Part shown: positions 1-55,135 of the stretch, piece by piece | How positions within the stretch are numbered: position 1 is the stretch's first letter | Layout of the letters: every line of letters starts with the position of its first letter | Notes under the pieces: model-generated | Seen by the model: only the letters and a program-made list of their open reading frames with translations | The model's database searches: none | What the model was told of the DNA's origin: nothing | Program-made: the position numbers and the translations under genes | Virus genome (UHGV): UHGV-0258472 | Length of the DNA stretch: 55,135 bases | DNA from: a virus | Reading direction: 5' to 3' (one strand)

Positions 1-153
1 ATTATCAAGTAATAATTGCATTTGCTCGCGGCTCATTAGTGAATCTTTCCAGTATGGGTCATCAATAGTCATAATCATCACTTTGTCGCCTTTTAGCATG
101 TAGGCTATACCGAACAAAGCATGTGAATAAACACCATCTTCGATCTCGTTCAT
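1..153 (-). CDS. hypothetical protein, 3' end runs off window start; N-terminus (MNEIEDGVY) resembles the product of 150..332
   Basis: ATG at 153 overlaps the upstream stop (ATGA); open frame continues to position 1. Confidence 0.35.
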   Translation of the reverse strand, partial: MNEIEDGVYSHALFGIAYMLKGDKVMIMTIDDPYWKDSLMSREQMQLLLDN

Positions 154-332
154 AGGTCGCTAACCTTTACCAGTTCACCAGCATCAAGAAATATTTTAAT
201 TGTTTCTCGCGTCGTCTTAATGATTGGCGCTACCCACTCGCCACCGCCAACGCGGATACGAATATCATCGCCTTCCACGCGGTAAAACAGCCCGTCTACT
301 ACTGTTGCTGCGTACACACCATCTTCAATCAT
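150..332 (-). CDS. hypothetical small protein (60 aa)
   Basis: ORF track; ATG at 332 with SD agagga upstream; start follows upstream stop. Confidence 0.45.
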   Translation of the reverse strand: MIEDGVYAATVVDGLFYRVEGDDIRIRVGGGEWVAPIIKTTRETIKIFLDAGELVKVSDL

Positions 333-557
333 TTAACTATCCTCTTTGAATAGCTTAGATTTAGTATCGCTAATCTTGCGCCAATATCCGTGATTAAACA
401 TCGTGATGATCTCGGCAGATGTCATAGGTAAAAACGGTTCATGCCACGGCTCAAACTGGCTTAATCGCATCATTACGTGTTCACCTTCAAGGCGATAATA
501 AGCGCTTGACGCCAATGACTGATAAACACCGTCATATTTATGGTCGCTATTTCCCAT
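333..557 (-). CDS. hypothetical small protein (74 aa)
   Basis: ORF track; ATG at 557 with SD aaggag. Confidence 0.45.
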   Translation of the reverse strand: MGNSDHKYDGVYQSLASSAYYRLEGEHVMMRLSQFEPWHEPFLPMTSAEIITMFNHGYWRKISDTKSKLFKEDS

Positions 558-792
558 TTTTACGCTCCTTAATGGCTCTCCTGATTTGCTCTGCCGTAGC
601 GTCGAAGAAAGCGATAAAAACAGTCACAGGCCAAAAAGGAATCTCAAGTCCACCAGGTTCGGCACCGCTAAACTTAATAAAACATGACATCAGGATCGCG
701 CCAGCGATATAAAGCAAAACAATCACAGCTATAAGGCATTCAATCATCTTCACCCCCAAGATCGTGATAAATATCGTTAGGGTCTTCTCCAT
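547..792 (-). CDS. small hydrophobic membrane protein
   Basis: ORF-track start 813 is TTG; internal ATG at 792; two hydrophobic segments in translation. Confidence 0.4.
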   Translation of the reverse strand: MEKTLTIFITILGVKMIECLIAVIVLLYIAGAILMSCFIKFSGAEPGGLEIPFWPVTVFIAFFDATAEQIRRAIKERKNGK

Positions 793-871
793 GTTCCTCG
801 CAAAAACGCTCAAATAGCGCCCAATTTTCAGAAAGAAACATGATTAATAAATTTTTATACCACTCTTCCAT

Positions 872-1120
872 TTAATCATCCTCATCGTCTTCATGTTCAG
901 CCAGGAACTCATCAACCACGCTGCAAGTCACTGGCGGGATGTATTCGAAATCATCAGAATCAAGAACAAGCGTCCGGCTGTCGCCATCGTCATCAATCGT
1001 ATTCATCCCTAATTCACCGAAAGGGCCATACCCAATGTGGCCCATGTATTCGTGTCCAGTCGTAAATCCAGGGTATTCGCCTTTACAACGGATTTTGTAA
1101 GGTTTATTTGATACGCTCAA
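872..1120 (-). CDS. small highly acidic protein (C-terminal EHEDDEDD)
   Basis: ORF track; apparent TTG start at 1120 with SD acggag 9 nt upstream; D/E-rich translation. Confidence 0.35.
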   Translation of the reverse strand: MSVSNKPYKIRCKGEYPGFTTGHEYMGHIGYGPFGELGMNTIDDDGDSRTLVLDSDDFEYIPPVTCSVVDEFLAEHEDDEDD

Positions 1121-1427
1121 TTTTTGTGTCTCCGTCTTCTGTCGGGGTTATTTTGTATTCTGCCGCCAGTTCTGCACCAACCAATTCAACCTCGATTTCA
1201 GGAAAAGGATTAAGCATCAGTACGGCAAAAACAAAATGTTTAACGTGATTTGCATCTTCAAGGTGTTTCGCGTCAAAAGGCGGTTCTGATACGTGGAAGC
1301 ATTTAACGTGCGCGTCGTCTTCAGTGGCTACACGGAAACATGCGCCAGGTTGCCCGGCGAATTGTCCATTTTTCTTATCTTCTGGAATAGTTCCACGGAA
1401 AACTTTAACGCTGATAAATTTAGTCAT
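1104..1427 (-). CDS. hypothetical protein (107 aa)
   Basis: ATG at 1427 with SD aaggag. Confidence 0.45.
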   Translation of the reverse strand: MTKFISVKVFRGTIPEDKKNGQFAGQPGACFRVATEDDAHVKCFHVSEPPFDAKHLEDANHVKHFVFAVLMLNPFPEIEVELVGAELAAEYKITPTEDGDTKIERIK

Positions 1428-1430
1428 TGT

Positions 1431-1685
1431 TTATTCTCCTTCATAAAGTACAGTAACCAGTTCAGCATCAATTAGCGTGTTATGATCTGTATAAAACCCG
1501 TGGCGAAGAATTGAGGCAAGGCCAGCAAATTTGCGCCACATAGGGGTCGATTCATTCAGATATTCTTTCTCCCTTTTTTCGCTGTATGCCAATTCATAAA
1601 ACCGACCACGATTAACATCTTCAATCACGCGGCTGTACTCACCATCAAGTCGGCTATTGCCGCGCCATAGTCTGATCACAACCAT
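1431..1685 (-). CDS. hypothetical protein (84 aa)
   Basis: ATG at 1685 with SD ggag. Confidence 0.45.
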   Translation of the reverse strand: MVVIRLWRGNSRLDGEYSRVIEDVNRGRFYELAYSEKREKEYLNESTPMWRKFAGLASILRHGFYTDHNTLIDAELVTVLYEGE

Positions 1686-1687
1686 AA

Positions 1688-1987
1688 TTAAAACTCCGCA
1701 CCAGGTAAGCTACGCGCTTTATTTACCGCATCGTGCTTTAACGATAAACCAGCGTAATAATTCATAATCCCCATATTGCCTGCTGGTATTTCATTATTTT
1801 CTGCCTTTATTCTTAACAACTGGTTTTTAGTGAAAATCCTGTCTCCATCAGTGATATATAACCAGTCGCAGCGCTTACCAACAACAACATGAGATCGGCC
1901 TAAACTGTCTTTAAATTCATAATTAAAGAAAACATCATCTTTAGGCACTTCAACAAAACAGCAAGCAATAAACTTAGCGCTTTTCAT
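1688..1987 (-). CDS. hypothetical protein, possible member of the small paralog family
   Basis: ORF track frame; internal ATG at 1987 preferred because ATG at 2017 lies in a GC hairpin with no SD. Confidence 0.35.
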   Translation of the reverse strand: MKSAKFIACCFVEVPKDDVFFNYEFKDSLGRSHVVVGKRCDWLYITDGDRIFTKNQLLRIKAENNEIPAGNMGIMNYYAGLSLKHDAVNKARSLPGAEF

Positions 1988-2098
1988 AATTACACCATTC
2001 TGATTTGATGGGGCCATCCGGCCCCTTGTTTACTGCATCAAGGATCTTCCACCACACAACCATCTATAACCGCAACATATCGTAGTACATGGCTACCT

Positions 2099-2305
2099 CT
2101 AAATGTCTTCACCGTTGAATACCGCAACCGTTACCAGAGAATAACCATGATTGTAATTGTCGCCGAATATCGTGCGGCCAATAAACATGTCGTTCTCTAT
2201 ATCTCTGCTAGTCACTTTCAACATCTCACCATAGCGAACAACTGTATCGCCAGGCTTGATTGCATTGATGTGTCGTCTTTCGATCCTGTAGTCGTTGCGT
2301 TTCAT
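2099..2305 (-). CDS. hypothetical protein (68 aa)
   Basis: Internal ATG at 2305 with SD ggggag; ORF-track N-terminal extension would cover an intergenic motif. Confidence 0.4.
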   Translation of the reverse strand: MKRNDYRIERRHINAIKPGDTVVRYGEMLKVTSRDIENDMFIGRTIFGDNYNHGYSLVTVAVFNGEDI

Positions 2306-2405
2306 TTTCTTGTCTCCCCTTCCGTCTTCCCTTGACTTATATATAACAAAACGGCACTGCCGAAACAATGCCATTTTGTATACTTTGCGGAGTAGATCAC
2401 GCTTT

Positions 2406-2621
2406 TTATTCATCCTGTCTGAAGGCAACTACAACCTCGCGATCGTCATTCTGAATCAGCCACCAGCCGCGCGCTTTGCTGGGCGCTGCATACCATAAGT
2501 GACCGTAAGTATCCGTAACGACGATAAACGGATTTTTTGGTAATCCGCCTGGTTTTTCCGCTTCGTACTGGCAACCGTCTTCGAAACAATCAAGATCAGA
2601 TCCGTGACACGTTAAAATCAT
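2406..2621 (-). CDS. small protein, paralog family member
   Basis: ATG at 2621 with SD agggg; shares hydrophobic-DD/TD-x-G-x-W motif with neighbours. Confidence 0.45.
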   Translation of the reverse strand: MILTCHGSDLDCFEDGCQYEAEKPGGLPKNPFIVVTDTYGHLWYAAPSKARGWWLIQNDDREVVVAFRQDE

Positions 2622-2624
2622 TTT

Positions 2625-2864
2625 CTACGCCCCTACATACGAAAATGCAGCAAAAGCACCACCACCAGCACGCGCATAAACAAGCGCCGTGCCACACCCC
2701 ATTTTATAAAAGCGCCATAGCTGGCCCTGGTCGTCAGTAATGGCGTGAATATATTCCTGATTCTTTGCGTCAACCAATGCCGCGCCGACTTCGTAGATCT
2801 TGCCATTCTTAAAAAACGCGCTGCATCGTGAATACGTGCATTGATATCTATGATTCCGACTCAT
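2625..2864 (-). CDS. small protein, paralog family member
   Basis: ATG at 2864 with SD aggtgg; G-K-I-Y ... DDxGxLW motif. Confidence 0.45.
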   Translation of the reverse strand: MSRNHRYQCTYSRCSAFFKNGKIYEVGAALVDAKNQEYIHAITDDQGQLWRFYKMGCGTALVYARAGGGAFAAFSYVGA

Positions 2865-2873
2865 AACAACCAC

Positions 2874-3131
2874 CTATTCAGGTTTGCTACCTTCACGCGC
2901 ATGAAGAACAGCGATCTCACGGAAATCATGCACGATGCGATAAATATACAAGCCAGCGGCGTTATTGATATGGATTGCATAAGCGAAATAAACTTTATCG
3001 TCATCGCCAGTTATCGCCATTGCCACATCACCGCACGGTGCGCCGTGGAGTTGAACGCCGCAATAAATCTTCCCTTCTTCGAATCTATTGCGATCGCGCG
3101 TCTGCACTATCTCAAAATATAAATGCTTCAT
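2874..3131 (-). CDS. small protein, paralog family member
   Basis: Internal ATG at 3131 with SD aggggg; G-K-I-Y ... GDDDKVYF motif. Confidence 0.45.
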   Translation of the reverse strand: MKHLYFEIVQTRDRNRFEEGKIYCGVQLHGAPCGDVAMAITGDDDKVYFAYAIHINNAAGLYIYRIVHDFREIAVLHAREGSKPE

Positions 3132-3141
3132 GCTTGCCCCC

Positions 3142-3354
3142 TTAATAACGCACAAAACTAGCGGAAAAATCAGTGCCTGATATTTCGCCACCCCGATAAG
3201 TTGGCATAAATCCCCACACATCCCCACAATCATCAATCAATACAAGCGCCACGCCAACATCACTAATACCATTGCCATAAACGATGTGAACATCATAGAT
3301 TCGCCCAATAGTGAAAACGCTGTCATTGCTTGAATATGAGCATTTAACTTGCAT
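3142..3354 (-). CDS. small protein, paralog family member
   Basis: ATG at 3354 with SD aaggtgg; G-R-I-Y ... DDCGDVWGF motif. Confidence 0.45.
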   Translation of the reverse strand: MQVKCSYSSNDSVFTIGRIYDVHIVYGNGISDVGVALVLIDDCGDVWGFMPTYRGGEISGTDFSASFVRY

Positions 3355-3628
3355 TGTCAGCCACCTTTAAATAATTTTTCGTGTCAATATCTGCCGGATA
3401 CCTGGAAAATTGCGCCAGCCATTGTCCGGTAATGTTTTTCACCAGTGCATAATCAAGATCGCCGCAGTAGAATACCTGGTACATTGTCCCTTCGTTATCA
3501 TCCATAACAAAGACCATCGGATCAGTAGTCGCATTGCGCAGCCTGTGAATCGTGTAAGCCTGGCCAGTAGTGAATTTGTACTCGTTACACGTTGTGCGGC
3601 AAAACATCCGGTCAAAATAGCTTTCCAT
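3344..3628 (-). CDS. hypothetical protein
   Basis: ATG at 3628 overlaps upstream stop (ATGA). Confidence 0.4.
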   Translation of the reverse strand: MESYFDRMFCRTTCNEYKFTTGQAYTIHRLRNATTDPMVFVMDDNEGTMYQVFYCGDLDYALVKNITGQWLAQFSRYPADIDTKNYLKVADNAS

Positions 3629-3879
3629 CAAAAAATCCCCTTATAATCGACCGTGTATTTTGCTATCAGCTTCCATTCACAATAGCTTTCCATGTCGCGC
3701 GGTTGCCAGCCTTTCATGCCTACAGCACCACGCACGCCGTGGCGACGATAATTATCGTTATAGTCAGCTACGCACCACGGCTGAAGCACAAACATGTAAT
3801 TGGCCTCGTTAACCAGGATCGCCACCTGTTTTCCTGTTGCCTTATCTTTCGCCCGGAAATAACTTACCCTGATTTTCAT
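3628..3879 (-). CDS. hypothetical protein (83 aa)
   Basis: ATG at 3879 with SD gaggt. Confidence 0.4.
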   Translation of the reverse strand: MKIRVSYFRAKDKATGKQVAILVNEANYMFVLQPWCVADYNDNYRRHGVRGAVGMKGWQPRDMESYCEWKLIAKYTVDYKGIF

Positions 3880-4090
3880 TTTTAATTACCTCGATCAACA
3901 TTTCTTCTTCCAGGTTAGCCGGACGTTTACGGAATATCCCGGCAAAAACCAGATCATCGAGTAGGTCTTTACGCTTAAATAACCATTCCTTCATTATTAC
4001 CCCGTCATCGCTGCGATATACGACGCCGTTTTTCAAAAAATAAAAAGTGTGGGTATTTGTCTGAAGGTATAGATCTTCGTAAACGTCCAT
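3842..4090 (-). CDS. hypothetical protein (82 aa)
   Basis: ATG at 4090 with SD gaggg. Confidence 0.4.
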   Translation of the reverse strand: MDVYEDLYLQTNTHTFYFLKNGVVYRSDDGVIMKEWLFKRKDLLDDLVFAGIFRKRPANLEEEMLIEVIKNENQGKLFPGER

Positions 4091-4094
4091 GATA

Positions 4095-4322
4095 TTAACC
4101 CTCGACTACTTGCAGCCCGCGCCCCTTATCGCCCACGAAGTCGCCAAGACTGAACGTATACGACCACGCCGGATTGATGTAATGTTCATCAGCACCAGCG
4201 GCAATGAGATCAGCACCGTTAATCATGCAAGTAACATCATCGCTATGAACGACATTAACGACCTTACCAACAACCTGTTTCAATGACGGGTAGCCGTGAT
4301 CGTGCAAGAATTTAACTTTCAT
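4095..4322 (-). CDS. hypothetical protein
   Basis: ORF-track start is TTG; internal ATG at 4322 with purine-rich SD. Confidence 0.35.
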   Translation of the reverse strand: MKVKFLHDHGYPSLKQVVGKVVNVVHSDDVTCMINGADLIAAGADEHYINPAWSYTFSLGDFVGDKGRGLQVVEG

Positions 4323-4590
4323 ATTTCTTTCCCTTGTAAGTGACAGCATCAGTGACCAACAATACCGCCAGCATTTCACCGTCATGTAATGGGTCTGGAA
4401 TAGCAAAAAATATGTCGCTGTTTTTGTCCGGCACTACAACGCGCATATTTCCTTGTTTGTCTTCATGAACAAACCACGGCTTTTCGTGTGGCTCAAACAT
4501 ACCAAAAAGCAATTTAAGATCTATTTCTTCGCCCTTCGTAAATAACGATACATCCGTTGTGGCAATAACTAACGCTTTCTTGTCTGCCAT
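4312..4590 (-). CDS. hypothetical protein
   Basis: In-frame ATGs at 4620 and 4590; 4590 has the better upstream purine run. Confidence 0.4.
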   Translation of the reverse strand: MADKKALVIATTDVSLFTKGEEIDLKLLFGMFEPHEKPWFVHEDKQGNMRVVVPDKNSDIFFAIPDPLHDGEMLAVLLVTDAVTYKGKKYES

Positions 4591-4604
4591 TTTCTTCGCT
4601 CTCA

Positions 4605-4880
4605 TTACTCTGTATCCCATCGTTCAATGCTGATTAAAAAGTCCCGGATAGCGTGGCGCTCGTCGCGCGACGGTTTACGCTTCCGGTAAATTTTAAAATC
4701 AAACCATTCCTTTTCTTGTTCGAAGTCCAGATCGTAAGCAAGCGCCTCAATATATCCGCATTCGTGATACTGGTACGCAACGCCAGCACGAACAAAAAAG
4801 CGGGTTTTATCCCGCTTGTGCTCATAGATACGCATATCAACCCCGTTATGCAGTTGTGTAGCTGTCAACCAGCTTTTCAT
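4605..4880 (-). CDS. hypothetical protein (91 aa)
   Basis: ORF track; ATG at 4880. Confidence 0.4.
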   Translation of the reverse strand: MKSWLTATQLHNGVDMRIYEHKRDKTRFFVRAGVAYQYHECGYIEALAYDLDFEQEKEWFDFKIYRKRKPSRDERHAIRDFLISIERWDTE

Positions 4881-5076
4881 CTTTCATTCTGGCAAGCTGT
4901 GCGATGTTCATCGTGTAGCCGCCATCATCGAAAAGCAATTCCGCCGCCGCGCGACGAAAGGCAATATCATCATGGTTACGTGTCCATGTAGCGATCACAA
5001 CGCGTTTCCCGTTAGTGGCGAACATAGACAATTCATTATCAACAACGTCGATAGCCTGCCAGATTTTTAATTCCAT
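4846..5076 (-). CDS. hypothetical protein (76 aa)
   Basis: ATG at 5076 with SD ggggat. Confidence 0.4.
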   Translation of the reverse strand: MELKIWQAIDVVDNELSMFATNGKRVVIATWTRNHDDIAFRRAAAELLFDDGGYTMNIAQLARMKDEKLVDSYTTA

Positions 5077-5432
5077 GATTTATCCCCGTAGATCTTGAAT
5101 AGTTCGCGCTCTTCCTGGTCTTCAAATATCCCTATGTGCAGATCACGCAGGCGGCGCATTGTGCGGAATCGTGGCCTGAACTCCTGGCTGCGTTTAATGT
5201 ACTTACCGCCAATTGAGTAAATATGCCCGTATGAGTACCATCTATTCCCTACCCATATTTCATATTCTTTGCCTTCGTAATTGAATTTTATCGTTAGCTC
5301 GCCGACTTCAACTATTAACCCTTTGTCAATGATGTCATTAAGCATTTCATCCCATTCTTTGAGGAATGGTTGTTGATAAAAACCAAAAAGCGTATTTGCA
5401 GCATGGCAGAGATAATCAATGATTATTTGCAT
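5067..5432 (-). CDS. hypothetical protein (121 aa)
   Basis: ATG at 5432 with SD ggtga. Confidence 0.45.
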   Translation of the reverse strand: MQIIIDYLCHAANTLFGFYQQPFLKEWDEMLNDIIDKGLIVEVGELTIKFNYEGKEYEIWVGNRWYSYGHIYSIGGKYIKRSQEFRPRFRTMRRLRDLHIGIFEDQEERELFKIYGDKSWN

Positions 5433-5436
5433 ATTA

Positions 5437-5649
5437 TCACCACATCATGTAATAAACGTTCTCATCAGCTAACATGTCAGCTACATCCTGCGTCATGTGC
5501 CTGGCCTCAAGGAAAAAATCCTCATCATGCCATTCACTAACAAGCATACGCGCCCATTTACGGCGCTGGCGCTTATTGCGTCGCAGATCATCAAAAGCCT
5601 TTAATGCTTTGTCGTATGCCCTTACAAGGCGCTTACGGTTACTTTTCAT
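5437..5649 (-). CDS. hypothetical basic protein (70 aa)
   Basis: ATG at 5649 with SD agaggtg. Confidence 0.4.
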   Translation of the reverse strand: MKSNRKRLVRAYDKALKAFDDLRRNKRQRRKWARMLVSEWHDEDFFLEARHMTQDVADMLADENVYYMMW

Positions 5650-5951
5650 TTTTCACCTCTTAGCATCCAATTCACATCACATTTAATTGCGAATACCTTA
5701 ACAGGATCAGGGCCGAACAACGGATGTATGATAGTTTTAACTTCATAGCCCAAATAAGGCAGGTTTATAATCCGGTGTGCTTCGTGGCTGGCTGGATACC
5801 CCAGCTTAATGATCAGGCGTTCATATTCCCGACCCTCCAGACGTTTACGCCAATAGTCATTATAAAGCCGGTATTCCTCAACCTTCTTCCCCGCCCGGAT
5901 AGCGTGGAAGTATTCACCTTTTAAATTCAAATGTAAGTGTTTATTTGCCAT
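5646..5951 (-). CDS. hypothetical protein
   Basis: ATG at 5951 (ORF-track first codon is GTG) with SD agga. Confidence 0.4.
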   Translation of the reverse strand: MANKHLHLNLKGEYFHAIRAGKKVEEYRLYNDYWRKRLEGREYERLIIKLGYPASHEAHRIINLPYLGYEVKTIIHPLFGPDPVKVFAIKCDVNWMLRGEK

Positions 5952-6213
5952 CACTATGATCCTGTAAACAGTCGTTATAACCTTCGATGTATCCGGTTAA
6001 TCCGGTATTACTCACTGACCATTCAGCCGAACGGCGCTTGATGGCCTCGTCCATCGTGATTTCACCTTTGCGATGACATCCGGCATCAATATAGCGGTTA
6101 ACAACCGAAGATAGCCGCCCGCGTAGCTGTTGTGTTCCGGCGTAATATCGGGCCGTATCCGCAAGTTCGTTAATCAACTGGCGGTAAATATGTTCTTTTA
6201 ATTTAGGCTTCAT
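5941..6213 (-). CDS. hypothetical protein
   Basis: Internal ATG at 6213 with SD ggtga; upstream ATG at 6276 has no SD. Confidence 0.4.
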   Translation of the reverse strand: MKPKLKEHIYRQLINELADTARYYAGTQQLRGRLSSVVNRYIDAGCHRKGEITMDEAIKRRSAEWSVSNTGLTGYIEGYNDCLQDHSDGK

Positions 6214-6403
6214 TATCGTCACCACGCTTGTAAATTTTGACAGGCTTAATAGGGATGGCTGGCAATTCGCCTTCATTTAACGCGCTTGCCATACCCAATA
6301 TTAAACGCGCTTCCGCACCAGTGACTTTCTTACACCATGCGCCGCCTGTTTTATCTTCGAACAAGATAACAGCAAACTGATCGTTTATTTCCAGCTTATC
6401 CAT
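6203..6403 (-). CDS. hypothetical protein (66 aa)
   Basis: ATG at 6403 overlaps stop of upstream gene (TAATG); SD ggggtga. Confidence 0.4.
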   Translation of the reverse strand: MDKLEINDQFAVILFEDKTGGAWCKKVTGAEARLILGMASALNEGELPAIPIKPVKIYKRGDDNEA

Positions 6404-7125
6404 TATTCACCCCGTGTCACTCGTTTGATCTCGCTTTCCGCGCGGGCCTCTTCTTTGAATAGCTCCGCTATGGCGTCTTCATAAAAAACCCGGTATTTTT
6501 TCCACCATGTTGATCGGCTCACCGGAAAAACAAGCTGATTAACCGCCTGCCGGACGAGATCTACCGGGAAACGCGAGTACCCGCGCCCGCCGCAATGCTG
6601 GCACGTTTTAAACACTGGCATTTCCGCCGCTTCGCTGGCTGTTTTATCCGGTACTTCGCCGCGCCCCTTGCATTGTTTACAATGATTGCGAACTTTCCCA
6701 TGCCCCTTGCATTTTTTGCAAAGGTGTTTTTCTCCGTAGTCGTCAAACGTAAATTTATATCCGCCGCACTCCATACAAGTTTTTTCCGTCGCGGCGCTTT
6801 GGCAATAATCCCGAAACGCGAAAACGGCAACAAGAATAATGAGATCATTGCGTTTGGCCTCGTCCAGTTCCATAACGTATTCATAATCTTTTGCCATAGC
6901 CCTTAAACGCTCTGTAAGCAAAACTACGGCCTTATGTTTTTCGGCTTGTGATAGTTCCATCTTCCCTAAAAAAGCGCTATAGCCAAGCTCTACGCGCGAT
7001 TGCGCCATTCCTGCGGCAGTTAGCGCATCAGTAGTATTAAGCGCATCCGGGGACGTTCCCCGGCTTTCATCTGACAAACGCGGTGATTTCGGGAAGTGGA
7101 ATTTAAGAATTGATTCCAGATTCAT
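6403..7125 (-). CDS. Q-like late antiterminator candidate with four CxxCxGxG (DnaJ-type) zinc-finger repeats
   Basis: ATG at 7125; translation shows CMECGGYK, CKKCKGHG, CKQCKGRG, CQHCGGRG; overall resemblance to lambdoid prophage Q proteins from memory; sits downstream of RusA/NinG as in lambdoid nin regions. Confidence 0.5.
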   Translation of the reverse strand: MNLESILKFHFPKSPRLSDESRGTSPDALNTTDALTAAGMAQSRVELGYSAFLGKMELSQAEKHKAVVLLTERLRAMAKDYEYVMELDEAKRNDLIILVAVFAFRDYCQSAATEKTCMECGGYKFTFDDYGEKHLCKKCKGHGKVRNHCKQCKGRGEVPDKTASEAAEMPVFKTCQHCGGRGYSRFPVDLVRQAVNQLVFPVSRSTWWKKYRVFYEDAIAELFKEEARAESEIKRVTRGE

Positions 7126-7307
7126 TATTTGCCCCCGTAACGAGCAATAAGGTGTTTACGATCAGAAATAGACTGAACTAACTTTCTCTCAAGCTCTTTC
7201 AATGCAAGCAATTCGCGCATATGAAAAGCCTGGATTTGTCGGACTGTAGCTAAATCATGCTCGTCACGCTGAATATCTATTTGCAGATCTTTAATTTCGT
7301 TTTTCAT
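7125..7307 (-). CDS. hypothetical protein (60 aa)
   Basis: ATG at 7307 with SD gggggtga. Confidence 0.4.
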   Translation of the reverse strand: MKNEIKDLQIDIQRDEHDLATVRQIQAFHMRELLALKELERKLVQSISDRKHLIARYGGK

Positions 7308-7310
7308 TGC

Positions 7311-7712
7311 TCACCCCCACATATTAGTCGCGTATTCGTCAATATCCGGTAACAGGTCTTCGCGCTCGCGTACCTTAATAAACAATCGCCCGCCTTTTGC
7401 CTTCCGGCAGCGAACAATTTTTATAGAATCGATCTGACCGTCGTCGGTCCAGAATCCGGCATAAGTAAGGCTGTCAAAAAGGCATTTGGGGATATTATCC
7501 AGATCTCTGATCCGGTTATCCGGCGGCGCGGCATAAATGGCGATTGCCAGTCGGCAAGATAGGTTAATGTTTAAATTTAATAGCTCGATGATGTCTCTTA
7601 CTTGATCCCGGTATTCCTTCCCCACTTTGCTGATATAGTGAAAACCGCGCGAATGTCGGTAATAGCGATTATTCGATGGCGGGTAAGGCAGGCTAAAAGA
7701 ATATTCATTCAT
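7311..7712 (-). CDS. rusA: RusA-family Holliday junction resolvase
   Basis: Translation MNEYSFSLPYPPSNNRYYRH...RDLDN...GFWTDD matches RusA signature; ATG at 7712 overlaps NinG stop (ATGA). Confidence 0.8.
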   Translation of the reverse strand: MNEYSFSLPYPPSNNRYYRHSRGFHYISKVGKEYRDQVRDIIELLNLNINLSCRLAIAIYAAPPDNRIRDLDNIPKCLFDSLTYAGFWTDDGQIDSIKIVRCRKAKGGRLFIKVREREDLLPDIDEYATNMWG

Positions 7713-8314
7713 GCTGCCTTTCTCCTTAAGGCGTCCAATTTAGCCTGATAGATGTTTATTAGCTCCTTACATTCTGCGATCGTCCATTTATGCGTATCAT
7801 TGTTGTTTTCCAGCGCCACCACCCTGGCGAGGCCAATTTTTCGAATCAGTGCCGGGCGATACCCTCCTATGTTCCCGTCTAATGTCTGGTTGCAGTGCCT
7901 ACATTGTTTATGGCAATTATCCTCGTTAAAGCGAAGATGTCCGGCGGCGGCTACCGTCCTGTAATGACCTGCATCCCACCCGCATTGCTCACCGTAGTAA
8001 GTCCCGCAAGATATACACGGCAAGCGCGCGTCACGTTCGCGAATATAGGCGTTAAATACATTTTGAACTTGTTTGATCCAATAACTACGCGGATTTAACT
8101 GTTTACGCTTCCGGTTGCGTTCTTCCCTCTGGCTATCACGGCGTTTCTTCCGCTCCATAGCCTTCATAGCCTTCTCACGGTCGCGGCATAGCTGGTCAAA
8201 CTTCAGTTCTTCCAGACATTCATCGCTGCACCACGTTTGATTATGATATTTAGGCTCAAAAAAAACGCCGCAGCACTTGCAACGGCGTCTTATGGGTTTT
8301 TTAGGGTTTTGCAT
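7709..8314 (-). CDS. ninG: NinG (Rap) recombination protein
   Basis: Translation ...CKCCGVFF...PRSYWIKQVQNVFNAYIRERD...PCISCGT...WDAGHYRT...LRFNE.N.HKQC..CN closely matches lambda NinG; start moved to ATG 8314 (SD ggggtgg) instead of ORF-track 8404. Confidence 0.85.
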   Translation of the reverse strand: MQNPKKPIRRRCKCCGVFFEPKYHNQTWCSDECLEELKFDQLCRDREKAMKAMERKKRRDSQREERNRKRKQLNPRSYWIKQVQNVFNAYIRERDARLPCISCGTYYGEQCGWDAGHYRTVAAAGHLRFNEDNCHKQCRHCNQTLDGNIGGYRPALIRKIGLARVVALENNNDTHKWTIAECKELINIYQAKLDALRRKAA

Positions 8315-8328
8315 AAAAACCACCCCGA

Positions 8329-8505
8329 TTATTTTTGATTCTCTGTTTCGTTCAGCCTTTCGGCGTGTCCGGCCCTTAGCCAATGTTCTAAGCATTCGTT
8401 GCACTCGTTACAGCCTCCTTTCTTCGTGCTGCATACATTGCACATTGCACGCATAACGCTTTCTCGTTCATAGTCGTCATGCCATTGGTAATTATCAAAA
8501 GGCAT
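8329..8505 (-). CDS. small Cys-rich protein (58 aa, CxxC ... CxxCxxC)
   Basis: ATG at 8505 with strong SD aaaggagag; not in ORF track (under 60 aa). Confidence 0.4.
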   Translation of the reverse strand: MPFDNYQWHDDYERESVMRAMCNVCSTKKGGCNECNECLEHWLRAGHAERLNETENQK

Positions 8506-8664
8506 AATGCTCTCTCCTTTTCAGGTGATTTCTACGCATTTCAGCGCTGCCGGATTTTTAAAGAGCATTTTGTTTGCTTGAAGTATACAAAATGGATACG
8601 TGCTAACAAGGTGTAAAGCGCCATTATGTGACATTCATCACACAATGACGCCATTTTGTAAACT

Positions 8665-9453
8665 TCAGTCCGGCAAAACGCGGTTGAGCGTAGTACGATT
8701 GATGGCCCGGTCGTTAGCCAGGAATACAGCACGGGCGAAGCCACGCGGCGTTAGTGAGCGGATCATCTTTGTTCGCTTTGATTTTCCGCCTAACTTCGCG
8801 TGCTGCTTACTGTCTTCCCATTCATCTGGCATCGGCACAGGACGGAATAGCGGCTGCTTAAATCCATTCCCGCACCAAATACAAGTTTTCTTCGTGTAGG
8901 CGTCGCGGTCGGCAATGTATTCCGGGAAAGCGGGATGTTTATCATCTTCCGGCAGGTAGCCACCGTAAGCGCAAGGATTGAAGATAAAATCCGGTTTACG
9001 CCATAACGTTGACAGCACGCCAACAGGATTTTCAACCATCCACGGCACGTTATACATGTTAGCCAGAGATTCAACCAACATTGCGTTTCTTGCCGCCTTA
9101 TTCTGAAAACAAGGATCTTTTCTGTATTTATCAACGAACCAACGAGCGCCGGACACAGCAAGATCATCACACGGAGGAAAGCCCAGGATAATGTCAGGAT
9201 CTGGATATACAGACAATTCAGGTGAGAACATTACCAGAAAATGGCTATCAATCCAGACGTTAACATATTCAATATTTGGATGAATTATTTTTACACCGTC
9301 ATAATCACCGTGATTAGCGCCGTCATAGTTGAAGCAATAACATTTATAACCAGCGTCCGCCCAATCTTTAACGGCGTACCCGCTGCCGTCGTACAGCGAC
9401 CATACCACCCAATTTCTAAGCCAATTATTTAACCAATGTTTAGCCCTGCTCAT
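8665..9453 (-). CDS. putative DNA (cytosine-5)-methyltransferase-like protein
   Basis: Motifs resembling C5-MTase motif I (LYDGSG), IV (GFPPCDD, PC-type) and VI (ENPVG); ATG at 9453. Confidence 0.5.
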   Translation of the reverse strand: MSRAKHWLNNWLRNWVVWSLYDGSGYAVKDWADAGYKCYCFNYDGANHGDYDGVKIIHPNIEYVNVWIDSHFLVMFSPELSVYPDPDIILGFPPCDDLAVSGARWFVDKYRKDPCFQNKAARNAMLVESLANMYNVPWMVENPVGVLSTLWRKPDFIFNPCAYGGYLPEDDKHPAFPEYIADRDAYTKKTCIWCGNGFKQPLFRPVPMPDEWEDSKQHAKLGGKSKRTKMIRSLTPRGFARAVFLANDRAINRTTLNRVLPD

Positions 9454-9953
9454 TTTCTGCCCTCAAACGTGAAATAGCGGCGCATGATGATAGTAATCAC
9501 CGTTACCGCTGCCATTTTTGAGATGAATTGCATAGCTGATATTTCCGGCATAAATGCCATAAACGATAGCGTCGGGAAAATTAACGCATCACCTATGGCG
9601 GACGCTATATTTGCAGGCCAACGTTTAGAATCAAAGTCACCAGGCAAAACCCGGTAAACGCCGCCAGAAATAAGCGCACCGGAAACAACCGCGACAAATG
9701 ACGCGATCGCCACCATTCCGGCGTCGTAATTTATCAGCACAGTGATTGCGCCAGCGGCGGCGCATGTTGTAGCCGACCATTTCAGGCCGCCGTCATATAA
9801 CAGGAAGTCACGGATCATCATATTGACACACACGGCGGCTACCGTGGTGATCGGAATTACCAACGGGCCGCAATGGTTAACAATAAGATTGATGATCACG
9901 AAAACGGCGACATAAACGCAGGCTAATAACCTGTCAATTGTCACCCTTTCCAT
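9450..9953 (-). CDS. integral membrane protein (multi-pass)
   Basis: ORF-track start 9995 is TTG; ATG at 9953; several long hydrophobic stretches. Confidence 0.45.
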   Translation of the reverse strand: MERVTIDRLLACVYVAVFVIINLIVNHCGPLVIPITTVAAVCVNMMIRDFLLYDGGLKWSATTCAAAGAITVLINYDAGMVAIASFVAVVSGALISGGVYRVLPGDFDSKRWPANIASAIGDALIFPTLSFMAFMPEISAMQFISKMAAVTVITIIMRRYFTFEGRK

Positions 9954-10425
9954 TTTTATGGTACCCCGCCGCGCGTAATAGTGATTCGTTGTCAAACTTC
10001 ACATCAAGCCTATTTGAAAGGCTACCATTTAGAGTTATCCCGCTGGCGTCGATCGTGCCGCCGGATATAGTGACATTCTTACAGCCGCAATTTAACGGCA
10101 TATCAAAAACAGCCTGTTTCTTTCTTTGTTCTTCCTCCCGATCCGTTAATATCTGTTCTGCCTTAAGCGCGTTATAAGCAATAAGGTCTATAAGAGTATC
10201 GAGCGGGTCGCTACCATTGCTTAAAATGGCCTCTAATCGCGCCTCCTTGAGACAAATTAGTAGATCCCATACATCAAGCGGGGTTAAATTTGTCCCCTTC
10301 TTAGCGTTGTAAATAGTGGCTATTTTTGGCGCTGATTTTTCTTCTTTTCGATCGTATCCGTTTTGTTCCCCTCTTGCCTCAATAGTTTCAGCCGCAAGTC
10401 TTAGCAATTCAGCCGCTTTACTCAT
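9934..10425 (-). CDS. hypothetical protein
   Basis: Internal ATG at 10425 just downstream of the Dam-like gene stop. Confidence 0.45.
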   Translation of the reverse strand: MSKAAELLRLAAETIEARGEQNGYDRKEEKSAPKIATIYNAKKGTNLTPLDVWDLLICLKEARLEAILSNGSDPLDTLIDLIAYNALKAEQILTDREEEQRKKQAVFDMPLNCGCKNVTISGGTIDASGITLNGSLSNRLDVKFDNESLLRAAGYHKNGKGDN

Positions 10426-10957
10426 TTTCTGCACCTCTTGCATATAGCTCTTTACGTGTTATCTGCGTGAAAATACATTCATGTCTGCACCGTGGATGCC
10501 AGATCAAAAACAAGCTACCCTTATTGTTTCCGCTTGCTGGTTTCCCTGTCGCAGCATTGATAAACGCCAGCCGCCCGCGCGTGATTAATCGGCATTCGTT
10601 TGCCGTCTCCACGCCGTTCATAAACCAGTTAACAGAGATGTCGGCTGGCAACAACATTACACAGCCAATATGATTTCGGTGATGTTCCATCGCTGCCTTA
10701 TCTACGAATGGCCCCGGATTCGAATATGGCGGATTAAGCCAGACATACTCACCAGGCATCGCCACCGCTCCCCACGGATAATGCAACGTGTCCATTTCTT
10801 CGGTTATATATCGCGGAACTAATGCGTTTGCCTTGTTTGCCGCCACATCCGCGACGAATTCGAATTCCCGATCCATTCCTCTAAAAACTGGTTTTGGCGT
10901 TTGCCATAAGTCCTTTATTTCTTTTGGCGTATGGCTTCCGCCGTAATCATTTTTCAT
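10418..10957 (-). CDS. phage Dam-type DNA N6-adenine methyltransferase
   Basis: Catalytic motif NPPY (WLNPPYSNPGPF); size typical of phage Dam family; ATG at 10957. Confidence 0.75.
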   Translation of the reverse strand: MKNDYGGSHTPKEIKDLWQTPKPVFRGMDREFEFVADVAANKANALVPRYITEEMDTLHYPWGAVAMPGEYVWLNPPYSNPGPFVDKAAMEHHRNHIGCVMLLPADISVNWFMNGVETANECRLITRGRLAFINAATGKPASGNNKGSLFLIWHPRCRHECIFTQITRKELYARGAENE

Positions 10958-10966
10958 TACGCCCCC

Positions 10967-11200
10967 TTAGAAATAATCCTGATCAGTACCCCAGCGGTTA
11001 TTCAGATACCCCACCAACCACACAAAACGCTCAATGCTAATTAGCGGGGCGACCTTGCGATAATGCTTGTCTAGTATCAGCCGCGTGGCTTTATCGCTGT
11101 ATCCGTTCTTTTCTACCTCCGCTTTGCAGGCAGAAAGCGCGGCGCGGGCGGCAGTTTTAACGGCGTTAAATTGCGGCTCTGACAGGTTAAATAAAGCCAT
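10967..11200 (-). CDS. hypothetical protein
   Basis: Internal ATG at 11200 with SD ggtga. Confidence 0.4.
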   Translation of the reverse strand: MALFNLSEPQFNAVKTAARAALSACKAEVEKNGYSDKATRLILDKHYRKVAPLISIERFVWLVGYLNNRWGTDQDYF

Positions 11201-11204
11201 ATAA

Positions 11205-11441
11205 TCACCACGGATCATCCCAATCAGGCGAGGCCACCCAACAAAAACCCACTAAAACACTAAAAGCGAATAGCACGCGTATACCAAAAAACAATTCAGC
11301 CCACGACCGAACATCAGGAAGCGACCATGTGATAAACATTGCTCCGACGATCAGGACGGCAATAACAACGGCGCACGCCAGGAAAATAAAAAGCGCGGCT
11401 AAAAGCCACGCCCCAAAAAAGTGAAAAACTTCTCTTAACAT
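11205..11441 (-). CDS. small membrane protein (78 aa, two hydrophobic segments)
   Basis: ATG at 11441 with SD gagga. Confidence 0.45.
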   Translation of the reverse strand: MLREVFHFFGAWLLAALFIFLACAVVIAVLIVGAMFITWSLPDVRSWAELFFGIRVLFAFSVLVGFCWVASPDWDDPW

Positions 11442-11645
11442 TTAAACGTCCTCAATTACCCCGCCTTTCACGCGCTCTTTAATATCCCATACGTGAGGCT
11501 TGCATATTTCCTGATAATAGTGATCCGGCCTGCTGCCGAAATACCATTTGCCATCCATATAAAAATAAACGCCAGAAAAATTACCAGGTGCGGCCTTTGT
11601 TGCTGATTCTGGAATTTTCCATTCTCTATAGTGTTTAAACTTCAT
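11442..11645 (-). CDS. hypothetical protein (67 aa)
   Basis: ORF track; ATG at 11645. Confidence 0.4.
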   Translation of the reverse strand: MKFKHYREWKIPESATKAAPGNFSGVYFYMDGKWYFGSRPDHYYQEICKPHVWDIKERVKGGVIEDV

Positions 11646-11826
11646 ACATTAACACCGCCTTTTTAAGTGCGCTTAATTCAAAGTGCATCAGACGAAAATG
11701 CTGCACACCACCAATAAGACTAACCTGATAAATATCACCGACACTGTTATAGTAATAACAGCCAAATTGACCGATCCCGGCTAATTTAGCGTTATCCGGT
11801 ATCATGTATTCGCCAACCTTTTTCAT
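11635..11826 (-). CDS. hypothetical protein (63 aa)
   Basis: ATG at 11826 with SD gaggtga. Confidence 0.4.
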   Translation of the reverse strand: MKKVGEYMIPDNAKLAGIGQFGCYYYNSVGDIYQVSLIGGVQHFRLMHFELSALKKAVLMYEV

Positions 11827-11924
11827 ATATCACCTCATATGGTATTCAATAAACCATCTAACAAATAAACATAAAGCAATAAACCCCCAACAAATGCACA
11901 TAAATAGCAATGTGTCGTCCATTG

Positions 11925-12143
11925 TTAAGCCTCCATTAATCCGTAGTCGAATTTACCTAAATATCTTTCAAGGCTAACGATCTCAATTCCATCAACGCAT
12001 CGCTTCCACACAGACACCTGGCTTTCATTTTCCCTGAAGTGCATATTAGAAAGCACTTCATCGGCTGGATAGCTTTTCCCGGCGACGTAGGCATCGTTAC
12101 CTACGCCACCTTCTACGCAATAAAGCATGAATTCGCGTTCCAT
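11925..12143 (-). CDS. hypothetical protein (72 aa)
   Basis: ATG at 12143 with SD ggagga; preceded by a motif-bearing intergenic region. Confidence 0.4.
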   Translation of the reverse strand: MEREFMLYCVEGGVGNDAYVAGKSYPADEVLSNMHFRENESQVSVWKRCVDGIEIVSLERYLGKFDYGLMEA

Positions 12144-12242
12144 TTTGGCTTCCTCCGCACCGTAAACCTTTCGATTTCGGTTTACATAACGGATATGCGA
12201 TCATAATACAAAATGTATATTTATGTGATCTGAATCACTCTG

Positions 12243-12863
12243 TTAATGAAGTACGCGTTTTTCCGGGTGAGGCATTGGCTGTGCGTTTTTCCGTGCATCA
12301 TTAAGCACAGCGATAGCCGCCTGTACACCGAAATCATTTGCGCGCATATCATTGCCAACCATTTCACCGTAAAACAGCGGCATAAACGCTTTTACTTCTT
12401 CTTCCTTGTGGCCTTCCTCAATGCATTTCTGCAACATCTTAACTTCAAAGATGTTTTTCATCAGGCCGCGCATAGAATGCAGTGAAACACTACCAAGCTG
12501 ATCCTTGTTCAACGGGAAAATAACAGCACTTCCGAACGCGAGCGGATCAACCTCTTCCGGCACTGGTACGCGTCCGAATTCTTCCTCCATGCGCTTCACA
12601 AAAGTAAGAGAGAATACATAACGCGCCACCGCTGTTTTTTCTTCCAGGCTTAAAGACACGTAATCGCGGATTGACGCCGCCATCACAATATCAACAACCT
12701 GTAGCGCCAGATTCAAATCAGCGTCATACGCGCCAGCTTCCATATCTTTCAATACTTCGTGATAATCTTTAATTTCCACTTCGTGAAAGTTTGCATCATC
12801 TGTATAGCGAGTGATCAACATGCCTTCATTACCGAGAGAGTAAGCTGTTTTGATGTCGTTCAT
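12243..12863 (-). CDS. hypothetical protein (206 aa)
   Basis: ATG at 12863 with SD aagga. Confidence 0.5.
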   Translation of the reverse strand: MNDIKTAYSLGNEGMLITRYTDDANFHEVEIKDYHEVLKDMEAGAYDADLNLALQVVDIVMAASIRDYVSLSLEEKTAVARYVFSLTFVKRMEEEFGRVPVPEEVDPLAFGSAVIFPLNKDQLGSVSLHSMRGLMKNIFEVKMLQKCIEEGHKEEEVKAFMPLFYGEMVGNDMRANDFGVQAAIAVLNDARKNAQPMPHPEKRVLH

Positions 12864-12876
12864 GATATTTATCCTT

Positions 12877-13209
12877 TTATAGTGGGTGATGCCATTTCAT
12901 TTCTGTTTCTGAATTAAACGGGTTTCCTTCGCTTGAAAGGAATAAATCACGCTCCCGTTTCAGTTCTTCCGGGCTTATTTCTATTTCATCAATCTGACCG
13001 AACGATCCCGGAATCATTCGTTTTAAATCAGATAGCGGGCGCATAAGGCCGCAGCCGCGTAACAGCATATCTACCGCGAATTGCCGCCTACCGCCAGCGT
13101 CATTGAAGCGACGCGCCCAGGGCACAACCACGATCCGGCGTTCGAATTCGATAAATAGTGATAGCTTGTTTGTTGCGCTATCATATGCTTTATGGAATTT
13201 AATTTTCAT
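12877..13209 (-). CDS. hypothetical protein (110 aa)
   Basis: ATG at 13209 with SD gaggtg. Confidence 0.45.
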   Translation of the reverse strand: MKIKFHKAYDSATNKLSLFIEFERRIVVVPWARRFNDAGGRRQFAVDMLLRGCGLMRPLSDLKRMIPGSFGQIDEIEISPEELKRERDLFLSSEGNPFNSETEMKWHHPL

Positions 13210-13390
13210 TTAACACCTCGACGTATTGCTCAAGATGCCATTGACCAACCTCGTCGTCTTCTTCATCAAATAATGTTACCTGCCCACCTGGACCAAAAGA
13301 AATGGCAGCTATAATAAATTTATAGCCATACCATGTGCGGATCTTTTCACCGCCTTTCAGGTGTTTAACCTTCACTAATTTTATAGCCAT
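13199..13390 (-). CDS. hypothetical protein (63 aa)
   Basis: ORF track; ATG at 13390. Confidence 0.4.
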   Translation of the reverse strand: MAIKLVKVKHLKGGEKIRTWYGYKFIIAAISFGPGGQVTLFDEEDDEVGQWHLEQYVEVLNEN

Positions 13391-13653
13391 ACGCCGAACA
13401 TCCCATTCAATCCGGCGAACAATTTCCGCCAGTGGTCTTCAACATAAGCCCGGAACGGCTTAACGCGAACATTGCGGGCCTTCAGTTCAATCTTGTCAAA
13501 GAAGATCGGCTCTATAATTGTTCCGTCCAGGTATTTAACAAGGATCGGGCGCTCAAGATCGTTATATGCTTTATTCAGCACGACCAGCCCAGGGTCACTA
13601 CGATATGCGGGCAAAACAACGAGATCACCAGCTTTTGCATTCCACGGAGTCAT
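13381..13653 (-). CDS. hypothetical protein (90 aa)
   Basis: ATG at 13653 with SD aaggggtga. Confidence 0.45.
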   Translation of the reverse strand: MTPWNAKAGDLVVLPAYRSDPGLVVLNKAYNDLERPILVKYLDGTIIEPIFFDKIELKARNVRVKPFRAYVEDHWRKLFAGLNGMFGVWL

Positions 13654-13772
13654 AACATCACCCCTTTACCAATAAGGGCAATCACCGCCGCCAGTGCGCC
13701 ACAAAAGACAACCGTAAACAGGAAGCAAATAACGCAAAACGCGACCGTTACAATATCCTTACTGACTTTCAT
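13650..13772 (-). CDS. small hydrophobic membrane peptide (40 aa)
   Basis: ATG at 13772 after SD gagg; stop overlaps next start (ATGA). Confidence 0.4.
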   Translation of the reverse strand: MKVSKDIVTVAFCVICFLFTVVFCGALAAVIALIGKGVML

Positions 13773-13780
13773 AATTAGCC

Positions 13781-13894
13781 TCACATATTAGTAATCAGTT
13801 TTATGATCGCCACCGTAATATAAAGCGATACGCTGAGATACAGCACCGCCACCGCTACCGCCGCAAGCAATGCGGCAATTTTTGCAAGATTCAT
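13781..13894 (-). CDS. small hydrophobic membrane peptide (37 aa)
   Basis: ATG at 13894 overlaps upstream stop (ATGA); SD ggaggg. Confidence 0.4.
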   Translation of the reverse strand: MNLAKIAALLAAVAVAVLYLSVSLYITVAIIKLITNM

Positions 13895-14115
13895 TTCCCG
13901 CCCTCCGCAATGAATTTATCAAGCCATTTGTTATTCGCCAGTCGTTCGGCATCTTCGCCAAATGATTTACGTTCGCTTAATTCCTTGCGCGTTGGAAAGT
14001 GCCAGTGATCATGCCAACCCGCAGACGTTTCGAATTCATACAAACCACCGCTAAAAGTAATAAGATCATCAGCACCGTCCGGCATTTCTTTATCGACTTC
14101 TTTATCTTCGACCAT
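13891..14115 (-). CDS. hypothetical protein (74 aa)
   Basis: ORF track; ATG at 14115. Confidence 0.4.
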   Translation of the reverse strand: MVEDKEVDKEMPDGADDLITFSGGLYEFETSAGWHDHWHFPTRKELSERKSFGEDAERLANNKWLDKFIAEGGK

Positions 14116-14129
14116 GATTTAATACCTCA

Positions 14130-14408
14130 TTAATCGTTAATAACCTGGCCCATACGACCGCGATATTTGCGCATACGTGGATCGACATATTCAGGCCAAT
14201 GCATATCCGGTTTTCTTTGCAGTGGGTAAAAACTTGCCTGCCAGTTGTCGAACCATATTTGCTTTGCGTACAGGTCACTAAATCTTTTCGCCATCCGATC
14301 CGCTGCCGTGCCGCATAAAAAAAGCCCATGATCGATTTGATCACGGGCTTCTTTTAATACTTGCTCTTTTGTTCGTGGTGGCGGTGGCGGTTTTAGATAA
14401 TCACTCAT
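14130..14408 (-). CDS. hypothetical protein with poly-proline stretch
   Basis: ATG at 14408 (ORF-track first codon is GTG). Confidence 0.4.
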   Translation of the reverse strand: MSDYLKPPPPPRTKEQVLKEARDQIDHGLFLCGTAADRMAKRFSDLYAKQIWFDNWQASFYPLQRKPDMHWPEYVDPRMRKYRGRMGQVIND

Positions 14409-14424
14409 CGCTAACACATTGATT

Positions 14425-14844
14425 CTAAAAAGGAATATCGTCGTCGAAGTCCATCGGCGGCGGATTATTCCCGTTATTATTCTGCTGCTGCGGCGGCGCT
14501 TTCTGCTGCTGGCCTTGCTGCTGGCCTTGTTGGTTGACGTTCATGAATTCGAACTCATTAACCGCCACTTCGACCGCCGTCCCCTTCGTGCCATCGTTCC
14601 GGTCAAACTGCCGAACATCCAGGCGACCGCTTACCACTATCTTTCCACCCTTGCGGATATGTGGCGCTAATTTTTCCGCACGCTCGCCAAATACCAGGCA
14701 AGTGATCCACATTACCCGCTTATTATCACCGTAGCCATTCGTTACAGCTAACGGAAAACTACCAATCGCTTTTCCGTTTTGCGTGTAGCGAACTTCCATA
14801 TCATTCCCGATATTCCCGCCCAGCGTAATTGAATTTAAACTCAT
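14425..14844 (-). CDS. ssb: single-stranded DNA-binding protein
   Basis: OB-fold SSB N-terminal region, Gln/Gly-rich linker and acidic C-terminal tail DFDDDIPF; ATG at 14844. Confidence 0.85.
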   Translation of the reverse strand: MSLNSITLGGNIGNDMEVRYTQNGKAIGSFPLAVTNGYGDNKRVMWITCLVFGERAEKLAPHIRKGGKIVVSGRLDVRQFDRNDGTKGTAVEVAVNEFEFMNVNQQGQQQGQQQKAPPQQQNNNGNNPPPMDFDDDIPF

Positions 14845-15485
14845 TAACCCATCTCCCCGTTAAGCTCTGATTTTCTGATCTGGTATACGTCGCTCGCTTT
14901 CTGTCGTTGCTCTGAGTTTTCAGGTAATAACTTCCAGCATTTAGCAAAAATATCTTTAAGCGCTTTTTCGTCCTGCGCTTTCGCTGCCGCATCACAAAAA
15001 CGCGCTAACACCTCGTCAGGATTTGGCGGCGCTTTCTGCTGCTGTGGCTGTTGTTTTGGTTGGTTTTTCTGCTGGCGTGGCTGCTGACCTGTCTGCTTAG
15101 CGTATGCGTCAGTATCAGGATCTCGCGCATCATCAATGCAGAATAAGCCGTTCAAAGCATATTTTCGCGCGTAACTTGATGTCGCTCCTGTTAGCTGGCT
15201 TGCATCCATACCCTTCTTGCTTTCTTCCTCCCTGGCGTAAGCAGTTACCGCTATTACGTCTTCACCGTCGCTTAATGTTGCCGTGGCTTTCACATAATAT
15301 CGATTGCCGATCAGGACAATTTCATCACTTACAGTCAGCGTGATATTTTGAAGCAGTGGTTTAACCGCCTCTAGAATATCCTCCGCCGACCTGTAATTAT
15401 ACCCACCAAAATTATTACGCTGATTTTTCGGCGCGTTCAGCGTTTGCTGAATCGTCCATAACTTTTTATGTAACTCTGTTTTCAC
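14844..15485 (-). CDS. erf: Erf-family single-strand annealing recombinase
   Basis: N-terminal region (...LNAPKNQ...YRSAEDILEAVKPLL...IVLIGNRYYVKATAT...AREEESKKGMDASQ..TGATSSYARKY..NGLF.IDDA) matches P22 Erf; GTG start at 15485 with SD aaggag. Confidence 0.85.
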   Translation of the reverse strand: MKTELHKKLWTIQQTLNAPKNQRNNFGGYNYRSAEDILEAVKPLLQNITLTVSDEIVLIGNRYYVKATATLSDGEDVIAVTAYAREEESKKGMDASQLTGATSSYARKYALNGLFCIDDARDPDTDAYAKQTGQQPRQQKNQPKQQPQQQKAPPNPDEVLARFCDAAAKAQDEKALKDIFAKCWKLLPENSEQRQKASDVYQIRKSELNGEMG

Positions 15486-15604
15486 TATTTAATCTCCTTC
15501 GCTGTTAACACTACGTATAAGGCTTTATTCGCGGCGCTCCACATTTCGGCATCGTGAAGCATTTCCGCTACAGCTAGTTTGAATTGAAGCGCACGAATAA
15601 CCAT
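15485..15604 (-). CDS. small ORF (39 aa) whose 3' end supplies the Erf SD
   Basis: ATG at 15604 with SD ggaggtga preceded by the acaaaatgtaaac motif. Confidence 0.35.
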   Translation of the reverse strand: MVIRALQFKLAVAEMLHDAEMWSAANKALYVVLTAKEIK

Positions 15605-15634
15605 AATGTCACCTCCAGCTGTTTACATTTTGTA

Positions 15635-15925
15635 TTAATGGTAGCGGACTTTATCCAGTGGTTTTTCCCCTAGCTGACGTGGTTGCGTTGCGTGGTAGTA
15701 GTTGCCGCTTTCATTTTCCGTATACCATTTTACTGATCCTTTGCGACGTTCTTTAATGCTATTTGATTTGCATCTTTCCTCGTTTGCAAAGCGAATAGCT
15801 TTATCCACATTGTCTGTTTTATTAATTGCAGGTGATGATTTTCTTTCGTTTTCTCTTTTTATTCTTCTGCGTTCCCTGGCATTCAGTTTACTGTCACATT
15901 TGCCATACATGATTGTAACTGTCAT
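15635..15925 (-). CDS. hypothetical basic protein (96 aa)
   Basis: ATG at 15925 with SD aaggag; first gene after the large non-coding region. Confidence 0.45.
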   Translation of the reverse strand: MTVTIMYGKCDSKLNARERRRIKRENERKSSPAINKTDNVDKAIRFANEERCKSNSIKERRKGSVKWYTENESGNYYHATQPRQLGEKPLDKVRYH

Positions 15926-16406
15926 GATCTGATCTCCTTATATCCTTGATGATACTTAATAAAAAATCATCTTCGTTAATTGCCGCACTTCCAGCGGCTG
16001 ACCAGATTGTTAAAGAATGGCTTAACATCTTTCAACTAATCCCGCAATCATCGCCGTTTCCGGTGTGACCCTGCTCACTCCAAGCAAGCTGACTCGTCGC
16101 CTTGCGTGCGGTTTCGTGGGGGATGTGACGCTTTAGACACCCCATGCGCCTTGTTATCAGTGCCGCTTTCGGTCCCCCATCGGGGAGTTACTCCACGGTT
16201 GACAAGGTGTTAAGCCTGATTTTTAAAGTGCCAGGAAGGCGCTTTTTGTTTCCTGCCTCCTTCCTTTGATTCGCAATATACGCCCTGTGATATACCGAGT
16301 CAATCCATTTTGTATACTTTTTTAAAATATTTTATATATCATTGATATTTAAATTATAAAAACAGTTTTTTGGTTTACGTTTTGGTTATTTTACGGGCAA
16401 AGAAAG

Positions 16407-16422
16407 GCCGCCATCCGGCGGC
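16407..16422 (-). terminator. GC hairpin downstream of the repressor gene
   Basis: gccgccggatggcggc stem-loop on minus strand followed by ctttctttg. Confidence 0.4.
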
Positions 16423-16428
16423 TAATGT

Positions 16429-17076
16429 TTATGGCAGGTTTACGATCTTCGCGTCAACTACCACACCTATGATTTTAGATTCTGGATTCATAGGGATTGG
16501 CGGATACAGCGGATTGAGCGAACGTAAAAGCCTTTGACCTCCATCAATAACAAGCTGTTTAAACGTAGGTGTTTGCCCTTCCTCCAGTTGGGCTATAACC
16601 AGTTTTCCGTCAATAGCTGGCGCGTGCGGATCGACAAGTATCATCGTCCCCGCTGGTATACTCAATCCTTGCGGCGCGTTCATTGATTCGCCTTTAGCTA
16701 CCAGCCAATAACTATCATCTGAACAAATAACGCTAGTCGTAACGTGTGGTAATGTTGCTCGCCTTGTATCTTCCATATTGTTTACTGCGTCCTTCCAGTC
16801 AACAACCGGGTAACTACCTAAATCACGCGGCGGCGCTCCCGGTAATGTATTAGAAATAGAATCATCTATGACCATTCCATCGTGTGTAACAGTGAATTGC
16901 CGACGCCCAAGCGCCCGCATGATACGCGCAATATCTTCAAGATTCGGCTCGCGGCGACCGTTCAGCCAGTGTGACAGGCCGCCTTTAGTTATCCCCATGA
17001 GATCCGCGAGTGAATCCTGGCTCATGCCTTGCGCCCGCATGAGTTGCTTTGCTAAGTCGTACCATTTTGTTTTCAT
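16429..17076 (-). CDS. CI-type prophage repressor (XRE HTH plus LexA-like S24 peptidase domain)
   Basis: N-terminal HTH (SQDSLADLMGITKGGLSHWLNGRR) and C-terminal Ser-Lys autopeptidase region (GESM ... KQLVIDG); ATG at 17076. Confidence 0.85.
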   Translation of the reverse strand: MKTKWYDLAKQLMRAQGMSQDSLADLMGITKGGLSHWLNGRREPNLEDIARIMRALGRRQFTVTHDGMVIDDSISNTLPGAPPRDLGSYPVVDWKDAVNNMEDTRRATLPHVTTSVICSDDSYWLVAKGESMNAPQGLSIPAGTMILVDPHAPAIDGKLVIAQLEEGQTPTFKQLVIDGGQRLLRSLNPLYPPIPMNPESKIIGVVVDAKIVNLP

Positions 17077-17100
17077 ATCGCTACCCTATAACCTCAAAAA

Positions 17101-17200
17101 GTTTGACGCAAGTCACAAAACGTATTTTTCAAGCCTTGATCTTAAAACTCCATTCTGTAAACTTGCAGACAAGGTAAGGCCATACTTGCAAGGATGCAAG
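17101..17200. promoter_or_regulatory. candidate operator/promoter region between divergent repressor and rightward genes
   Basis: Repeated (A)CTTGCA(A)G-like half-sites (tgacgcaagtca, acttgcagac, acttgcaaggatgcaag) in the divergent intergenic region. Confidence 0.4.
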
Positions 17201-17380
17201 AAAAAAGATAATGGAAAGCACAAAAAGGCACATACCTTAAAAGCTCTTTAAAAATCCGGTGTCGCTGCGAAGCGAAAAACAAATATCACGCAACGGCGGG
17301 ATCTGTTGAGCGGTCAGTCACTGCTATCTAATGCTAATGGGATACCCGCCAGCGCGTTCACTCTAATCATAGGAGAAAAT

Positions 17381-17626
17381 ATGTATTACGTGCGCAAGGC
17401 TTTTGATATTCGCCTGAATAACAATGATCCGGCGCAAAAACTCATCTTAATTGCACTGGCAACAAAGGCCGGATGCAACGGTAAAAGCGAAGTAACGCCG
17501 GAAGAGATCGCTGAAATGTGCGAAATTTCGTTACGAGATACTATCTCTGCACTTCATCAACTGAAAAGAAGCGGCCTAATCAGCCAGCTACCGGGTTTTT
17601 TCTGTGTTTATCAGTTAATGTTTTAG
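17381..17626 (+). CDS. small HTH protein, paralogous to the N-terminus of the replication initiator; first rightward gene (possible Cro-like role)
   Basis: ATG at 17381 with SD aggag; KLILIALATKA...EEIAEMCEIS...LHQLKRSGLI parallels the N-terminus of 17633..18634. Confidence 0.5.
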   Translation: MYYVRKAFDIRLNNNDPAQKLILIALATKAGCNGKSEVTPEEIAEMCEISLRDTISALHQLKRSGLISQLPGFFCVYQLMF

Positions 17627-17632
17627 TTCGTC

Positions 17633-18634
17633 ATGAGGTTAATGCTTATGAGTATGCGGCTAATGGTAGAGGTATTCCATACTGAGGTCGGTGATCCAAT
17701 GCACAAACTAGTGCTGTTGAAGTTAGCTGATAACGCTAATGATAACGGCGAGTGTTACCCTTCTTACCATCACATAGCAAAGGAGTGTGAGATCAGCAAA
17801 AGAACAGCTATGAGGGCTGTAGACTCACTTTGTGAAAAAGGGTTGTTGATTAAACAACCAAGATACTTAATCGGAGGAAAAGAGCAAACTAGTAATTTCT
17901 ATGTAATAGTCCTTCCGTCATTGCATGGTAGTGTCACTGTGACACCGGGGGTAGTGACACAGAGTCACCAGGGTAGTGACACAGAGTCACCGGGGGTAGT
18001 GACACAGAGTCACCCTAACCAGTCATATATAACCAGTAAAGAGAACATTAAAGATATACCCCCTTATATCCCCCCAAAAGAAAAACATGTCAATCAGGAT
18101 GGCATAAACGAAGCGGCGTTGCGTTGCCTGGCCTTCTACAACGACAAGGCAGGATGCAAGTGTCGTGATGCTAAGCCATTCATCGAACTACTGACAGAAA
18201 CAAAAACACGTAAGGCATATACTGAGGATGAGATCACGTTAGTAATTGAGTGGGCTTTAACGCAATGGCGTAGCCGTGGTGGAACACCTAAGCCTATCAA
18301 CATTTGCAGGGTAACTAAGTTTGATGGGTATTTGGCTGATGCTGAACAATGGCGCAAGCTATCAGCTACTGTAAACGCTGCCGACGTGGTGGAAGCATTT
18401 AACAGCACGTTTGACGGCCTGTTACCACCTGCCGAACTGGATCGTGATCTTGAGCGCAAGATCTATGCGTTCACTGACTACCTGAAAGACAAAAGCATTA
18501 ACGGCTTTGTCGCCTACTTCGAAACGTTCAAAAACACGGCTTCAGATTTTTACTTCGGCAATGGCTTTACTGCGACACTTGATTTCCTGCTTAAACCAAA
18601 AACGCTACGTGATACACGCGCTGGCGCTCTTTGA
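17633..18634 (+). CDS. replication initiator protein containing the origin iterons
   Basis: N-terminal winged-HTH-like region; iterons embedded in the coding sequence as in lambda O; true start may be ATG 17699 (SD gaggt). Confidence 0.65.
   Translation: MRLMLMSMRLMVEVFHTEVGDPMHKLVLLKLADNANDNGECYPSYHHIAKECEISKRTAMRAVDSLCEKGLLIKQPRYLIGGKEQTSNFYVIVLPSLHGSVTVTPGVVTQSHQGSDTESPGVVTQSHPNQSYITSKENIKDIPPYIPPKEKHVNQDGINEAALRCLAFYNDKAGCKCRDAKPFIELLTETKTRKAYTEDEITLVIEWALTQWRSRGGTPKPINICRVTKFDGYLADAEQWRKLSATVNAADVVEAFNSTFDGLLPPAELDRDLERKIYAFTDYLKDKSINGFVAYFETFKNTASDFYFGNGFTATLDFLLKPKTLRDTRAGAL
17928..18014. repeat. origin iterons: one degenerate plus three exact copies of GTAGTGACACAGAGTCACC
   Basis: Copies at 17928-17946 (degenerate), 17951-17969, 17974-17992, 17996-18014; each carries an internal GTGAC/GTCAC inverted repeat; AT-rich segment follows. 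Confidence 0.7.
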
Positions 18635-18766
18635 CCACCCACGATCCGCAAAAAACAAAAATTACCCACAAAACAACCTCACCAGCGAACTAAATCGCAT
18701 ATGGTGCTACACTTGCTTACCTTTTGCGATTAGCTCGTTATAGAGCATTACAGAGAGGATTTTAAA

Positions 18767-18868
18767 ATGGACGGTAAACACGTTTTCGCCCTGGCTTTTG
18801 CCATCGCTGCGGCAATCGCTGTTAACGTCGCTTTGTTCGGCGGTTTGTACCTTCTCGTTAATCCATAA
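18767..18868 (+). CDS. small hydrophobic peptide (33 aa)
   Basis: ATG at 18767 with SD agagagga; Ala/Leu-rich single TM-like translation. Confidence 0.4.
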   Translation: MDGKHVFALAFAIAAAIAVNVALFGGLYLLVNP

Positions 18869-19009
18869 CCTACCTACCAGTCTGTAAATCGAAAATTAGC
18901 CACCTGATAGCGCCTCTGACGCAATAAGACACTGCAACCTGTGCAAACTGGTGTCGCGGTGGGATTTTTGCGTTGTAGCGCGTCTGAGGCGTTTTAAGGA
19001 GTTGGAACG

Positions 19010-19933
19010 ATGCGCAAGTTAACACATGATGAACATGTTGCGGCTATCGCTAAGGTTAATCATGATGTCGAAGTGCTTGGGGAAATTGTTAATAACAGGA
19101 CAAAAGTATCCTGCCGCTGCAAGGTTTGCAGTCACGAATGGTCGGCTAGACCTTACAATCTTAAAAGCGGTCACGGCTGCCCGAAATGCGCCGGAAAGAT
19201 GAAATTATCACACGAAGAACAGGTTGCCGCTATCGAGAAGGTTAATTCTGATGTCGAAGTGATTGGCGAAATAATAAACGGCTATACAAAAGCATTATGC
19301 CGCTGCAAAGTTTGTAATCACGAATGGTCGGCTAAACCTAACAACCTAAAAAACGGGCGCGGCTGCCCGAAATGTAAAGGTTTAAAAATCGCACAAAGAC
19401 GAACATTATCACACGAAGAACATTTATCCGCTATCACTAAGGTAAATCATGATATTGAAGTATTGGCAGAAATAATAAACGATAGGACAAAAGTATTATG
19501 TCGATGCAAGGTTTGTGATCATAAGTGGTCGCCTAGACCTTATGCTATTAAAAGCGGGCAAGGCTGCCCGAAATGTGCGAAACACGGTTTTTTGTCACAC
19601 GATTTCGGCAAACTTTACATCATGGTTGATGATCCTGAAGTGCCTACACAAATGAAAATCGGCGTAAGCGTTAATGAGAACAAGCGAAGAAATCGGGTAT
19701 TAAAAAGCGCACATAAATCAGGCGTTAGAATCCCTGATTTATGTGTCGTGAAAACGTTAGAAGGTCCAACCGAAAATATCCATGAATTAGAAAGCACGAT
19801 GCATAAATATTTCAGCAATTATAAAATTAACTTTCCTGTAAAATTTGATGGCAGCAATGAGTTTTTCTATTACAGGCCTGAAGTATTCGACATGGTAGAA
19901 GAAGCATATAAAGAGGTTGTTTGCTGCCAATGA
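19010..19933 (+). CDS. protein with three tandem zinc-ribbon repeats and a C-terminal T5orf172/GIY-YIG-like domain
   Basis: Three ~60-aa repeats each with CRCKVC ... GCPKC; C-terminal KLYIMVDD ... KIGVS ... NEFFYY resembling the GIY-YIG/T5orf172 pattern; ATG 19010 with SD aaggag. Confidence 0.6.
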   Translation: MRKLTHDEHVAAIAKVNHDVEVLGEIVNNRTKVSCRCKVCSHEWSARPYNLKSGHGCPKCAGKMKLSHEEQVAAIEKVNSDVEVIGEIINGYTKALCRCKVCNHEWSAKPNNLKNGRGCPKCKGLKIAQRRTLSHEEHLSAITKVNHDIEVLAEIINDRTKVLCRCKVCDHKWSPRPYAIKSGQGCPKCAKHGFLSHDFGKLYIMVDDPEVPTQMKIGVSVNENKRRNRVLKSAHKSGVRIPDLCVVKTLEGPTENIHELESTMHKYFSNYKINFPVKFDGSNEFFYYRPEVFDMVEEAYKEVVCCQ

Positions 19934-19966
19934 GTATACAAAATGTAAACCTGAGGAAATAACGTT

Positions 19967-21085
19967 ATGTCACAAAGAAAGATCAGCGACGAACAACTGA
20001 TCGCTGAATACAACAATGGGAAAACTTACAAGCAAATAGCCGAAGAATATGGAATGGCAAAACGCAACGTAGAACGCCTGGGCGCACGGCTGGCGAAGCG
20101 CGGTTTAATATCCACGCGCCGCGCACCTGGCTTCGGTGTTAACGGTGAATCATTGCTCGTTGATAAGGATGGCGATGTGATTATGCGCTGGATTAAAACA
20201 GCCCGTGATCGCGACGAAATGGAAAGGCTAATGCAATCGGCTTGCGACGCTTTCACGGAAGAGATACCACGCGCGGAGGCCGTGCCAGTGCCTGAAATTG
20301 ATTTCCAAAAAAGCCTGGCCCTTTATCCGGTATTCGATCTTCATATCGGTGCGCTTGCTCATAAATCTGAATGCGGTGAGAGCTACGACACCGGGATCGC
20401 TGAACGCGTGCTAAATGATTTCTTTGACTACGCGGTAGGCGCTGCGCCAATGTCTGAAAAGGCTGTTTTGCTTCTCGGCGGGGATGTGCTTCACACGGAC
20501 GGGCTATTGCCAGTGACACCATCAAGCAATCACGTCCTGGATTGCGATTCACGCTACGCAAAACTTGTTTATGTGGCGATCCGGTCGGTCCGGCGGGCGG
20601 TCGGGAAAATGTTGTTAAACCACAAGGACGTCGAGATCCAAGTGTTATCCGGCAATCACGACCAGTCAGGAATGATCTGGCTACGTGCTGCGCTGGCTGC
20701 TTTTTACGAAGATGAACCGCGTGTGACGGTTGATGTGTCCCCTGCTATCGTCCACCACACACAGTACGGAAAAACATTCCTTGCCTATCATCACGGTCAT
20801 ACTATCAAAAAACCCGAAAATTTGTTGGCGGCGTGCGTCTCTGACTGGCGGGAGGATTTCGGCAAGTCGTCGGCGGTTTACGCTCATTGCGGGCACTGGC
20901 ATCATCAACGGCTGATTGAATCATCGTTAGGCGTTGTCGAGTATCACGGCACATTAGCTGGCAAAGACGCTTATTCAACGAATGGCGGCTGGCGGTCGCG
21001 GCGGCTGGCGGCGGTAATAATTTACAGTCCTGATCACGGGGAGATCGGGCGCTTTGTTTATTACCCTGAATATTCCATTTTGTAA
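19967..21085 (+). CDS. HTH-domain protein fused to a calcineurin-like metallophosphoesterase
   Basis: N-terminal HTH; phosphoesterase motifs DLHIG, GGDVLHTDG, GNHDQ, HHGH, GHWHH; ATG 19967. Confidence 0.6.
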   Translation: MSQRKISDEQLIAEYNNGKTYKQIAEEYGMAKRNVERLGARLAKRGLISTRRAPGFGVNGESLLVDKDGDVIMRWIKTARDRDEMERLMQSACDAFTEEIPRAEAVPVPEIDFQKSLALYPVFDLHIGALAHKSECGESYDTGIAERVLNDFFDYAVGAAPMSEKAVLLLGGDVLHTDGLLPVTPSSNHVLDCDSRYAKLVYVAIRSVRRAVGKMLLNHKDVEIQVLSGNHDQSGMIWLRAALAAFYEDEPRVTVDVSPAIVHHTQYGKTFLAYHHGHTIKKPENLLAACVSDWREDFGKSSAVYAHCGHWHHQRLIESSLGVVEYHGTLAGKDAYSTNGGWRSRRLAAVIIYSPDHGEIGRFVYYPEYSIL

Positions 21086-21103
21086 ACCTGAGGAAATGCC
21101 ATA

Positions 21104-22525
21104 ATGGTGACTGAGCAAGTAAACTCATTACGCCAGGAACGTGAGGCGGCTGTGATAGGTGGCCTCCTGTTAGGCGGGCTTACTCCTAACGCGCAAGATG
21201 TTCTTGCTACGCTCGATCCTGAAGTCTTCACCATTCCACTATATAAACGAGCGTTTGAGATCATCCGGGCGCAAGCAAGAAACAGAAACCTTATTGACGC
21301 GCTGATGGTCGGTGATGAAATCGGTAACGAAAATTTTGTCCCGCTAATGCAGACGGCGCGATCGTGTCCATCTGCCGCCAACCTTAAGGGGTACGCCGCG
21401 CTATTACAGGAGGAATATCAGCGGCGGCAGATGTTGGAACTGATGGACGATATACGCTACAACCTGGAAAACGGGACACTTGAAGCTGTCAGGGAGACGA
21501 TGAAATATTTTGATTCCCGGTATTCAAAATTAAAAGTAACGAAAGACAAGATTATTCCGGTGCTGTTGCGCGACGCGGTACAGGAGTACACGGAAGTTTT
21601 AAGCAAACGTATGGAATGTGGTGTCAATTCTGACAATATCAAAACAGGGATAGATCCACTCGACGAAATGTTAGGCGGCATTAACGCTACTGATCTGGTA
21701 CTTATCGCCGGACGCCCTGGATCTGGTAAATCGGCGTTGGCGTTGGCAATTGCCCGCGCGGCGGCTGAACGTCCATACCCTGGCGGCGAAGGTCAACGGG
21801 TCGGCGTTTTGCTGTTCACGCTTGAAATGTCGCTAGATCAGATGACTGAACGCGCTATAGCTGGCGCTGGGAATTTATCAACGGATTGCCTACGTAATCC
21901 GGTAAAACTTGATGACGAAGGGTGGGCGCACGTTGCCCAGGGGATGAGCGCACTTGCCGATCTCGACGTGTGGATTGTTGACGCATCGCAATTGACAGTA
22001 GAGGAAATCCGCGCCACCACGGAACGGATGAAACAGGACCATCCCAACCTGGGAATGGTAATGATTGACTACATCGGGTTAATGAAGCTGGCTAAGGCCG
22101 AACGTCATGATCTCGCCGTAGGGCAATTGTCGTGGTCATTGAAAATGATGGCGAAAGAGTTGCGCGTGCCAGTGGCGGCGCTGGCGCAATTATCCCGCCG
22201 CGTTGAAGAACGACCGAACAAGCGCCCGAACAATTCCGATCTGCGTGATTCCGGTAATCTTGAACAAGACGCAGACCGGATCATCATGGTCTACCGCGAC
22301 GGCTACTACAACGAACAATCAGTTGCCCGCGAATACATGGAGATCATCGTTTCAAAAAACCGTCACGGGAAAACGGGGACTGTTTACCAGCGGTTTGACG
22401 ATAACGGCAACATTTTACCATGCGACCAGGCACGCGCGGCGTCAGCCTGCATACAGTCAATGCAACAACGTCCGGCAGCAAGCCGATTTTCCCCACGAAA
22501 TAACCAGAATAACGCATCTTTTTAA
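21104..22525 (+). CDS. DnaB-family replicative DNA helicase
   Basis: Walker A GRPGSGKS, DnaB-like N-terminal domain and RecA-like core motifs; ATG 21104. Confidence 0.85.
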   Translation: MVTEQVNSLRQEREAAVIGGLLLGGLTPNAQDVLATLDPEVFTIPLYKRAFEIIRAQARNRNLIDALMVGDEIGNENFVPLMQTARSCPSAANLKGYAALLQEEYQRRQMLELMDDIRYNLENGTLEAVRETMKYFDSRYSKLKVTKDKIIPVLLRDAVQEYTEVLSKRMECGVNSDNIKTGIDPLDEMLGGINATDLVLIAGRPGSGKSALALAIARAAAERPYPGGEGQRVGVLLFTLEMSLDQMTERAIAGAGNLSTDCLRNPVKLDDEGWAHVAQGMSALADLDVWIVDASQLTVEEIRATTERMKQDHPNLGMVMIDYIGLMKLAKAERHDLAVGQLSWSLKMMAKELRVPVAALAQLSRRVEERPNKRPNNSDLRDSGNLEQDADRIIMVYRDGYYNEQSVAREYMEIIVSKNRHGKTGTVYQRFDDNGNILPCDQARAASACIQSMQQRPAASRFSPRNNQNNASF

Positions 22526-22602
22526 TTAACTTGAGCAAACGGCTTACCGGAAAGTTGACCTTTCCTGGTGGCTGTTTTCGCGCTTAAAACGAGGCGAAAA
22601 CA

Positions 22603-23160
22603 ATGAGCATTGAACTTGAAACAAAAGTTATCAATATCCTTGAACTGGACGGCATCGCAACAATGCACCAGCTACGCCAGAAAACCGGATTATCCGCGGA
22701 ATATGACGAAGCCGGATGTTTGCCTGAGACAATTAAACACTTGATTGATACTGGTATTGTCGAGCGTGTATATACATATTTCGGACCGCGCCGCCGCTTA
22801 TTGGGGTATCGAATTAAATATTTGTATGCACAACGGCGCGATCGTGTGGCTGCATTATTTAGTGACTACAGCGTTAAAAAGCGTATGCGTGACATTAGCG
22901 CGGAAACTGGTATTCCGTGGAATTATCTTTCGCGCACGCTGCGTTTAATGGTACTGGATGAAACACTTTGCATCGATACCAATAAACATGGCCTTAATTT
23001 TTACTCACTGTTTAAACCTGGGCGCTTCGGTCACGCAAATGATCTCGCGTTTGACTTTGACAGCCGCCTGAACGAATACCGGAAAAATAACGGACTGCTA
23101 CCGGATAAACCAGTATTTGAGATCGAAAAACTTAACGTGGAAACGGGGTTAGAATTATGA
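22603..23160 (+). CDS. hypothetical protein (185 aa)
   Basis: ATG 22603 with SD gaggcg. Confidence 0.45.
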   Translation: MSIELETKVINILELDGIATMHQLRQKTGLSAEYDEAGCLPETIKHLIDTGIVERVYTYFGPRRRLLGYRIKYLYAQRRDRVAALFSDYSVKKRMRDISAETGIPWNYLSRTLRLMVLDETLCIDTNKHGLNFYSLFKPGRFGHANDLAFDFDSRLNEYRKNNGLLPDKPVFEIEKLNVETGLEL

Positions 23161-23363
23161 GACGAGTAATCTTTTATTCAGTTGAAACGTTTGTTGATGA
23201 TACGCGTGTTTATTATCCGTGGGAAGTATGCGACGCAATGGTGTATACACCGCCACTAATGCGGAAATATAAACACGTAAAATTTAACCGGGTTTTCGTG
23301 CCAATGCGCGATGCATTACGGGCGCTGCGTGGTGAATTACGAAACACAATGCGGATTGTGTAA
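23157..23363 (+). CDS. hypothetical protein (68 aa)
   Basis: ATG 23157 overlaps upstream stop (ATGA). Confidence 0.4.
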   Translation: MRRVIFYSVETFVDDTRVYYPWEVCDAMVYTPPLMRKYKHVKFNRVFVPMRDALRALRGELRNTMRIV

Positions 23364-23372
23364 GGGGGAATC

Positions 23373-23570
23373 ATGAACAAGGGTTTGGAGTTAACCGTGG
23401 AGGATTTAAGCACTATTGCTGAATACATGCGCGGCGATGATCCTGATAAACCTGTCACGGTTGACATGAAATATTTAAAAGGCGCTTTCATGACAAGCTC
23501 GCGGCTAATTTCTTTGCAGGCGATTATGTACGCACGGGCACAATGGAAAAATAGCAATGGTGTATTATGA
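23373..23570 (+). CDS. hypothetical protein (65 aa)
   Basis: ATG 23373 with SD aaggggga. Confidence 0.4.
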   Translation: MNKGLELTVEDLSTIAEYMRGDDPDKPVTVDMKYLKGAFMTSSRLISLQAIMYARAQWKNSNGVL

Positions 23571-23998
23571 GGCAAATTAGATTTGAGATAGTAAACGACG
23601 CCGTGAAAGAAAATGCTATCAGGCAGATAAGAGAGATCCAGCCTGATAGCAAAAGCCCGCTGATAATTACCATCCAGGAGAAAACCCGCTCGCTAAGCCA
23701 AAATGCGTTGCTTTGGGCGCTGTTAACCGACATTAGCGATCAGGTTAATTGGTACGGTAAAAAGCTGTCGCCGGAAGACTGGAAAGCGGTATTCACTGCC
23801 GGACTTAAGAAATATGGCGTCGTCCCTAACCTGGATAAATCCGGCTTCGTTGTATTGGGAACGTCTACAAGTCGAATGAGTAAATCAGAATTCAGTGAAC
23901 TAATCGAATTGATTTACTCGTTCGGTGCTGAACATGATGTTCAATGGTCTGGTGATACGAAATTAAACGAGGAATTTATAAAACGCTGGGGGCAATAA
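23567..23998 (+). CDS. ninB: NinB (Orf) recombination mediator
   Basis: Translation ...ITIQEKTRSLSQNALLWALLTDIS.QV.W.G..L..E.WK.VFTA.L matches lambda NinB/Orf; ATG 23567. Confidence 0.75.
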   Translation: MRQIRFEIVNDAVKENAIRQIREIQPDSKSPLIITIQEKTRSLSQNALLWALLTDISDQVNWYGKKLSPEDWKAVFTAGLKKYGVVPNLDKSGFVVLGTSTSRMSKSEFSELIELIYSFGAEHDVQWSGDTKLNEEFIKRWGQ

Positions 23999-24174
23999 TG
24001 GTTAGTTATTACATGGCTAGATCAACGGGGATTTTGTACAAAATAGATCGCCATACGGTGTACTACTTCAATAATCAAGCCAATGAATGGCGGGAATGTT
24101 TTTCTAAGTTTAAATCTGAAATAGAAAACAACCATGAATATTATATCAAGGTTGACAATGTAACTGTGGCGTAA
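23998..24174 (+). CDS. hypothetical small protein (58 aa)
   Basis: ATG 23998 overlaps NinB stop (TAATG); below ORF-track size cutoff. Confidence 0.35.
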   Translation: MVSYYMARSTGILYKIDRHTVYYFNNQANEWRECFSKFKSEIENNHEYYIKVDNVTVA

Positions 24175-24188
24175 CTGAGGATAAGCAA

Positions 24189-24848
24189 ATGAATAAACTT
24201 AAAGCAATTGGCGTAATTAGCCACCGCACTAACCCTGAGTGTTACCCATCGTTTGAGGTAACAACATGCCGCACAGAATATAATTTTGGAACATACTTTC
24301 TATTGGGTGTTCGCGCTGACACTGGCGGCACTTATTCTGTTATGGCGGCAAGCTGGAAATTTGATAAATACGCTAATTTATCTAACAAGGATGATGACGG
24401 CATGAATAAAGAAAGCGAAATTATTGATGAATTGATCGAAGATGAGCGGCATGATTGCGATAAGCCGGAAGTTACGGAATGGAAACAGGGAGAAAAGCCG
24501 CCGCGCGGCGTGTGGCTTGATTGTATTGGATTGGCAAGTGATAGAGTGATTGATGTAGTTAAGTTTTTCTACATTGGCGATAAGTGGTCTATTGCTCACA
24601 GTAAGTTAGAAACTGATATTGAAACACCGATTGCATGGAAACAATACTCGTATCGAATTCATATTGATCCGAAAGAAAAAGCACTGGCGCAAATTGCGTT
24701 TGCGCTTGCTACAAAGGTTATTGGTGAGGATGCGGCAAAAGAGATTGACTTTAACCGCGACAACGAATTTTCGTGCGATTATCGCAATATGGCGCAAGCA
24801 ATTATTGATGGATGTATCGGACACGTTGAATACACGGGGAAAAGATAA
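24189..24848 (+). CDS. hypothetical protein (219 aa)
   Basis: ATG 24189 with SD gagg. Confidence 0.5.
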   Translation: MNKLKAIGVISHRTNPECYPSFEVTTCRTEYNFGTYFLLGVRADTGGTYSVMAASWKFDKYANLSNKDDDGMNKESEIIDELIEDERHDCDKPEVTEWKQGEKPPRGVWLDCIGLASDRVIDVVKFFYIGDKWSIAHSKLETDIETPIAWKQYSYRIHIDPKEKALAQIAFALATKVIGEDAAKEIDFNRDNEFSCDYRNMAQAIIDGCIGHVEYTGKR

Positions 24849-25066
24849 TGGATAAGATCGGGACAATCCTTATTAATCGTGAGCAAGTGCAAAAAATGTT
24901 AGGCGGACTTAGCAAGTCCGCATTTTTTAAGCTCGTTAAAAAATGGAAAGATGCGGGAACTCCTTTCCCTGAACCTGTTAAGGGGATGCCAGCATTAAAG
25001 CGCGGCGGATCTCTTTACCGCTATCAGGACGTTATTTCATTTTGTAAATCAATGGGCTTCATGTAG
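24848..25066 (+). CDS. putative excisionase / AlpA-like small DNA-binding protein
   Basis: Small basic protein convergent with integrase; size and position typical of Xis/AlpA-type regulators. Confidence 0.4.
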   Translation: MDKIGTILINREQVQKMLGGLSKSAFFKLVKKWKDAGTPFPEPVKGMPALKRGGSLYRYQDVISFCKSMGFM

Positions 25067-26223
25067 TAATCAGCCAGTTTATTCATCGCCTCTATTTGCT
25101 CCTTCACGTAATCATACTGATCATATATAGCCATCATTCCCGCCAGTTTATGACCTAAAACCTTTTCTGCTACGTGCGGCGCAATGCCAAGCGCTGAAAG
25201 GTTTGTCCTTACAGTGCGGCGCAAGTCGTGACACGACCACGGCTCGCCGCCCATCCTTAGCATCAAATCCCTTGCGGCTGTTTTCGGCACGCTCCTGTCT
25301 ACCGCTTCATCCCTTCCAGAAAGCACGGGAACGAAGATAAAATTAAAGCCGTGCAAATCCATAGCTTCACGCAATAAATCAACGCTAACGGCGGATAAAC
25401 CGCGTTTAAACTCGTTTCTGTTCTTACTCAATGCGCCCGGCACGGTCCACACACAGTTATCAAGATCGAAATGCTCGCGCCTTGCGTTTGTTAGTTCGCT
25501 TGTTCTGCATCCGGTGAATATAATCAGCTTCATCAATATCTGATTTAGCCGCGCCATTTTTGAACTGTCTATAATGCTGATTAGATGGTGAATCTCTTGT
25601 ATTGATAAGACGCGTTTCCTTTGTGCCGGGTTTTTGCCTACGTCTTTCACGCGTAGCAATGATATGTCGTCACGCTCCACGCGGCGGCGGCGCATGGCAT
25701 ATTTTATCACCGCCTTCATCCTGTTTAAGACTATCCCTGCCTGAACGGGCGCGCCACCATTAGCTACCTTTCTAAAAATACCCTCCCACATTATGGAGTC
25801 CATATCATCGACGATATAGCTACCGCATGGTCTGACAATGTGCTTACTTAGCATCGCCTCGACTTGCTTATAGTTGACCATGTTTCTTGCCTGCGGTGAT
25901 TCCATGTACTCCCTAACAATATCTTCAATCGTTGCCCGTGTCGTAACGCGGGAAAAGTTCATTCTTTTTACGATCGATGGATCTCGTCCTGAGTTTAAGA
26001 CTTCCTTATGCTCCGCCACCGCCGCGCGGGCTTCTTTGAGCGTTATTTCTCCGTAAGTGCCAATCTTCATCCGTCGCGGCTTGCCGTTGAATCGGTAGCG
26101 ATACTGGAAAGATATAACGCCGTGCGGGCTTATCCTGGCAGACAATCCGCCCGCGTCCGGGACTTCTTCCGGGCCGTCATATGGCTTGCCGTGGATGTTT
26201 CGTAATTTGGTATCTGTAAGCAT
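25024..26223 (-). CDS. int: tyrosine site-specific integrase
   Basis: C-terminal catalytic region with R ... HDLRRT ... Y; N-terminal arm-binding-like domain; start set at ATG 26223 (ORF-track 26292 is GTG). Confidence 0.8.
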   Translation of the reverse strand: MLTDTKLRNIHGKPYDGPEEVPDAGGLSARISPHGVISFQYRYRFNGKPRRMKIGTYGEITLKEARAAVAEHKEVLNSGRDPSIVKRMNFSRVTTRATIEDIVREYMESPQARNMVNYKQVEAMLSKHIVRPCGSYIVDDMDSIMWEGIFRKVANGGAPVQAGIVLNRMKAVIKYAMRRRRVERDDISLLRVKDVGKNPAQRKRVLSIQEIHHLISIIDSSKMARLNQILMKLIIFTGCRTSELTNARREHFDLDNCVWTVPGALSKNRNEFKRGLSAVSVDLLREAMDLHGFNFIFVPVLSGRDEAVDRSVPKTAARDLMLRMGGEPWSCHDLRRTVRTNLSALGIAPHVAEKVLGHKLAGMMAIYDQYDYVKEQIEAMNKLADYYMKPIDLQNEITS

Positions 26224-26227
26224 AAAT

Positions 26228-26479
26228 TTGGTCACTATTTGGTACACACATTTCACGCATGGATAGTAACACGATAGAAAACGATATGACACGATAGAAT
26301 AAATATTTCTTTTAAAATCAAGGTGAAACGGTGACGATGTGACACGATATGAAATGATAGAAATGGCGTTATCCGCTTATCTTTTGAATGGATAACTTAA
26401 TGAAAAATTCATTTGTATTCAATGTGTTATGTTTTGTTTTTGTTTTTTATTTATCATTTTGGTCACTATTTGGTACACA
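26228..26479. other. candidate attP region
   Basis: 21-bp direct repeat TTGGTCACTATTTGGTACACA at 26228-26248 and 26459-26479; ACACGATAGAA-like repeats between; inverted GTTATCC ... GGATAAC at 26368-26396; directly upstream of int. Confidence 0.4.
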
Positions 26480-26536
26480 AAAAGAAACGAGGCGTTAGCC
26501 TCGTTTCGCGCGGCGATGTTCTTCGCACATCACCTC

Positions 26537-29098
26537 TTATTCTTCGCTTCCGGTCAACTGCCTGACAAGCGCTTCAAGTTTAGTGATCCGCTCATCCATG
26601 AAGGCAATGTTAGCTCGTAAGCTGGCGTTTTCTTCCTCCAGTTCGGTGACGCGGTTATCTGTTTCGCGTGCAACCTGGACAAGTAAACCAGTCACAGCCG
26701 CGTAGTCAACATTGAGGTAACGCGTTTCTTCGCGTAGCTCGTTGCCGTCAGTGGTCGGGCCTTGTAACTCTTTACCGTAATGAGTAAACGATCCTACTGC
26801 TTCCGGTAGCGCCTCCATTACCTCCTGAGCGATAACGCCAGCGTAAGGCAGACCATTTTCCTTAAGCGTGTAGGTGTACCCGTTCATTTTACGGATAGCT
26901 TCAGTGGCATCACCTATAACCTGAATGTTGTCTTTCAAGTCGCGGTCAGATGATTGTATTACCGTTATGCAACTAACGGAACCTGGAATATTAAAATTAA
27001 CAGAATTGTCCGTGTTAAGCTGGCAATAAAAACCATATCCATTAGCAGCGCCGGTACTGGGGTCAGCAAATCCATACTCAAAAACCGATGGTCTTGAGTC
27101 CGATCCCCATAAATGTAAACGTGAGTTTACTTTTACGTTCTCTGATACACCAAGCGTCAATTTTCTTGTGAAATCATAAGAGTTAATGAACGATGAAACA
27201 AAATTCTGTGAGGCTGTCCATTTATTAGAATCGCTAAGCGTAGCCAGTTGGCGCCATCCTTTATCTACTCCGGCCTCAAAACTTCTGGCGAAGAATTTTG
27301 AATTTCGCCCGGCGAATTGGGTAGCGTAATTACCGCTAAATTGAGCATGGAATCCGCCAACAACCATTGTCCCATCGGGGCCGTTAATAGATCCAGCCAA
27401 CGGTTTAAACTTATTTACGTTATCTGAATGCTGACCATTCCAGTCGTTGCCAGTCTGTGTAAGTAGACCACCAGGAACGCTAAGAGTACCATCACCATTA
27501 AAATTAAAAAACATATGGTTTGATGCGGTCATGTCGCGAACAACAATTTGCGCGGCTTTTTCTGCTGCCCTGAACTCTGACTGATCAAGAGTCTGATTAG
27601 AAGCGGCATTGGTGCGCCTTGATATAAATGTCCTGTTGGTTACGTCCTCGCCATATGCAATAAATCCTTTAGTACAATTAATCGCACCTAAAACCGTGAA
27701 TGACGGCAGCGTAACGATAAACGGATCCGACGAATTCAATTTATTGGTGAGCGCAAAATTTGGTGAATATCCTTGTCTGAATATAGCGTTACTATAAAAA
27801 CCTGAACCGCCACCAGTAAAATCAAGAACGTTAAGAACGTTGTTTTCTGCGTTACCCTCTTCTGATGTGGATACGCCAAATTTGAATTTTACCCCGTTTG
27901 TTCCCAAAGAATAATCACCAGTCGGCACTACTACTTTTGCTTTATATCCCACCTGGATTTTAATTGGAAATGCTTTATTGCTTACATAAAAAGCTACATG
28001 TTGAGCGTAGTCTTTAGCTGATGCCTTAACGCAAAGTATAGCAACCTCGGTTGGCTCATATGCAGCATAGTACCCATACGCTATATTTTTGATGTCTGAC
28101 CAGCCACCGCATCTTACATATCCTGAAAACGTGTTGCTGTTCATTTCTGAAGCGGCACTACCGCCAACAGTTACAATTTCAACCGGACACGGAAAACTCC
28201 CTGCCCCGTTTGTTTCACCAGTGAACACGATTATAGGATAGTATTTCCCATCTTCCATGCCAGATGGTGCGCTTATGGTTATCGTTTTTGATAAACCACC
28301 TTCAGGGATCTGAAGATTTGTTTTTGCATCATCAAGCGACGTTGCACCAGTGCCGCCAGTAAGAATTGGAAGCGGTAGCCATTTACTAGCCTCTGAGTCG
28401 TAATAACCCCACGATCCTGAATCATAGACGGTAAGGAATTTATTTGCGTTTTGAGCGCATACGCGAGTTTCTCCTGTTCTTTGAACAAGCCTGTCTACTT
28501 CATTTTTTCTTGCGTGACGTGTCCAGTTAGCGCCTGATGTAGAAACCCATGTATACGTATAAAGTGATCGCGTAGCCCAACCAACAAATACGCCTGTATA
28601 TGAAGGCGTGCCGTCTCGTTGACAGATGAATCCACTTAAAAAGGATTCTCCAGCCGCTACAGCAGGAAAACCAGTGGCTGTTTCCTTTATGCGCAAAAAG
28701 CCAACGTAAGAAGACGGATCGCCTGATATATCAATGCAATCTCGCGGCGCTGGGCCTAAACCAATATTACTACCGTCTATTGCACTGGATATTTCGTCCT
28801 CTTTTTCCTGATAAAAACGAAGTGTTTCAGCTACGTCCTGAGCAAGACCATCAACTGAGATCGAGTCAGAAAGCAGAATACTGAATTTTGTCCCGGCAGC
28901 GATGGCAGGATTAGCCGCTGGCGTCACTGATAATTCAGTACCGCTCTTAATTTCTGTGATGGTAAAGATCTGGATAGGATTGCTAATGGCAATTAGCGTG
29001 CACCCTACACGGATGAGAGAAAGCGGTGCGGAAAAGTTTGTTCCCGTACCTGTAACAGTATTGCCGCTAATGGCAATTGTTCCCGTTGTATAAATCAT
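26537..29098 (-). CDS. side tail fiber / tailspike with C-terminal S74-type intramolecular chaperone domain
   Basis: 853 aa; C-terminal SDRDLKDNI ... NGYTYTLKENG ... GVIAQEV motif typical of self-cleaving chaperone domains; ATG 29098 with SD. Confidence 0.65.
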   Translation of the reverse strand: MIYTTGTIAISGNTVTGTGTNFSAPLSLIRVGCTLIAISNPIQIFTITEIKSGTELSVTPAANPAIAAGTKFSILLSDSISVDGLAQDVAETLRFYQEKEDEISSAIDGSNIGLGPAPRDCIDISGDPSSYVGFLRIKETATGFPAVAAGESFLSGFICQRDGTPSYTGVFVGWATRSLYTYTWVSTSGANWTRHARKNEVDRLVQRTGETRVCAQNANKFLTVYDSGSWGYYDSEASKWLPLPILTGGTGATSLDDAKTNLQIPEGGLSKTITISAPSGMEDGKYYPIIVFTGETNGAGSFPCPVEIVTVGGSAASEMNSNTFSGYVRCGGWSDIKNIAYGYYAAYEPTEVAILCVKASAKDYAQHVAFYVSNKAFPIKIQVGYKAKVVVPTGDYSLGTNGVKFKFGVSTSEEGNAENNVLNVLDFTGGGSGFYSNAIFRQGYSPNFALTNKLNSSDPFIVTLPSFTVLGAINCTKGFIAYGEDVTNRTFISRRTNAASNQTLDQSEFRAAEKAAQIVVRDMTASNHMFFNFNGDGTLSVPGGLLTQTGNDWNGQHSDNVNKFKPLAGSINGPDGTMVVGGFHAQFSGNYATQFAGRNSKFFARSFEAGVDKGWRQLATLSDSNKWTASQNFVSSFINSYDFTRKLTLGVSENVKVNSRLHLWGSDSRPSVFEYGFADPSTGAANGYGFYCQLNTDNSVNFNIPGSVSCITVIQSSDRDLKDNIQVIGDATEAIRKMNGYTYTLKENGLPYAGVIAQEVMEALPEAVGSFTHYGKELQGPTTDGNELREETRYLNVDYAAVTGLLVQVARETDNRVTELEEENASLRANIAFMDERITKLEALVRQLTGSEE

Positions 29099-29275
29099 CG
29101 CAATGACTCCATTATGTTAATTAACGGAATAATTCTACCATTTTGTGATCTATGTTACATTTTTGACTTATACAAAATGTATTTATTGATTTATATCAAT
29201 ATACGAAATGTGGTTTTGTCGGATATTTAAGCCACCGGATGAACCGGATGAGCTAACAAGAACGAGGATTAAAAA

Positions 29276-29524
29276 ATGAAAAACATGTTCAAAGTGGTTT
29301 TATTCGCTGCGGCTGTTGCTCTTACTGGTTGCGCTGTTGACAAAGAAGCTGCATTGCATAACCTGCCAAATAGCGGAGTGATTCCACAAGAAATCGTCTA
29401 TGATGCTAATGGTCATCTTGTATATGACACTGAAAAACTGCCATATACTGGTCAATGGTGTCATGAACTCGATCACAACATGCGCCGCATCGGTAGCCCG
29501 TCGAATTGTGTAGCTAACTACTAA
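29276..29524 (+). CDS. lipoprotein moron (signal peptide plus lipobox LTGC); candidate superinfection-exclusion lipoprotein
   Basis: MKNMFKVVLFAAAVALTGC signal/lipobox; antisense to flanking tail genes; own terminator; ATG 29276 with SD gagga. Confidence 0.6.
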   Translation: MKNMFKVVLFAAAVALTGCAVDKEAALHNLPNSGVIPQEIVYDANGHLVYDTEKLPYTGQWCHELDHNMRRIGSPSNCVANY

Positions 29525-29531
29525 AAGAAAA

Positions 29532-29548
29532 CCCCGCGCGAAGCGGGG
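29532..29548 (+). terminator. rho-independent terminator after lipoprotein gene
   Basis: ccccgcgcgaagcgggg hairpin followed by ttgttttttat. Confidence 0.55.
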
Positions 29549-29555
29549 TTGTTTT

Positions 29556-32500
29556 TTATCCTGAGAATGAACCAGAACCGCGCGACACAATGACGGTCGG
29601 TGAATTTATATATGCCCCCCTACTATTTTGAGCGGATACCCTAATTTTAACTGTAACGCTCTTGCTTGTTACTGCTGATGAATGCATAACAAGGCGCTCG
29701 TCGCCAGCCATCGACAGGCTTTTCTCTGAACTGCCGATGATTATCGTACAGCCACCAAAACCTTTAACGTTTGCCATAACGCAAATGTGTCTGCTGTGCG
29801 CTGCATTGGATGTGTCATTGTATGTAATTGTTTTTTCCAGTACGCCATCGGCTAACCTGCTGACGTCAGCTCCCGTATACATGTTCGCAACGTCACCTAT
29901 AAAGGTTTTAGCCTCAAGCTCGCCAGAGAATTTGCCTTTGTTGGCATGGATTTCCCCCCTTACAACAACGTTGTTAAATTCAGATGCGCCGTCTTTTGTT
30001 ATCCTCCAACCATTCGAACCAGCGACATAGTTTGATGATTTTATTTCATTAACAATTTTAGCCATAGTAATGGCTGCATCCGCAATTTTAGCTGTCCCTA
30101 TTGATGCGTTTTTAATAAATGCTTCTTTCACATACATTGCACCATTAGACACATAGAAAGGCGTTGTATATGTGCCGTTTGCTGCGGTCATTAATACGAA
30201 GCGATCAACAAGGAAAATACACTGCGATTGAACGTTAGTGCCGCTGCCAGTCAACCCAAGCGACATACCTGTCGCGTATTTCATGCCGTTGTTGTCGGTG
30301 GCAATCTTGATTGACCATGACGCATCAACATTACCTTTGAAGTCGGTTAACGCTTTCGATGTTGTCTCGATCGCCGTTGTGTTCCCGTTAACGGTAACTG
30401 TCAACTGATCAATTTTGGTTGATAATGCCTCGTCCGCCGTTGTCATGGTCTGCGACCATTCTGTGATGCTTGAGTTTACCGCTTCGAAAGATGCTGAGAT
30501 CTGGCTGAATTTTTCCGCGCTTGATGCTTCATGCGTAGAAAGTGCTGTGGACACTTCAGATACTTTAGAATTAATCGTACTGGTAAGCGATGAGTTAAGG
30601 CTGCTTATAGCGTCAGTGCGGGCCTGCGTCTCATCTGCAATAGCTTTGTCGATACGGGTCACATTGCTTGTAACCTTGTTATCAAGAGTACTAATGCTGG
30701 CGTTCACTCCGCTAATCGCTTGAGCGCTGGCGTTCGCCTCGTCAGCAATTGCCTGATCAAGACGGTTAACGCTGGCTTCAGTGTCGTTTTCTAGCGTCTT
30801 TATGCTTGCATTAACACTACTTATAGCTTCAGATCTTGCTTGCGTTTCAGTTGCGATCACTTTATCTAACCGTGATATTTCTCCTTTAATGTTTGAGTCC
30901 ATCGTGTTCATTTCTGCCGTGATGGTTTCAAGCGCTTCCGCTGTTGCCTGTTTTTCGTCAGTAATGACATTATCAATACGGTCAATTTGTGCTTTAGTTT
31001 CACTTTGTCCGCGTTTGAACTCCGCTGTGAGAGTGCGCCTTGTCTTTGTCTGAGACAATGTATTATTGATGAGAGCAAGCGAAGCGTTTTGTAGGCTTGC
31101 CCTTGCCATAGCGAGATCACCATCAAGTTTTTCGCTTTTTGCTATTAACTGATCATCGGCTTCTGCTCTTGCGCTTGATTCGTCAGCTATTGCCTGATCA
31201 AGTCTAGAAACGTTGCTTGTAACCTTGTTATCAAGATTTGTCATGCTCGCATTGACATTGCTGATAGCCTGTGCGCGTGCGCTGGCCTCATCTGCGATAG
31301 CTTGATCAAGACGATTAACACTGGCATCTGTTTTACTATCAAGTGCGTCAATATTTGCGCTAACTTCACTGATGGCGTCAGCCCTTGCCTGGCTCTCATT
31401 GGCAATGGCAGTATCTACGCGCGCAATCTCACCTTTGATGTTTTTATCCATCGTGTCGATTTCGGCGGTAATTGTCTCCATTGCCTCCGCTCTTGCTTCT
31501 TTTTCACTGACAATCACGTTATCAATGCGATCTATTTGCGCCTTAGTTTCATAATCCACGTTTTTGATCTGAGCTGTCAGCGTTCTTCTGGTATTAGTTT
31601 GAGCAAGCGAATTATTAATAAGAGCAAGCGATGCGTTTTGTAGGCTTGCTTTTGTCTGTGCCAGTTCATTACCGACATTTTCGTTTGATACCTCTAACGA
31701 GTCGATTCTTACCTCATGTTTACCTATTTCATCGGAGTTTTCTTCGACTTTCTTGTAAAGGTCTTCAGTGTCTTTTTTAAGGGCGCTTGTATCAGCTTTA
31801 ATTGATTCTGTTTCTGTAATTAAATTATCAGTATCAGTTCTTAAGCCTTCAGTTATTCCGCTTAGGGTATCAGTAGCTGTTTTAAGGTCTTGAGTTGCGC
31901 TTTCGATAACGCCAGTGCGATCGCCAAGATCCTTAATATCACTTACCATTTCCTTAAATTGTTCTGAATTCATAACGTCTTTGGTGACGTAATCGCTAAT
32001 TTCATCAAAATTTTCTGTCGGCTTACCTGATGCTTCAACGAAGTCTGACACGCCAAAAGCATTACGTGTACGCACATAAACGTAATAAGTATGGCCCGTG
32101 TTCATTCCGCCGAACGTCCACTGATACCCGCGCCCGGTAAACTGTGCCGCCGTGGTTATTTTTGCCGGATCTGTGATCTGGTTTTCCCCTGCATAGTAGA
32201 ATTCATACGCTGTATCAGTGGTTAGCGTTGTCTTACTTATCGGGTACACGGTAGCCTGAAATACACCTGGCACCCAGTTAACACCTATTGGCGCGGCTGG
32301 TGCACCGATAACAAGATCGACTATGCTTTCAGCGCCTTTCATGCCAGTGTCATTTCTTCCGCGAACTCCTAACGAATATGAACCAGCATCAATACCATAA
32401 AAATCATAACTATATTTCGTAGTTTCATAGCTTTTAACCACCGCACCATCTGCATTATATATGCGGATCTCAAAGGTCATTCGATGCGTTGTTGTCTGTG

Positions 32501-34418
32501 TTTCCCATGTGGCGCGGCATTGAATTGTTTCAGATCCAATGTTTACCACCTTCAGATTTTCAATGTTCGGCACGCGGAAATGGTTAAGCGTGTCATTGTT
32601 GACTTCAAATATTGCGCCTTCATCGACTATCGCTTGTTTGTTAGGGTCGTGCTGTGCGGCCTCGATGGTGTATACGCTGTTATTTTCGGTTTCGGCTACG
32701 CTGGTGATCCTACACAAAACAGGTTTTGCCGCTTCAGTGGATACAGCGAAAACAGTCCCGTTACGTATCCATGCCGGGGCCGCCGCTAAGGTGATCTCAT
32801 TTCCATTTACCCAGGTGATCTGGTGTTTCTTAAATTTGCCATCACTATCAAGCAAACTAATGGTATCGCCTGCGGTGATGTATTCCGAATCAACCTTATC
32901 GACCGTTATCACCTTGCCATTGTTCGCCACGATACGACCGCCTAAACGAGCGCCTGCGCGGTTATTGTCGAGGATCTCGATAATATCCCCTGGCGTAAAG
33001 TGAATCGCGTCGCGTGCCATTTTGAACGTGAATTTTGACGGCTCGCGTTTTGCTGTTTCTATCAGCCATTTACCCGCGCGGTACGCTTGCCCGCGTGACG
33101 TGCACCCGAACGCCTCTAACGTGGTTTCGTTGTAACCATCACGGGCGATCAGTTCATCATCTGCTACATACTCTTTTGATTGCTCCCAGCCGTTTTCCGG
33201 GTCAGTCCATGATACGATCACGGCGTTGTAGCATTCTGCGCGGGCGATACTTGAACGAGTAAACGCGCCATCAACGACATTTGCATTTGTAATGGTGGCG
33301 ATCGGGTCTTGTGGTGCATCAATCATCACGGTAAGGCGTTGCCCGTCCCATAACGCGATACCCCTGAACATCCCGGCGATATTGTCCAGTAAGTCGCGTG
33401 CGCTCATTTGCTCTGTGATGTAAGCGTTAAGCGTCATGCGAGGCTCAAGGCCACCGTAGCCATCATCAACCAACTGGTCGCAGTATTGAGAAAGCGTATA
33501 CAGTGCGCCGTCATCAACGTCAATATAGCCAGCATGACGCGCAAGGCCGAAACGCTCGTTTTTAACCAGGTAACGGAAGATCCACGCAGGGTTATTAGTG
33601 TAAGCCTGTTTCAAGCCGCCAAGCCATAAACCGGAATAAGTGCGCGTTTCCGGGTCGTAGTTATCAGGCACGTCGACAATAAGACCACGCAGGTGATAAG
33701 TGCGTGTAGGCGTGTCGGTGTACTGGTCGTGGTCAATTACCGCGCCTGCTACAGCGGTGTGAGGATAAGATAAATTATCGTCGATTATTTCGCTGTAGCT
33801 ACTCCATCGCGTATCATTTCGCAATAGATCGCTTGCGCTATCAGCAGTTACGCGGCGAACGCGAATATCAAACGGTTTTTCATCCGGCGCGTTGATAATA
33901 TGCGCTTCAAGATATTCTCCGCTGATCTTACCTGGGCCTATAGTGACGTCTTTAACAAGCGCCCACGTAGAAGAAGACGAAGGCTTCACGTCAATCATCA
34001 TCATAACAGATGTATTATGTTGATTGCTTTGCTCGTCAGATTGTACAAGTGAATCGACGCCGATATTCAGGCGCACGCGCGTAACGTTAGGATCTGATAC
34101 AGTCCTGATTATTGGGGTATCGTGTTTCACCTGAGCGTTAACAATAACGGTTGATTCGATGGCGCTAAAACCGTTAATAGGTGATTGATCTAGCGTACCA
34201 TTGCGCCACGCCACGCTAACGCCAGGGATACTGGTATTGCCGTTCGCGTCAGTTACAGGGGTGTCATTAAGCATAATGCTGTTTAATGGCGCTTTCGTAT
34301 TCACAGGTCCATAAATCGGACCTTCTGAAATAATATCCAGTACACGATAAAACTGTTTATGATACAGGTTATCATTTATCAATGTTGGTGTTTTTGCTTT
34401 GCCGCCGCCGCTACTCAT
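29556..34418 (-). CDS. host-specificity / central tail fiber protein (lambda J-like) with extended repetitive coiled-coil C-terminal region
   Basis: 1620 aa; N-terminal region J-like; follows I/K/L homologs; ATG 34418 with SD aggag. Confidence 0.8.
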   Translation of the reverse strand: MSSGGGKAKTPTLINDNLYHKQFYRVLDIISEGPIYGPVNTKAPLNSIMLNDTPVTDANGNTSIPGVSVAWRNGTLDQSPINGFSAIESTVIVNAQVKHDTPIIRTVSDPNVTRVRLNIGVDSLVQSDEQSNQHNTSVMMMIDVKPSSSSTWALVKDVTIGPGKISGEYLEAHIINAPDEKPFDIRVRRVTADSASDLLRNDTRWSSYSEIIDDNLSYPHTAVAGAVIDHDQYTDTPTRTYHLRGLIVDVPDNYDPETRTYSGLWLGGLKQAYTNNPAWIFRYLVKNERFGLARHAGYIDVDDGALYTLSQYCDQLVDDGYGGLEPRMTLNAYITEQMSARDLLDNIAGMFRGIALWDGQRLTVMIDAPQDPIATITNANVVDGAFTRSSIARAECYNAVIVSWTDPENGWEQSKEYVADDELIARDGYNETTLEAFGCTSRGQAYRAGKWLIETAKREPSKFTFKMARDAIHFTPGDIIEILDNNRAGARLGGRIVANNGKVITVDKVDSEYITAGDTISLLDSDGKFKKHQITWVNGNEITLAAAPAWIRNGTVFAVSTEAAKPVLCRITSVAETENNSVYTIEAAQHDPNKQAIVDEGAIFEVNNDTLNHFRVPNIENLKVVNIGSETIQCRATWETQTTTHRMTFEIRIYNADGAVVKSYETTKYSYDFYGIDAGSYSLGVRGRNDTGMKGAESIVDLVIGAPAAPIGVNWVPGVFQATVYPISKTTLTTDTAYEFYYAGENQITDPAKITTAAQFTGRGYQWTFGGMNTGHTYYVYVRTRNAFGVSDFVEASGKPTENFDEISDYVTKDVMNSEQFKEMVSDIKDLGDRTGVIESATQDLKTATDTLSGITEGLRTDTDNLITETESIKADTSALKKDTEDLYKKVEENSDEIGKHEVRIDSLEVSNENVGNELAQTKASLQNASLALINNSLAQTNTRRTLTAQIKNVDYETKAQIDRIDNVIVSEKEARAEAMETITAEIDTMDKNIKGEIARVDTAIANESQARADAISEVSANIDALDSKTDASVNRLDQAIADEASARAQAISNVNASMTNLDNKVTSNVSRLDQAIADESSARAEADDQLIAKSEKLDGDLAMARASLQNASLALINNTLSQTKTRRTLTAEFKRGQSETKAQIDRIDNVITDEKQATAEALETITAEMNTMDSNIKGEISRLDKVIATETQARSEAISSVNASIKTLENDTEASVNRLDQAIADEANASAQAISGVNASISTLDNKVTSNVTRIDKAIADETQARTDAISSLNSSLTSTINSKVSEVSTALSTHEASSAEKFSQISASFEAVNSSITEWSQTMTTADEALSTKIDQLTVTVNGNTTAIETTSKALTDFKGNVDASWSIKIATDNNGMKYATGMSLGLTGSGTNVQSQCIFLVDRFVLMTAANGTYTTPFYVSNGAMYVKEAFIKNASIGTAKIADAAITMAKIVNEIKSSNYVAGSNGWRITKDGASEFNNVVVRGEIHANKGKFSGELEAKTFIGDVANMYTGADVSRLADGVLEKTITYNDTSNAAHSRHICVMANVKGFGGCTIIIGSSEKSLSMAGDERLVMHSSAVTSKSVTVKIRVSAQNSRGAYINSPTVIVSRGSGSFSG

Positions 34419-34432
34419 GGCTTTTTCTCCTG

Positions 34433-34963
34433 TTAACTTACAACGTCTAAGGCGTCTTTATTGTTTGTTGTGTCTATGCCTAACGATCCGACGTTTGAAC
34501 CCACTTTCATTTCGCCCAATAAAATTGGCACTGGTCTACCCTGGCCCACCCTGTTTTCTATGCTGGTGTAACTGTTGTTTGTTATGGTGTTATCCTGTGC
34601 GCTTTCTGATGATGTTTTCACCTTCATGTTGCGAGACATGAAAATAGAAAATGCGACACTAACAACTGATATTCCGATCATAATCCAACCGATCACACCG
34701 ATCCCTGCAATACCACCTTCCACTATTGGCGCAATAATTACCGTAGTCCCATCTGGATATTTGCTATTAACCGCAGCGGGCGCGGTCTTTTCGTCGTAAT
34801 CTTTCCCGGCAATTCGTAAACGCAAAGGTGTATTTAAAAACGCCTTCTTGAATTCCTGATTCTGCGCGGTCAACAAGCGAAGTCCTTGTGCTGGCGTTTC
34901 AACGTTTAAATACACTTTGCTGTAATATCTTCGAAGATTGCCCGTAAATCTAAATTTGAGCAT
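34433..34963 (-). CDS. tail assembly protein (lambda I-like)
   Basis: Position between K-like and J-like genes; hydrophobic central segment and C-terminal region typical of gpI. Confidence 0.65.
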   Translation of the reverse strand: MLKFRFTGNLRRYYSKVYLNVETPAQGLRLLTAQNQEFKKAFLNTPLRLRIAGKDYDEKTAPAAVNSKYPDGTTVIIAPIVEGGIAGIGVIGWIMIGISVVSVAFSIFMSRNMKVKTSSESAQDNTITNNSYTSIENRVGQGRPVPILLGEMKVGSNVGSLGIDTTNNKDALDVVS

Positions 34964-35637
34964 TTATCAGATCTCCATATTGAATGCGTTTGTCGAACAT
35001 AAGCGGGCCGCATTTGCTCGCGGCGGCTTAGCAGTCCGGCATTGTCATGATGCAAAACAGTGTTATCTCCCAGGTAAATCATCGCGTGGCATGGGTCAGC
35101 ACCCTTGAACGGCTGCCGGATAATTACATCTCCAGGCTGGATGCTTTGCGCGTCAACCTGATAAAACCCGTTTAGCGGCAAGTTTTTTAAATACAGGTTT
35201 TCACCACGCAACCACCACCCATCAAGGCGCTCGAAGTCGGGCAGATCCACGCCGCAAAGGTGATAGGCGTCGCGGAAAAGCGCGTAGCAGTCTGTTTTCC
35301 CGTGTTCAAATTTTCTGCCTAACAGGTGCGCTACCGGACGGAATTTCCTGATCCTTCCGCCTGAATACAAAAGCCAGGGTAGCCCTGAAATAACTTGCTG
35401 TTGTCGATCCCGTGCCGACAATACCGGAATATCATCAACGTGAGAGTGAAAAACGGCGGTTATAACGCCCAATTCGTCAGCTTTGATGTAATCGTCCGGC
35501 GAAATTTTGAAGCTGTTGTATGGTGTTTCAGACACGTTAGCGCACGGGTAAAAATATTCGTTATCTATTACCAGTCCGCAAACTTCTTCAAACTGATGCG
35601 CGGCGGCATAACGCAACATTTTGTCTTCCATTACCAT
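34906..35637 (-). CDS. tail assembly protein (lambda K-like; MPN/JAB plus NlpC/P60-like)
   Basis: AVFHSHVDD (MPN-type HxH) motif and Cys/His peptidase region; start chosen at ATG 35637 just after L-like stop. Confidence 0.65.
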   Translation of the reverse strand: MVMEDKMLRYAAAHQFEEVCGLVIDNEYFYPCANVSETPYNSFKISPDDYIKADELGVITAVFHSHVDDIPVLSARDRQQQVISGLPWLLYSGGRIRKFRPVAHLLGRKFEHGKTDCYALFRDAYHLCGVDLPDFERLDGWWLRGENLYLKNLPLNGFYQVDAQSIQPGDVIIRQPFKGADPCHAMIYLGDNTVLHHDNAGLLSRREQMRPAYVRQTHSIWRSDKCSNLDLRAIFEDITAKCI

Positions 35638-35639
35638 GA

Positions 35640-36344
35640 TTAACCTACCTTGCTGGAACCAGGGAAACAGGAGATTGGTAGCGGATTTGGACGCGGGAAA
35701 CGCAAACGACAACCGCTTAGACGGTGGCTGCATCTGTCGGCTTTAGGATCGCTTGTCGGCTCGTCTTTATCGTTTGCCACTGGTCCGCCAGAGTACATAC
35801 ATCCGTCGCCTCTGTATTGCCACTGGCAAACGTCAGCAAGGATGGTGCGCCCAGGGATAACGGCCTTATCAGCATCAATTGGCGTTGACAGCTCATATTG
35901 CACCTGATCCGCTGTTTCCTCGCTCATGGCCTCCACGACATAAAAAGATACAGCCTCAATAGATGGATCTGCGTCTGGATTGCCGTTATGGAAGTTAACA
36001 GCGTCCAGGTATTTTACTTCCACCTGGCGGCGCGTTACCTTCATTCCTCTAAGGTCGTTGAAATCGTTATTCATCCCCGTAATAAGTCCGCCGATGTTGG
36101 CTACAACCATTTGGGGACGTGAGTAAACGCCTTCGTTTTTCATTTCGAAGCCAGTCGCTTCGATCGGGTAGCTGTTGTAAGCTACTCCCTTCCAGATAAC
36201 CGGGCCGTAATATCCATTCGCGCCGGAATGGAAGCGGATAACCTCGCCTCCCAGTGGCGTAAGGTCCAATTCAAACAAGTCAATTACCGCGCCGACTCCG
36301 GCATCTACGGAATCAATAATCATCTCTGTAGGTATATTGCGCAT
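35640..36344 (-). CDS. minor tail protein (lambda L-like)
   Basis: C-terminal Cys cluster and RFPRPNPLPISCFPG motif typical of gpL; ATG 36344 with SD aaaggtga. Confidence 0.7.
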   Translation of the reverse strand: MRNIPTEMIIDSVDAGVGAVIDLFELDLTPLGGEVIRFHSGANGYYGPVIWKGVAYNSYPIEATGFEMKNEGVYSRPQMVVANIGGLITGMNNDFNDLRGMKVTRRQVEVKYLDAVNFHNGNPDADPSIEAVSFYVVEAMSEETADQVQYELSTPIDADKAVIPGRTILADVCQWQYRGDGCMYSGGPVANDKDEPTSDPKADRCSHRLSGCRLRFPRPNPLPISCFPGSSKVG

Positions 36345-36473
36345 TTTCTCACCTTTCGCTTTTTTGTGATCTGCATCACGCTAAATCATACCGAAATGGT
36401 TGATCGCGCTTTTTACAATATGTATATTTTACTCAAACGAAGTGGTAGTTAACAAAATGGCGCGGGGTGATTT

Positions 36474-36638
36474 ATGGTTGCTAAATTGTGGAAGCTAACA
36501 CTATTCATGAACGATGGAAGCGAAAGACTGATTGCACTATATGACGACGAAGGCGAGGCGCTAATAGACGCGCTTGAGCTTTCTGAGGATAGCCGCGTTT
36601 TGGGATACAGAATTAAACCTGTAAAACGTGAGGTTTAA
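36474..36638 (+). CDS. hypothetical small protein (54 aa), moron cassette B
   Basis: ATG 36474 with SD ggggtga; antisense to tail genes. Confidence 0.4.
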   Translation: MVAKLWKLTLFMNDGSERLIALYDDEGEALIDALELSEDSRVLGYRIKPVKREV

Positions 36639-36642
36639 CAAA

Positions 36643-37044
36643 ATGCAAAAGTATCGTCTCGATGTATGGATGGCAGGAAGTAATGACTGGGAAGGTTACG
36701 GATTGCATGATAGTTACGAAATGGCGGTAGAGGAAGGGGAAAAACTTGTTCGCTTCTTCGGTCGCGCCAGGGAATTCAGAATAACTCCTGTACAAATAGC
36801 CGAGAAGGTGGAAGAGATGAACCCGAAAGATATTAACTTTAACGTCAATGTTGATTTTGCTGATTCTATGGATCAGTCTTGCCCTGGTGAAATACACGCA
36901 AAAGGTTTCCCGGCAGACGATCCAGAAGCAAAACGCGAATACGAAAAGCGGCAAAAGATTTCTGTATCGATAACCTGGGCGCGTTCGATAAATAAGGTGG
37001 CAGTATGGCGCGGCGTAATCACGGTGATTATGTGTACACGTTGA
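36643..37044 (+). CDS. hypothetical protein (133 aa), moron cassette B
   Basis: ATG 36643 with SD gtgaggt. Confidence 0.45.
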   Translation: MQKYRLDVWMAGSNDWEGYGLHDSYEMAVEEGEKLVRFFGRAREFRITPVQIAEKVEEMNPKDINFNVNVDFADSMDQSCPGEIHAKGFPADDPEAKREYEKRQKISVSITWARSINKVAVWRGVITVIMCTR

Positions 37045-37253
37045 AACAGGCCGCCCGCCTTATCGGTTATCATGAACACGAATTTATTGATTTGCTGATT
37101 GAGCGCGGGATACTGTACCAGGTCTGTTTAACACTGTACCCAAAAGCGAAATACCTACAGGAAAAGTTATTCATCATCATGACGGATGAAAACCAGGTTA
37201 ATCACTCATTCGTCACTGATAAGGGGTTAACATACTTAAGGGAAACATTATGA
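37005..37253 (+). CDS. small HTH DNA-binding protein, moron cassette B
   Basis: ATG 37005 with SD aaggtgg; LKQAARLIGYHEHEFIDLLIERGIL HTH-like segment. Confidence 0.45.
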   Translation: MARRNHGDYVYTLKQAARLIGYHEHEFIDLLIERGILYQVCLTLYPKAKYLQEKLFIIMTDENQVNHSFVTDKGLTYLRETL

Positions 37254-37332
37254 TATGTGTGATCACTACATATTAGAAGTGATTATTATAATAATAGGAT
37301 TATTGTTTATTCTGCTATCAACAATGTAAAAC

Positions 37333-37349
37333 CCCGCTTCGCGCGGGGT
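37333..37349. terminator. bidirectional-looking GC hairpin terminator
   Basis: ccccgcttcgcgcgggg flanked by T-rich sequence on both strands. Confidence 0.45.
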
Positions 37350-37354
37350 CGTGT

Positions 37355-37540
37355 TTATACGCCATCAAGTAAGAATAAAACTTCCTTGCCTTCTCTCGAT
37401 CTGCATCCAACATAACCGTCACCAACATCATGAAGATACCATGTATCACCATTATCAGCTTTTACAGTAAGATCGTTGATCTCGTAGTCGTCAAACAATG
37501 TAAAAGCGCCCGTGCGGTCAACTACACAAATACCATACAT
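37355..37540 (-). CDS. small protein of the early-region paralog family, located inside the tail cluster
   Basis: ATG 37540 with SD ggaggt; GDTWYLHD / hydrophobic-D-x-G motif shared with 2406..3354 genes. Confidence 0.4.
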   Translation of the reverse strand: MYGICVVDRTGAFTLFDDYEINDLTVKADNGDTWYLHDVGDGYVGCRSREGKEVLFLLDGV

Positions 37541-37551
37541 ATTAACCTCCA

Positions 37552-37905
37552 TCATCTGACGACTTGCTCAAATGTTGCGTTTAGCGTGCATACCGGGCCG
37601 TCTTTCGTCATGCTCCACTTTCTACATACAAAAAGCCTTTGCACCCCGTCAGTGGATGGAGTCCAGTAAAACGCCTCGACCGCGCAACGTGCTCTTAAAA
37701 ATGCGTCAACCTGTAGCGCTACGTTTCCGTCGTCACCGCATCCGGCGCTCGTACCCTTAAAGACCAGCGTATAGCTATCAAGTAAAGGGTTAATCCCTTT
37801 TGTCTGCCTCTGTTCATACCCATCACCCAGTTTAATGACAGACACGTTAGGCTCACTGTTTACGCTGTAGCTTCTTTGTGGTGTCCATCGGAACACTTCA
37901 GGCAT
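37552..37905 (-). CDS. minor tail protein (lambda M-like)
   Basis: 117 aa; N-terminal EVFRWTP motif typical of phage minor tail protein M; ATG 37905. Confidence 0.65.
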   Translation of the reverse strand: MPEVFRWTPQRSYSVNSEPNVSVIKLGDGYEQRQTKGINPLLDSYTLVFKGTSAGCGDDGNVALQVDAFLRARCAVEAFYWTPSTDGVQRLFVCRKWSMTKDGPVCTLNATFEQVVR

Positions 37906-38072
37906 AAAACCCCCTATAAGTTACATTTTGTATATACCTTTACGCGATTCTACGCGAAAAATGAGATCTTCATCACAATGATTATAGCCAGTTTTCAAAA
38001 TGGCTTCACTTTGGAAATCACATATTGTATACAGAAAGCAAATAAGAAAGACGTTGCACAAAGGGGGATGTT

Positions 38073-38327
38073 ATGAAACTGGTAGCGATTGACAAAAACC
38101 TGAAAGCACAGAAAAACGCACAGGACCGGATCATCAAGAAAGGCAAGGAACTTCTTAAAGCATTTTTGAAGAAAGAAGCCCACCCCAAAAAGTTACGCGA
38201 CGGATACGGTTTTAAATTTGACATCAACCCAGATTGGCGGCTGTTCAGTGAAGACCTCAAGGTATGGTTAATCATCGATCATCTTGAATACAACAGGCAC
38301 TGCGGAGTCAAAGGGGCGCATAAGTGA
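38073..38327 (+). CDS. hypothetical basic protein (84 aa), moron cassette A
   Basis: ATG 38073 with SD agggggat. Confidence 0.45.
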   Translation: MKLVAIDKNLKAQKNAQDRIIKKGKELLKAFLKKEAHPKKLRDGYGFKFDINPDWRLFSEDLKVWLIIDHLEYNRHCGVKGAHK

Positions 38328-38335
38328 GGCGTGAT

Positions 38336-38428
38336 ATGGAAGACGATAAATTCACCTGGCGTGAGATCTGGAACATCTGGCAAGTGATGTTTGCTCGCAG
38401 CTACATAGCAAGAAACGGAAGATTGTAA
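38336..38428 (+). CDS. micro-ORF (30 aa), moron cassette A
   Basis: ATG 38336 with SD gtgagg. Confidence 0.3.
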   Translation: MEDDKFTWREIWNIWQVMFARSYIARNGRL

Positions 38429-38481
38429 TTTGCGGAGGAAAATAAAATGAAAACCCGGCAAATAAAAGCAATGTAAAACGT

Positions 38482-38616
38482 ATGGCCTGGATCGTAAAAT
38501 GGATGGATAGTAAAGGAGATACATATACTGAACCATTTTTCAAACATACTGACGCAGTATTTGCAAGAAGTGTAAGAGGCGGGAAAATTGAAAGAGGATA
38601 TACAAGTTTTGAGTAA
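38482..38616 (+). CDS. micro-ORF (44 aa), moron cassette A
   Basis: ATG 38482; no clear SD. Confidence 0.25.
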   Translation: MAWIVKWMDSKGDTYTEPFFKHTDAVFARSVRGGKIERGYTSFE

Positions 38617-38654
38617 ATTTATTTATGTGATTAATAGCACAGTGGAGATTGATA

Positions 38655-38834
38655 ATGATTATTAACGAAACGGAAGAATGCAGACGTATTACTCTTAGCA
38701 TTGAGTATGACGAAAGATTATGGCTTGAGTGCGACTGCGAATTGATCGTAATAGATAAAAAGCAAGCCGCAGAACTAATAAAGGCATTACAGCTTTATGT
38801 AAACGGCGAATTTAAAAATGATGAAATTGAATAA
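38655..38834 (+). CDS. hypothetical small acidic protein (59 aa), moron cassette A
   Basis: ATG 38655 with SD agtggaga (ORF-track first codon is TTG). Confidence 0.4.
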   Translation: MIINETEECRRITLSIEYDERLWLECDCELIVIDKKQAAELIKALQLYVNGEFKNDEIE

Positions 38835-38841
38835 AAGATAA

Positions 38842-38860
38842 CCCCGGCACAATGCCGGGG
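38842..38860. terminator. bidirectional rho-independent terminator between cassette A and tape measure gene
   Basis: ccccggcacaatgccgggg hairpin with T-runs on both strands. Confidence 0.55.
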
Positions 38861-38866
38861 TTATGT

Positions 38867-41206
38867 TTATTTGCGACGAGGTTGTAATATTCCGCCTGGT
38901 CTTTGTGATTCCCTTGTTATCATTTTCATTGCTACACGTTCCATTGTCTGCTCAAGTCTGCGGCTGTCATCGTCGCTAAATCCGTTTGTGGTCTGAATGT
39001 TGATATTGACAGGCATACTAATGCCGCCGCCACCGCCAATATCACGCCCAGGAATAATTCTGCCATTCTCGCCAGGGATCATATATTGATTTCCGTTAGA
39101 TGTCTGGAATAGCTCCGGCCTGTTGTGTTCCCCTACACGGTACATATTGCCACCAATGACGCTACCACCATTAAAGCGTCCTCCGCCAAAAATTGACGTC
39201 GCCAGCGACATGATCGCAGAAAGCGCCGCCGCACCAGCCGCCGCCCAGCTACCACCAGTTGACGCAGCCGTTGCCGCCGCTGCCGGGGCCGCCGCCGCAG
39301 CAATCTGGCCTTGTGCCGCTACCGCGCCAGCCGTGGTACTTGCCTGCGTTGCCTTGCTTTGTGTCTCCATCATGATTTGATCTGCTATCCAGTCAGCGGC
39401 TATATCTGAAAGTCTGCTACCAATATTGCCGAGGATATTGCTACCTAAGTTAGCAAAAACATCGCTCAATGATTGAGTACCGTTTAACAGACCAACAAGC
39501 GCATTGCTCATACCACCTTTAAGGCCATTAACGCAATCACCGATCAGGCCGTTAGTGTCGCTTTGCGCCTGCCATTGCTCCCACTTCAGATCGCGGATCT
39601 GCTGCTCATAGGCTAACAATTCCTGTTTCTGTTGCGCTTCGGTAGCCCCCAGGTCGATAAGCATTTGCTTACGAATTGCCCATTCATTCTGTACCTGCTG
39701 AATAGGGTCAACCTCGCCTTTTAGCTGGTCCATCGGGCTAACTATTTGCGACCATTTATCACGCAATTCATCTACAGGGATTTGCGCTAATTCTTCCTTC
39801 AGTTCCTTGCCTATCCCTTTTTGCGCGGCGCGGTACTCAAGGATGGTGATTTTACCCTGGGCGAATGCAGCATCAATGGCCTTGCCGTTCTCTAATGCTT
39901 TGCGCATGGCGGCGGCGTCTTTGTTGTACTGGTCAGAAACGCTTATGCCTTTGTCACCAAGCCGATCAGCTTCTGATTTCTTCTCTTTTTTCGGTTTTTT
40001 CGGCTTATCAACTGGCTGATCGAATCCGGTGATCTTGCCGTCGTTAGCCTCACCCTGTTTCTGCATGAACTCATCATAAGCGGCAGTCGCGTTTTTAATA
40101 TCGTTTGCAAACGTCATAACCTTGCCGACGGTAGGGCCGAATTTTTTCTCGTTGTTGCTGTTTAGCTCTTCCTTGCGTTTATCGACAATTTCCTTCATCC
40201 ATTTGTAGCCATCCATTAGCGCTTTTATTGGCGTTACCATTCTAATGATCTCTTCCGCCACCTCACCAGCCTTAACAGCCACGTCGTCAAACATGTCGAT
40301 GAATTCGCTACCAGCCGTTTTGAGTGTATCGAAGCATGTTTTAGCAAATTTAGCGCCCTCGCCAAGTCCTTTAACGCCCTTCGTGATTAAGTCGATAGCT
40401 GATACCACGCCGTCTGATACGCCGAAAAGATCGTCCAACTGCTCAACAAGGCCCATGATCTCTACTTTAAGCTCATTGATAGCCATACCGGATGTGCGCG
40501 GCAACTGAGCAAACTTATCGTTTGTTTCCTGCGTAGCCGCCTGGATCGCGTTGACCATCCTTTCAGCCGTGATCTTGCCGTCCAGCATTTCTGCGCGGAA
40601 CTGGCCCATTGATAATCCCATCTGGCGGGCCATTGTCTGTACGATGGTCGGGGTGTTCTCAAGAAGGCTGTTGAATTCTTCAGCACGGAGTACGCCGCCG
40701 TCGATAGCCTGGCGGAACTGGCGCATTGAGTTAGACATCTGTTCCGCTGATGCACCACCTAACGCTCCCATTTTCTGAATAGTGCCAACAAGGTTAAGTA
40801 ACTGGCCTTCAGTAGCGGATGTGTTCTTTAATGAGATGGCAAGTCCTTGCCATAATTCGCCAGTATCTTTCAGGCTCTGGCCTGTTTCTTTCGATATTGC
40901 TTTCAGGCCGTCGAAAACCCGTCCGGCGGACTCCGCATCGCCAGTAAGCATTTTGATTTTTACGCGTAGCATTTTTGCTTGTTCCGCCATATCCATAAAT
41001 TGGCGCACTGCTTCCGCAGCAAGTAGCAGATGGATGACCCTGGTCAGTGCTTTGATGGATGTTTTCAGGGTGTTTACCTGGCGGTCAGCCTGTTTTGCGC
41101 CGCGCTCTATACGGTCAAAGGCCTGGTCTGCCTGTCGTTGTGCAACGAGAAGTTGACCAGTTTTTGCATCAACCTCGTAATAAATTGTACCTACACTGGT
41201 AGCCAT
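38867..41206 (-). CDS. tail tape measure protein
   Basis: 779 aa, Ala/Gly/Gln-rich with long helical segments; position upstream of M/L/K/I/J; ATG 41206 with SD gaggt. Confidence 0.8.
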   Translation of the reverse strand: MATSVGTIYYEVDAKTGQLLVAQRQADQAFDRIERGAKQADRQVNTLKTSIKALTRVIHLLLAAEAVRQFMDMAEQAKMLRVKIKMLTGDAESAGRVFDGLKAISKETGQSLKDTGELWQGLAISLKNTSATEGQLLNLVGTIQKMGALGGASAEQMSNSMRQFRQAIDGGVLRAEEFNSLLENTPTIVQTMARQMGLSMGQFRAEMLDGKITAERMVNAIQAATQETNDKFAQLPRTSGMAINELKVEIMGLVEQLDDLFGVSDGVVSAIDLITKGVKGLGEGAKFAKTCFDTLKTAGSEFIDMFDDVAVKAGEVAEEIIRMVTPIKALMDGYKWMKEIVDKRKEELNSNNEKKFGPTVGKVMTFANDIKNATAAYDEFMQKQGEANDGKITGFDQPVDKPKKPKKEKKSEADRLGDKGISVSDQYNKDAAAMRKALENGKAIDAAFAQGKITILEYRAAQKGIGKELKEELAQIPVDELRDKWSQIVSPMDQLKGEVDPIQQVQNEWAIRKQMLIDLGATEAQQKQELLAYEQQIRDLKWEQWQAQSDTNGLIGDCVNGLKGGMSNALVGLLNGTQSLSDVFANLGSNILGNIGSRLSDIAADWIADQIMMETQSKATQASTTAGAVAAQGQIAAAAAPAAAATAASTGGSWAAAGAAALSAIMSLATSIFGGGRFNGGSVIGGNMYRVGEHNRPELFQTSNGNQYMIPGENGRIIPGRDIGGGGGISMPVNINIQTTNGFSDDDSRRLEQTMERVAMKMITRESQRPGGILQPRRK

Positions 41207-41455
41207 AATTTAACCTCATACAAAATGTGATCTATGTCTCTATTTTATACAAAATGGCTTCATTTCAACGAATACATTTTGTATAAAGAAGGTGAAGGAT
41301 GAGAGAGATAAAAGAAGGTCGAAGGATATAAAGGATTAAGACTTGAAGCACAGCTAACCGATGGAACGAGGGAGGCGAAAACCCCTAAAACTAAGGAAAC
41401 AGCAAAGGGATTTAAAAGGCCGGATTAACCGGAGGAAGCAAAAGAGGATAAGAAA

Positions 41456-41545
41456 ATGAAAAACGTAAACTACCGCCCCAACGAACATGAACGCTATGCG
41501 GACTTCATCGAAGAAATGTTAAAAGCACTTAAAAACAAAAATTAA
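41456..41545 (+). CDS. micro-ORF (29 aa), moron cassette C
   Basis: ATG 41456 with SD agaggata. Confidence 0.35.
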   Translation: MKNVNYRPNEHERYADFIEEMLKALKNKN

Positions 41546-41556
41546 GCGAGGCGCAC

Positions 41557-41664
41557 ATGGATACCATCAAAAGCATCATAGAAGTGTATATATCAGCATG
41601 GGTGGCTTTTAATGTAATGGCTGTATTCGTGCTGGCATTAACAATAAAAGGCGAATGTAAATAA
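41557..41664 (+). CDS. small hydrophobic peptide (35 aa), moron cassette C
   Basis: ATG 41557 with SD gaggcg; single TM-like segment. Confidence 0.35.
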   Translation: MDTIKSIIEVYISAWVAFNVMAVFVLALTIKGECK

Positions 41665-41675
41665 GGCGGTGCATC

Positions 41676-41978
41676 ATGGAACTAGTAATTCTCTTTATTG
41701 GATTTGTGGTAACTATGGTTGTAGCCGAGAAAAAACATCTTAATATGTTCCTTGCATTTATTGGCGCTCTGATTTGTTGGCCTGCTGTATTGATTTACGC
41801 CCTATGCGTCAACAAGAAGATGTTTAAACACTACATAGATGCTTTAACTTTCGTCAACATGGAGTTTTCTGACGCAACTGACGTACAGAAAGCACAGATC
41901 GCGACTTATCTTTACGATAACGTGTACACAGTCCATGATTTAGAAGAGGCAAGATGGCGCTTTGCAGCATACAAATAA
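41676..41978 (+). CDS. small membrane protein (100 aa, two TM segments), moron cassette C
   Basis: ATG 41676 with SD aaggcggtg; hydrophobic N-terminal half. Confidence 0.5.
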   Translation: MELVILFIGFVVTMVVAEKKHLNMFLAFIGALICWPAVLIYALCVNKKMFKHYIDALTFVNMEFSDATDVQKAQIATYLYDNVYTVHDLEEARWRFAAYK

Positions 41979-41986
41979 AAATAAAG

Positions 41987-42004
41987 GCCCGGTTAATTCC
42001 GGGC
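41987..42004 (+). terminator. rho-independent terminator after cassette C
   Basis: gcccggttaattccgggc hairpin followed by tttttcttg. Confidence 0.55.
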
Positions 42005-42685
42005 TTTTTCTTGCTTGCGATTTTTCATTCTTTCCAGTGCCTTTTTAGCGGCCTCCATTTGCTCATCATAAGCACGTTTATTTATGTGAACATTTGGCTT
42101 GCTTCTCTCGTTTCTTTCGTCTGGCGGCGTTTTAGCGCGCACAGCGGCCCTGTATCCGGTCATTGTCATATTCCACGCTTCTGATTCAGATAATCCCAGG
42201 TGAGCTACGGCAGAATAAACGAATTCAAGGACGTCAAATGTCGGCTTATATTCACCTTCCCGGATCTCCCCAGCGTATTCTTCCGGTCCATCACCGATTA
42301 AACCGTGGTACATGCAATGCTGCGCAAGCGTGATGACGTCATCAGTAGGCATCAATCCGGGTTTTAGTCGTAACTTGCCAGAAGGAGTAAACCAGCATTC
42401 GCCAAGCAATGGCCCTGTTTCCTCTTCTGAGCAACATTTCAGGATGCGCATAGATGTTTGCACTATCTCACCATAACACCGCGCCAGAATGCGATTGCGT
42501 AGGTCTGGATCTGCTGGCAATCGTGATGGATATTTGCCACCGTGGATGGTTGCGAAGTATTCTACCAGTTCTCTGTCACTGCCGATCTTAGCCATTGCAG
42601 CGAAGCAGGGATTAAACACATACCGCCTGCCATCGACTACAGCCGCAAATTGTCCAGTTCGAACATGAATCATAGCTTTCACCAT
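41993..42685 (-). CDS. putative tail assembly chaperone (by position between major tail and tape measure genes)
   Basis: Position only; start may be ATG 42673. Confidence 0.35.
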   Translation of the reverse strand: MVKAMIHVRTGQFAAVVDGRRYVFNPCFAAMAKIGSDRELVEYFATIHGGKYPSRLPADPDLRNRILARCYGEIVQTSMRILKCCSEEETGPLLGECWFTPSGKLRLKPGLMPTDDVITLAQHCMYHGLIGDGPEEYAGEIREGEYKPTFDVLEFVYSAVAHLGLSESEAWNMTMTGYRAAVRAKTPPDERNERSKPNVHINKRAYDEQMEAAKKALERMKNRKQEKARN

Positions 42686-42693
42686 AAAAGAAA

Positions 42694-42708
42694 GGGGCCA
42701 ACGGCCCC
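42694..42708 (-). terminator. hairpin terminator after major tail protein gene
   Basis: ggggccgttggcccc followed by tttctttt on minus strand. Confidence 0.45.
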
Positions 42709-42726
42709 GATTATTAATATTGATTA

Positions 42727-43203
42727 TTATGCTGCTGGGATGTCGCCAACCGTCACCTTACCAGCGCTTGAGCACTCAATAGACCAGGTGGAGACATCAT
42801 CGTTCGGATCTTCCTCTTTGAAGGAGGTGCAAAGGAATGGACCTTCAGTTACATCAACCGGGGAAACAAGTTTAAGCCACACATAAGGCTGAGATCCGGT
42901 TGTTTCACCAGGGTTAATAACGTGACGCTTCAGTTCTTTCTGATTATGGATTGCTTCAGTACGGGATACACCGTCACCTGAGAAAGAAATAGATTTGTAA
43001 GTGACAAGTGATTCTTTGGTGTAGTCTGCTGATTTATCAGCGGTGGCGTCTGCGGTTTCCCATTCGACGGAAAGCGTTTTGCCGCGCATCATGCCTAACG
43101 CTTTATAGGTTTCATCTGACGGTTTCGCGTTAGGACAAGCGATAGCGTAGAATACAGCCACGTCGCGGCCCAAAAACGCGCCCTTTTCGCAAGTCTGAGA
43201 CAT
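42727..43203 (-). CDS. major tail (tube) protein
   Basis: 158 aa; strong SD aagaggt; followed by terminator; position upstream of chaperone/TMP. Confidence 0.55.
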   Translation of the reverse strand: MSQTCEKGAFLGRDVAVFYAIACPNAKPSDETYKALGMMRGKTLSVEWETADATADKSADYTKESLVTYKSISFSGDGVSRTEAIHNQKELKRHVINPGETTGSQPYVWLKLVSPVDVTEGPFLCTSFKEEDPNDDVSTWSIECSSAGKVTVGDIPAA

Positions 43204-43215
43204 GTTTATTACCTC

Positions 43216-43602
43216 TTATCTAGATATGATGGTTTGAAAAGCTACGGTGAAAATAAAGCGCCCTTCTCTTGTCTGCATCGCAGGAATAGCGCCTACTGGC
43301 TTCATGTGTGTAATTTTATCAGTTTTATATTCTGTTAACATACTTTGACGGATGGCGTCGGCAAGGTCTTCCACTTCACTGATATTTGCGTCATTCCGCG
43401 CCGAAATAACCAGGATGCGGAAACAATCACGGGTTATTGCTTCCTCACCAGCCGCGCCGCCGTTTTGCTGGATAACAATGTATCGGTCGTTATTCGAATT
43501 GGATTTTTCATTCCAGAAGCGGGCCTGCAAAATATAGCCTTTATCGTACCCGTGGGATTTAATCCAATCCCTTATTTCGTCGTATACTTCGCTGCGTTTC
43601 AT
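43216..43602 (-). CDS. putative tail terminator / tail completion protein
   Basis: Position and size; ATG 43602 with SD. Confidence 0.4.
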   Translation of the reverse strand: MKRSEVYDEIRDWIKSHGYDKGYILQARFWNEKSNSNNDRYIVIQQNGGAAGEEAITRDCFRILVISARNDANISEVEDLADAIRQSMLTEYKTDKITHMKPVGAIPAMQTREGRFIFTVAFQTIISR

Positions 43603-44039
43603 GTTTTGTAACCTTCTACAATCTCTTTATAAATATCGTCAGCGTTGTTTGGATCTTCGAATGCCTTGCGCAAAAATTCCGGCTCCGCGTTTGGGTCCCA
43701 ATATTTACCTTTTCCAGTACCGCCGCCGAATTCAACCCCTTCGCTAGTCTTGCCGAAATGTTCGCGCGGCTGTCCTTTTAATTTACCTGGCATATTGTGC
43801 ACCCATTCAGCATACCTGGCCGTATATCCCAGCCGTAACTGCATACCCTCCGCCGTGCTACCTATATACTGAAATTGGCTGTTAATTAAAAAACCCGTAT
43901 CAACGGGGGTCATGTTCGCCGCGAAGCCACCAGCCAGCATCCCTACTCGCCATAACACCTCATGAGTTTTCTTATCTGTGATTTCCTTTAGCTCCTGCTT
44001 TAATCGCTCCCTGACACGTTTAACACCCTTGATAGGCAT
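43599..44039 (-). CDS. HK97 gp10-like head-tail joining protein
   Basis: Size, position and a VDTGxL-type motif; ATG 44039 with SD aggggg. Confidence 0.5.
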   Translation of the reverse strand: MPIKGVKRVRERLKQELKEITDKKTHEVLWRVGMLAGGFAANMTPVDTGFLINSQFQYIGSTAEGMQLRLGYTARYAEWVHNMPGKLKGQPREHFGKTSEGVEFGGGTGKGKYWDPNAEPEFLRKAFEDPNNADDIYKEIVEGYKT

Positions 44040-44041
44040 AA

Positions 44042-44416
44042 TTAACCCCCTGTCACGATCTTATAATCCGGCGTGTCATTAAACATGCTCATGTCCCATT
44101 CAACGATCCCGGTTATAAAGTTGGCCCCAGCCGCCAGCGGGTCAGCAATAGCAGTTGTGTCTCCAGTGGCAAGCATCCACCCTTTTCCCGGGCGCTGCAC
44201 TGGCTGCATCTTGTGAAGCAGTTCGGTAAATACGGTTATTGTATTGCTAACCTCATTGCCGTTTGTGTCTGTTGCCGTGCCGTCGGTGCGCTCCCATGAG
44301 CAATCAATCAGGTATGGTGCACCGTATACATCGGAGTTTGTCCAGTCGTCACGCGTTACGGGGTAAATGGTGGCTAATGCCTTGTAGCTGAATCGCGCGA
44401 TCTTACTCATAGCCAT
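44042..44416 (-). CDS. putative head closure / head-tail adaptor protein
   Basis: Position; ORF-track start is TTG, ATG at 44416 or 44410. Confidence 0.4.
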   Translation of the reverse strand: MAMSKIARFSYKALATIYPVTRDDWTNSDVYGAPYLIDCSWERTDGTATDTNGNEVSNTITVFTELLHKMQPVQRPGKGWMLATGDTTAIADPLAAGANFITGIVEWDMSMFNDTPDYKIVTGG

Positions 44417-44588
44417 AGCTCCATTTAACAATTTTCGGATGGGTTTTCGCCACGCGCGGGCAAAGAATTACCCATTCGCCAGCATCATTGAGATAGGCGG
44501 CGACCTGTCGCCCTGTGTCAGTCTTCACCCATACGCGGGTAAACGGCTTCGGCATTAGTGGTTTTGGTAGCGTTAGATCATTCCACAT
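44403..44588 (-). CDS. hypothetical small protein (61 aa)
   Basis: ATG 44588 with SD gggagg. Confidence 0.4.
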   Translation of the reverse strand: MWNDLTLPKPLMPKPFTRVWVKTDTGRQVAAYLNDAGEWVILCPRVAKTHPKIVKWSYGYE

Positions 44589-44590
44589 GG

Positions 44591-44977
44591 TTACATCCTC
44601 CCACTCTTACCAATCCATAGTCCGGCGTGCGCGGTGGCTTCTGGATCTGCTGGAATCAGTTCTGCTGTGCAATTATGCTTGTCAATCGAGCGTAGCAACG
44701 AGCAAGCCGCCCTCCATTTTTTATTAAAATCAACATAGCGGTAGGACTGGCTTGCACCGTTCGGACCTGTGTGTGAGGAAACGTATTTATTCGCCTGTGT
44801 GAGTCCTAACAGCCCGATCAGATAAAGCTGAATTAATGTTGCAGTGGATGCCGGATAGTTAGCATCAAGGCATTCATTAACGCTATTTGCCTGCTCCACC
44901 AGCAAAGATAAGATAACGTCTGGCAGGTCAATACCCTGGCTTTCAAGATATTCCCGCGCCTGTTCTGTAGTGACCAT
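44591..44977 (-). CDS. putative head-tail connector protein
   Basis: Start set at ATG 44977 (SD ggag) downstream of capsid-gene terminator. Confidence 0.45.
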   Translation of the reverse strand: MVTTEQAREYLESQGIDLPDVILSLLVEQANSVNECLDANYPASTATLIQLYLIGLLGLTQANKYVSSHTGPNGASQSYRYVDFNKKWRAACSLLRSIDKHNCTAELIPADPEATAHAGLWIGKSGRM

Positions 44978-45003
44978 TTTGTTTACTCCACATACAAAAA
45001 AAA

Positions 45004-45024
45004 TCCCCGGCATTGCGCCGGGGA
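45004..45024 (-). terminator. rho-independent terminator downstream of major capsid gene
   Basis: tccccggcgcaatgccgggga hairpin followed by an 8-9 T run on minus strand. Confidence 0.6.
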
Positions 45025-45043
45025 GTTACAGGAAACAAGGAAA

Positions 45044-46096
45044 TTATTTGTGACCGTAAACGACACCGGAACGGCCCAGCATGTCGCAGGTGATTTGTAA
45101 ACCTTCGGCAGACATGATTTTGAAGTTGTAGTTATCAGTCGGCATAAAGCGCGGCAGAGGCACTACGCCAGTAGTCATACCAACCAGCGGGGTGATGACG
45201 TTGCGGCGGCGTTGGTAAGCAATGAACTCGTTACCTTTCAGCGCAAAGGTCTGACGGATTTCTTTAACCGGAATGAACGGTTTAACGATATTCAGTACAG
45301 TACCAACAACAGTACCGTTAGCAATGTGCGGCGCTGCCAGGTTAGCCATAATTTCAGGGGACACCCACATGAGATCATACTGGTCAACGCGGTTGTTACG
45401 GGCCATGACACCGAATGCACCAGTGGTGAAGAATTTGATGATGTCATCGAATCCGTCAGTGGTGAGGTCTTCGGAGGTCATGACTAGTTGCTGGGTATTG
45501 CGGTGATTTTTAATACCCTGACCAGGTTTACCGTTGACATTGATTTTTGCGTTACCGTTAAGGTAATAATCAACGCGTGCCTTGTTGAATTTTTGCAGTT
45601 TCAGGCGCTGGCTATCCAGTGCAAGGTCAATACCAACAGTTTTCAGACCTTCGGAATGACGCCAGTTGACACCGTAACCCGCTGCGAACATCGGGATCGG
45701 GTCGCCATCGCTGCCATATTCAGTGTGATCAAAGCCATGCGGGGCTTGACCATCAATACTAACGACGACTTCATCGTTAATATCACCGGATACGCTGTAC
45801 ATTTTCTCCGTTTTACCGATTGGTAATACTGTTTGCACAGCCATCAGGTCGTTTACAATTTCAATACCAGTCTCTTCGGTGCTCATTTCGATAATCTGAT
45901 TATCGATAGCTTTCCAAAATTCCTGATCGAAGCCGCCAACGGCATTACATGCCAGGATGTCAGCGGTCATGTTTGCCATATTTGCGGCAATAAGAGCGCC
46001 GTCACGATCATTGAACATGTTGCGCTGCGCCCACAGGTGATCCCACTGAGCACGAATGCGGCTGTTGGTAGCAAGGTTGTGTTTATTAAACAACAT
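45044..46096 (-). CDS. major capsid protein
   Basis: 350 aa; strongest SD of the head cluster (agaggtg); followed by strong terminator; position after scaffold/decoration genes. Confidence 0.65.
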   Translation of the reverse strand: MLFNKHNLATNSRIRAQWDHLWAQRNMFNDRDGALIAANMANMTADILACNAVGGFDQEFWKAIDNQIIEMSTEETGIEIVNDLMAVQTVLPIGKTEKMYSVSGDINDEVVVSIDGQAPHGFDHTEYGSDGDPIPMFAAGYGVNWRHSEGLKTVGIDLALDSQRLKLQKFNKARVDYYLNGNAKINVNGKPGQGIKNHRNTQQLVMTSEDLTTDGFDDIIKFFTTGAFGVMARNNRVDQYDLMWVSPEIMANLAAPHIANGTVVGTVLNIVKPFIPVKEIRQTFALKGNEFIAYQRRRNVITPLVGMTTGVVPLPRFMPTDNYNFKIMSAEGLQITCDMLGRSGVVYGHK

Positions 46097-46115
46097 AGTT
46101 TTTCACCTCTTATTA

Positions 46116-46517
46116 TTATGCAACGCGGACACGTACAAAATCAGCCGCTTCAAGGGTTACAGCTTCCTGGCAGAAAGCGAAAACTGTTTCATCAGATGCT
46201 ACCAATTTAAATCCACCTTCACCGATGGTGATGGCAGCGTCTTTGGTGTAAGCACCCTCAGGAAGCAGGATTGCGAATTCGCGGGCTTCTTCTGCGTAGT
46301 CAGCGACCACGGAATGACCAGCCGGAATTGCATCCTCAATACCCAAGCCTTCATGGTATGCCGGATTAACAACATAAATACGGCCTTCGGTATCGGTGGC
46401 GGCAACGAATTTACCAGCCGTCATTTTAACCGGGGTGCCTGGTTTAAGCTCTGCGGCAGATACTGCGGTTTCGGTAATAGATTTACCGTCAATATTCACA
46501 CGACGAAAACGGGCCAT
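46116..46517 (-). CDS. head decoration / capsid-associated protein
   Basis: 133 aa immediately upstream of major capsid; strong SD agaggtg. Confidence 0.45.
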   Translation of the reverse strand: MARFRRVNIDGKSITETAVSAAELKPGTPVKMTAGKFVAATDTEGRIYVVNPAYHEGLGIEDAIPAGHSVVADYAEEAREFAILLPEGAYTKDAAITIGEGGFKLVASDETVFAFCQEAVTLEAADFVRVRVA

Positions 46518-46527
46518 AATTCACCTC

Positions 46528-47823
46528 TTATGCGAAATAGTTGTTAATGTCAGGGGTAGCAGGTTTATTTCCACCAGCGGCGGAGTTTGCCGCCATTGGT
46601 GCTGCTTTACCCAGGGATTTAAACATTGCTTCTAATGCTTCACCGCTTAAAGCGTTAGCAACAATTTCGCCGTGAACTTTTGCTACTGCGGCGCGTTTTT
46701 CTGCTTCTTCTTTATTTGCGTTTGCTGCGATCTCTTCTTTGATCGCTTTCTGATTGGTCTGTAATTCTTCAACGCTTGCCCGCACTGGTTTTAATGCCTC
46801 TGCTACTGCATTAGCGATATTAGCGGCTAAGCCTTCGTTAATTTCTTTTACCAGTTCGGCGCGTTCTTCTTTGGTCAAAGGCATGGGATCGTCCTCCGAT
46901 TTATTGGCCTTAATTTTTTCATTCAGGGAGAAAAGATTAGAAAGGTGTTCAGCGAACTGCGTAAACCAGGATTTACTTTCCTCGTTGGTTGCAAGCTCGC
47001 CATTATTGAGAATAATTTTATCAGCCTGTTTTTCATATGCGCAAACTTGAGCACTTTCAGTATTAGTGGCGATCGTCACTTCTTTATCAGTGAAGTCCAC
47101 CACATACACATAATCGGCATCAGGGAATAATTCCCGCGCGGCGTCGGTTAATTGTTTCTCAAGTGTGCGGTAGCTGTTTTCTTTCATTGCCACCGTCATT
47201 AACGGTTTCGCCTGGTCAGTATTAACCATCAGGCCAACGCCTTGCTCTGGTGAAGCGGCTGGCGGCTCATGCAGCAAAATAGCGTCATGGTCGATAGACA
47301 TGATTTTCACCACATGGTCGGCACCCTGGGCTTTCATCTCTTCAGTAGCTGGCATACGTTGACGATATACAGCGACGGATGACCAGATCGGATCTTTGCT
47401 TTCTCCTTTCTCCAGTGCTTCAAGTCTGCTTAATAATTCGCGGCCTTGCTCTGAATGGCTGGCGGTTTCAACATCCACCCATTTTTCCACATAAACACGA
47501 TTGCCGCGTAATTCAACGTTTCTGTTCCACGCTCCACAAAAACCCGTGTTTAATCCTTCCGGGCTAAATGCGGAAACAAATTTACCGTCCACGGTAGGAT
47601 GACCCAGCGGGGCAAGCGTACCCTCCAGTGACTGGTAATTAGCGATAATTTCAGCTTCCGGGTAATATTCCCGATTCATTACGATGTTAAATGGTAGTGT
47701 ATATGACGGGACAACGATATGCTCGCGACCGTTGTATGTTTCACGGCGTATGGTATTAGCGGTTAATTTAGTATTAACCTGAATCAATTCTTTACTCACG
47801 GTTTTACTCCCAATCTTCGCCAT
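46528..47823 (-). CDS. putative scaffold / prohead maturation protein
   Basis: ~430 aa with long C-terminal helical charged region; between Mu F-like and capsid genes; start set at ATG 47823 (ORF-track TTG 47838). Confidence 0.45.
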   Translation of the reverse strand: MAKIGSKTVSKELIQVNTKLTANTIRRETYNGREHIVVPSYTLPFNIVMNREYYPEAEIIANYQSLEGTLAPLGHPTVDGKFVSAFSPEGLNTGFCGAWNRNVELRGNRVYVEKWVDVETASHSEQGRELLSRLEALEKGESKDPIWSSVAVYRQRMPATEEMKAQGADHVVKIMSIDHDAILLHEPPAASPEQGVGLMVNTDQAKPLMTVAMKENSYRTLEKQLTDAARELFPDADYVYVVDFTDKEVTIATNTESAQVCAYEKQADKIILNNGELATNEESKSWFTQFAEHLSNLFSLNEKIKANKSEDDPMPLTKEERAELVKEINEGLAANIANAVAEALKPVRASVEELQTNQKAIKEEIAANANKEEAEKRAAVAKVHGEIVANALSGEALEAMFKSLGKAAPMAANSAAGGNKPATPDINNYFA

Positions 47824-48748
47824 ATTTAGCGTGCGCAACCTTATAGTTTTCTTGCGCCCGATCTAATATTCGTTTGTTTAATATGTTACCGTCTTCGTCA
47901 ACCAATACGGTAATCGTGCTACATTTGCAGTTAATTGAATTTGGGGATCTGCTCCACCATTCGCGCTGCTCATCTATGGTGTATGTTTTCCCGTGCCGCT
48001 GCGCGTGCGATAGCCTGGTAGTCGGTGACAATGCCGAAATGTGCATTTGCATAGTGCGCAGATTAAGCTCTTCTGTCGCCGCTTCTGCCTCATCCATACG
48101 TGCTGTGCGTAACGCTGTGCATATTTCAGTTCTGGCAATACGTTTGCACCTGTATAGCGGCAATTGCGTTTCCTGCTGCAATGTGCGCGCTATTTCCAGT
48201 GGATTTAAACCACGGGCCATACCTTCGGTTAATCGCCGGGCCATATCCTTCTTGATCTGTGCTGTTAGCCCGCGCATTTCCTCAAATACACGGGTACGAA
48301 CAAGGGCAAGACGCGTGCGGTAAGTCGTACTTGATAGCACGGCGGATACATCAGGATAAGCGCTTGAGTAAGTAACAGACTGGTTGGCGAGGTTGGCATA
48401 TTCCTGTGAAGTGCCGCGCTGATATGCCACCTTCACGTATTCCTGCCAAAACCAAAAACTTTCCGGGTCGGTTAGCTCGAATATTTCATCAATCATGTCG
48501 CTGGCGTCTTCCAGCAAATCATGCAATTCGTCAATGTAGATCTGGAAAGTGTATTTCTTATTAACAGCCAGGCTATATTGTATTCTGTCCAGTATGGCGA
48601 TATATGGATCGGCTATTTTCTTCAGGCAGGATTTGAAACGCTTAATAGCTCCCGACCGTAACTTACCTGTCATGGTCGGGTCTTCGGTGTTAGATGGCAT
48701 TATCGCGGCGGGAGGTATTCGCCTGATTATTTTCTTCACCTTCATCAT
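47804..48748 (-). CDS. Mu F-like minor head (head morphogenesis) protein
   Basis: Size and position immediately after portal gene; resemblance to Mu F / SPP1 gp7 family from memory. Confidence 0.65.
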   Translation of the reverse strand: MMKVKKIIRRIPPAAIMPSNTEDPTMTGKLRSGAIKRFKSCLKKIADPYIAILDRIQYSLAVNKKYTFQIYIDELHDLLEDASDMIDEIFELTDPESFWFWQEYVKVAYQRGTSQEYANLANQSVTYSSAYPDVSAVLSSTTYRTRLALVRTRVFEEMRGLTAQIKKDMARRLTEGMARGLNPLEIARTLQQETQLPLYRCKRIARTEICTALRTARMDEAEAATEELNLRTMQMHISALSPTTRLSHAQRHGKTYTIDEQREWWSRSPNSINCKCSTITVLVDEDGNILNKRILDRAQENYKVAHAKYGEDWE

Positions 48749-50063
48749 CGTTTTCCTCGTCTTCCAGTTCTATTTCACTAGCTGGGCCATCGTATCCGGC
48801 AGCTTCGCGGATCTCGTCACCGCTAAATATTTCCTCACCAGTAGCAAGACAAGCCTGATTGATTTGCGCCATTTTGTGTGCCGCTTCCAGTAGCTCGGCT
48901 TTTGTCATGGCGTTAAGGTCATCCCATAAAACTGATACATCGACTGGCATACTGATAAGGCGGAGATCTGCCATCTTGCGGAATAGTTCCTCAAGCTCGC
49001 CTCCTATTTCCTCGCGGCGGGTCATACAGCGATTATTGAAGTAGCGGAGGTCTTCAGTTGATGCGCGTTCACCCTGCTGATTCCCAACCAGGATACGCGT
49101 CGGGATGTCGATACCAGCGGCGGCAGTTTGCAGGTTTACGTCATAGGTTGCAGATGGATCGGCTACGGCAGTTACCAGCGGGCTAACACTTGCCCCTTGT
49201 AATGCCATCATCACATCATTACCCCTGTTCATTTCTGCTGCTGCCTCGTTGAATTTCTCGCGTAGCTCTGTAACGTCGCAATCGTATGTTGCAGCCAGGG
49301 AACGGAAATCAATCTCTTTATCGAACGAGATAGCCAGTTGACGAGCGGCATTTTTCAGGAATGACTCACCGCTACCGCCTTCCACTTTCTCCAGCGAAAC
49401 GAAAGCGTTATAGGACGGCTCAAGGAAAGCGATAGCATCATCAGAATAATCACCGAAGATGAATATACGGTCTGGATGAATCTTTCTTGCTATGGTCTTA
49501 CTGTTGATGCGCTCCTTGTATTCCCACCATGTAGGCAGGCCATAGTTTTCTTTATCCGGGTTTTCTTCGAAGTCCTTCGGCGTAAGAGCACCAGCCCACG
49601 CAGGGGTAAATTTGGCAATGCCTACGCCTTTTGTCACTGGCTGATCCCACGGCTGGTTATCTCTGACATGAATTAACAGACCAGCATAACGACCAATGAG
49701 GCGGCGGCGATCGCATTCAGCTATGACGCGCCAGAAACGATTATCAAATTGCTTTTTAATTTCTCTTTCCCACGGCGTTTCCGTTTCTGCTTTCTCGTCT
49801 TCCGTACCTTCGATCAGCGTTGGCCTGGTGCGCCAGCACGTTGTAATGATCTTCTCAATAGCACCGTGAGCAATACCACCGCGACGATACAGCTTGTATA
49901 AATCGTCATAGGTGATTTCTTCTTTGAATCCGTATTCACTCCACGCAGCATCACGTTTTGCATCAATACCCATTGAGAATGGGTTAACGGCTGCATAGCG
50001 GGCGAAGGCCGCCTGGCGTTGTGACAAGGCAGCATTAACCGCCAATTCTAAATTGGATGGCAT
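48690..50063 (-). CDS. portal protein
   Basis: ~457 aa, acidic C-terminus, immediately downstream of terminase large subunit; start set at ATG 50063 (SD aggag). Confidence 0.65.
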   Translation of the reverse strand: MPSNLELAVNAALSQRQAAFARYAAVNPFSMGIDAKRDAAWSEYGFKEEITYDDLYKLYRRGGIAHGAIEKIITTCWRTRPTLIEGTEDEKAETETPWEREIKKQFDNRFWRVIAECDRRRLIGRYAGLLIHVRDNQPWDQPVTKGVGIAKFTPAWAGALTPKDFEENPDKENYGLPTWWEYKERINSKTIARKIHPDRIFIFGDYSDDAIAFLEPSYNAFVSLEKVEGGSGESFLKNAARQLAISFDKEIDFRSLAATYDCDVTELREKFNEAAAEMNRGNDVMMALQGASVSPLVTAVADPSATYDVNLQTAAAGIDIPTRILVGNQQGERASTEDLRYFNNRCMTRREEIGGELEELFRKMADLRLISMPVDVSVLWDDLNAMTKAELLEAAHKMAQINQACLATGEEIFSGDEIREAAGYDGPASEIELEDEENDDEGEENNQANTSRRDNAI

Positions 50064-50141
50064 AATGTTTACTCCTGAATACATGTTTACGCGTTGCTAC
50101 GCGAAAAATAGAAAAATTCGTGAGGGATTGTGAGGCAGATT

Positions 50142-51620
50142 TTAAAATCCGCGCAGGCGCTTAGGTAACATGAGGCCCATTGCCTGTGGCTGGCTTAATT
50201 CAGTGATACCCCATACCATTGCGTCGAGGCGGTCAGGGGATTTTTTAGCGGTAGCTGGCACGTATTCCATCATTTGATTTTCCAGCGTGTACAGGCTGCC
50301 TGTGTGGGCCACCCTTCCTTGTGCATACAGTGCCGATATTGGCTCGGCGCGGGCGAATTTACCTTTGCTTGCGTGCACCTTAACAATGCGGCCTTTGAAT
50401 CCGGCATTACGTAGCGTGGCCTCCGCCATTTCGCCGCCCTGGTTGGTTTCTATAACTATCGCGTCAGCTTCATGGATGTTGTAAGCGTTCATTGATGCTT
50501 GCGCCCAGTCGTTAGGAGACATGCGGCCTGAGTAGTCACCGTCTACAGAATACTGTGCGTACTTGCCGCCACCATAAGCGGAACATGCCACGATCCCGGT
50601 TTCGTCCGACTCATCAGATGATGTTGTTGCCGGGTCGATGGCTATCACCGTGCGGATCCTGTCCTGCGTTATCTGCATCCGGTGCGCGGCGGTTATCATC
50701 GCTTCATTCCACAACGCGCCCTCTTCGTCGAATCTGCGCGGGCGCTGCATGTACTGGGCCTCAAATGACCTTCTGTGTGCCTTCAGTCCGGCTTCATGGC
50801 TGTCATTGTGCTTTTTAGGCCATAGCCAGCCGTCTGGCAGGTTGTGAGCAATAGGAATAGCGAATTCGTTTTCCGGGTACAGATCCCAATAGTCGATGCT
50901 GTTGTCGATCTTCACTGGCAGGTTAAGGTGATACCACTTCTCACCGCTGCCGCCGCGTAACAGGTAGCCGGACAAATCATCGTAGTGGATGCGCTGCATA
51001 ATGACGATAACAGGCGTCTCCTGTACGGCAAGACGTGAAGCGAGCGTGTCGTTGTAGTTGTTCTTTACCTTATCCCGCATCACATCAGAGTAAGCGTCAG
51101 CGGGCTTTAATGGGTCGTCGATAATTAACGCGCCGTTGAAGCCTGGCTCCATGTAACCAGCACGAAAACCCGTGATCTGACCGTGTGACGATGCGGCATA
51201 TATCCCGCCGCCCTGTTCCGTCCACCACATTGATTTGGAGTTGGCATCATTGCGGATCTTCATAGGCCACATTGCTTGATACTCTGGCGAGCAAATCATA
51301 TTTCTGACTGTCGACGAATTGAGTAATGCGAGGTTGTCGGAATAGGAGACGTGAAGAAAACGCGTGCGGGGATTTATTGCGAGGGACCGCGCCATCATAT
51401 TGATAGTTGCGATCATGGTCTTGCCGTACCCTGGGGGAATGTTAATGATGAGGCGGGTAATCTCACCATTGATAACGCGTTGCAGTGCATCGCGGATAGC
51501 TATGTGATGGCCTGAGACAAACATCTTCGTACCGTTTGCTTGCTTGTAGAAATAGCGGTTGAAGAACAGGCCATCGTTTTCACATTTGGATTGTATAATC
51601 CTTTCTTTAAGCGACAACAT
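50142..51620 (-). CDS. terminase large subunit
   Basis: Walker A PPGYGKT, ATPase and C-terminal nuclease-like region; ATG 51620 with SD gaggtg (ORF-track first codon is GTG). Confidence 0.85.
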   Translation of the reverse strand: MLSLKERIIQSKCENDGLFFNRYFYKQANGTKMFVSGHHIAIRDALQRVINGEITRLIINIPPGYGKTMIATINMMARSLAINPRTRFLHVSYSDNLALLNSSTVRNMICSPEYQAMWPMKIRNDANSKSMWWTEQGGGIYAASSHGQITGFRAGYMEPGFNGALIIDDPLKPADAYSDVMRDKVKNNYNDTLASRLAVQETPVIVIMQRIHYDDLSGYLLRGGSGEKWYHLNLPVKIDNSIDYWDLYPENEFAIPIAHNLPDGWLWPKKHNDSHEAGLKAHRRSFEAQYMQRPRRFDEEGALWNEAMITAAHRMQITQDRIRTVIAIDPATTSSDESDETGIVACSAYGGGKYAQYSVDGDYSGRMSPNDWAQASMNAYNIHEADAIVIETNQGGEMAEATLRNAGFKGRIVKVHASKGKFARAEPISALYAQGRVAHTGSLYTLENQMMEYVPATAKKSPDRLDAMVWGITELSQPQAMGLMLPKRLRGF

Positions 51621-51622
51621 AA

Positions 51623-52108
51623 TCACACCTCGTCTTCTACTTCCTGGACGATGCGGGCGATCTCTTCTTTCGTGACTTCAACCTGGACGGGCGCTTCTTC
51701 CTTGTTGCCGACGATCTCCTGTGTGACGCGTTCGCCGTATTTGCGCGGCTGAAGTTTTGCCAGTAGCCACTTGCGCGTTTCAATCATTAGTTGGTGGCGT
51801 CGCAACTGATCTTTATCTTCGTTCTCTGCTGCATCAGCCAGATCGATGATTTCATCAGCCAATACCTCGAAGCCGATCTCCTTCGCGCGCGCGTACATGA
51901 TCGAGAATTCCGGTACATCCCTAAACCATTTCAGGATTGTGGAACGGGTAGGCATACCAGGCATTTTCGAAATTTTATTAATACTCTGACCATCCGCCAC
52001 CAGTTCACAGATTTCTAATGCTTTTTCTTCGGTATAACCATGCGGACGGCCCACCTTTTTAGCGGCTGGCTTTTTATCGTCAGCCTTTGCCTTTTTAGTG
52101 CGGGCCAT
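51623..52108 (-). CDS. terminase small subunit
   Basis: 161 aa basic N-terminal HTH-like region, immediately upstream of terminase large subunit; ATG 52108 with SD gagaggtg. Confidence 0.7.
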   Translation of the reverse strand: MARTKKAKADDKKPAAKKVGRPHGYTEEKALEICELVADGQSINKISKMPGMPTRSTILKWFRDVPEFSIMYARAKEIGFEVLADEIIDLADAAENEDKDQLRRHQLMIETRKWLLAKLQPRKYGERVTQEIVGNKEEAPVQVEVTKEEIARIVQEVEDEV

Positions 52109-52118
52109 ATTTCACCTC

Positions 52119-52202
52119 TCAATATTTATTGATGATATATACGCAAGCAACAAAACTTGCACAGTATGTTAATACTTCCAACCAGTCGAATAATTCTTTC
52201 AT
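52119..52202 (-). CDS. micro-gene 10 of array: MKELFDWLEVLTYCASFVACVYIINKY
   Basis: ATG 52202 with SD aaggtga; in-frame upstream ATGs could extend it. Confidence 0.35.
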   Translation of the reverse strand: MKELFDWLEVLTYCASFVACVYIINKY

Positions 52203-52270
52203 TGTTGCCATCACCTTTACTTTACTTGCTGAATTTAGGAAGCGCATAAATTGCGCGTCCAAGCTATAAC

Positions 52271-52339
52271 CTATTGAGTTAGCGCGGTCATGGTAAGAAC
52301 AATAGCAACAATCAGGAAAAAGAAATCAAGCCATTTCAT
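52271..52339 (-). CDS. micro-gene 9 of array: MKWLDFFFLIVAIVLTMTALTQ
   Basis: ATG 52339 with SD aggag. Confidence 0.4.
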   Translation of the reverse strand: MKWLDFFFLIVAIVLTMTALTQ

Positions 52340-52355
52340 TTTTAACTCCTGCGAT

Positions 52356-52427
52356 TCAGTTAACGCTTAAAAGCACCGCAACGATGACGATCACTATAAT
52401 CATGCAAAAGAAGTCTGCTTCCCTCAT
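52356..52427 (-). CDS. micro-gene 8 of array: MREADFFCMIIVIVIVAVLLSVN
   Basis: ATG 52427 overlaps upstream stop (ATGA). Confidence 0.4.
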   Translation of the reverse strand: MREADFFCMIIVIVIVAVLLSVN

Positions 52428-52504
52428 CTTTTTAACCCTCGATAAAAATCAACGGCAATTACTGTAATAACAGCCACCAGCAATAGCATTTCGTATGCGT
52501 TCAT
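52424..52504 (-). CDS. micro-gene 7 of array: MNAYEMLLLVAVITVIAVDFYRGLKR
   Basis: ATG 52504 overlaps upstream stop (ATGA). Confidence 0.4.
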   Translation of the reverse strand: MNAYEMLLLVAVITVIAVDFYRGLKR

Positions 52505-52599
52505 TTGATGCTACCCATAACAAGACCAATGATGATGATTATGGCGACAATGCCTAACATCATTCCGCACATAATCGCCAGTAATTCGAATATATCCAT
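52501..52599 (-). CDS. micro-gene 6 of array: MDIFELLAIMCGMMLGIVAIIIIIGLVMGSIK
   Basis: ATG 52599 with SD aggtga; the ORF-track 67-aa version is a non-ATG upstream extension. Confidence 0.4.
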   Translation of the reverse strand: MDIFELLAIMCGMMLGIVAIIIIIGLVMGSIK

Positions 52600-52607
52600 G
52601 CCGTCAC

Positions 52608-52682
52608 CTATACAACATTCTTCCACCAGAAATAGATAATGACGGCGACCAACGACCACCAGATGAGATCGTAAATATTCAT
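52608..52682 (-). CDS. micro-gene 5 of array: MNIYDLIWWSLVAVIIYFWWKNVV
   Basis: ATG 52682 with SD-like aaggta. Confidence 0.4.
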   Translation of the reverse strand: MNIYDLIWWSLVAVIIYFWWKNVV

Positions 52683-52693
52683 GGTGAATACCT

Positions 52694-52768
52694 TCAGCTT
52701 TCAATGAATATCATGATCGCCAGCCATACAGCGACGCAGGCAGAAAGGATAATGAGCGGGTCAATCAT
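52694..52768 (-). CDS. micro-gene 4 of array: MIDPLIILSACVAVWLAIMIFIES
   Basis: ATG 52768 with SD ggtga, 4 nt after upstream stop. Confidence 0.4.
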   Translation of the reverse strand: MIDPLIILSACVAVWLAIMIFIES

Positions 52769-52772
52769 ATTT

Positions 52773-52847
52773 TCACCATAGCCTGTAAATGTTCACGCCA
52801 ATACCTATGATGAGCACAAATAACCAAATGAGATCGTAGGCATTCAT
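52773..52847 (-). CDS. micro-gene 3 of array: MNAYDLIWLFVLIIGIGVNIYRLW
   Basis: ATG 52847 overlaps upstream stop (ATGA). Confidence 0.4.
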   Translation of the reverse strand: MNAYDLIWLFVLIIGIGVNIYRLW

Positions 52848-52939
52848 GATTTGCTTTTTACAGTTATCAGTACAGCTATAATAAAACACACCAGGAATAC
52901 AGAAATGCCGATCAATCCGGCAATGATATAATCATCCAT
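52844..52939 (-). CDS. micro-gene 2 of array: MDDYIIAGLIGISVFLVCFIIAVLITVKSKS
   Basis: ATG 52939, 2 nt after upstream stop. Confidence 0.4.
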   Translation of the reverse strand: MDDYIIAGLIGISVFLVCFIIAVLITVKSKS

Positions 52940-52941
52940 AA

Positions 52942-53031
52942 TCAATCCTGCATAGACATAGCCACCAGAAACATGCAAAGAATGAATCCAGCCGCCATAC
53001 CGCCTATAAACGTTAATATTGATGCAATCAT
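52942..53031 (-). CDS. micro-gene 1 of array: MIASILTFIGGMAAGFILCMFLVAMSMQD
   Basis: ATG 53031 with SD ggggtga, 2 nt after stop of 53034..53576. Confidence 0.4.
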   Translation of the reverse strand: MIASILTFIGGMAAGFILCMFLVAMSMQD

Positions 53032-53033
53032 AA

Positions 53034-53576
53034 TCACCCCCGTTTAAAGCTCATAACACGAGGTACAAGCGCTTCTTTTGCTTTCGGCTTACGTTTGCCT
53101 TTCTTAGCTGGTTTTTTCTCTTCTTTCGGCTGTTCTGCCTGTTCTAATGCCTGCTCAACGACTTCAGCCGCCTGCATTGCTGCAACCTGTGCTTCGTTTG
53201 ATTCTGCCAGGATAGGGAAAAATGCATCAAAGATGCGGCCTACCATGTAAGCGTAAGTCTCATTCGCCGGATGAGATGGATCAGTGGTAGCCACGACGCC
53301 TACATCACTTAAAACATGGAATGTGGTGTGAGCGCATTCATGTACCAGCGTTCCTAACTCATTGTCGAATACTGCGATCACGTAGAAGTTACCGCCTTTC
53401 TCACCAGTGCAAGTAAGCGTCAATCCTCCTGCCAGTTCGAAATCAGGCTCAATTGGAATTCCTGCCTTTTCGCAAAATTCATAAAACATCTCGCGGGTCG
53501 GGCAAAAGAAAACGGTTGTATGCTCAAAGAGCGGTACTTTGAATTGAGGCAATTTAATGCCTTTAGCCTTAGCCAT
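53034..53576 (-). CDS. hypothetical protein with HExxH motif (HECAHTTFH) and Lys-rich C-terminal tail
   Basis: ATG 53576 with SD aggag; possible zincin-like metal site; function unknown. Confidence 0.5.
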   Translation of the reverse strand: MAKAKGIKLPQFKVPLFEHTTVFFCPTREMFYEFCEKAGIPIEPDFELAGGLTLTCTGEKGGNFYVIAVFDNELGTLVHECAHTTFHVLSDVGVVATTDPSHPANETYAYMVGRIFDAFFPILAESNEAQVAAMQAAEVVEQALEQAEQPKEEKKPAKKGKRKPKAKEALVPRVMSFKRG

Positions 53577-53854
53577 CAGAATAATCTCCTATTCTGAAAA
53601 ATATAACCCCCGCAAAACTCGACACCGCAGGGAGTGAAAACAGCTATAAAACACTGAAAACGGCGCTTAATCAGTACCGTTTCCAGAATTTTATAAAATT
53701 GGTGAATGGCGCTTTCTTCTACCCAGGTAGCGCCGACCTGTTAATGGGACTGTTGATCCGGTATTACGTGTTTTTGACTTTTCCGCCGTCGCTCGCGGGA
53801 AGGATTGGCCCGGTTATGGCTGGCTGGCGGAAACGGCGACACGTCCACGCGCTG

Positions 53855-54325
53855 TTATTCTTTGCGTATGCACTGCGTCTTGATGTAGTCCTGCAATCCG
53901 GTGATCTTCGCGTCTTTCTCTTTTAGTTGTTCTCTGAGGGATAGATAAGCCGATTCAGCGTCGGGAGTGAGTCTACAGGCGGCTCCATCAATGCTGCTGG
54001 CGGTTCCGGTGGCGTCTGACACTCGCACGGGTATTGCGTTGACGTGCAACCGGATAGCACCGCTATCAATACCAGCACGCAGATCAGCAATGTCAGATCT
54101 GATAGCTTTAATTTCATCGTGATACCTCTTATCAAGTTTTGACAGTTCGGCGTTTCGCTCCTTCATCTGCTGAATAGTGTTACTTGCTGTTTTTAGTGCG
54201 CCCTGCGTAGTAGTTAGCTCGCTTTGCATTGTGTTTATCACTGACTGGCAGTGACTAAGCGCGGCAACAAGCCCAACAACGACACAAACGATAGCGGCGA
54301 TGATTAACGTCTTCACCTTGTCCAT
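53855..54325 (-). CDS. Rz-like i-spanin
   Basis: N-terminal TM anchor, coiled-coil periplasmic domain; ATG 54325 with SD ggggtga; follows endolysin. Confidence 0.7.
53923..54117 (-). CDS. Rz1-like o-spanin lipoprotein embedded in Rz in the +1 frame
   Basis: ATG 54117 with SD aagaggt; lipobox LSGC, Pro-rich mature region; fully nested within Rz. Confidence 0.65.
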   Translation of the reverse strand: MKLKLSDLTLLICVLVLIAVLSGCTSTQYPCECQTPPEPPAALMEPPVDSLPTLNRLIYPSENN

Positions 54326-54804
54326 GTTTCACCCCATTCGCAAACGGCATATTCAACATCACGGCGGTTAACCAGGCCTTGCCACTTCTTACCGCCAGCG
54401 TATACCCAGCGTTTAAGCTGTGCGCACGCCTCTGATTTCTTGCCGTCATTGAGTAGCTTCAATAAGGTTGATGTTTTGAAGTTGGTAGCGCCTACGTTAT
54501 AGGCGAATGAATAAAGCGCCGCGCGGGTAAAATCTGATATTTCGACTTTAATATATGGGTCAATCGCTTTTGCGGTTTTGTGGAGATCCTTGTTTAACAA
54601 AGCATCGCATTCTGATTGCGTGTAAGTCTTACCAAGCATGATGTCTTTTCCGGTGTGACCATAGCAAACTGTCCATACGCCGATAACATCACGATAGGGA
54701 TCGTACTCCACGCCCTCTAATGGTTTAACCATCACCGCCGCAATAGCGATCGCCCCACCAGCCGCCGCAGCAATAATCTTATTCTTCAGCGATTGGCTAA
54801 TCAT
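54313..54804 (-). CDS. SAR-endolysin (lysozyme with N-terminal signal-anchor-release domain)
   Basis: N-terminal Ala/Gly-rich weakly hydrophobic segment followed by E-x8-D-x5-T-type lysozyme catalytic region ([22 protein letters not shown]); start set at ATG 54804 just after holin stop. Confidence 0.8.
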
Positions 54805-54805
54805 G

Positions 54806-55006
54806 TTACTTATTCCCCATTCGCGCGTCGTGTTCCTCTTGCGCTCGCTTGTTCTCCTGTGATTTGAAGTAATAATTAACGGCAAATGTGCCTATGGTTG
54901 ATAAGATACCAACAAAGACGGCAATATCATTGATGGTTATCGCGCCGAAAAAAGCAGTTACGGCCCCAGTCACATACGCGCACGCCTCCCGTATTCTGTC
55001 GAACAT
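54806..55006 (-). CDS. class II holin (pinholin-like, two TM segments)
   Basis: 66 aa, two hydrophobic segments, charged C-terminus; ATG 55006 with SD ggaggt; pairs with a SAR endolysin. Confidence 0.65.
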
Positions 55007-55026
55007 AGATTTACCTCCAACAAAGC

Positions 55027-55049
55027 AAAAACCCGGCGCGGTGCCGGGT
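55027..55049 (-). terminator. rho-independent terminator immediately upstream of holin (tR'-like)
   Basis: cccggcaccgcgccggg hairpin followed by tttttgctttg on minus strand, ~20 nt before holin SD. Confidence 0.5.
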
Positions 55050-55135
55050 AATTACAATTTCGCATTGTTAGGAAATATTTTAATCTATTTGTTTTTTATG
55101 CGCGATTATGTCTACAGTTTCCTGATTAACAGACC

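Follow-up and report, generated by a model that had tools for sequence, protein, structure and literature searches.

An array of small genes lies between the Q antiterminator gene and the lysis cassette in a mEpimmI-group temperate coliphage genome

In the lambda-family Q cassette (lambda, P22 with gene 23, ES18 with gp73) the antiterminator gene Q, the late promoter PR', a Q-binding element, a pause element, the terminator tR' and the late genes follow each other, and PR' lies about 30-60 nt after Q. The virus genome UHGV-0258472, a stretch of 55,135 nt which is here called the window, carries a Q-like gene on the minus strand that is followed by small genes only until position 1 is reached. 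A first-pass annotation left two explanations: either the window is a circular permutation in which the small genes sit between Q and the lysis genes, or the late antiterminator is a protein other than the 240-aa one. We asked which of them holds, and where Q would act. The Q-like gene (7125-6403) and the terminator at the other end of the window (55049-55031) were both found where that annotation had placed them, and the 6.4 kb behind Q contain 26 genes.

Genome topology and gene order

Judged by its sequence, the window represents the complete genome of a temperate coliphage of the mEpimmI group (mEp021/MagusPhagus type) in circularly permuted form; this group has been described with the members mEp021, mEp010, mEp013, mEp044, mEp515 and mEp554 (Negrete-Mendez et al. 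2025, PMC11893012). The best DNA alignment was obtained with MagusPhagus, covering 88% of positions 1-8600 at 91.4% identity, and six mEp phages rank next. The window homologue of the N-like protein Gp17 is 96.9% identical, that of Rep 97%.

The ends of the window are contiguous in the phage genome. When the last 1500 nt were joined to the first 1500, the resulting sequence aligned unbroken with MagusPhagus (96.3% over 1837 nt) and mEp021 (86.6%), the records of which are linearised at other points than the window. The last gene of the array, g31, spans the joint (153..1 plus 55135..55112), so that the array does not end at position 1 as first annotated. No terminal repeat was found in the window, and the small terminase is of the Sf6 type, which suggests headful packaging. 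The order Q, array, holin is annotated in seven phage isolates and one E. coli prophage. Because the window ends join without a break in the relatives, the small genes do separate Q from the lysis genes, and the first of the two explanations is borne out by the alignments as well as by the annotated gene order.

Table 1. Positions of genes and sites in and around the small-gene array.
Feature	Position	Strand	Remarks
nutR2-type site	8534..8567	-	boxA TGCTCTTTAAAAA 8567-8555; boxB-like hairpin GCGC-UGAAAU-GCGU 8547-8534
g01, Cys-rich, NinF-like, 58 aa	8329..8505	-	phrog_30170, E 5.6e-42; mEp021 homologue annotated putative NinF
g02, NinG/Rap, 201 aa	7709..8314	-	PF05766, E 1.2e-65; ATG 8314, alternative starts 8395, 8404
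g03, RusA-type Holliday junction resolvase, 133 aa	7311..7712	-	PF05866, E 7.6e-14; phrog_34
g04, 60 aa, in all relatives	7125..7307	-	tblastn 88-96% in 7 phages; dN/dS 0.03-0.09
g05, lambda-family Q antiterminator, 240 aa	6403..7125	-	PF03589, E 6.9e-29; phrog_127 full length
g06-g11	6403-6203, 6213-5941, 5951-5646, 5649-5437, 5432-5067, 5076-4846	-	PHROG families of no assigned function
g08, ASCH/PUA-like	5951-5646	-	model pLDDT 88.8; top 17 PDB fold matches all ASCH proteins
g12-g16	4835-4605, 4605-4312, 4322-4095, 4090-3842, 3879-3628	-	gene chain
Terminator-like hairpin	4791..4817	-	AAGCGGG-AUAAAA-CCCGCUU plus U run; inside 5' end of g12
g17-g21, flexible part of array	3628-3344, 3354-3142, 3155-2874, 2864-2625, 2621-2406	-	gene chain
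Intergenic gap, 100 nt	2306..2405	-	15-bp A-tract/GC/U-tract hairpin (2379-2346); fold
g22, 68 aa	2099..2305	-	phrog_3623, E 2.3e-15; in place of a shorter segment of ~135 nt
Second intergenic gap	1988..2098	-	GC hairpin GGGGCC-GGAU-GGCCCC (2025-2010); scan, fold
g23-g26	1987/2017-1688, 1685-1431, 1427-1104, 1120-872	-	gene chain
g27-g30	871-740, 747-547, 557-333, 332-150	-	gene chain
g31, 58 aa	1..153 (5' part) + 55112..55135 (3' part)	-	stop TAG 55114-55112
Proposed late promoter and Q-utilisation site	55064..55105	-	layout likeness and conservation
Intrinsic terminator (t5 of mEp021, tR' analogue)	55027..55049	-	CCCGGC/GCCGGG stem, ACCGC loop, UUUUU
Holin, 66 aa, first lysis gene	54806..55006	-	PF16080, E 3.6e-13
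Endolysin; Rz spanin	54804-54313; 54325-53855	-	after holin; PF00959, PF03245

The Q protein

The 240-aa protein is a true homologue of lambda Q. It aligned end to end with chain Q of 7UBM (E 3.7e-37, residues 1-114 and 148-238), including the N-terminal segment which forms the exit-channel torus. Residues 115-147 are an insertion of 33 aa in the zinc-ribbon arm, which thereby carries four CxxCxGxG motifs in contrast to the two CxxC of the canonical protein. The closest Q outside the mEpimmI group is that of ES18 (36%). The gene was found in every mEpimmI-group genome examined, its dN/dS is 0.11-0.16, and the authors who described the group also treat the protein as a Q-like factor (PMC11893012).

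The doubt whether this protein is the late antiterminator finds no support, given its full-length homology and purifying selection. On that reading the protein would be a relic or serve some other purpose, and Gp17 on its own would take transcription into the late genes; the position of the gene outside the canonical place and the unusually enlarged zinc arm could be cited for it. The alignment including the torus-forming segment, the low dN/dS, the presence of the gene in every group genome examined and its treatment as a Q-like factor by the authors of the group description make it very unlikely.

The small-gene array

The array consists of 31 chained minus-strand genes running from 8505 over position 1 to 55112, and within 1-8505 open reading frames of at least 40 aa account for 97% of the minus strand versus 55% of the plus strand, which agrees with the about 30 tightly packed genes of the first-pass annotation. 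These are real genes, since dN/dS is 0.02-0.53 in every chain gene with an informative relative, and most are under purifying selection. The 26 genes after Q encode proteins of 43-121 aa (median 77.5), 23 of them within the 60-120 aa given earlier for most genes, and the lack of a recognisable function was also seen here, as Pfam and NCBIfam searches gave no match for any of the 26.

Overlaps were found at 17 of the 30 internal junctions (three ATGA, four 1-nt TAATG/TGATG, five identical 11-nt ATG-N6-stop and five others); the remaining ones comprise eight gaps of 0-4 nt, three of 9-14 nt and two large gaps. Overlaps are frequent, but the ATGA and TAATG kinds, with 7 of 30 junctions, make up a minority of the junctions. 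From the earlier list of three gaps two remain. The supposed gap 814-871 is occupied by a 43-aa reading frame (871-740) with matches to two PHROG families and a 100% identical counterpart in mEp010. The gap given as 2018-2098 exists, its limits however are probably 1988-2098, as relatives annotate the next gene with 99 aa, which is equivalent to a start at the ATG 1987 of the window. On the minus strand no U run comes after the GC hairpin of this gap (2025-2010), which is terminator-like on the plus strand, and the fold of the whole gap 1988-2098 is no better than that of shuffled sequences (z -0.47).

The hairpin 2379-2346 in the other gap folds with -29.8 kcal/mol (z -4.5), which none of 200 shuffles equalled. 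The gap itself (2306-2405) is kept at 84-96% in four relatives, three of which have an ARNold terminator annotated there, and the hairpin appears to be an intrinsic terminator, possibly a bidirectional one. For the terminator-like hairpin in g12 (4817-4798, z -3.9), ARNold terminators are annotated at the equivalent place in mEp515 and mEp554.

The array varies between 8 and 28 genes in 53 genomes and is a mosaic built from at least 27 families of genes; four of these families occur in every genome and the remainder is flexible. According to the presence map g11 is found in all relatives, as is g31 (57-100% identity), while g12, g14, g15 and g16 are common to all seven isolates. g22 and g29 have no counterpart in these isolates; tblastn gave no match there for g22, on both sides of which the homology to relatives breaks (~2031 and ~2296). 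Some neighbours share features: g18, g19 and g20 are weakly interrelated (hhalign, g18-g20 88%, g19-g20 51%), g29 and g30 are paralogues with g31 as a third (98-99.1%), and g26 and g27 are both very acidic. g28 contains hydrophobic helices, and in mEp021 the homologue of g15 bears the annotation virion structural protein. Of 79 homology breakpoints, 39 fall no more than 15 nt from a gene end, versus 12.1 +/- 3.2 at random. We propose that recombination at gene boundaries shuffles the array and that tandem duplication adds copies.

A conserved block ahead of the holin gene

Downstream of Q the sole near-invariant non-coding block, 105 nt long, lies directly ahead of the holin gene. It contains a possible -35 element TCGCGC (55105-55100), a -10 element TAAAAT (55082-55077) and, after 7 nt, the hexamer AACAAT (55069-55064), which at +1 to +6 is a candidate sigma-dependent pause element. 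The invariant AAACAAATAGAT (55094-55083) might, as a guess, be a Q-binding element. The terminator would then occupy +21 to +43 of the transcript (hairpin +21 to +39; fold z -4.3); t5 is termed experimentally demonstrated (PMC11893012).

Across 40 distinct sequences from 54 loci, TAAAAT, AACAAT and the two arms of the stem show 99.6-100% invariance, although part of this conservation is owed to the search itself, which used a pattern with three mismatches allowed. Variation of the terminator is mostly confined to the loop, and for the adjoining g31 coding DNA upstream the majority-base frequency averages 0.67. Each locus that extends far enough downstream has exactly one block. In three prophages the block is retained and the DNA match stops just before the holin start; two of these were examined and have a different holin sequence (57% aa in RM9245).

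The same layout of -10, 5-7 nt, AAC-type hexamer and terminator is found closely behind the Q gene of lambda, P22, ES18, SEN22, Ehr49 and SfV, for P22 with annotated +1 and tR' (+31 to +59); ES18 carries CTAACAGTAGAAAT where the window carries CTAACAATGCGAAAT. The window resembles the lambda-family cassette in its full-length homologous Q and in the proposed elements ahead of the lysis genes. It differs in the start of the terminator, which at +21 is nearer to the proposed transcript start than in any characterised Q cassette compared (P22 +31, lambda about +190), and in its weak -35, TCGCGC being the variant of about one quarter of the relatives and TTGTAG or TTGTGG that of most. The pattern -10/N6-7/AACRRT alone is not specific, with four sites in the window versus 1.1 expected. 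Taken together, layout and conservation indicate that 55105-55064 is probably the late promoter.

It could also be supposed that there is no separate late promoter: polymerases of the early operon would read on, still carrying or re-binding sigma-70 at the block, which would be a pause plus terminator where Q or Gp17 alone acts. The very poor -35 of the window-type variant, a generic sigma-70 scan which found no promoter anywhere in 52000-55135, and the location of the block at the end of a 16-kb co-directional operon starting near the repressor gene speak for this. We regard it as rather improbable, as -10 and AAC hexamer are spaced as in bona fide PR' promoters, which have the second hexamer at +1, TAAAAT is invariant and matches the consensus in 5 of 6 positions, and promoter-proximal pauses are where all characterised Q proteins load (PMC9388147).

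Since the likely late promoter adjoins the holin gene, Q is likely separated not just from the lysis genes but from its own site of action. The block is 6455 nt away from Q in the window and 1.9-7.2 kb away, never adjacent, in ~86 related loci from three overlapping collections, namely seven isolates (about 2-6.1 kb), 35 E. coli prophages (4.07-7.18 kb) and 44 IMG/VR contigs (3.0-6.7 kb).

Comparison with known systems

Genes between Q and the lysis genes are well known from Stx-converting lambdoid phages, where this cargo comes after PR' and tR' and is expressed late in dependence on Q. The window shares with them several kb of non-essential genes in this place. A late promoter at or just after the end of Q would make the 26 genes late cargo as well, read by Q-modified polymerase to which the terminator on the holin side would be just another one to ignore; SfV, with a Q of the lambda family, indeed has genes between tR' and the lysis genes, and the mEp021 annotation lists one array gene product as virion-associated. 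Against that, the Q stop and the following gene share 1 or 4 nt in the window as well as in eight annotated relatives, leaving no intergenic DNA in any of these nine genomes, and three different genes abut Q. Neither a minus-strand -10 plus pause pattern nor a promoter-like site was found in 6600-5400, and near-invariant non-coding DNA downstream of Q occurs only at the holin. We therefore consider a late promoter next to Q unlikely. In the window, unlike in Stx phages, the proposed PR' comes only after the cargo, which should be delayed-early.

In lambda and P22 the nin region, situated between the replication genes and Q, consists of small, densely packed delayed-early genes. In lambda the stops and starts of these reading frames overlap, and a nut site and terminators precede them. 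The array resembles that of lambda and P22 in its small overlapping frames behind a nut site and terminators, in beginning with NinF, NinG and RusA homologues and in mosaic exchange at gene boundaries. In lambda, however, all nin genes lie upstream of Q, whereas 26 of the 31 genes lie downstream of it in the window, and profile and PHROG searches matched none of these 26 to named Nin families.

Closest to the window are the mEpimmI phages and MagusPhagus, with the same gene order, Gp17, nutR2, Q, terminator and holin at 84-97% DNA identity and the same kind of array after Q, which in mEp021 comprises 8 genes (1.9 kb) versus 26 (6.4 kb) in the window. The nutR2-type site, read from the sequence, sits in a 159-nt gap upstream of g01, its boxB-like hairpin is seen in the computed fold, and the final 71 nt ahead of the g01 ATG are identical to mEp021. 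It matches the nutR2 which was placed downstream of the methyltransferase gene (PMC11893012); the sections of that paper considered here contain no mention of a late promoter or of its separation from Q.

A model for Q action in trans

We consider it about two-thirds probable that 8505 to 1 to 55112 forms the promoter-distal half of a long minus-strand early operon antiterminated by Gp17, with Q acting in trans at the block. Gp17 and host Nus factors would load on RNA polymerase at the nut sites, with nutR2 as the last one directly ahead of the array, and internal intrinsic terminators would be read through. The modified polymerase would transcribe NinF, NinG, RusA, Q and then the 26 small accessory genes, in which overlapping stop and start codons would permit translational coupling. 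Q would diffuse to the compact module 55105-55027 directly ahead of the holin gene, with its -10 TAAAAT, the pause AACAAT at +1 to +6 and the hairpin at +21 to +39. A short RNA of ~45 nt would be made without Q, and with Q the polymerase would continue into the lysis, packaging and structural genes. We infer the promoter activity of the block, the action of Q there and the expression timing of the array; host takeover or counter-defence in the delayed-early phase would be the likeliest role of the array genes. An array of small genes between Q and its target promoter would then be normal for the published mEpimmI group and unusual for a Q cassette.

Gene chain and genome topology

From 8505 down to position 1 the minus strand carries a chain of 31 genes (g01-g31). 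It starts with a NinF-like gene (g01), NinG, RusA and a gene for 60 aa, followed by the Q-like gene for 240 aa (g05) and by 26 genes for proteins of 43-121 aa (median 77.5). ORFs cover 97% of 1-8505 on the minus strand versus 55% on the plus strand. The tightly packed array of small genes, which the first-pass annotation had described from the sequence, is confirmed with small corrections. That annotation was right in that the genes overlap, as is the case at 17 of the 30 junctions, but not in calling many of these overlaps ATGA or TAATG, because ATGA (three junctions) and single-base TAATG/TGATG (four) together make up only 7/30. Another five junctions show the same 11-nt overlap, ATG-N6-TAA or TAG (6213/6203, 5951/5941, 4322/4312, 3354/3344, 557/547), and five are of other kinds. 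Gaps of 0-4 nt are found at eight junctions and gaps of 9-14 nt at three. The two large gaps reported before are present with 100 nt and 81 nt, the latter becoming 111 nt if g23 starts at ATG 1987, the start annotated in the relatives; a third one, supposed at 814-871, instead holds a 43-aa ORF with matches in two PHROG families and an identical copy in mEp010. The dN/dS values are 0.02-0.53 for each gene having an informative relative, and in an E. coli prophage the independent pipeline PGAP called much the same chain of genes. The array genes are therefore real.

Like the nin region of lambda-type phages, the chain consists of packed small genes downstream of a nut site and terminators, and g01-g03 are of the NinF/NinG/RusA type. 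The nin-region feature missing here is the position between replication genes and Q, since 26 of the 31 follow Q.

A search with 1-8600 against phage records gave matches in seven isolates, with Escherichia phage MagusPhagus as the best (88% covered, 91.4% identity), followed in this order by mEp010, mEp044, mEp554, mEp013, mEp515 and mEp021. They belong to the mEpimmI phages, which Negrete-Mendez et al. 2025 (PMC11893012) describe as Nus-dependent, non-lambdoid temperate coliphages from human faeces. The window encodes homologues of Gp17, the N-like antiterminator of these phages (96.9% identity), and of their repressor (CI-like Rep, 97%); its length is 55,135 bp versus 52,961-54,655 bp in the relatives. 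Genome-wide similarity, synteny with mEp021-type phages, Gp17, the nut site nutR2 and the CI-like Rep all identify the window as a member of the mEpimmI group.

The last 1500 nt of the window, joined to its first 1500 nt, were aligned to the relatives. Two alignments run across the joint unbroken, with MagusPhagus at 96.3% over 1837 nt and with mEp021 at 86.6% over 1616 nt; the records of both phages are linearised at points other than the window ends. The gene across the joint, g31 (58 aa), is 100% identical in MagusPhagus and is found in all seven isolates. The window ends are contiguous in the relatives, and therefore the small genes sit between Q and the lysis cassette. The first-pass annotation had left the choice between such a circular permutation and a 240-aa protein that is not the late antiterminator; the former is correct. 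A terminal repeat of the window was not found. The small terminase is of the Sf6 type, which suggests headful packaging and hence a phage without fixed genome ends; this would account for the arbitrary start positions of the mEpimmI genome records.

Some further observations were made along the genome. A second copy of boxA, GCTCTTTAAAAATCCGG, with 17 nt identical to the boxA at 8566, lies at the start of a divergent plus-strand operon adjoining the repressor gene, and is presumably the nut site which the group's authors call most similar to nutR2. The protein at the portal position of the prophage in E. coli RM9245 (11228-12083) is named 'anti-CBASS protein Acb1 family protein' in RefSeq. For the window gene at the matching position (48690-50084) Phage_portal_3 is the sole Pfam match and NCBIfam gives none; the name therefore looks like an annotation artefact. 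The whole window gave no Rfam match at gathering thresholds, and ARAGORN gave no tRNA.

Coordinates of features in the window
Feature	Position	Strand	Remarks
Gp17 homologue	15925-15638		
boxA, second copy	17243-17275	plus	
boxA TGCTCTTTAAAAA and small purine-loop hairpin	8567-8534		directly upstream of g01
Q-like gene (g05)	7125-6403	minus	
33-aa insertion in Q arm	6685-6783		residues 115-147, within zinc-ribbon arm
Hairpin and U run	4817-4798		inside g12; z -3.9
g15	4090-3842	minus	
A-tract/GC/U-tract hairpin	2379-2346		inside array; z -4.5
g22	2099-2305	minus	flanks 2031-2296
GC hairpin	2025-2010		
g26 and g27	1120-740	minus	
g28	747-547	minus	
g29 and g30	557-150	minus	
g31	153..1 + 55135..55112	minus	spans joint of window ends
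TAAAAT	55082-55077		
AACAAT	55069-55064		
Lysis cassette	55006-54806 (holin)		then endolysin, Rz spanin
Small terminase	51623-52108	minus	Sf6 type, PF20901, E 1.5e-36

The Q protein and its neighbourhood

The 240-aa protein matches Pfam PF03589 with 100.3 bits (cut-off 26.7, E 6.9e-29) and phrog_127 over its full length (positions 1-252 of 253). Among solved structures the best match is lambda Q (7UBM chain Q, E 3.7e-37), where residues 1-114 align to lambda 1-114 and residues 148-238 to lambda 117-207. With the domain limits taken from PMC9388147 the lambda Q architecture is complete, comprising the N-terminal segment (torus), the helical body with HTH and the zinc-ribbon arm, into which 33 aa are inserted. 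The arm is a zinc ribbon which touches the DNA site and sigma region 4 (Yin et al. 2022, PMC9388147). Versus two CxxC motifs in lambda Q, the arm of g05 contains four CxxCxGxG motifs (CMECGGYK, CKKCKGHG, CKQCKGRG, CQHCGGRG) like those of the DnaJ zinc-finger domain, to which it gave a match below threshold. At 254 aa, Q proteins of the ES18 type have about the same length. The gene is found in all seven isolates, in 35 E. coli genomes and in 46 IMG/VR contigs. By its sequence the protein is to be assigned to the lambda Q antiterminator family, and the second of the two earlier alternatives is unsupported for a full-length lambda Q homologue with a dN/dS of 0.11-0.16.

In the canonical Q regulatory cassette the Q gene is directly followed by PR', pause element and terminator (PMC9388147). 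This adjacency is not found here. The Q stop codon is overlapped by 1 or 4 nt by the following gene, both in the window and in eight relatives with annotation, and the position is taken by three different genes (g06 type, g11 type, g07-like), so that there is neither room nor a conserved sequence for a promoter beside Q. No Q-type promoter pattern was found on the minus strand between Q and the 105 nt which separate the g31 stop from the holin start (the block). The sole candidate module, in this block, lies 6455 nt downstream of Q (Q stop to TAAAAT).

The same distance was determined in about 86 related loci from isolates, E. coli prophages and IMG/VR contigs, three overlapping collections; it is 1.9-7.2 kb, and Q and block are never adjacent. 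The isolates show about 2.0 kb (mEp021 and mEp515), 3.2 kb (mEp013) and 4.4-6.1 kb (the others), the 35 E. coli prophages 4.07-7.18 kb (median 5.76) and 44 IMG/VR contigs 3.0-6.7 kb (median 5.4). Q and block each occur once, in the same 35 of 5426 genomes, and the two of 46 Q-bearing IMG/VR contigs without the block both end too early to reach it. Since the block is never adjacent to Q in the three collections, the separation is constant throughout the group and nothing peculiar to the window. The comparison of gene order with related phages, which had been proposed as a check, gave Q, then the array, then the holin block, with Q apart from the block throughout.

The block before the holin

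The block is almost invariant. In the window it reads TAAAAT-ATTTCCT-AACAAT-GCGAAATTG, and then the terminator follows. Among 40 distinct sequences from 54 loci TAAAAT and AACAAT show no variation, and the hairpin is conserved to 99.6-100% in its arms and to 88% in its loop; the g31 coding sequence directly upstream has a mean majority-base frequency of 0.67. Three prophages keep the block where the DNA match stops just before the holin start, and in two of these three, when aligned, the holin differs (57% aa identity in RM9245). Because the block is kept where the holin sequence differs, it is a module of its own. The terminator before the holin corresponds to t5 of mEp021, a terminator given as experimentally demonstrated by the group's authors (PMC11893012). 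If +1 is taken as 55069, the hairpin covers +21 to +39, with the end of the U run at +43.

We inspected the DNA after the Q gene in other lambda-family Q phages, where an intrinsic terminator then follows in each case. Lambda has TTGACT-17-TAAATT-TGACTC-AACGAT and P22 shares this sequence; the P22 annotation puts the transcript start on the first A of AACGAT and tR' at +31 to +59. ES18 and SEN22, whose Q proteins are the closest outside the group (36-37%), have TTTACA-17-TAATAT-CGTTTCT-AACAGT-AGAAATCC, Erwinia phage 49 has TTTACA-17-TATAGT-CCTAT-AACACT-AGAAATCC, and SfV has TTGCAT-17-TAAGAT-TTTTCC-AACGAT. Judged by these motifs the architecture of the block is the same as in these phages, and near the second hexamer the block is closely similar to ES18. 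The sequence layout corresponding to a promoter with a -10-like pause element where its transcript would begin, and to an intrinsic terminator ahead of the late genes, is invariant and matches six other lambda-Q-family phages; the -35 of this candidate is weak, with TTGTAG or TTGTGG in the majority of relatives and TCGCGC in the window and about a quarter of the others.

A generic sigma-70 scan of 52000-55135 gave no sites and hence none at the block; in 1-9000 it gave 13 sites versus 18.9 in shuffles, which neither supports nor locates a promoter. The pattern -10/N6-7/AACRRT occurs at four sites of the window versus 1.1 expected and is too unspecific alone; the sites at 7921 (inside ninG) and 53693 (after the lysis genes) were treated as chance. 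CATAAT at 55105-55100, an alternative promoter in the window-type variant, was rejected as it is not conserved in the majority variant. We consider it likely that the TAAAAT block before the holin is the late promoter, a grade that takes into account the weak -35, the empty scan and the unspecific pattern. For the TCGCGC variant of the -35 one might suppose instead that there is no autonomous promoter and that Q loads, at the promoter-distal pause element, on sigma-containing complexes arriving from the 16-kb early operon. The Q system would then act within an operon and not at a dedicated late promoter, which we regard as very improbable.

The 13-mer ATTAAAATATTTC occurs twice on the minus strand, at the 3' end of g30 (202-190) and across the proposed -10 (55084-55072). 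In translation the surroundings read IKIFPNNAKL for the intergenic copy and IKIFLDAGEL in g30, and the intergenic copy may be the decayed end of a fourth paralogue or may be due to chance. The g30 copy was also flagged as promoter-like (TTAAGA-16-TAAAAT, 220-193).

Expression of the array

A boxA with a small hairpin precedes g01, and the last 71 nt before this gene are identical to mEp021. Directly upstream of the array the group's authors place nutR2, one of three sites of Gp17 action (PMC11893012). Inside the array two hairpins with U runs were found. The 100-nt gap with the strong A-tract/GC/U-tract hairpin at 2379-2346 (z -4.5) is conserved in four relatives, and in three of them an ARNold terminator is annotated there. 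The GC hairpin at 2010-2025 was rejected as a minus-strand terminator, as it lacks a U run behind it, and the fold of the gap is not better than that of shuffles.

In the simplest reading of this arrangement the array is the distal, delayed-early part of the early operon, which would be read together with Q by a Gp17/Nus-modified polymerase, and the overlapping junctions would permit translational coupling. Q would then act in trans at the block before the holin, whose activity would need TAAAAT, AACAAT and AAACAAATAGAT. The Q-independent product would be an RNA of about 45 nt ending at the block terminator, as a counterpart of the lambda 6S RNA. In Stx phages the stx cargo sits downstream of PR', whereas the array would be delayed-early.

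Content and exchange of the array genes

The array is the main variable region of the mEpimmI group. All seven isolates carry g11, g12, g14, g15, g16 and g31, six carry g23, and the other array genes come and go; for g22 and g29 no counterparts were found in the seven. Crude clustering of 53 arrays sorted their genes into 27 families, of which four are present in every array; by this count an array holds 8-28 genes (median 20). In comparison of the window with 54 relatives 39 of 79 homology breakpoints lie no more than 15 nt from the point where a gene starts or stops (12.1 +/- 3.2 expected). From this clustering at gene ends we conclude that genes are exchanged at their boundaries, in the manner of lambdoid nin regions; together with the 11-nt boundary overlaps the clustering would fit boundary sequences as exchange points.

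None of the 26 array proteins was assigned to a family in Pfam or NCBIfam, and the PHROGs families found for about 20 of them are all of unknown function. The genes g29, g30 and g31 form a tandem set of paralogues, with hhalign values of 98-99.7% and three matches to phrog_15318. The model of g30 (pLDDT 95.9) is a small unit of three strands, helix and strand, to which a fold search against the PDB assigned no relative (best E 0.74). Word-index homologue searches with g20 and g30 gave only close relatives, from E. coli prophages. Weak relationship was found among g18, g19 and g20 (profile comparison g18-g20 88%, g19-g20 51%); a wider paralogue family of g17-g21, g24 and g26, to which the F..G..Y / DD.G motif common to them had pointed, was confirmed only in part, as all values beyond these two pairs are below 15%.

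For g08 (model pLDDT 88.8) the top 17 Foldseek matches in the PDB are all ASCH proteins (E 0.04-0.8, TM 0.4-0.5). Out of 41 homologues one matches Pfam ASCH and one DUF3850, and the names in the sources are ASCH domain-containing or RNA-binding. Sequence searches of the PDB with g08, g10, g23 and a g08 profile gave nothing significant. An ASCH/PUA-like fold is predicted for g08 from the PDB fold matches, which have weak E-values. The mEp021 homologue of g15 (mEp021_41, 96% identical) is annotated in GenBank as virion structural protein, which is an odd name in an early operon. Both g26, of 82 aa with a net charge of -15 and EDDEDD at its C-terminus, and g27, of 43 aa with a net charge of -11, resemble in their strong acidity the DNA-mimic anti-restriction proteins, which are extremely acidic. 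With two hydrophobic helices g28 looks like a small membrane protein. None of the seven isolates has g22; about 135 nt of other sequence stand in its place there. It is flanked by the strong terminator hairpin of the 100-nt gap and the GC hairpin. Among the array genes only g22 lies between a terminator and a hairpin and is an insertion relative to other genomes, which would make it a candidate for a moron (an insert with its own promoter and terminator), but no convincing promoter was found. It is the only part of the array with the look of an inserted cassette.

Implications

The window is one more genome for a phage group published in 2025 and frequent in the human gut. The finding of the first-pass annotation stands and had been described well. 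Circular permutation resolves the puzzle of the array, the phage is a member of a group already in the literature, and the result is a modest variant of the textbook Q system. Beyond the mEpimmI literature accessible here goes the proposal that the array splits the Q gene from its promoter/pause/terminator target, for which coordinates are given. With a probability of about 0.6 we hold that the Q cassette is physically split and that the slot is a recombination hot spot which stores changing delayed-early accessory genes.

If this is true, late promoter, Q target and tR' terminator lie within about 80 bp before the holin and 2-7 kb from the Q gene, Q and PR' need not be adjacent as in the textbook, and a 6S-like RNA of that short length is predicted. 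The 8-28 genes of an array, so far without an assigned function, would fall in the delayed-early class, where host takeover and counter-defence genes usually sit. From position and timing such a role is our best guess for the array, and its genes, including one confidently folded family without a structural relative, would be reasonable candidates for a functional screen.

Follow-up and report, generated by a model that had tools for sequence, protein, structure and literature searches.

Most small accessory phage proteins lack a fold or family assignment, and they are the source of most of the anti-defence factors and defence triggers now being discovered. The locus described here raises the question whether a run of short open reading frames (ORFs) in one small-gene array encodes a single family of diverged proteins and, if so, what such proteins might do.

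The window, i.e. the whole stretch of 55,135 nucleotides that was analysed, is the complete genome of an mEp021-like (mEpimmI) temperate coliphage, in circularly permuted form. Its small-gene array comprises about 26 genes in ~6.3 kb and is bounded upstream by the gene of a Q-like late antiterminator (6403..7125, minus strand), which was recognised from the annotation of the MagusPhagus and mEp021 orthologues, and downstream by the holin gene (54806..55006, minus strand). The holin-endolysin-spanin cassette follows it directly. The genes of interest, which had been assigned to a putative early array, are located downstream of Q, after which there is no intergenic gap, and upstream of holin, and a terminator-like hairpin is found just upstream of the holin gene (55031-55049). 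Scans with late-promoter consensi were uninformative, with no promoter-like site in 52000-55135 and only weak ones inside the array, and neither Rfam nor tRNA searches of the whole window gave a match.

Paralogous genes of the array

The original prediction was that four adjacent ORFs, 2406-2621, 2625-2864, 2874-3131 and 3142-3354, form a tandem run of diverged paralogs of a small domain. All ORFs that it named were placed correctly, every one on the minus strand, and the strings that it quoted are present (GKIY, GKIY and GRIY; GDDDKVYF, DDCGDVWGF, DDQGQLWRF and DTYGHLWY). Profile comparisons bore out the tandem run, and on sequence grounds the four ORFs are true paralogs.

In order of transcription, however, the contiguous run begins with a gene that had been overlooked although it adjoins the others. 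This gene, g3344 (3344..3631, minus strand; 94-95 aa), carries the motifs FCRTTC ... KFTTGQAY ... VFVMDDNEG, which are in register with the family alignments A2 and A3; it matches g3142 in pairwise phmmer (0.002) and by these comparisons is an additional family member. It is followed by g3142 (3142..3354, minus strand), which with 70 aa represents the minimal barrel and is the modelled member, by g2874 (2874..3131, minus strand; 85 aa) with the motifs RFEEGKIY ... AMAITGDDDKVYF, by g2625 (2625..2864, minus strand; 79 aa) with QCTYSRCSAFFKNGKIY ... HAITDDQGQLWRF, and by g2406 (2406..2621, minus strand; 71 aa) with LTCHGSDLDCFEDGCQY ... FIVVTDTYGHLWY, the most divergent member of the run.

A sixth gene, g872 (872..1120, minus strand; 82 aa), is parted from the run by four unrelated genes and is probably an additional member. 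Its N-terminal half (KIRCKGEYPGFTTGHEY ... MNTIDDDGDS) is barrel-like, the motifs are in register, and g872 gives a phmmer value of 0.011 against g3142 and a profile hhalign P of 8e-4. Its C-terminal half differs from that of the family and ends in an acidic tail (EHEDDEDD), the net charge of the protein being -15. The TTG start codon of g872 and the GGAG upstream of it are conserved in five phages. The six proteins are 70-95 aa long and mostly acidic, four of them with a pI of 4.1-4.9 and only g2625 being basic (pI 9.1), and inspection by eye points to neither a signal peptide nor a membrane segment in any of them.

Could the likeness of the motifs be due to chance among unrelated or spurious short ORFs? 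The proteins are indeed short, pairwise identity among the paralogs is low (19-34%) and several pairs give E-values above 0.1; for pairwise phmmer, 2625 against 3142 gives 4e-5 and the remaining core pairs 0.002-0.3. Profiles contradict such an explanation. The core ORFs are related by hhalign at P=2e-5 to 1.8e-4; in detail, the sub-family profiles of 2874 and 2625 match at P=2.2e-5, those of 2625 and 3142 at P=3e-5, and the family matches the 2406 sub-family at P=1.8e-4 over 42 columns, with the Cys, the F..G..Y and the D-x-G-x-x-W in register. In addition, an A3 HMM to which no 2406 sequence had contributed recovered 2406 from a set of 1112 sequences at E=1e-4. In a leave-one-subfamily-out test, in which a profile from the other sub-families only was run against all 989 ORFs of the window, E-values were 4.6e-7 for 3142, 6.5e-6 for 2625, 6.5e-4 for 3344, 0.0099 for 2874 and a marginal 0.037 for 2406, while 872 was not significant when chimeras were left out (0.17). 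F14, G17 and Y20 do not vary in the six-way alignment, and DD-x-G hardly does. The composite motif is seen in four adjacent ORFs, where shuffles predict 0.008, although this was a post hoc test. Chance is further opposed by the hundreds of conserved orthologs, by their dN/dS of 0.02-0.29, by the confident AF2 model that came from the joint alignment and by the recurrence of the family unit elsewhere as intragenic tandem repeats. For the core of 2625, 3142, 2874 and 3344 a chance resemblance is already refuted, and for the locus as a whole its probability is negligible.

The four core ORFs thus stood as a family by profile and leave-one-out statistics (2406 only marginally by the latter), whereas two looser members of the original prediction, 1688-1987 and a copy said to be relocated into the tail cluster (37355-37540), did not. 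No family model matches 1688-1987, nor does any PHROG. ORF 37355-37540 belongs to a separate family, phrog_3249 (1.7e-21); the family HMMs give it E=1.3-7.6, and its hhalign match to the family (P=0.03) spans no more than 11 columns. In favour of the broader family, the 'L-x-V-x-x-D-N-G-D-x-W' of 37355 aligns to the DDxG turn and its C-terminal half is predicted to be beta-rich; however, an AF2 model of 37355-37552 from a shallow alignment reached a pLDDT of 59, too poor to judge the fold. With dN/dS well under 1, such a wider family under diversifying selection appears highly improbable, and at the level of sequence it is largely refuted already.

Other candidates were rejected as well. For g1431, g1104 and g4312 no profile gives significance, g1431 having matched g2625 in pairwise phmmer (0.008) and g4312 having been repeatedly the top-scoring non-member in leave-one-out searches. 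ORF 46116-46517 reached 0.0015 with a single leave-one-out model, yet the proper family models gave it E>5.

Copy number, recombination and selection

Among close relatives the number of copies is flexible, with 6, 6, 5, 4, 2, 2 and 0 per relative. The phage with zero copies in the region examined, mEp021, is viable, and of 5426 complete E. coli genomes 27 contain the five-gene block. The genes form dispensable cargo within the Q-to-holin array of this mEpimmI coliphage, and copies are lost through deletion fusions.

Recombination between paralogs is documented by natural chimeras. P0011 combines the N-terminal half of g3344 with the C-terminal half of g872, and in P0011, P0089, P0101 and P0108 alike N-terminal halves of other barrels are placed on the g872 C-terminal half. 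The paralogs exchange their halves at the two conserved motifs; at the DNA level, repeats between paralogs are confined to an 18-nt microhomology at IDD.GD.

Selection was analysed gene-wide as dN/dS (Nei-Gojobori) between orthologs in sister phages. Values were 0.02-0.29 for the family (0.02-0.11 for g2625), 0.03-0.45 for neighbouring array genes and 0.05-0.16 for Q. The diversifying selection that had been proposed for the run is therefore not supported at the level of whole genes: selection is purifying, as in the neighbours and in Q. These values, together with the conserved TTG start of g872, show that the ORFs are real genes under constraint. The diversity of the family goes back to a long-standing divergence of the paralogs, to genes being gained and lost, and to recombination between paralogs, and the locus provides an example of the expansion, shuffling and loss of one domain inside a single phage lineage.

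Predicted fold and relatives in other phages

An AF2 model of g3142 based on the joint alignment has a pLDDT of 89 and shows six strands (b1 2-8, b2 19-26, b3 35-40, b4 46-48, b5 55-60, b6 63-69). A check of the shared fold by structure prediction hence yielded one high-confidence barrel, while the model of 37355 was unusable. As this one model rests on the joint alignment, a fold shared across the family is plausible; we infer it for the five other members, as we do a cytoplasmic location. Each protein would be built on an SH3-like beta-barrel of ~60 residues and six strands, in which b1 bears '[VI]-[KR]-C' and is followed by a long b1-b2 loop, 'F-x-x-G-x-x-Y' leads into b2, and a hydrophobic b3 ends at a 'D-D-x-G-x-x-W/F' turn. 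Its topology would be the rare one solved for Gp54 of phage Bas11.

In BFVD the structure matches are numerous (TM up to 0.75) and consist of small proteins from enterobacterial siphophages that lack characterisation. A Foldseek search of the model against the PDB gave nothing significant and did not recover Gp54, and the family profile, searched against PDB sequences, gave chance matches only. The best of them, a zinc-finger-like match to TFIIIA (C-x4-C...F...Y..H, E=0.39), was discarded, the Cys and His positions not being conserved across the paralogs.

The sole structurally similar protein with any data is Bas11 Gp54 (PDB 9AXB; Pfam PF25180, 'Phage antiviral trigger protein Gp54'), a six-stranded barrel of rare topology with a prominent b1-b2 loop (PMC11578894). 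The modelled window protein likewise has six strands and a prominent b1-b2 loop. Like the window family, Gp54 is small (66 aa), non-essential and derived from a small-gene array, and its F-x-x-G motif leads into b2 at an equivalent position. In contrast, Gp54 has neither the DDxG-x-x-W turn nor the b1 Cys, and is a single-copy protein of a virulent T1-like phage, whereas the window has six paralogs in a temperate one. Homology to Gp54 was rejected at the sequence level: hhalign of the A3 family alignment against the A4 Gp54 alignment gave P=0.37, PF25180 was not matched and the iterated family HMM did not find Gp54.

In a Pfam scan of ten candidate window proteins nothing meaningful was obtained (no matches to PF25180 at E<=1, and none to DUF7244 or DUF6501). 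PHROGs split the paralogs over several families, each annotated as 'unknown function': g3142 (7.8e-7) and g2625 (1e-5), but none of the other four, match phrog_31142; g3142, g2625 and g3344 match phrog_4927 weakly; g872 is phrog_25234; and g2406 and g2874 have no PHROG match. When 1.84 billion representatives were searched exhaustively with hmmsearch, only 29 matched, among them proteins with two to five tandem copies of the unit (P0107, P0109, P0114, P0120 and P0121). In P0107 the first repeat is a genuine relative of the family, and with the iterated family HMM the repeats reach E-values of 1e-9 to 1e-14. P0107 also matches DUF6501 (PF20111; 1.3e-10, 41.4 bits, cutoff 23.8) and, just under the cutoff of 27, DUF7244 (8.9e-6, 26.1 bits). 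The tie to DUF6501, a domain of no known function, is transitive via P0107, as window proteins do not match it directly. For DUF7244 (PF23896, SH3 clan), the pattern M-K-V-K-C ... G-x-x-Y ... h-K-I-x-D-E-x-G aligns in register to that of the family; the iterated family matches it by hhalign at P=4.3e-4 (probability 34%, 45 columns), the family HMM matches the example bas11_0041 at E=0.015, and no window protein attains the Pfam threshold of 27 bits, P0107 being the relative that comes closest.

The window family would thus be distantly related to two phage domains, DUF7244 and DUF6501. Rather than a new kind of system, it represents the lineage-specific expansion of a domain type that other phages are already known to carry, and 'hypothetical' genes of a gut-prevalent coliphage group are now tied to the rare Gp54-type barrel and to both of these domains.

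DUF7244, whose function is equally unknown, is a standalone SH3-like protein encoded upstream of holin in Drexlerviridae and adjoins the lysis cassette in 188 of 522 of them (PMC13164509). This raises the alternative that the window proteins are auxiliary to lysis; as SH3-like domains that stand alone, they would bind the cell wall or modulate the endolysin. Both families lie upstream of a lysis cassette, in the window immediately so for the array, and the weak in-register similarity to DUF7244 and the endolysin, which is 45% identical to that of Bas11, point in the same direction. However, the DUF7244 proteins are 56 aa long, single-copy and directly beside holin, whereas the window proteins are longer, multi-copy and 0.9-3.6 kb off holin with other genes in between, the nearest being g872 at about 0.9 kb, five genes off. 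In addition, they would not reach the periplasm given the lack of an evident signal peptide or membrane segment, mEp021 is viable with no copies in the region examined, the holins are unrelated, and relatives in other phages are found among replication or early small genes rather than lysis genes. The role of DUF7244 in lysis, suggested for proteins encoded just upstream of holin in T1-like phages, is itself a hypothesis. We therefore regard a lysis function as unlikely. Apart from the barrels, the likeness of the endolysins beside unrelated holins touches on a common ancestry of the lysis cassette with that of T1-like phages and is not decisive.

Possible binding functions

Small beta-barrels of such a size frequently bind RNA or DNA, and the genes are located between Q and the late genes; the proteins could therefore be nucleic-acid-binding regulators (SH3/Sm/OB-like) that tune late transcription or translation, for which the basic g2625 would also speak. 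On the other hand, the strong acidity of four of the six and the charge of g872 are at odds with this, no known nucleic-acid-binding family was matched in Pfam or PDB, and a copy number of 0-6 and dispensability fit it poorly, which makes such a role quite improbable.

Gp54 binds a protein partner directly and activates CapRelSJ46; it acts as a defence trigger, and its native function is unknown (PMC11578894). The low pI of four members and the protein partner of Gp54 suggest protein rather than nucleic-acid binding, and the family proteins are most likely small protein-binding accessory modules, although a uniform binding mode is not guaranteed in view of the basic g2625. We consider it rather probable that the locus as a whole is a dispensable cluster of six paralogous barrels under purifying selection that serve as such modules. 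Each barrel would engage a different host or phage protein, components of defence or takeover being candidate targets.

The binding domain for host takeover or anti-defence that had been expected is a plausible candidate function. Activation of CapRelSJ46 is known for Bas11 Gp54 only, and even close Gp54 homologues do not trigger it. A more specific version, in which the six barrels are diversified inhibitors or decoys against different host immunity sensors, e.g. the zinc-finger-like domains of CapRel-type toxin-antitoxins, with specificities created by half-swaps at the DDxG hinge, is a speculative possibility that we hold to be doubtful. If true, phages would possess in Gp54-type barrels a general class of counter-defence or defence-trigger proteins that has so far gone unrecognised. 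The family offers a short and concrete list of candidates for defence-system panels.

Within the preferred reading of protein-binding modules, three elements would determine what each barrel recognises, namely the variable b2-b3 loop, the DDxG turn and the C-terminal extensions, of which the acidic g872 tail is an example. Among g3142 orthologs, variation is concentrated at residues 29-38 and 42-46.

Family membership and its limits

In six small genes of one phage array, a small beta-barrel domain of a kind already known from phages appears to have expanded in tandem within a single lineage. The genome is that of a complete, circularly permuted, mEp021-like temperate coliphage (55,135 bp). 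Among database records Escherichia phage MagusPhagus is the nearest (92% identity across 82% of the first 6 kb), followed by mEp010, mEp044, mEp554, mEp013, mEp021 and mEp515, phages of the Nus-dependent, non-lambdoid 'mEpimmI' group (PMC11893012). The array comprises about 26 tightly packed small genes and wraps across the window ends, and all ORFs considered for the family lie on the minus strand. It begins without an intergenic gap at the stop codon of a Q-like antiterminator gene (6403-7125, minus strand) and stops just before the holin gene (54806-55006, minus strand), and is thus located downstream of Q and upstream of the lysis genes. With this location, and with consensus promoter scans that yielded no promoter-like site in 52000-55135 and only weak ones within the array, the original label 'early' is tentative. 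A terminator-like GC-rich hairpin with a T-run (55031-55049, minus strand) directly precedes the holin RBS and matches in position the terminator annotated TERM_5 in mEp021.

The peptide strings on which the original prediction of a paralogous family was based are indeed present in the ORFs. Pairwise similarity appears weak but not random: g2625 and g3142 (genes are named by their window start) match each other in phmmer at 4e-5, the remaining pairs at 0.002-0.3, and both hit phrog_31142. In a six-way alignment the F, G and Y of 'F-x-x-G-x-x-Y' are invariant, 'D-D-x-G' is near-invariant and a first-strand Cys is found in five of the six proteins. For profile-profile comparison (hhalign), 103 orthologs obtained by profile search were sorted into sub-families, giving P=2e-5 for g2874-g2625, 3e-5 for g2625-g3142, 8e-4 for g872-g3142 and 2e-3 for g3344-g3142. 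An HMM devoid of any g2406 sequence, searched against 1112 sequences, found g2406 at E=1e-4, the next window ORF following at E=1.8. In hhalign the family and the g2406 sub-family share 42 aligned columns in which every motif is in register (P=1.8e-4).

Iterated to convergence on local data, the model retrieved exactly six window members, all on the minus strand: 872-1120, 2406-2621, 2625-2864, 2874-3131, 3142-3354 and 3344-3631. The strictest test left out one sub-family at a time, excluded chimeras and searched all 989 window ORFs; the E-values were 4.6e-7 for 3142, 6.5e-6 for 2625, 6.5e-4 for 3344, 0.0099 for 2874, 0.037 for 2406 and 0.17 for 872. Judged by these values the core of the family is solid, while 2406 is a likely and 872 a probable member. 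Membership of g872 is suggested by its N-terminal half (pairwise E 0.011), by the profile match to g3142 together with the motif register, and by natural recombinants (P0011, P0089, P0101, P0108) that place the N-halves of other barrels onto the g872 C-half. This gene starts with TTG, preceded by a GGAG, an arrangement kept in five phages; in MagusPhagus only a 46-aa ATG-started fragment is annotated.

The original prediction thus contained four true members, missed 3344-3631 and 872-1120, and extended to two ORFs that we do not retain. One of them, 1688-1987, was detected by no model and no PHROG. The other, 37355-37540, had been taken for a copy relocated into the tail cluster; this is unsupported, because it belongs to phrog_3249 (1.7e-21), scores E=1.3-7.6 against the family HMMs and aligns with the family across 11 columns only, around 'DNGDxW' (P=0.03). 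The broader family, for which that short alignment would speak, is therefore the less well supported reading. The likelier start of this ORF is 37552, as in its 65-aa homologs, and its AF2 model (pLDDT 59) is too poor for a judgement of fold. Repeatedly the top non-member in the leave-one-out searches (E 0.02-0.6) was g4312 (4312-4620, minus strand, phrog_33175), which shows a resembling pattern (LFTKGEEI...FVHEDKQGN) and may be a very distant relative.

Fold and related phage domains

The AlphaFold2 model of g3142, computed from a 40-sequence family alignment (pLDDT 89.1, pTM 0.74), shows an all-beta fold of six strands, b1 and b2 being joined by a loop of ten residues. A comparable barrel is Gp54 of phage Bas11 (PDB 9AXB, PMC11578894). 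At the sequence level no relationship to Gp54 was found (hhalign P=0.37, the F-x-x-G segment alone being aligned) and Foldseek of the model against the PDB returned nothing, for which reasons we describe the modelled barrel as having the same fold as Gp54 rather than as a member of its family. Against BFVD, Foldseek matched numerous small, uncharacterised proteins from enterobacterial siphophages (best E 1.4e-3, TM up to 0.72-0.75).

As defined here the family is narrow, since only 29 proteins reached E<=1e-3 when hmmsearch was run exhaustively against 1.84 billion representatives. Among these, P0107, P0109, P0114, P0120 and P0121 are built from 2-5 tandem copies of the unit 'VKCI..G...LT.GK.Y.V....I.DD.G........RF', and those with sufficient flanking sequence are all located in phage small-gene arrays, replication genes adjoining P0114 and P0120; the contig of P0107 spans just 1.4 kb and reveals no gene context. 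P0109, a two-repeat protein with a C-terminal membrane anchor, and a Gp54 homolog are encoded in one small-gene array of a T1-like metagenomic contig (L018, 1365-1559 and 5001-5639).

No window protein reaches any Pfam threshold. P0107 matches DUF6501 at 1.3e-10 and lies just under the threshold of DUF7244 (26.1 bits, cutoff 27), the family HMM matches the DUF7244 protein bas11_0041 at E=0.015, and hhalign of DUF7244 with the iterated family (P=4.3e-4) brings VKC, G..Y and D-E-x-G into register. Because of these profile links the family is best regarded as a diverged offshoot of SH3-like phage domains (DUF7244/DUF6501). Five small Bas11 proteins (L003; 33759-33929, 42369-42554, 45147-45338, 47216-47653 and 37578-37943) match the family HMM weakly (E 1e-3 to 0.015), one being the DUF7244 protein adjoining the holin. 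DUF7244 has been described in 188 of 522 Drexlerviridae as a 'standalone SH3' protein whose gene precedes that of the holin (PMC13164509). The hypothesis proposed for DUF7244, an auxiliary role in lysis, could be extended to the barrels, but is less well supported than the protein-binding role considered below.

Copy number, selection and possible function

Copies in the Q-holin region number 6 in MagusPhagus, 5 in mEp044, 4 in mEp010, 2 each in mEp554 and mEp013 and 0 in mEp021. In mEp044 the count covers two sub-families that the window lacks; such extra sub-families are represented by mEp044_46 (L008, 7752-8072) and mEp010_62 (L006, 4886-5101). One of them is located upstream of Q, between Q and a RusA-like gene, so the family extends beyond the Q-holin interval. 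Of 5426 complete E. coli genomes, 27 carry the five-gene block, only 2 of them over at least 80% of its length. DNA similarity among the paralogs is absent except for an 18-nt stretch encoding I-D-D-x-G-D, indicating that the duplications are old or the copies imported.

Fusions through deletion and exchanges of domain halves are frequent, with junctions at the F..G..Y or DDxGD motifs. Neighbouring array genes have been fused repeatedly, by deletion or recombination: mEp013_60 (L009, 4020-4322) joins the g2625 N-part to the g150 C-part, P0116 and P0118 the N-part of g1104 or g1431 to the g872 C-part, and P0011, P0089, P0101 and P0108 the N-halves of g3344 or other barrels to the same C-part. 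In P0026, P0060 and P0074, from some relatives, the C-terminal third of g2625 follows another frame, that of the overlapping window ORF 2633-2806 (minus strand), which gives the protein a hydrophobic tail (…RRLFMRVLVVVLLLRFRM); either a frameshift variant or an artefact of annotation could account for this.

Diversifying selection, as originally proposed, left no gene-wide signal: ortholog dN/dS (Nei-Gojobori) is 0.02-0.29 for family members, 0.03-0.45 for neighbouring genes and 0.05-0.16 for Q. The members are real genes under purifying selection. Variation among g3142 orthologs is concentrated at residues 29-38 and 42-46, which form the b2-b3 loop and the DDxG turn, so that selection on individual sites may still operate there.

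Four of the six members are acidic (pI 4.1-4.9), g872 carrying the tail EHEDDEDD and a net charge of -15; inspection by eye revealed no evident export signal or membrane segment. The members are dispensable and combine variable loops with a conserved core, and Gp54, the sole characterised analogue, binds a protein. For these reasons small protein-binding accessory modules would fit best, their targets possibly being host defence or takeover components; nucleic-acid-binding regulators, another conceivable role for such array genes, are less well supported.

Other genes of the array

At the holin-proximal end lies a second tandem paralog trio of 'EDGVY...G(D/E)...' proteins. Two of its genes, g150 (150-332) and g333 (333-557), both on the minus strand, match phrog_15318 at 7.5e-33 and 2.2e-7, respectively, and each other at 2e-6 (phmmer); the wrap-around gene (55112-55135 plus 1-153, minus strand; MNEIEDGVYSHALFG...) looks by eye like a third copy.

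Finally, 3842-4090 (minus strand, 249 nt, 82 aa), without PHROG match, is 96% identical in amino-acid sequence to an ORF of mEp021 and appears, by size, position and identity, to be the ortholog of mEp021_41. The latter is annotated 'virion structural protein' and is reported to occur in virions and to be conserved in all mEpimmI genomes (PMC11893012), despite its location in a regulatory small-gene array.

Follow-up and report, generated by a model that had tools for sequence, protein, structure and literature searches.

The question raised by this phage genome, a window of 55,135 nucleotides, is what reads a short motif that recurs at its gene junctions. The 11-mer CATTTTGTATA, singled out in a preliminary description, does recur where claimed, with eight exact copies in the window (2372, 8584, 16306, 19935, 29169, 37924, 41246 and 41275) against 0.10 expected, and none of 100 shuffles reaches eight copies. 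When one mismatch is allowed, 18 copies are found against 1.97 expected; the one-mismatch coordinates first given hold to within one base at 12205, 15626, 8652, 21076 and 41217; the site at 29139, CATTTTGTGAT, has two mismatches to the 11-mer and one to the 9-mer core. No 9-mer of the window is more over-represented than this core, CATTTTGTA. Of its 14 exact copies, 10 fall within the 10.8% of the window that maximal ORFs leave uncovered, which bears out the intergenic placement. Three of the remaining four are at a gene end or within a doubtful 5' extension, the copy at 25038 being the only clearly coding one.

The symmetry first ascribed to the motif was mis-phased: the 18-bp palindrome CATTTTGTATACAAAATG is absent from the window, where its closest match has three mismatches. 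The true axis runs through the middle of the A/T tract, and around it lies a 17-bp pseudo-palindrome, GTWTACA-WWW-TGTAWAC, with the 15-bp core ATACA-WWW-TGTAT. With up to three mismatches it is matched 13 times in the window against 2.07 expected, and 19934-19950 is a perfect copy (0 mismatches). The half-site TGTAWAC and the inner CA are strongly conserved, the opposite half being weaker. Operator scores are poor for several strongly conserved copies that have a single good half (2372, 8652, 37994 and 41248; nnGCCATTTTGTA); their conservation may have a different cause, such as a position directly upstream of a -35 hexamer.

The window is a mEp021-like (mEpimmI) coliphage, 83-93% identical to mEp021, mEp010/013/044/515/554, MagusPhagus and 57 E. 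coli prophages, and the motif is found at the same places in about 140 related loci. Core density is about 0.31 per kb in all relatives, and the sites recur at roughly 20 shared locations, where they stay conserved even if flanks or adjoining cassettes differ. All available mEp021-like relatives represent a single immunity type. The window has the repressor, the N-like antiterminator and the three nut sites of this group. The published mEp021/mEpimmI description defines nut sites, terminators, att sites and the repressor, and gives neither an operator sequence nor this repeat (PMC11893012). The repressor, Rep021, confers immunity; according to that description it has no Ala-Gly cleavage site of the usual kind and its lysogens are not UV-inducible (PMC11893012), so that its biology may differ from that of lambda CI.

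We consider it probable that the motif is the core of a 17-bp operator bound by the phage's own lambda-CI-type repressor, a member of the Rep021 family with HTH_3 and S24 domains. The candidate sites, scored with a position weight matrix (PWM) described below, are collected in Table 1. The product of the repressor gene has Pfam matches to HTH_3 (3e-13) and Peptidase_S24 (2e-19), its best PDB match is the lambda repressor, and it is 96% identical to the commonest homologue cluster.

Table 1 Candidate operators and associated features in the window (D1-D4, divergent regions of the tail cluster)
Position	Feature	Sequence	PWM (bits)	Location
2367..2383	one-good-half copy	AATGCCATTTTGTATAC		accessory region between Q and lysis genes
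8583..8599	putative operator	GTATACAAAATGGATAC	15.5	covers -10 of promoter-like TTGTTA-16-TATACT (- strand)
8647..8663	one-good-half copy	GACGCCATTTTGTAAAC	<8	same intergenic region as 8583..8599
12204..12220	strongest putative operator	TAATACAAAATGTATAT	22.0	upstream of gene 11925-12143
15621..15637	putative operator	GTTTACATTTTGTATTA	16.0	within operon
16275..16303 (-)	PR-like early promoter	TTGACT-17-TATATT
16301..16317	putative PR operator	CAATCCATTTTGTATAC	16.6
16429..17076 (-)	cI-type repressor gene, Rep021 homologue, HTH_3 + Peptidase_S24			proposed motif binder
17111..17127	putative operator	AGTCACAAAACGTATTT	15.1	between cI and + strand early operon; region conserved
17146..17162	weak putative operator	CATTCTGTA	8.5	over -10 of PL-like promoter TTGATC-16-TAAACT
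19934..19950	perfect dyad	GTATACAAAATGTAAAC	17.0	between variable gene slot and conserved 372-aa gene
21071..21087	weaker copy	TATTCCATTTTGTAAAC	11.3	directly upstream of helicase gene
29168..29184	putative operator	TTATACAAAATGTATTT	18.0	D1 (tail-fibre gene vs lipoprotein cassette)
29199-29215	second D1 copy		13.2	D1
36411..36427	putative operator	TTTTACAATATGTATAT	16.9	D2 (tail gene L vs cassette)
37919..37935	putative operator	AGTTACATTTTGTATAT	16.6	D3, adjoining start of tail gene M
37991..38032	putative operator pair			D3; centres 25 bp apart
41216..41232	third D4 copy		10.5	D4
41245-41261 + 41270-41286	putative operator pair		10.0 + 17.8	D4; centres 25 bp apart

In the immunity region, the PR operator reads GTATACAAAATGGATTG on the minus strand, ending in the 3 bp with which the -35 hexamer TTGACT begins. 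Across 23 distinct relatives neither its core nor its 3' flank changes, and the promoter hexamers are also conserved while the spacer varies. This promoter is the joint-best sigma-70 consensus match (10/12) in positions 1-20000, and it points into nutR1 (boxA-like 16218-16230) and the N-like gene at 15635-15925. On the other side of cI, the centre of 17111..17127 lies about 43 bp upstream of the cI ATG (17076), for which a leaderless PRM, TTGCGT-17-TAGGGT, is predicted from the sequence. The weak site at PL is a perfect CATTTTGTA in most relatives, with the exact core at 34 loci. The arrangement is atypical, in that PR has only one site, the PL -10 site is weak, and the spacing of the two PL-region sites is 35 bp, not 24-25.

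Further sites are found in the early operons and the accessory region. The one at 8583..8599 has a single mismatch to the dyad, is kept in 36 distinct relatives, and lies 18 nt upstream of the nutR2 boxA (8553-8565) and also upstream of ninG-rusA-Q; its neighbour at 8647..8663 adjoins a perfect CRP-like palindrome (8627-8642) and has the exact core at 44 loci. The strongest site, found at 42 loci, adjoins a CRP-like site (12224-12239) and is paired with a weaker one at 12180-12196 (11.3 bits; centres 24 bp apart). At 15621..15637 the site falls where only 30 bp separate the N-like gene from the small gene ahead of erf, and it is present in all loci covering that position. At 19934..19950, at least six different upstream genes among the relatives each end in TATACA-WWW-TGTAAAC; the arms TATACA and TGTAAAC of this site, centred on 19942, are kept, whereas the 3-4 bases between them vary or are switched between AAA and TTT. 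The copy at 21071..21087 contributes the TAA stop codon of the 372-aa gene, is invariant in 32 distinct relatives, and is retained in mEp021 despite an HNH gene inserted upstream. The copy at 2367..2383 abuts a promoter-like TTGTTT-17-TATATA on the minus strand; its exact core is found at 17 loci only, many relatives having substitutions.

As the preliminary description had it, copies occur at all four antisense cassettes of the tail cluster, with operator matches in D1, D2, D3 and D4. The D2 site has two mismatches to the dyad, and most relatives keep the D3 site at 37919..37935, which is degenerate in the mEp021 subgroup. In the D3 pair, the weak copy (37991-38007) is in the spacer upstream of an invariant TATAAT facing gene M, and the strong copy (38016-38032, 14.8 bits) lies over the -10 of the cassette-facing promoter TTCACT-17-TATACA. 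The D4 pair makes a 44-bp palindrome between the tape-measure gene and the antisense cassette, and about 30 distinct relatives, with at least four different cassettes among them, keep both copies with little or no change. The third D4 copy is not conserved in most relatives, and is therefore probably dispensable.

The assignment to a CI-like phage regulator, one of several functions first suggested, draws its support from comparison with other prophages. CI homologues at 47-57% identity retain the recognition helix ITKGGLSHWLNGRREP, and their loci carry the same site family. In a sister phage with different Cro and Rep (L145), the family is found at equivalent places, and in three unrelated prophage backbones it takes up both the gap between cro and cI and the stretch directly after cI. 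A Citrobacter lambdoid prophage (L147) has three sites in a 100-bp cro-cI gap and two downstream of cI, these sites being 25 bp apart and overlapping the -35 TTGACG by 3 bp and the -10 TATTGT; an Enterobacter prophage (L149) has three upstream and three downstream of cI, followed by boxA; and L150 has two or three beside cI, with a 25-bp pair further on. We trained the PWM on only the 15 foreign-prophage sites; these had been chosen by a pattern derived from the window motif, so that what counts as independent evidence is how they cluster and are arranged around cI rather than the sequence they have. In the window the matrix finds 13 sites of at least 12 bits (1.52 expected) and 11 operator-grade sites of at least 14.5 bits (0.25 expected), and at the 12-bit threshold it finds 11 sites each in mEp021 and MagusPhagus. 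Outside the immunity region it detects no site in L147 or L150, and a T1-like phage has none anywhere. The pairs at 12188/12212, 37999/38024 and 41253/41278, spaced by 24-25 bp, match the foreign operator pairs.

An unlikely alternative, though the best of those considered, is that the motif is a part of sigma-70 promoter architecture, read by host RNA polymerase without a dedicated regulator. In one orientation CATTTTG-TAWACT would supply a -10 hexamer, and in the other TACAAAATGG, spanning -46 to -38 immediately before the -35, would act as an A tract resembling a proximal UP element. The motif does overlap hexamers of PR, PL and a third promoter, P8586 (TTGTTA-16-TATACT): it serves as the -10 at P8586 (p=0.002) and PL (p=0.011), and lies 0-3 nt upstream of a -35 at PR (p<0.001), 8652, 37994 and 41248 (p<0.04), the latter placement giving p<0.1 at 8 of 21 sites; D3 and D4 also have the block TACAAAATGGCTTCAC in common. 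The promoter element first suggested thus survives as an overlap of many copies with promoter-like -35 and -10 hexamers, but nothing is conserved at a fixed promoter distance, including the -35 distance from the motif, and orientation relative to transcription is inconsistent across sites. The universal sites 15626, 19937 and 21076 have no promoter-like partner in either orientation. Polymerase contacts would leave unexplained the invariant C, A, G, T and A positions, the dyad and the 25-bp pairs, as well as the recurrence of the same 15-17-mer between cro and cI in unrelated prophages whose CI has this recognition helix.

It is very unlikely that the site belongs to a host transcription factor rather than a phage protein. 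The motif presumably resembles the OmpR C1 half-site TTTACATTTTG, TyrR boxes and other A/T-rich boxes, and the same regions do seem to contain host-factor sites, namely CRP-like palindromes and a perfect FNR box. The "tgtgatct" element, originally taken as linked to the motif, does exist, but as a CRP-like palindrome enriched in its own right: TGTGA-N6-TCACA with at most one mismatch has 8 matches in the window against 1.37 expected, and the GATC near motif copies belongs to its half-sites (TGTGATCT). Against a host factor, the site family follows the CI recognition helix over four phage backbones and several host genera, and it occupies classical operator positions in multiple copies overlapping -35 and -10; we know of no host factor with this 17-bp dyad.

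We regard as equally improbable that the copies are linker or boundary sequences, providing short homology for module and cassette exchange between related phages. An alignment breakpoint at 19920-19935 falls exactly on the motif in 31 loci, the motif always ends the variable slot upstream of 19934-19950, at least four D4 cassette types abut the same pair, and TGTAAACCTGAGGAAAT is common to 19937 and 21076. The recombination boundary proposed earlier fares poorly nonetheless, as only this one of about 20 major homology-breakpoint clusters meets the motif, with a further four loci coinciding at 21060; the large clusters at 17370, 18075, 18975-19575 and 24165-25245 have no motif, most motif sites are not breakpoints, and a conserved regulatory site beside a variable gene would look identical. 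The suggested methylation-sensitive switch for phage Dam-like or cytosine methyltransferases deserves almost no credence, despite a Dam-like enzyme encoded at 10418-10957 (annotated in relatives) and GATC close to several copies, since the motif itself lacks GATC, its sole invariant C is that of CA, GTATAC is found in just 4 of 14 core copies, and the neighbouring GATC is part of the CRP-like half-site.

On the preferred reading, CI-type repressor dimers would bind these sites, and the lytic counterpart of the repressor could be an additional binder. Such operators are not described in the literature searched, and their placement is unusual, as they are most likely dispersed over at least 12-15 places and not just beside the repressor gene; in the Citrobacter, Enterobacter and metagenome lambdoid prophages with the same CI recognition helix, operators are found only in classical OR/OL positions. 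The repressor would contact the PR -35 (3-bp overlap), the PL -10, a site about 43 bp upstream of the cI start, the -10 of the third promoter, which precedes nutR2 by 18 nt, isolated sites in the very short gaps within the early operons, and 24-25-bp pairs in the divergent regions between tail genes and antisense cassettes. In a lysogen, its occupancy of all sites would silence every internal sigma-70 promoter able to drive N, Q, replication or tail genes, and may in addition determine the output of the divergent cassette promoters.

The closest parallels are the lambda-type CI/Cro operators, OL1-3 and OR1-3 of lambda, P22 and 434. These too are pseudo-palindromic over 17 bp, one half being a strong "consensus" and the other weaker, they are bound by an HTH + S24 repressor, as we infer here, and they overlap the -35 and -10 of the early promoters flanking cI. 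Lambda OR2 overlaps the PR -35 by 3 bp and lies about 42-43 bp upstream of the cI start (PRM), and here too neighbouring sites are 24-25 bp apart and one is found at about 42-43 bp from cI. In contrast, the sequence ATACA-WWW-TGTAT is new, the early promoters have one or two sites instead of three, and most sites are far from the immunity region, in early operons, before a third nut site and in the late tail-gene cluster. Dispersal of this kind is found in P1, where more than 12 17-bp C1 operators are scattered over the genome, so that one immunity repressor has many operators at or near promoters of separate transcription units; the P1 sites, however, are asymmetric and bound by a C1 monomer of unrelated fold, whereas those described here are pseudo-palindromes with a lambda-CI-type repressor. 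The gp71 stoperators of mycobacteriophage L5, which are asymmetric 13-mers, and the 17-bp conserved inverted repeats (CIRs) of Streptomyces phage phiC31 likewise number in the tens, in small intergenic gaps of early and late regions, some of them inside operons away from promoters, as are 15621-15637, 19934-19950 and 21071-21087. The phiC31 CIRs also share the 17-bp inverted-repeat form, whereas L5 stoperators have a strict orientation relative to transcription that is not seen here, and both phages have repressors of unrelated families and hosts among the Actinobacteria.

The motif that the preliminary description had reported to recur at gene junctions is strongly enriched in the window, and its coordinates proved correct to within one base. 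The sequence CATTTTGTATA occurs in eight exact copies against 0.10 expected (18 against 1.97 with up to one mismatch), and the core CATTTTGTA is the top over-represented 9-mer of the window, with 14 copies. Ten of these 14 lie outside maximal ORFs, a fraction that makes up 10.8% of the window, and three of the remaining four fall at the ends of genes or in ORF extensions that are doubtful. All relatives examined have a core density close to 0.31 per kb: a first count gave 255 copies in 826 kb, and a later one 659 copies over ~140 loci, at ~20 recurrent locations.

The 18-bp palindrome proposed earlier has no occurrence in the window, and of the half-sites sought at other offsets only the intrinsic TACA...TGTA frame was recovered. 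The pattern GTWTACA-WWW-TGTAWAC is matched 13 times at up to three mismatches (2.07 expected in the window), perfectly at 19934-19950 and with one mismatch at 8583-8599. This dyad-symmetric site of about 17 bp has half-sites one helical turn apart, as expected of a lambda-type operator. In relatives, at least six different genes are found 5' of the conserved 372-aa gene that starts at 19967, and all of them terminate in TATACA-(AAA/TTC/TTT/ATT)-TGTAAAC. Because the arms of this site, centred at 19942, are kept while its centre varies or is flipped, we describe the motif as a 17-bp pseudo-palindrome centred on an A/T tract. When sites are compared across locations, little or no variation is seen in the right half (TGTAWA) and the inner CA, and the left half is weaker, which resembles the consensus and non-consensus halves of lambda operators.

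The layout of the window was assigned from annotated relatives and ORFs, and is listed below with the regulatory features. Identity to the window is 83-93% for mEp021, a further five mEp phages, MagusPhagus and 57 prophages of E. coli; the mEp021 group has been reported to be as frequent in human gut isolates as lambdoid phages (PMC11893012). The first gene of the plus-strand operon, a possible Cro-like lytic partner, gives a weak HTH_36 match in the window, and encodes an HTH_3 protein in the sister group.

Genome layout, predicted promoters and candidate regulatory sites in the window
Feature	Position	Strand	Remarks
cI	16429-17076	-	from annotated relatives and ORFs
Minus-strand early operon	~16300 downward	-	N-like gene, erf, ssb, dam, ninG, rusA, Q (6403-7125)
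Lysis, head and tail genes	across window ends, to 26537	-	
Plus-strand early operon	17306-25066	+	with replication genes
int	25024-26292		
Four short cassettes	within tail genes	+	
PR, TTGACT-17-TATATT	16303-16275	-	tied-best sigma-70 match (10/12) in first 20 kb
Operator at PR	16301-16317		shares 3 bp with the -35
PL, TTGATC-16-TAAACT			
Operator at PL	17146-17162		over the -10; weak in window, core perfect in most relatives
Strong operator	17111-17127		centre ~43 bp upstream of cI ATG
Third promoter, TTGTTA-16-TATACT	8609-8582		18 nt upstream of nutR2 boxA
Operator at third promoter	8583-8599		over the -10
boxA-like element, C[T/A]CTTTAAAAATC	8553-8565	-	matches published nutR2
boxA-like element	16218-16230	-	same boxA pattern; matches published nutR1
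boxA-like element	17244-17256	+	same boxA pattern; matches published nutL
Intra-operon sites	15621-15637, 19934-19950, 21071-21087		in gaps of 18-33 bp; without promoter partner
CRP-like palindromes	8627-8642 (perfect), 12224-12239, 16064-16079, 17102-17117, 29144-29159, 36365-36380, 37962-37977, 38626-38641		

The product of cI carries HTH_3 and Peptidase_S24 domains, and lambda CI is its best match among solved structures. CI homologues with 47-57% identity retain the recognition helix ITKGGLSHWLNGRREP unchanged or almost unchanged, as does every mEp-like relative found, and P22-C2-like homologues do not keep it. We compared the genomic context of four homologues with the helix retained, and the same site family was found around cI in all four of these other backbones; within this comparison of helix-keeping homologues, the operator goes with the recognition helix. 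The sister phage group (L145/L146) has the same overall layout with a different Cro (HTH_3) and replication protein; its copies of the motif lie in the cro-cI gap, at PR, ahead of erf and ninG, and at other places. A Citrobacter lambdoid-type prophage (L147/L148), whose backbone is different (DEAD-box helicase, primase, Q, holins), has three sites in its 100-bp cro-cI gap, two downstream of cI and almost none elsewhere. Of the downstream two, whose centres are 25 bp apart, ATCCGTTTTGTATTG shares 3 bp with the -35 TTGACG and AATACGTTATGTATTG lies on the -10 TATTGT. An Enterobacter locus (L149) has three sites on each side of cI, followed by a boxA. In a Rac-like lambdoid element from a metagenome (L150), two or three sites adjoin cI, and the intergenic region that follows contains a pair spaced at 25 bp.

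A PWM trained solely on these foreign sites, 15 in number and located by a search pattern that the window's motif had supplied, gave 13 sites in the window at ≥12 bits (1.52 expected, maximum of 5 in 100 simulations) and 11 at ≥14.5 bits (0.25 expected). At ≥12 bits, mEp021 and MagusPhagus had 11 sites each and L147 and L150 only their immunity-region training sites. Since the foreign sites were found via the window-derived pattern, the independent evidence is their clustering and geometry around cI, and not their sequence. A T1-like Klebsiella phage that shares one exonuclease gene with the window had zero motif copies and zero PWM sites at either threshold; this phage (L098; vB_Kpn_K50PH164C1, OY978835.1) carries its own ~16-bp repeat, AGCACGAATTGCTAAA, in ~10 copies. 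The earlier suggestion of a binding site for a phage CI-like regulator is thus favoured by the shared site family around cI in helix-sharing backbones, and a Rep021-type CI, the lambda-CI-type repressor family to which the cI product belongs, would bind the motif sites.

The proposed operators at the early promoters flanking cI lie on predicted -35 or -10 hexamers, as in lambda. Both PR and PL are consensus predictions backed by the pattern of conservation; at PR, the hexamers are conserved in relatives and the spacer is variable. The 3-bp overlap with the -35, which is how lambda OR2 is placed at PR, is common to PR, where repression is required, and the cassette promoters. Lambda-type early promoters each have several neighbouring operators at intervals of about 23-25 bp, which allows cooperative binding. 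In the window, PR has a single site and the PL region two, 35 bp apart, and pairs at 24-25 bp occur elsewhere in the window (12188/12212, 37999/38024 and 41253/41278) and likewise in the foreign OL/OR regions; such paired sites would be bound cooperatively. The cI transcript may be leaderless, starting from TTGCGT-17-TAGGGT (17076-17110), which stops 6 nt short of the ATG at 17076. Another in-frame ATG of cI occurs at 17065, within the sequence CATTTTGTT.

Each of the three boxA-like elements lies 10-75 nt downstream of an operator-bearing promoter-like site, and therefore nutR2 may have its own repressor-controlled promoter. This arrangement implies three early transcription units under the repressor, and offers a possible explanation for the presence of three nut sites, with one operator-bearing promoter each. 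Close to the third promoter, at 8616-8651, the arms of a long inverted repeat (GGCGCCATTATGTGAC...ATCACACAATGACGCC) are conserved and its loop varies among 36 distinct relatives. The repeat contains the perfect CRP-like site, corresponds to a predicted terminator in mEp021, and may act as an RNA hairpin or as a site for a protein.

Operators are also present in every divergent region where a tail gene and an antisense cassette meet, in agreement with the earlier placement of the motif in the gaps of all four cassettes. In the fourth region (D4, 41245-41286) a 25-bp pair forms a 44-bp palindrome that varies little or not at all among ~30 distinct relatives carrying four or more different cassettes; a third copy, at 41216-41232, is not conserved. 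In the third region (D3) one copy of a 25-bp pair (37991-38032) falls in a promoter spacer, 5' of an invariant TATAAT that points towards the tail gene M, and the other on the -10 of the promoter directed at the cassette. Several conserved copies in which one half alone is good have poor operator scores. CI binding would silence the internal promoters in the lysogen, and might act in either direction at the cassette promoters.

The tgtgatct element described as linked to the motif is real, but it is half of a separate palindrome, TGTGA-N6-TCACA, which is enriched in its own right (eight matches at up to one mismatch against 1.37 expected in the window) and, judged by sequence, fits the CRP-site pattern. 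Most of these CRP-like palindromes share regulatory gaps with the motif, six of the eight lying within 40 bp of an operator copy, and the one in D3 has both halves conserved and its central six bases variable in relatives. In the first divergent region (D1), a perfect FNR-type box, TTGATTTATATCAA (29186-29199), is centred 41.5 bp upstream of the start predicted from a -10-like GATATT (29222-29227), ahead of a lipoprotein cassette gene (29276-29524, phrog_12984), which suggests anaerobic control of this gene. Strong GC-rich hairpins (29530-29550, 37331-37349, 38838-38864 and 41983-42008) each close the 3' end of one antisense cassette; most are predicted terminators on both strands, through which the late transcript must read. 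The candidate repressor, CRP-like and FNR-like sites mark the antisense cassettes as separately regulated units, and their regulation is relevant to prophage gene expression in the gut.

The reading of the motif as a promoter element, also raised in the preliminary description, agrees with the copies on the -35 of PR and the -10 of PL, but not with the lack of a fixed register and of co-orientation expected of a sigma-70 or UP element. Depending on the site, the motif covers the -10, falls within the spacer or precedes the -35, and an alignment of the 14 core copies gives a sharp 13-15-bp motif with no conserved position at the -35 distance. Among sites with unambiguous local direction, five point one way and three the other by our own count, and promoter partners sought for the copies at 15626, 19937 and 21076 were not found. 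A simple -10 promoter was rejected as a general explanation because orientations conflict and a -35 signal is absent. An asymmetric site of fixed orientation, such as an L5 stoperator, does not describe a pseudo-palindrome that flips at 19942 in relatives.

The proposal of a modular recombination boundary was not borne out: on comparison with 50 relatives, homology breakpoints hit the motif at one cluster only, 19920-19935, and the other major clusters lie away from it. The segment 18975-19935 is a variable gene slot, occupied in the window by a Zn-ribbon (DUF4379/CapR) plus T5orf172 protein, in UMNK88 by an Ant-like antirepressor, and by four or more other alternatives in further relatives. 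mEp021 has an HNH endonuclease gene inserted immediately 5' of the helicase gene, and retains the last ~25 nt and the motif. An exact 13-bp direct repeat, TATTTGGTACACA (26236-26248 and 26467-26479; 0.06 expected), has one copy within the integrase gene (start 26292), at its 5' end, and a second in the gap upstream, and may represent att-related or arm-type sites.

TGTAAAC as a separate motif is weak (13 matches against 8 expected), and a translation-initiation role of TATACAAAATG is contradicted by inconsistent orientation and by an ATG that opens ORFs of 1-6 codons at most sites. Terminator T-tracts would have a GC hairpin upstream, which is absent, and replication-initiator iterons are dismissed as the ori repeats are unrelated to the motif. 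The latter, four tandem ~22-bp repeats (GGGGGTAGTGACACAGAGTCACC-like) at 17924-18013 inside the replication-initiator gene, are probably the origin iterons.

The motif is enriched, conserved and dyad-symmetric, with observed positions relative to consensus promoters, and in other phage backbones it is found at the classical positions of operators, together with a single CI recognition helix. As a sequence element it appears to work and to look like a lambda-type operator. The published description of the mEp021 group gives no operator sequence (PMC11893012), and a literature search with the motif sequence strings returned unrelated matches only. Our analysis provides a defined candidate sequence, open to experiment, for the operators of this group's immunity repressor, in a system that is easy to test because a pRep021 plasmid and lysogens already exist.

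Dispersed-operator systems are represented by P1 C1, the L5 stoperators and the phiC31 CIRs. The window has more than 10 mostly intergenic sites distributed over the genome, the 11 at ≥14.5 bits spanning 8583-41286, an arrangement that resembles these three systems. We consider it a serious possibility, at slightly less than an even chance, that a lambda-CI-type repressor has here evolved a P1/L5-like layout, with at least 11 dispersed operators that include a third CI-controlled early promoter for nutR2-ninG-Q, roadblock-like intra-operon sites and 25-bp pairs in compact bidirectional promoters between tail genes and cassettes. If true, the cassettes and parts of the late operon would answer directly to the repressor, beyond the N and Q cascades. 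The repressor family differs from those of P1 C1, L5 and phiC31, and the site symmetry from that of P1 and L5; the results suggest that an E. coli system of the lambda-CI type shares the dispersed-operator logic of these phages.

Follow-up and report, generated by a model that had tools for sequence, protein, structure and literature searches.

Two orphan DNA methyltransferases flanking a DUF6378 gene and the gene of a membrane protein of probable YhhQ/QPTR type in an mEp021-like coliphage

Gene content and genomic setting of the cassette

The window, that is, the whole stretch of 55,135 nucleotides analyzed here (viral genome UHGV-0258472), is an mEp021-like temperate phage of E. coli. Between positions 8665 and 10957, its minus strand holds four overlapping genes, which encode a Dam-type adenine methyltransferase, a DUF6378 protein, a small membrane protein, and a C5-cytosine methyltransferase (Table 1). 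Each of the three junctions shows an overlap, of the ATGA type in two cases (positions 10422-10425 and 9450-9453), and because of these overlaps the four genes are taken to form one operon. A scan for promoters and terminators across the cassette gave no signal above chance. Purifying selection acts on each of the four genes (dN/dS 0.04-0.19). On one flank, the cassette is bordered by genes for NinF-like, NinG, and RusA proteins, and on the other by small ORFs without a Pfam or PADLOC match. The region probably represents the accessory ("nin-like") section of a delayed-early rightward operon in a temperate coliphage of the mEp021 group.

An earlier sequence-only reading of this DNA had described two methyltransferase genes flanking a membrane protein gene, and these three ORFs and their motifs all lie where it had placed them. 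The membrane protein gene is indeed located between the two methyltransferase genes, but it is not the only one there, as the DUF6378 gene had been missed.

Table 1. Location of the cassette genes and of the motifs discussed in the text (positions in the window).
Feature	Position	Strand	Evidence
Phage Dam-type DNA N6-adenine methyltransferase, 179 aa	10418..10957	-	PF05869, TIGR01712, phrog_111, PADLOC orphan methyltransferase
NPPY catalytic motif (motif IV) of Dam, residues 75-78	10724..10735	-	Read from sequence
DUF6378 protein, 163 aa	9934..10425	-	PF19905, 29.7 bits (cut-off 27.1)
Small multi-pass membrane protein, 167 aa, predicted diverged member of the YhhQ/QPTR (Vut_1, PF02592) family	9450..9953	-	Profile searches, hhalign
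Short phage C5-cytosine DNA methyltransferase ("Dcm-like", phrog_757), 262 aa	8665..9453	-	
Motif I (AdoMet binding), LYDGSG, residue 20	9379..9396	-	Aligned to DNMT3B "LFDGIATG" by profile HMM
Motif IV, FPPCDD, residue 92, predicted catalytic Cys95	9163..9180	-	Aligned to DNMT3B "SPCNDLS"
Motif VI, ENPVG, with Glu141	9019..9033	-	Equivalent to E128 of K42 Dcm
KKTC (K188, K189), in the short conserved region replacing the target-recognition domain	8881..8892	-	Equivalent to K175/K176
RSLTPRG, motif IX-like segment	8740..8760	-	Match to canonical motif IX suggested by sequence resemblance only

The same cassette is carried by mEp021 (gp30-gp33, MH706966.1), by five other mEp phages (mEp010, mEp013, mEp044, mEp515, and mEp554), by MagusPhagus, and by one diverged contig, and it is found in 35 of 5,426 complete E. 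coli genomes. In the mEp021 group and MagusPhagus, the four genes appear in the order and genomic position observed in the window, upstream of the genes for NinF-like, NinG, RusA, and Q proteins. These cassettes are 86-93% identical to that of the window at the nucleotide level, and the differences are allelic, the largest one being located in the C-terminus of the DUF6378 protein (69-72% amino-acid identity). The diverged contig retains the identical four-gene order, even though its proteins share only 52-65% identity with those of the window.

In the mEp021 record, the four products are labeled "putative DNA N-6 adenine methyltransferase", "hypothetical protein", "putative membrane protein", and "putative DNA cytosine methyltransferase". 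As this record already names these functions, the presence of the methyltransferases is an ordinary finding; in the paper describing the mEp phages, the cytosine methyltransferase receives only a passing mention. The YhhQ/QPTR-family identity of the membrane protein, in turn, is absent from all public annotations of the cassettes of the mEp021 group and MagusPhagus.

The Dam-type adenine methyltransferase

The assignment of the first gene to the phage Dam-type N6-adenine methyltransferases, originally made from its NPPY motif, has been confirmed by profile searches. The protein matches PF05869 over almost its entire length (E 2e-51, 174.4 bits with a cut-off of 28.1, residues 7-176 on profile positions 1-167 of 169), and exceeds the threshold of the TIGR01712 equivalog model (140.9 bits, cut-off 97.05). 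It also matches the PADLOC "orphan methyltransferase" models. Homologues are present in 1,862 of 50,697 phage records, and the comparison with mEp021 yields a dN/dS of 0.06. The full-length match and the NPPY motif are shared with the PF05869/TIGR01712 Dams of Stx-converting phages, Sf6, and T1-like phages, which, like the protein studied here, are small (~180 aa), solitary, and encoded in the phage early region. However, the identity to these enzymes is only 37-44%.

The reaction product is predicted to be N6-methyladenine and the target is most likely GATC, on the basis of the family name and of reports on relatives. M.EcoVT2Dam of prophage VT2-Sa, a putative relative, has been reported to target GATC. 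This sequence occurs 297 times in the window against 272 expected, so that it is not depleted, which is compatible with GATC specificity although not diagnostic of it.

A placement of the non-specific adenine methyltransferases of the Hia5/Hin1523 type in PF05869, which would undermine GATC specificity, was rejected, since those enzymes are Dam/DpnM-like proteins of ~280 aa with DPPY and FxGxG motifs.

The C5-cytosine methyltransferase

The protein encoded at the other end of the cassette had been proposed to be C5-cytosine-like from segments resembling motifs I, IV, and VI, and this proposal has stood up well. Profile searches, the check suggested for both enzymes, were successful for Dam in the families mentioned above, while for the 262-aa protein they gave a mixed outcome: it matches phrog_757 (E 1.2e-88, residues 3-255) but not PF00145, for which zero matches were obtained even at E 10. 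Sequence searches of Pfam, NCBIfam, and the PDB with this protein returned nothing. PF00145 is matched by 15 of the 31 homologues of the family (best E 1.3e-6), and the family profile retrieves from the PDB only weak DNMT3B matches (E 0.13). Since direct sequence searches came up empty, a fold comparison was needed, and it revealed a C5-methyltransferase fold, with DNMT3A/B, the prophage enzyme 3g7u, and M.HhaI ranking above Dnmt2. By its fold and catalytic motifs, the 262-aa protein is a C5-cytosine DNA methyltransferase. Its sequence identity to the catalytic domain of DNMT3A/DNMT3B is just 13-17%, and the regulatory domains of these proteins are absent. As this genuine DNMT3-like enzyme goes undetected by PF00145, annotation relying on Pfam alone will miss it; the family of short Dcm-like proteins of the phrog_757 type accounts for about 3% of phage records.

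The catalytic motifs are intact. Residues G23, S24, P94, C95, E141, N142, P143, R152, and K188 are invariant in the family, P94 and C95 in all 31 members compared, and C95 corresponds to C82 in both K42 Dcm and tonijn gp41. In the RSLTPRG segment, five residues (R232, S233, L234, T235, and R237) do not vary, and P236 and G238 are almost invariant. The canonical motif VIII (QxRxR) is not recognizable, and the target-recognition region is very short. The WRKPD sequence, which contains the invariant R152, may replace motif VIII, and RSLTPRGFARAVFLAN resembles a compressed version of motifs IX/X, with ~75 residues between both. The PCDD sequence, which had been regarded as unusual, was given too much weight: in this very large phage family, whose consensus reads PCTD, close relatives have either D or T behind the Cys, and DNMT3 shows PCND. 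It is a lineage variant of the PCTD of the family, parallel to the PCND of DNMT3.

An experimental link to the activity of this protein is provided by K42 Dcm. It appears to be encoded by a gene of the tonijn type, judging from a length of 711 bp, from matching residue numbers, and from a 99.7% identical gene annotated in BASEL; tonijn gp41 is encoded by a 711-bp gene and has C82, E128, K175, and K176, in full agreement with the length and residues given for K42 Dcm. The window protein is 58% identical to tonijn gp41, and both belong to phrog_757 and share the DNMT3-like fold. The PPC Cys, the ENP Glu, and the KK pair of the window protein are found at equivalent positions in K42 Dcm and in the enzyme of the Warwickvirus-type Drexlerviridae (tonijn gp41, FritzSarasin/Bas04). 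The positions that were mutated in the K42 enzyme (C82, E128, K175, and K176) correspond to C95, E141, K188, and K189 of the window protein. In contrast, the window protein exhibits an N-terminal extension of 13-18 residues, a short insert after motif III, PCDD instead of PCTD, and a longer C-terminal tail.

It has been reported, from LC-MS, that K42 Dcm raises 5mC on Ec86 msDNA, while the quadruple mutant, which includes K175/K176 as predicted substrate-binding residues, does not. By analogy with this homologue, the window enzyme would also form 5mC. The CCWGG specificity of K42 Dcm was assumed from that of E. coli Dcm, a mutation of the msDNA site being the only support for it; in the window, CCWGG is not avoided (124 observed, 126 expected). 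In addition, the Dcm-like C5 methyltransferase of the K42 type triggers retron Ec86, so the C5 gene probably exposes the window phage to Ec86-type sensors, as reported for K42.

The failure to match PF00145, together with the availability of Cx-SAM in E. coli through CmoA, leaves some room for functions other than plain 5mC formation, namely a CmoX-like carboxymethyltransferase using Cx-SAM, a Dnmt2-like RNA methyltransferase, or an inactive DNA-binding relic. We regard this group of readings as extremely unlikely. Published CmoX candidates were required to hold an SPPC motif and the Cx-SAM-binding Arg (Arg350), and most of them are associated with CmoA and usually with an amide ligase, whereas the motif in the window is FPPC and neither cmoA nor a ligase is annotated in the MagusPhagus or mEp021 records. 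The rank of Dnmt2 below the DNA methyltransferases in the fold comparison argues against an RNA methyltransferase, the invariance of all catalytic residues and a dN/dS of 0.10-0.18 argue against a relic, and the K42 homologue made 5mC on DNA.

The DUF6378 protein

Homologues of the DUF6378 protein have 163-170 aa and start at the ATG that overlaps the dam stop codon, an alternative upstream ATG being located at position 10443. Its first ~100 aa are conserved and helical, while the last ~60 aa are hypervariable. Relaxed Pfam searches returned DUF6378 alone, a profile search of the PDB gave no meaningful match, the AF2 model was unusable (pLDDT 45), and three mentions of DUF6378 were found in the literature, all of them incidental. 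As a guess, its four predicted helices and conserved acidic residues (E13, E16, E61, D76, and D80) might correspond to an all-alpha NTP-pyrophosphohydrolase of the MazG-like type.

Orphan status and proposed role of the methyltransferases

No restriction endonuclease was found near either methyltransferase, in agreement with the sequence-only reading. As no cognate nuclease is present, both enzymes are considered orphans, a status that the matched PADLOC models also indicate for Dam. The pairing of the two families is commonplace, as Drexlerviridae-type phages of Escherichia and Klebsiella are rich in both. By themselves, the two enzymes add to two of the commonest families of phage methyltransferases, and their significance is small.

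We consider it probable that these two orphan methyltransferases (Dam and the DNMT3-like C5 enzyme) serve mainly in anti-restriction, with the DUF6378 protein and the transporter as passengers. According to this proposal, the region would provide two solitary AdoMet-dependent DNA methyltransferases during lytic growth. The Dam-type enzyme would form N6-methyladenine, most likely at GATC, and the short DNMT3-like enzyme would form 5-methylcytosine, with Cys95 of the PC motif acting as the nucleophile and Glu141 of the ENP motif protonating the ring. Both enzymes may methylate the phage DNA during its replication at a higher rate and to a greater extent than those of the host, in such a way that the progeny would be pre-protected against restriction systems that cut unmethylated sites, while the DUF6378 protein and the YhhQ/QPTR-type transporter would be co-transcribed passengers. 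The frequencies of GATC and CCWGG, neither of which is avoided in the window, are in line with this proposal.

An alternative is that these enzymes are mainly epigenetic or physiological regulators, by means of Dam control of phage promoters, replication, and packaging, or by reprogramming host expression. Regulatory roles of phage and bacterial Dam enzymes are known in other systems, and the absence of GATC depletion in the window also favors this possibility. Moreover, GATC and CCWGG are methylated by the enzymes of the usual hosts in any case, which makes additional protection often redundant; as E. coli K-12 hosts possess Dam and Dcm, the benefit of the phage enzymes is conditional. In the BASEL study of Drexlerviridae, the presence of these methyltransferase genes was not linked in any simple way to resistance against restriction. 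Nevertheless, the genes are found in a lytic delayed-early operon and not in a position expressed by the lysogen, and several 6-bp palindromes are strongly avoided in the window, such as CTGCAG (0 observed, 7.5 expected), GATATC (1 and 16.7), and CACGTG (0 and 8.6). This avoidance indicates restriction pressure on the genome, and a mainly regulatory role is judged improbable.

The membrane protein of probable YhhQ/QPTR type and its genomic context

The intervening multi-pass membrane protein had been called unusual. It is indeed unusual, but for a reason that the letters alone could not reveal, since it appears to be a diverged transporter of the YhhQ/QPTR family (PF02592, COG1738) encoded in a phage without DpdA. 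The protein shows 5-6 hydrophobic segments, and six transmembrane helices are noted in the mEp021 record. Its match to PF02592 is below the threshold (12.5 bits, cut-off 27.2), yet residues 13-157 align to profile positions 6-149 of 152. A profile search gathered 263 representatives (E to 1e-15), several of which exceed the Vut_1 cut-off, with 35-53 bits. When a 46-sequence profile was compared with E. coli YhhQ by hhalign, a probability of 92% was obtained (E 6e-7), while a shallow profile of 7 sequences failed (probability 0.6%). These profiles point to a diverged member of the YhhQ/QPTR family, with a predicted role as a transporter. The homology to E. coli YhhQ (QPTR), an importer of preQ0/preQ1, extends over nearly the whole length, although the window protein is ~55 residues shorter. 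The substrate varies even among the characterized members of this family.

Phage VUT proteins paired with DpdA, like those of Pectobacterium phage PEAT2 (gp18/gp19), Acinetobacter phage AB3P2, and Escherichia phage Opt-719, are 28-35% identical to the window protein, and these mini-VUT proteins, which correspond to phrog_4899, have a similar size (~160 aa). In five other phage contexts, the mini-transporter gene adjoins a gene for a DpdA-like transglycosylase, identified as such by phrog_887 and GenBank annotation, as a PDB profile search with the partner proteins gave zero matches. In PEAT2 and Opt-719, the DpdA-like gene is located immediately downstream of that of the transporter, in the slot occupied in the window by the C5 gene. 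No DpdA/TGT homologue was detected when four DpdA-like (phrog_887) proteins were compared with the whole window by tblastn (best E 0.067), and TGT domains were neither found in the early-region ORFs nor annotated in MagusPhagus. No constant partner of the transporter was found in metagenomic contigs, whose contexts are mixed and many of which are too short. The close coupling of the transporter and DUF6378 genes between those of both enzymes is left unexplained by the orphan-methyltransferase model.

It could be argued that the four proteins form one functional module, in which an imported precursor of a base or cofactor (e.g., 7-deazaguanine) is used, together with the DUF6378 protein and/or one of the two methyltransferases, in a DNA modification that is more elaborate than simple methylation and does not require DpdA. 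The overlap of the genes at every junction, the conservation of their order in the diverged contig, and the position of the mini-transporter next to DpdA-like genes, with the C5 gene in the slot of the latter, are in line with this idea, and so is the fact that the transporter gene is the most constrained of the four (dN/dS 0.04). Furthermore, the closest relative of the transporter outside the mEp group is encoded two genes away from an N6_N4 methyltransferase. However, that methyltransferase is missing in one of three contigs, and the conserved order is confined to a single phage lineage, so that shared ancestry explains it. The transporter is found in only 21 phage records, while the methyltransferase families are present in well over a thousand each, the C5 gene of tonijn has no adjoining transporter, and K42 Dcm expressed alone makes plain 5mC. 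Such a module is therefore very unlikely, and passenger status for the transporter and the DUF6378 protein is preferred.

What the passenger proposal leaves unexplained is that a phage lacking DpdA keeps a strongly constrained transporter gene, overlapped by a C5 gene where some other phages place DpdA. There is little reason to expect that the importer, possibly together with the DUF6378 protein, works with the flanking enzymes in a DpdA-free modification or in precursor salvage, feeds a DpdA system of the host or of a co-resident element, or boosts host tRNA queuosine during infection; if true, this would represent a new phage use of a deazaguanine-precursor transporter. The small surprise of this region is hence the presence of a predicted transporter of the queuosine-precursor type that, despite strong purifying selection, is found without the DNA-modifying partner that accompanies it in other phages.

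Organization of the methyltransferase cassette

The sequence-only reading proposed two solitary DNA methyltransferases, one Dam-like and one C5-cytosine-like, flanking a membrane protein gene, and this core interpretation is right. Both enzymes come from very large phage families, and the pair itself is ordinary; these annotations are already carried by both families and by the GenBank records of the mEp group. What is added here to the existing annotation is firm support for the C5 enzyme from its fold and from published work, a DUF6378 gene that had been missed, and the recognition of the membrane protein as a predicted YhhQ-family transporter without DpdA, which is a modest curiosity.

All the ORFs and motifs of that reading were found where it had placed them. 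However, the cassette holds four genes instead of three, all on the minus strand, and the membrane protein gene is not the only one between the methyltransferases, being separated from dam by the DUF6378 gene. The stop codon of dam overlaps the ATG of the DUF6378 gene (ATGA), the ATG of the membrane protein gene precedes the DUF6378 stop codon by 20 nt, and an ATGA overlap is found again between the stop codon of the membrane protein gene and the ATG of the C5 gene. Because there are overlaps at all the junctions, the four genes constitute a single operon. A scan for promoters and terminators inside the cassette gave no signal above chance. Purifying selection acts on each of the four genes (dN/dS 0.04-0.19 versus mEp021 and MagusPhagus). 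Among 5,426 complete E. coli genomes, 35 carry the cassette, in every case as part of the chromosome.

Locations of the cassette genes and of related features
Feature	Record	Location	Strand
Four-gene cassette	Window	8665-10957	-
dam	Window	10418-10957	-
DUF6378 gene	Window	9934-10425	-
Membrane protein gene	Window	9450-9953	-
C5-methyltransferase gene	Window	8665-9453	-
Intergenic region downstream of the C5 gene	Window	8506-8664	
307-aa early-region protein	Window	19010-19933	+
Cassette match, E. coli N921 (H133)	NZ_CP176484.1	2620737-2623354	
Mini transporter and DpdA-like genes	L015	4004-5229	
Mini transporter and DpdA-like genes	L016	3282-4474	
Mini transporter and DpdA-like genes	L017	3989-5292	
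Mini transporter and DpdA-like genes	L010	3-1237	
Mini transporter and DpdA-like genes	L009	471-1276	
P0133-type transporter and N6_N4 methyltransferase genes	L006	5001-7258	
P0133-type transporter and N6_N4 methyltransferase genes	L008	265-2534	
DUF6378 domain alone	L003	5217-5516	

The cassette is preceded by small ORFs, among them a homologue of mEp021 "ipe", and followed by the NinF-like, NinG, RusA and Q genes. The intergenic region downstream of the C5 gene corresponds to the TERM_4 position in the mEp021 record and to the place of a second nutR site described downstream of the cytosine methyltransferase gene (PMC11893012); a simple terminator scan called no site in it. On the chromosome of E. 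coli N921, the cassette match exceeds the query length by about 320 bp and covers an annotated 'HNH endonuclease signature motif containing protein', which suggests a homing-endonuclease insertion in the cassette of this prophage.

Over a 2.9-kb stretch around the cassette, nucleotide identity is 86-93% with Escherichia phage MagusPhagus and six mEp immI phages (mEp021, mEp010, mEp013, mEp044, mEp515 and mEp554), the latter being Nus-dependent, non-lambdoid temperate coliphages (PMC11893012). The genomes of these phages (53-55 kb) are about equal in size to the window (55,135 bases), which also shares with them its early genes (Q-like antiterminator, RusA, NinG, ERF, SSB, S24 repressor, DnaB-type helicase and integrase). 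Adjoining the replication genes, a 307-aa early-region protein shows an unusual architecture, with treble-clef zinc-finger/CapR-homology repeats (DUF4379, CapR) and a T5orf172/MUG113 (GIY-YIG-like) domain.

The C5-cytosine methyltransferase

Searches of Pfam, NCBIfam and PDB sequences with the 262-aa C5-like protein gave no match. The protein is nonetheless assigned to phrog_757 "DNA methyltransferase" (E 1.2e-88). Its homologues number more than 7,730 in a large protein collection, and 1,515 phage records encode homologues, among them those of Drexlerviridae and rV5-like phages, where the usual annotation is C5 or Dcm-like methylase. In an alignment of 31 family members, half of which show a weak PF00145 match, the invariant positions are G23 and S24 (motif I), P94 and C95 (motif IV), E141, N142 and P143 (motif VI), R152, K188 and an RSLTPRG block. 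The AlphaFold model built from this alignment (mean pLDDT 85) retrieves as top Foldseek matches in the PDB the catalytic domains of DNMT3A and DNMT3B (E about 4e-6), and the family profile aligns motifs I and IV to DNMT3B ("FDGSG...PPCTDLAVS" versus "FDGIATG...SPCNDLS"). The PCDD motif, which had been regarded as unusual, is present but must be considered a lineage variant, since D and T alternate after the PC cysteine among close relatives and the family lacks the canonical Gln at this place, as does DNMT3.

Functional data are available for a similar protein from K42, a KarlJaspers/Bas06-like Drexlerviridae phage, in which mutations escaping retron Ec86 fall in a 711-bp "Dcm-like C5 cytosine methyltransferase" gene (10.1101/2023.08.16.553469, preprint). 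According to the same preprint, LC-MS detects an increase in 5mC on msDNA when K42 Dcm is expressed, a C82A/E128A/K175A/K176A mutant is inactive, and the AlphaFold model superposes on DNMT3A, while the CCWGG specificity was assumed from host Dcm, with mutation of the msDNA site as its sole support. The link to K42 is provided by length and residues: gp41 from tonijn (Warwickvirus, 51.6 kb) is also encoded by exactly 711 bp and holds C82 in FPPC, E128 in ENPV and K175-K176 in KKTC. A 99.7% identical gene, also annotated "Dcm-like", is found in the BASEL phage FritzSarasin. The C5 protein of the window is 58% identical to tonijn gp41, the equivalent residues being C95, E141, K188 and K189.

The Dam protein and the role of the pair

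The 179-aa Dam protein, with NPPY at residues 75-78, scores 174 bits against PF05869 (cut-off 28) and 141 bits against TIGR01712 "phage N-6-adenine-methyltransferase" (cut-off 97), and PADLOC places it among the orphan methyltransferases; judged by its sequence, it is a textbook phage Dam-family protein. Relatives occur in 1,862 of 50,697 phage records (tblastn), with identities of 42% to those of Stx-converting phages and Sf6, and 37-41% to those of T1-like Escherichia and Klebsiella phages. GATC is a plausible target by analogy with M.EcoVT2Dam from an Stx prophage, for which this specificity has been reported. Non-specific Hia5-type adenine methyltransferases were considered as family members and dropped, as their published description places them outside.

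As had been proposed, there is no restriction endonuclease nearby: the cassette neighbours include no nuclease-like partner and gave no PADLOC matches. Several 6-bp palindromes are strongly avoided in the window with respect to Markov expectation (CTGCAG, 0 versus 7.5; GATATC, 1 versus 16.7; CACGTG, 0 versus 8.6), while GATC and CCWGG occur at expectation. This pattern is circumstantially consistent with a restriction-pressed phage that relies on methylation at both site types, and anti-restriction is the best-supported role that we infer for both enzymes. The BASEL study found no simple relation of such methyltransferase genes to restriction resistance. CTAG (22 versus 72.5) and GGCC (127 versus 208) are also low in the window, and GTATAC, previously noted in a recurrent motif, is enriched (18 versus 10 expected).

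A predicted YhhQ-family transporter without DpdA

The membrane protein falls in phrog_4899, listed as unknown, and is described in public records as hypothetical or "putative membrane protein"; only 12 close homologues were found. It matches the whole Vut_1 domain (PF02592, YhhQ/QPTR queuosine-precursor transporters) below threshold, as do seven of eight relatives. A profile search recovered 263 relatives among 1.84 billion representatives, several of which exceed the Vut_1 cut-off (35-53 bits). A shallow profile gave no alignment with E. coli YhhQ; a 46-sequence profile aligned over 142 columns (92% probability, E 6e-7). From these matches, the membrane protein is predicted to be a roughly 160-aa "mini" member of the YhhQ/QPTR family.

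Relatives with 28-35% identity are encoded in 14 other phage records (tblastn), some as "VUT family protein". In five independent contexts (Pectobacterium phage PEAT2, Acinetobacter phage AB3P2, Drexlerviridae phage Opt-719 and two metagenomic contigs), the mini transporter gene abuts or overlaps a gene for a 243-262-aa DpdA-like protein (phrog_887, "queuine tRNA-ribosyltransferase"). In contrast, the whole window holds no DpdA-like gene (best E 0.067, tblastn), and the position directly 3' of the transporter, occupied by that gene in PEAT2 and Opt-719, is taken by the C5-methyltransferase gene. One may reasonably infer a past swap of modules, with another anti-restriction enzyme taking the place of DpdA, but such a swap would not account for the retention of the transporter, whose dN/dS, the lowest of the four genes (0.04), denotes strong purifying selection. 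Candidate roles are boosting queuosine in tRNA, supplying a host DpdA, or transport of a different substrate. YhhQ homologues have been reported in some phages with no correlation to any modification group (Hutinet et al. 2019), and the mEp-type lineage is a clear example.

The closest relative outside the mEp group (P0133, 45% identity) belongs to a different temperate phage, where an N6_N4 (PF01555) DNA methyltransferase is encoded two genes downstream of it; a third contig (L007) lacks this methyltransferase gene but is collinear in all other respects. A 115-aa metagenomic ORF (P0129) combines a precomputed PF05869 hit with 92% identity to the C-terminal half of the transporter. Its two matches suggest that in some relatives a deletion or frameshift may have joined dam directly to the transporter gene, with DUF6378 removed.

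The DUF6378 protein

The predicted structure of the DUF6378 protein is of low confidence (pLDDT 45), and a PDB profile search and relaxed Pfam searches yielded no informative remote matches. Conserved acidic residues on its predicted helices (E13, E16, E61, D76 and D80) permit only a guess at a MazG-like pyrophosphohydrolase. In the copies from E. coli prophages, a helical N-terminal part of ~100 residues is nearly invariant and is followed by a C-terminal part of ~60 residues that is hypervariable in sequence as well as length. A diverged relative of 99 aa consists of the DUF6378 domain alone, without the C-terminal tail.
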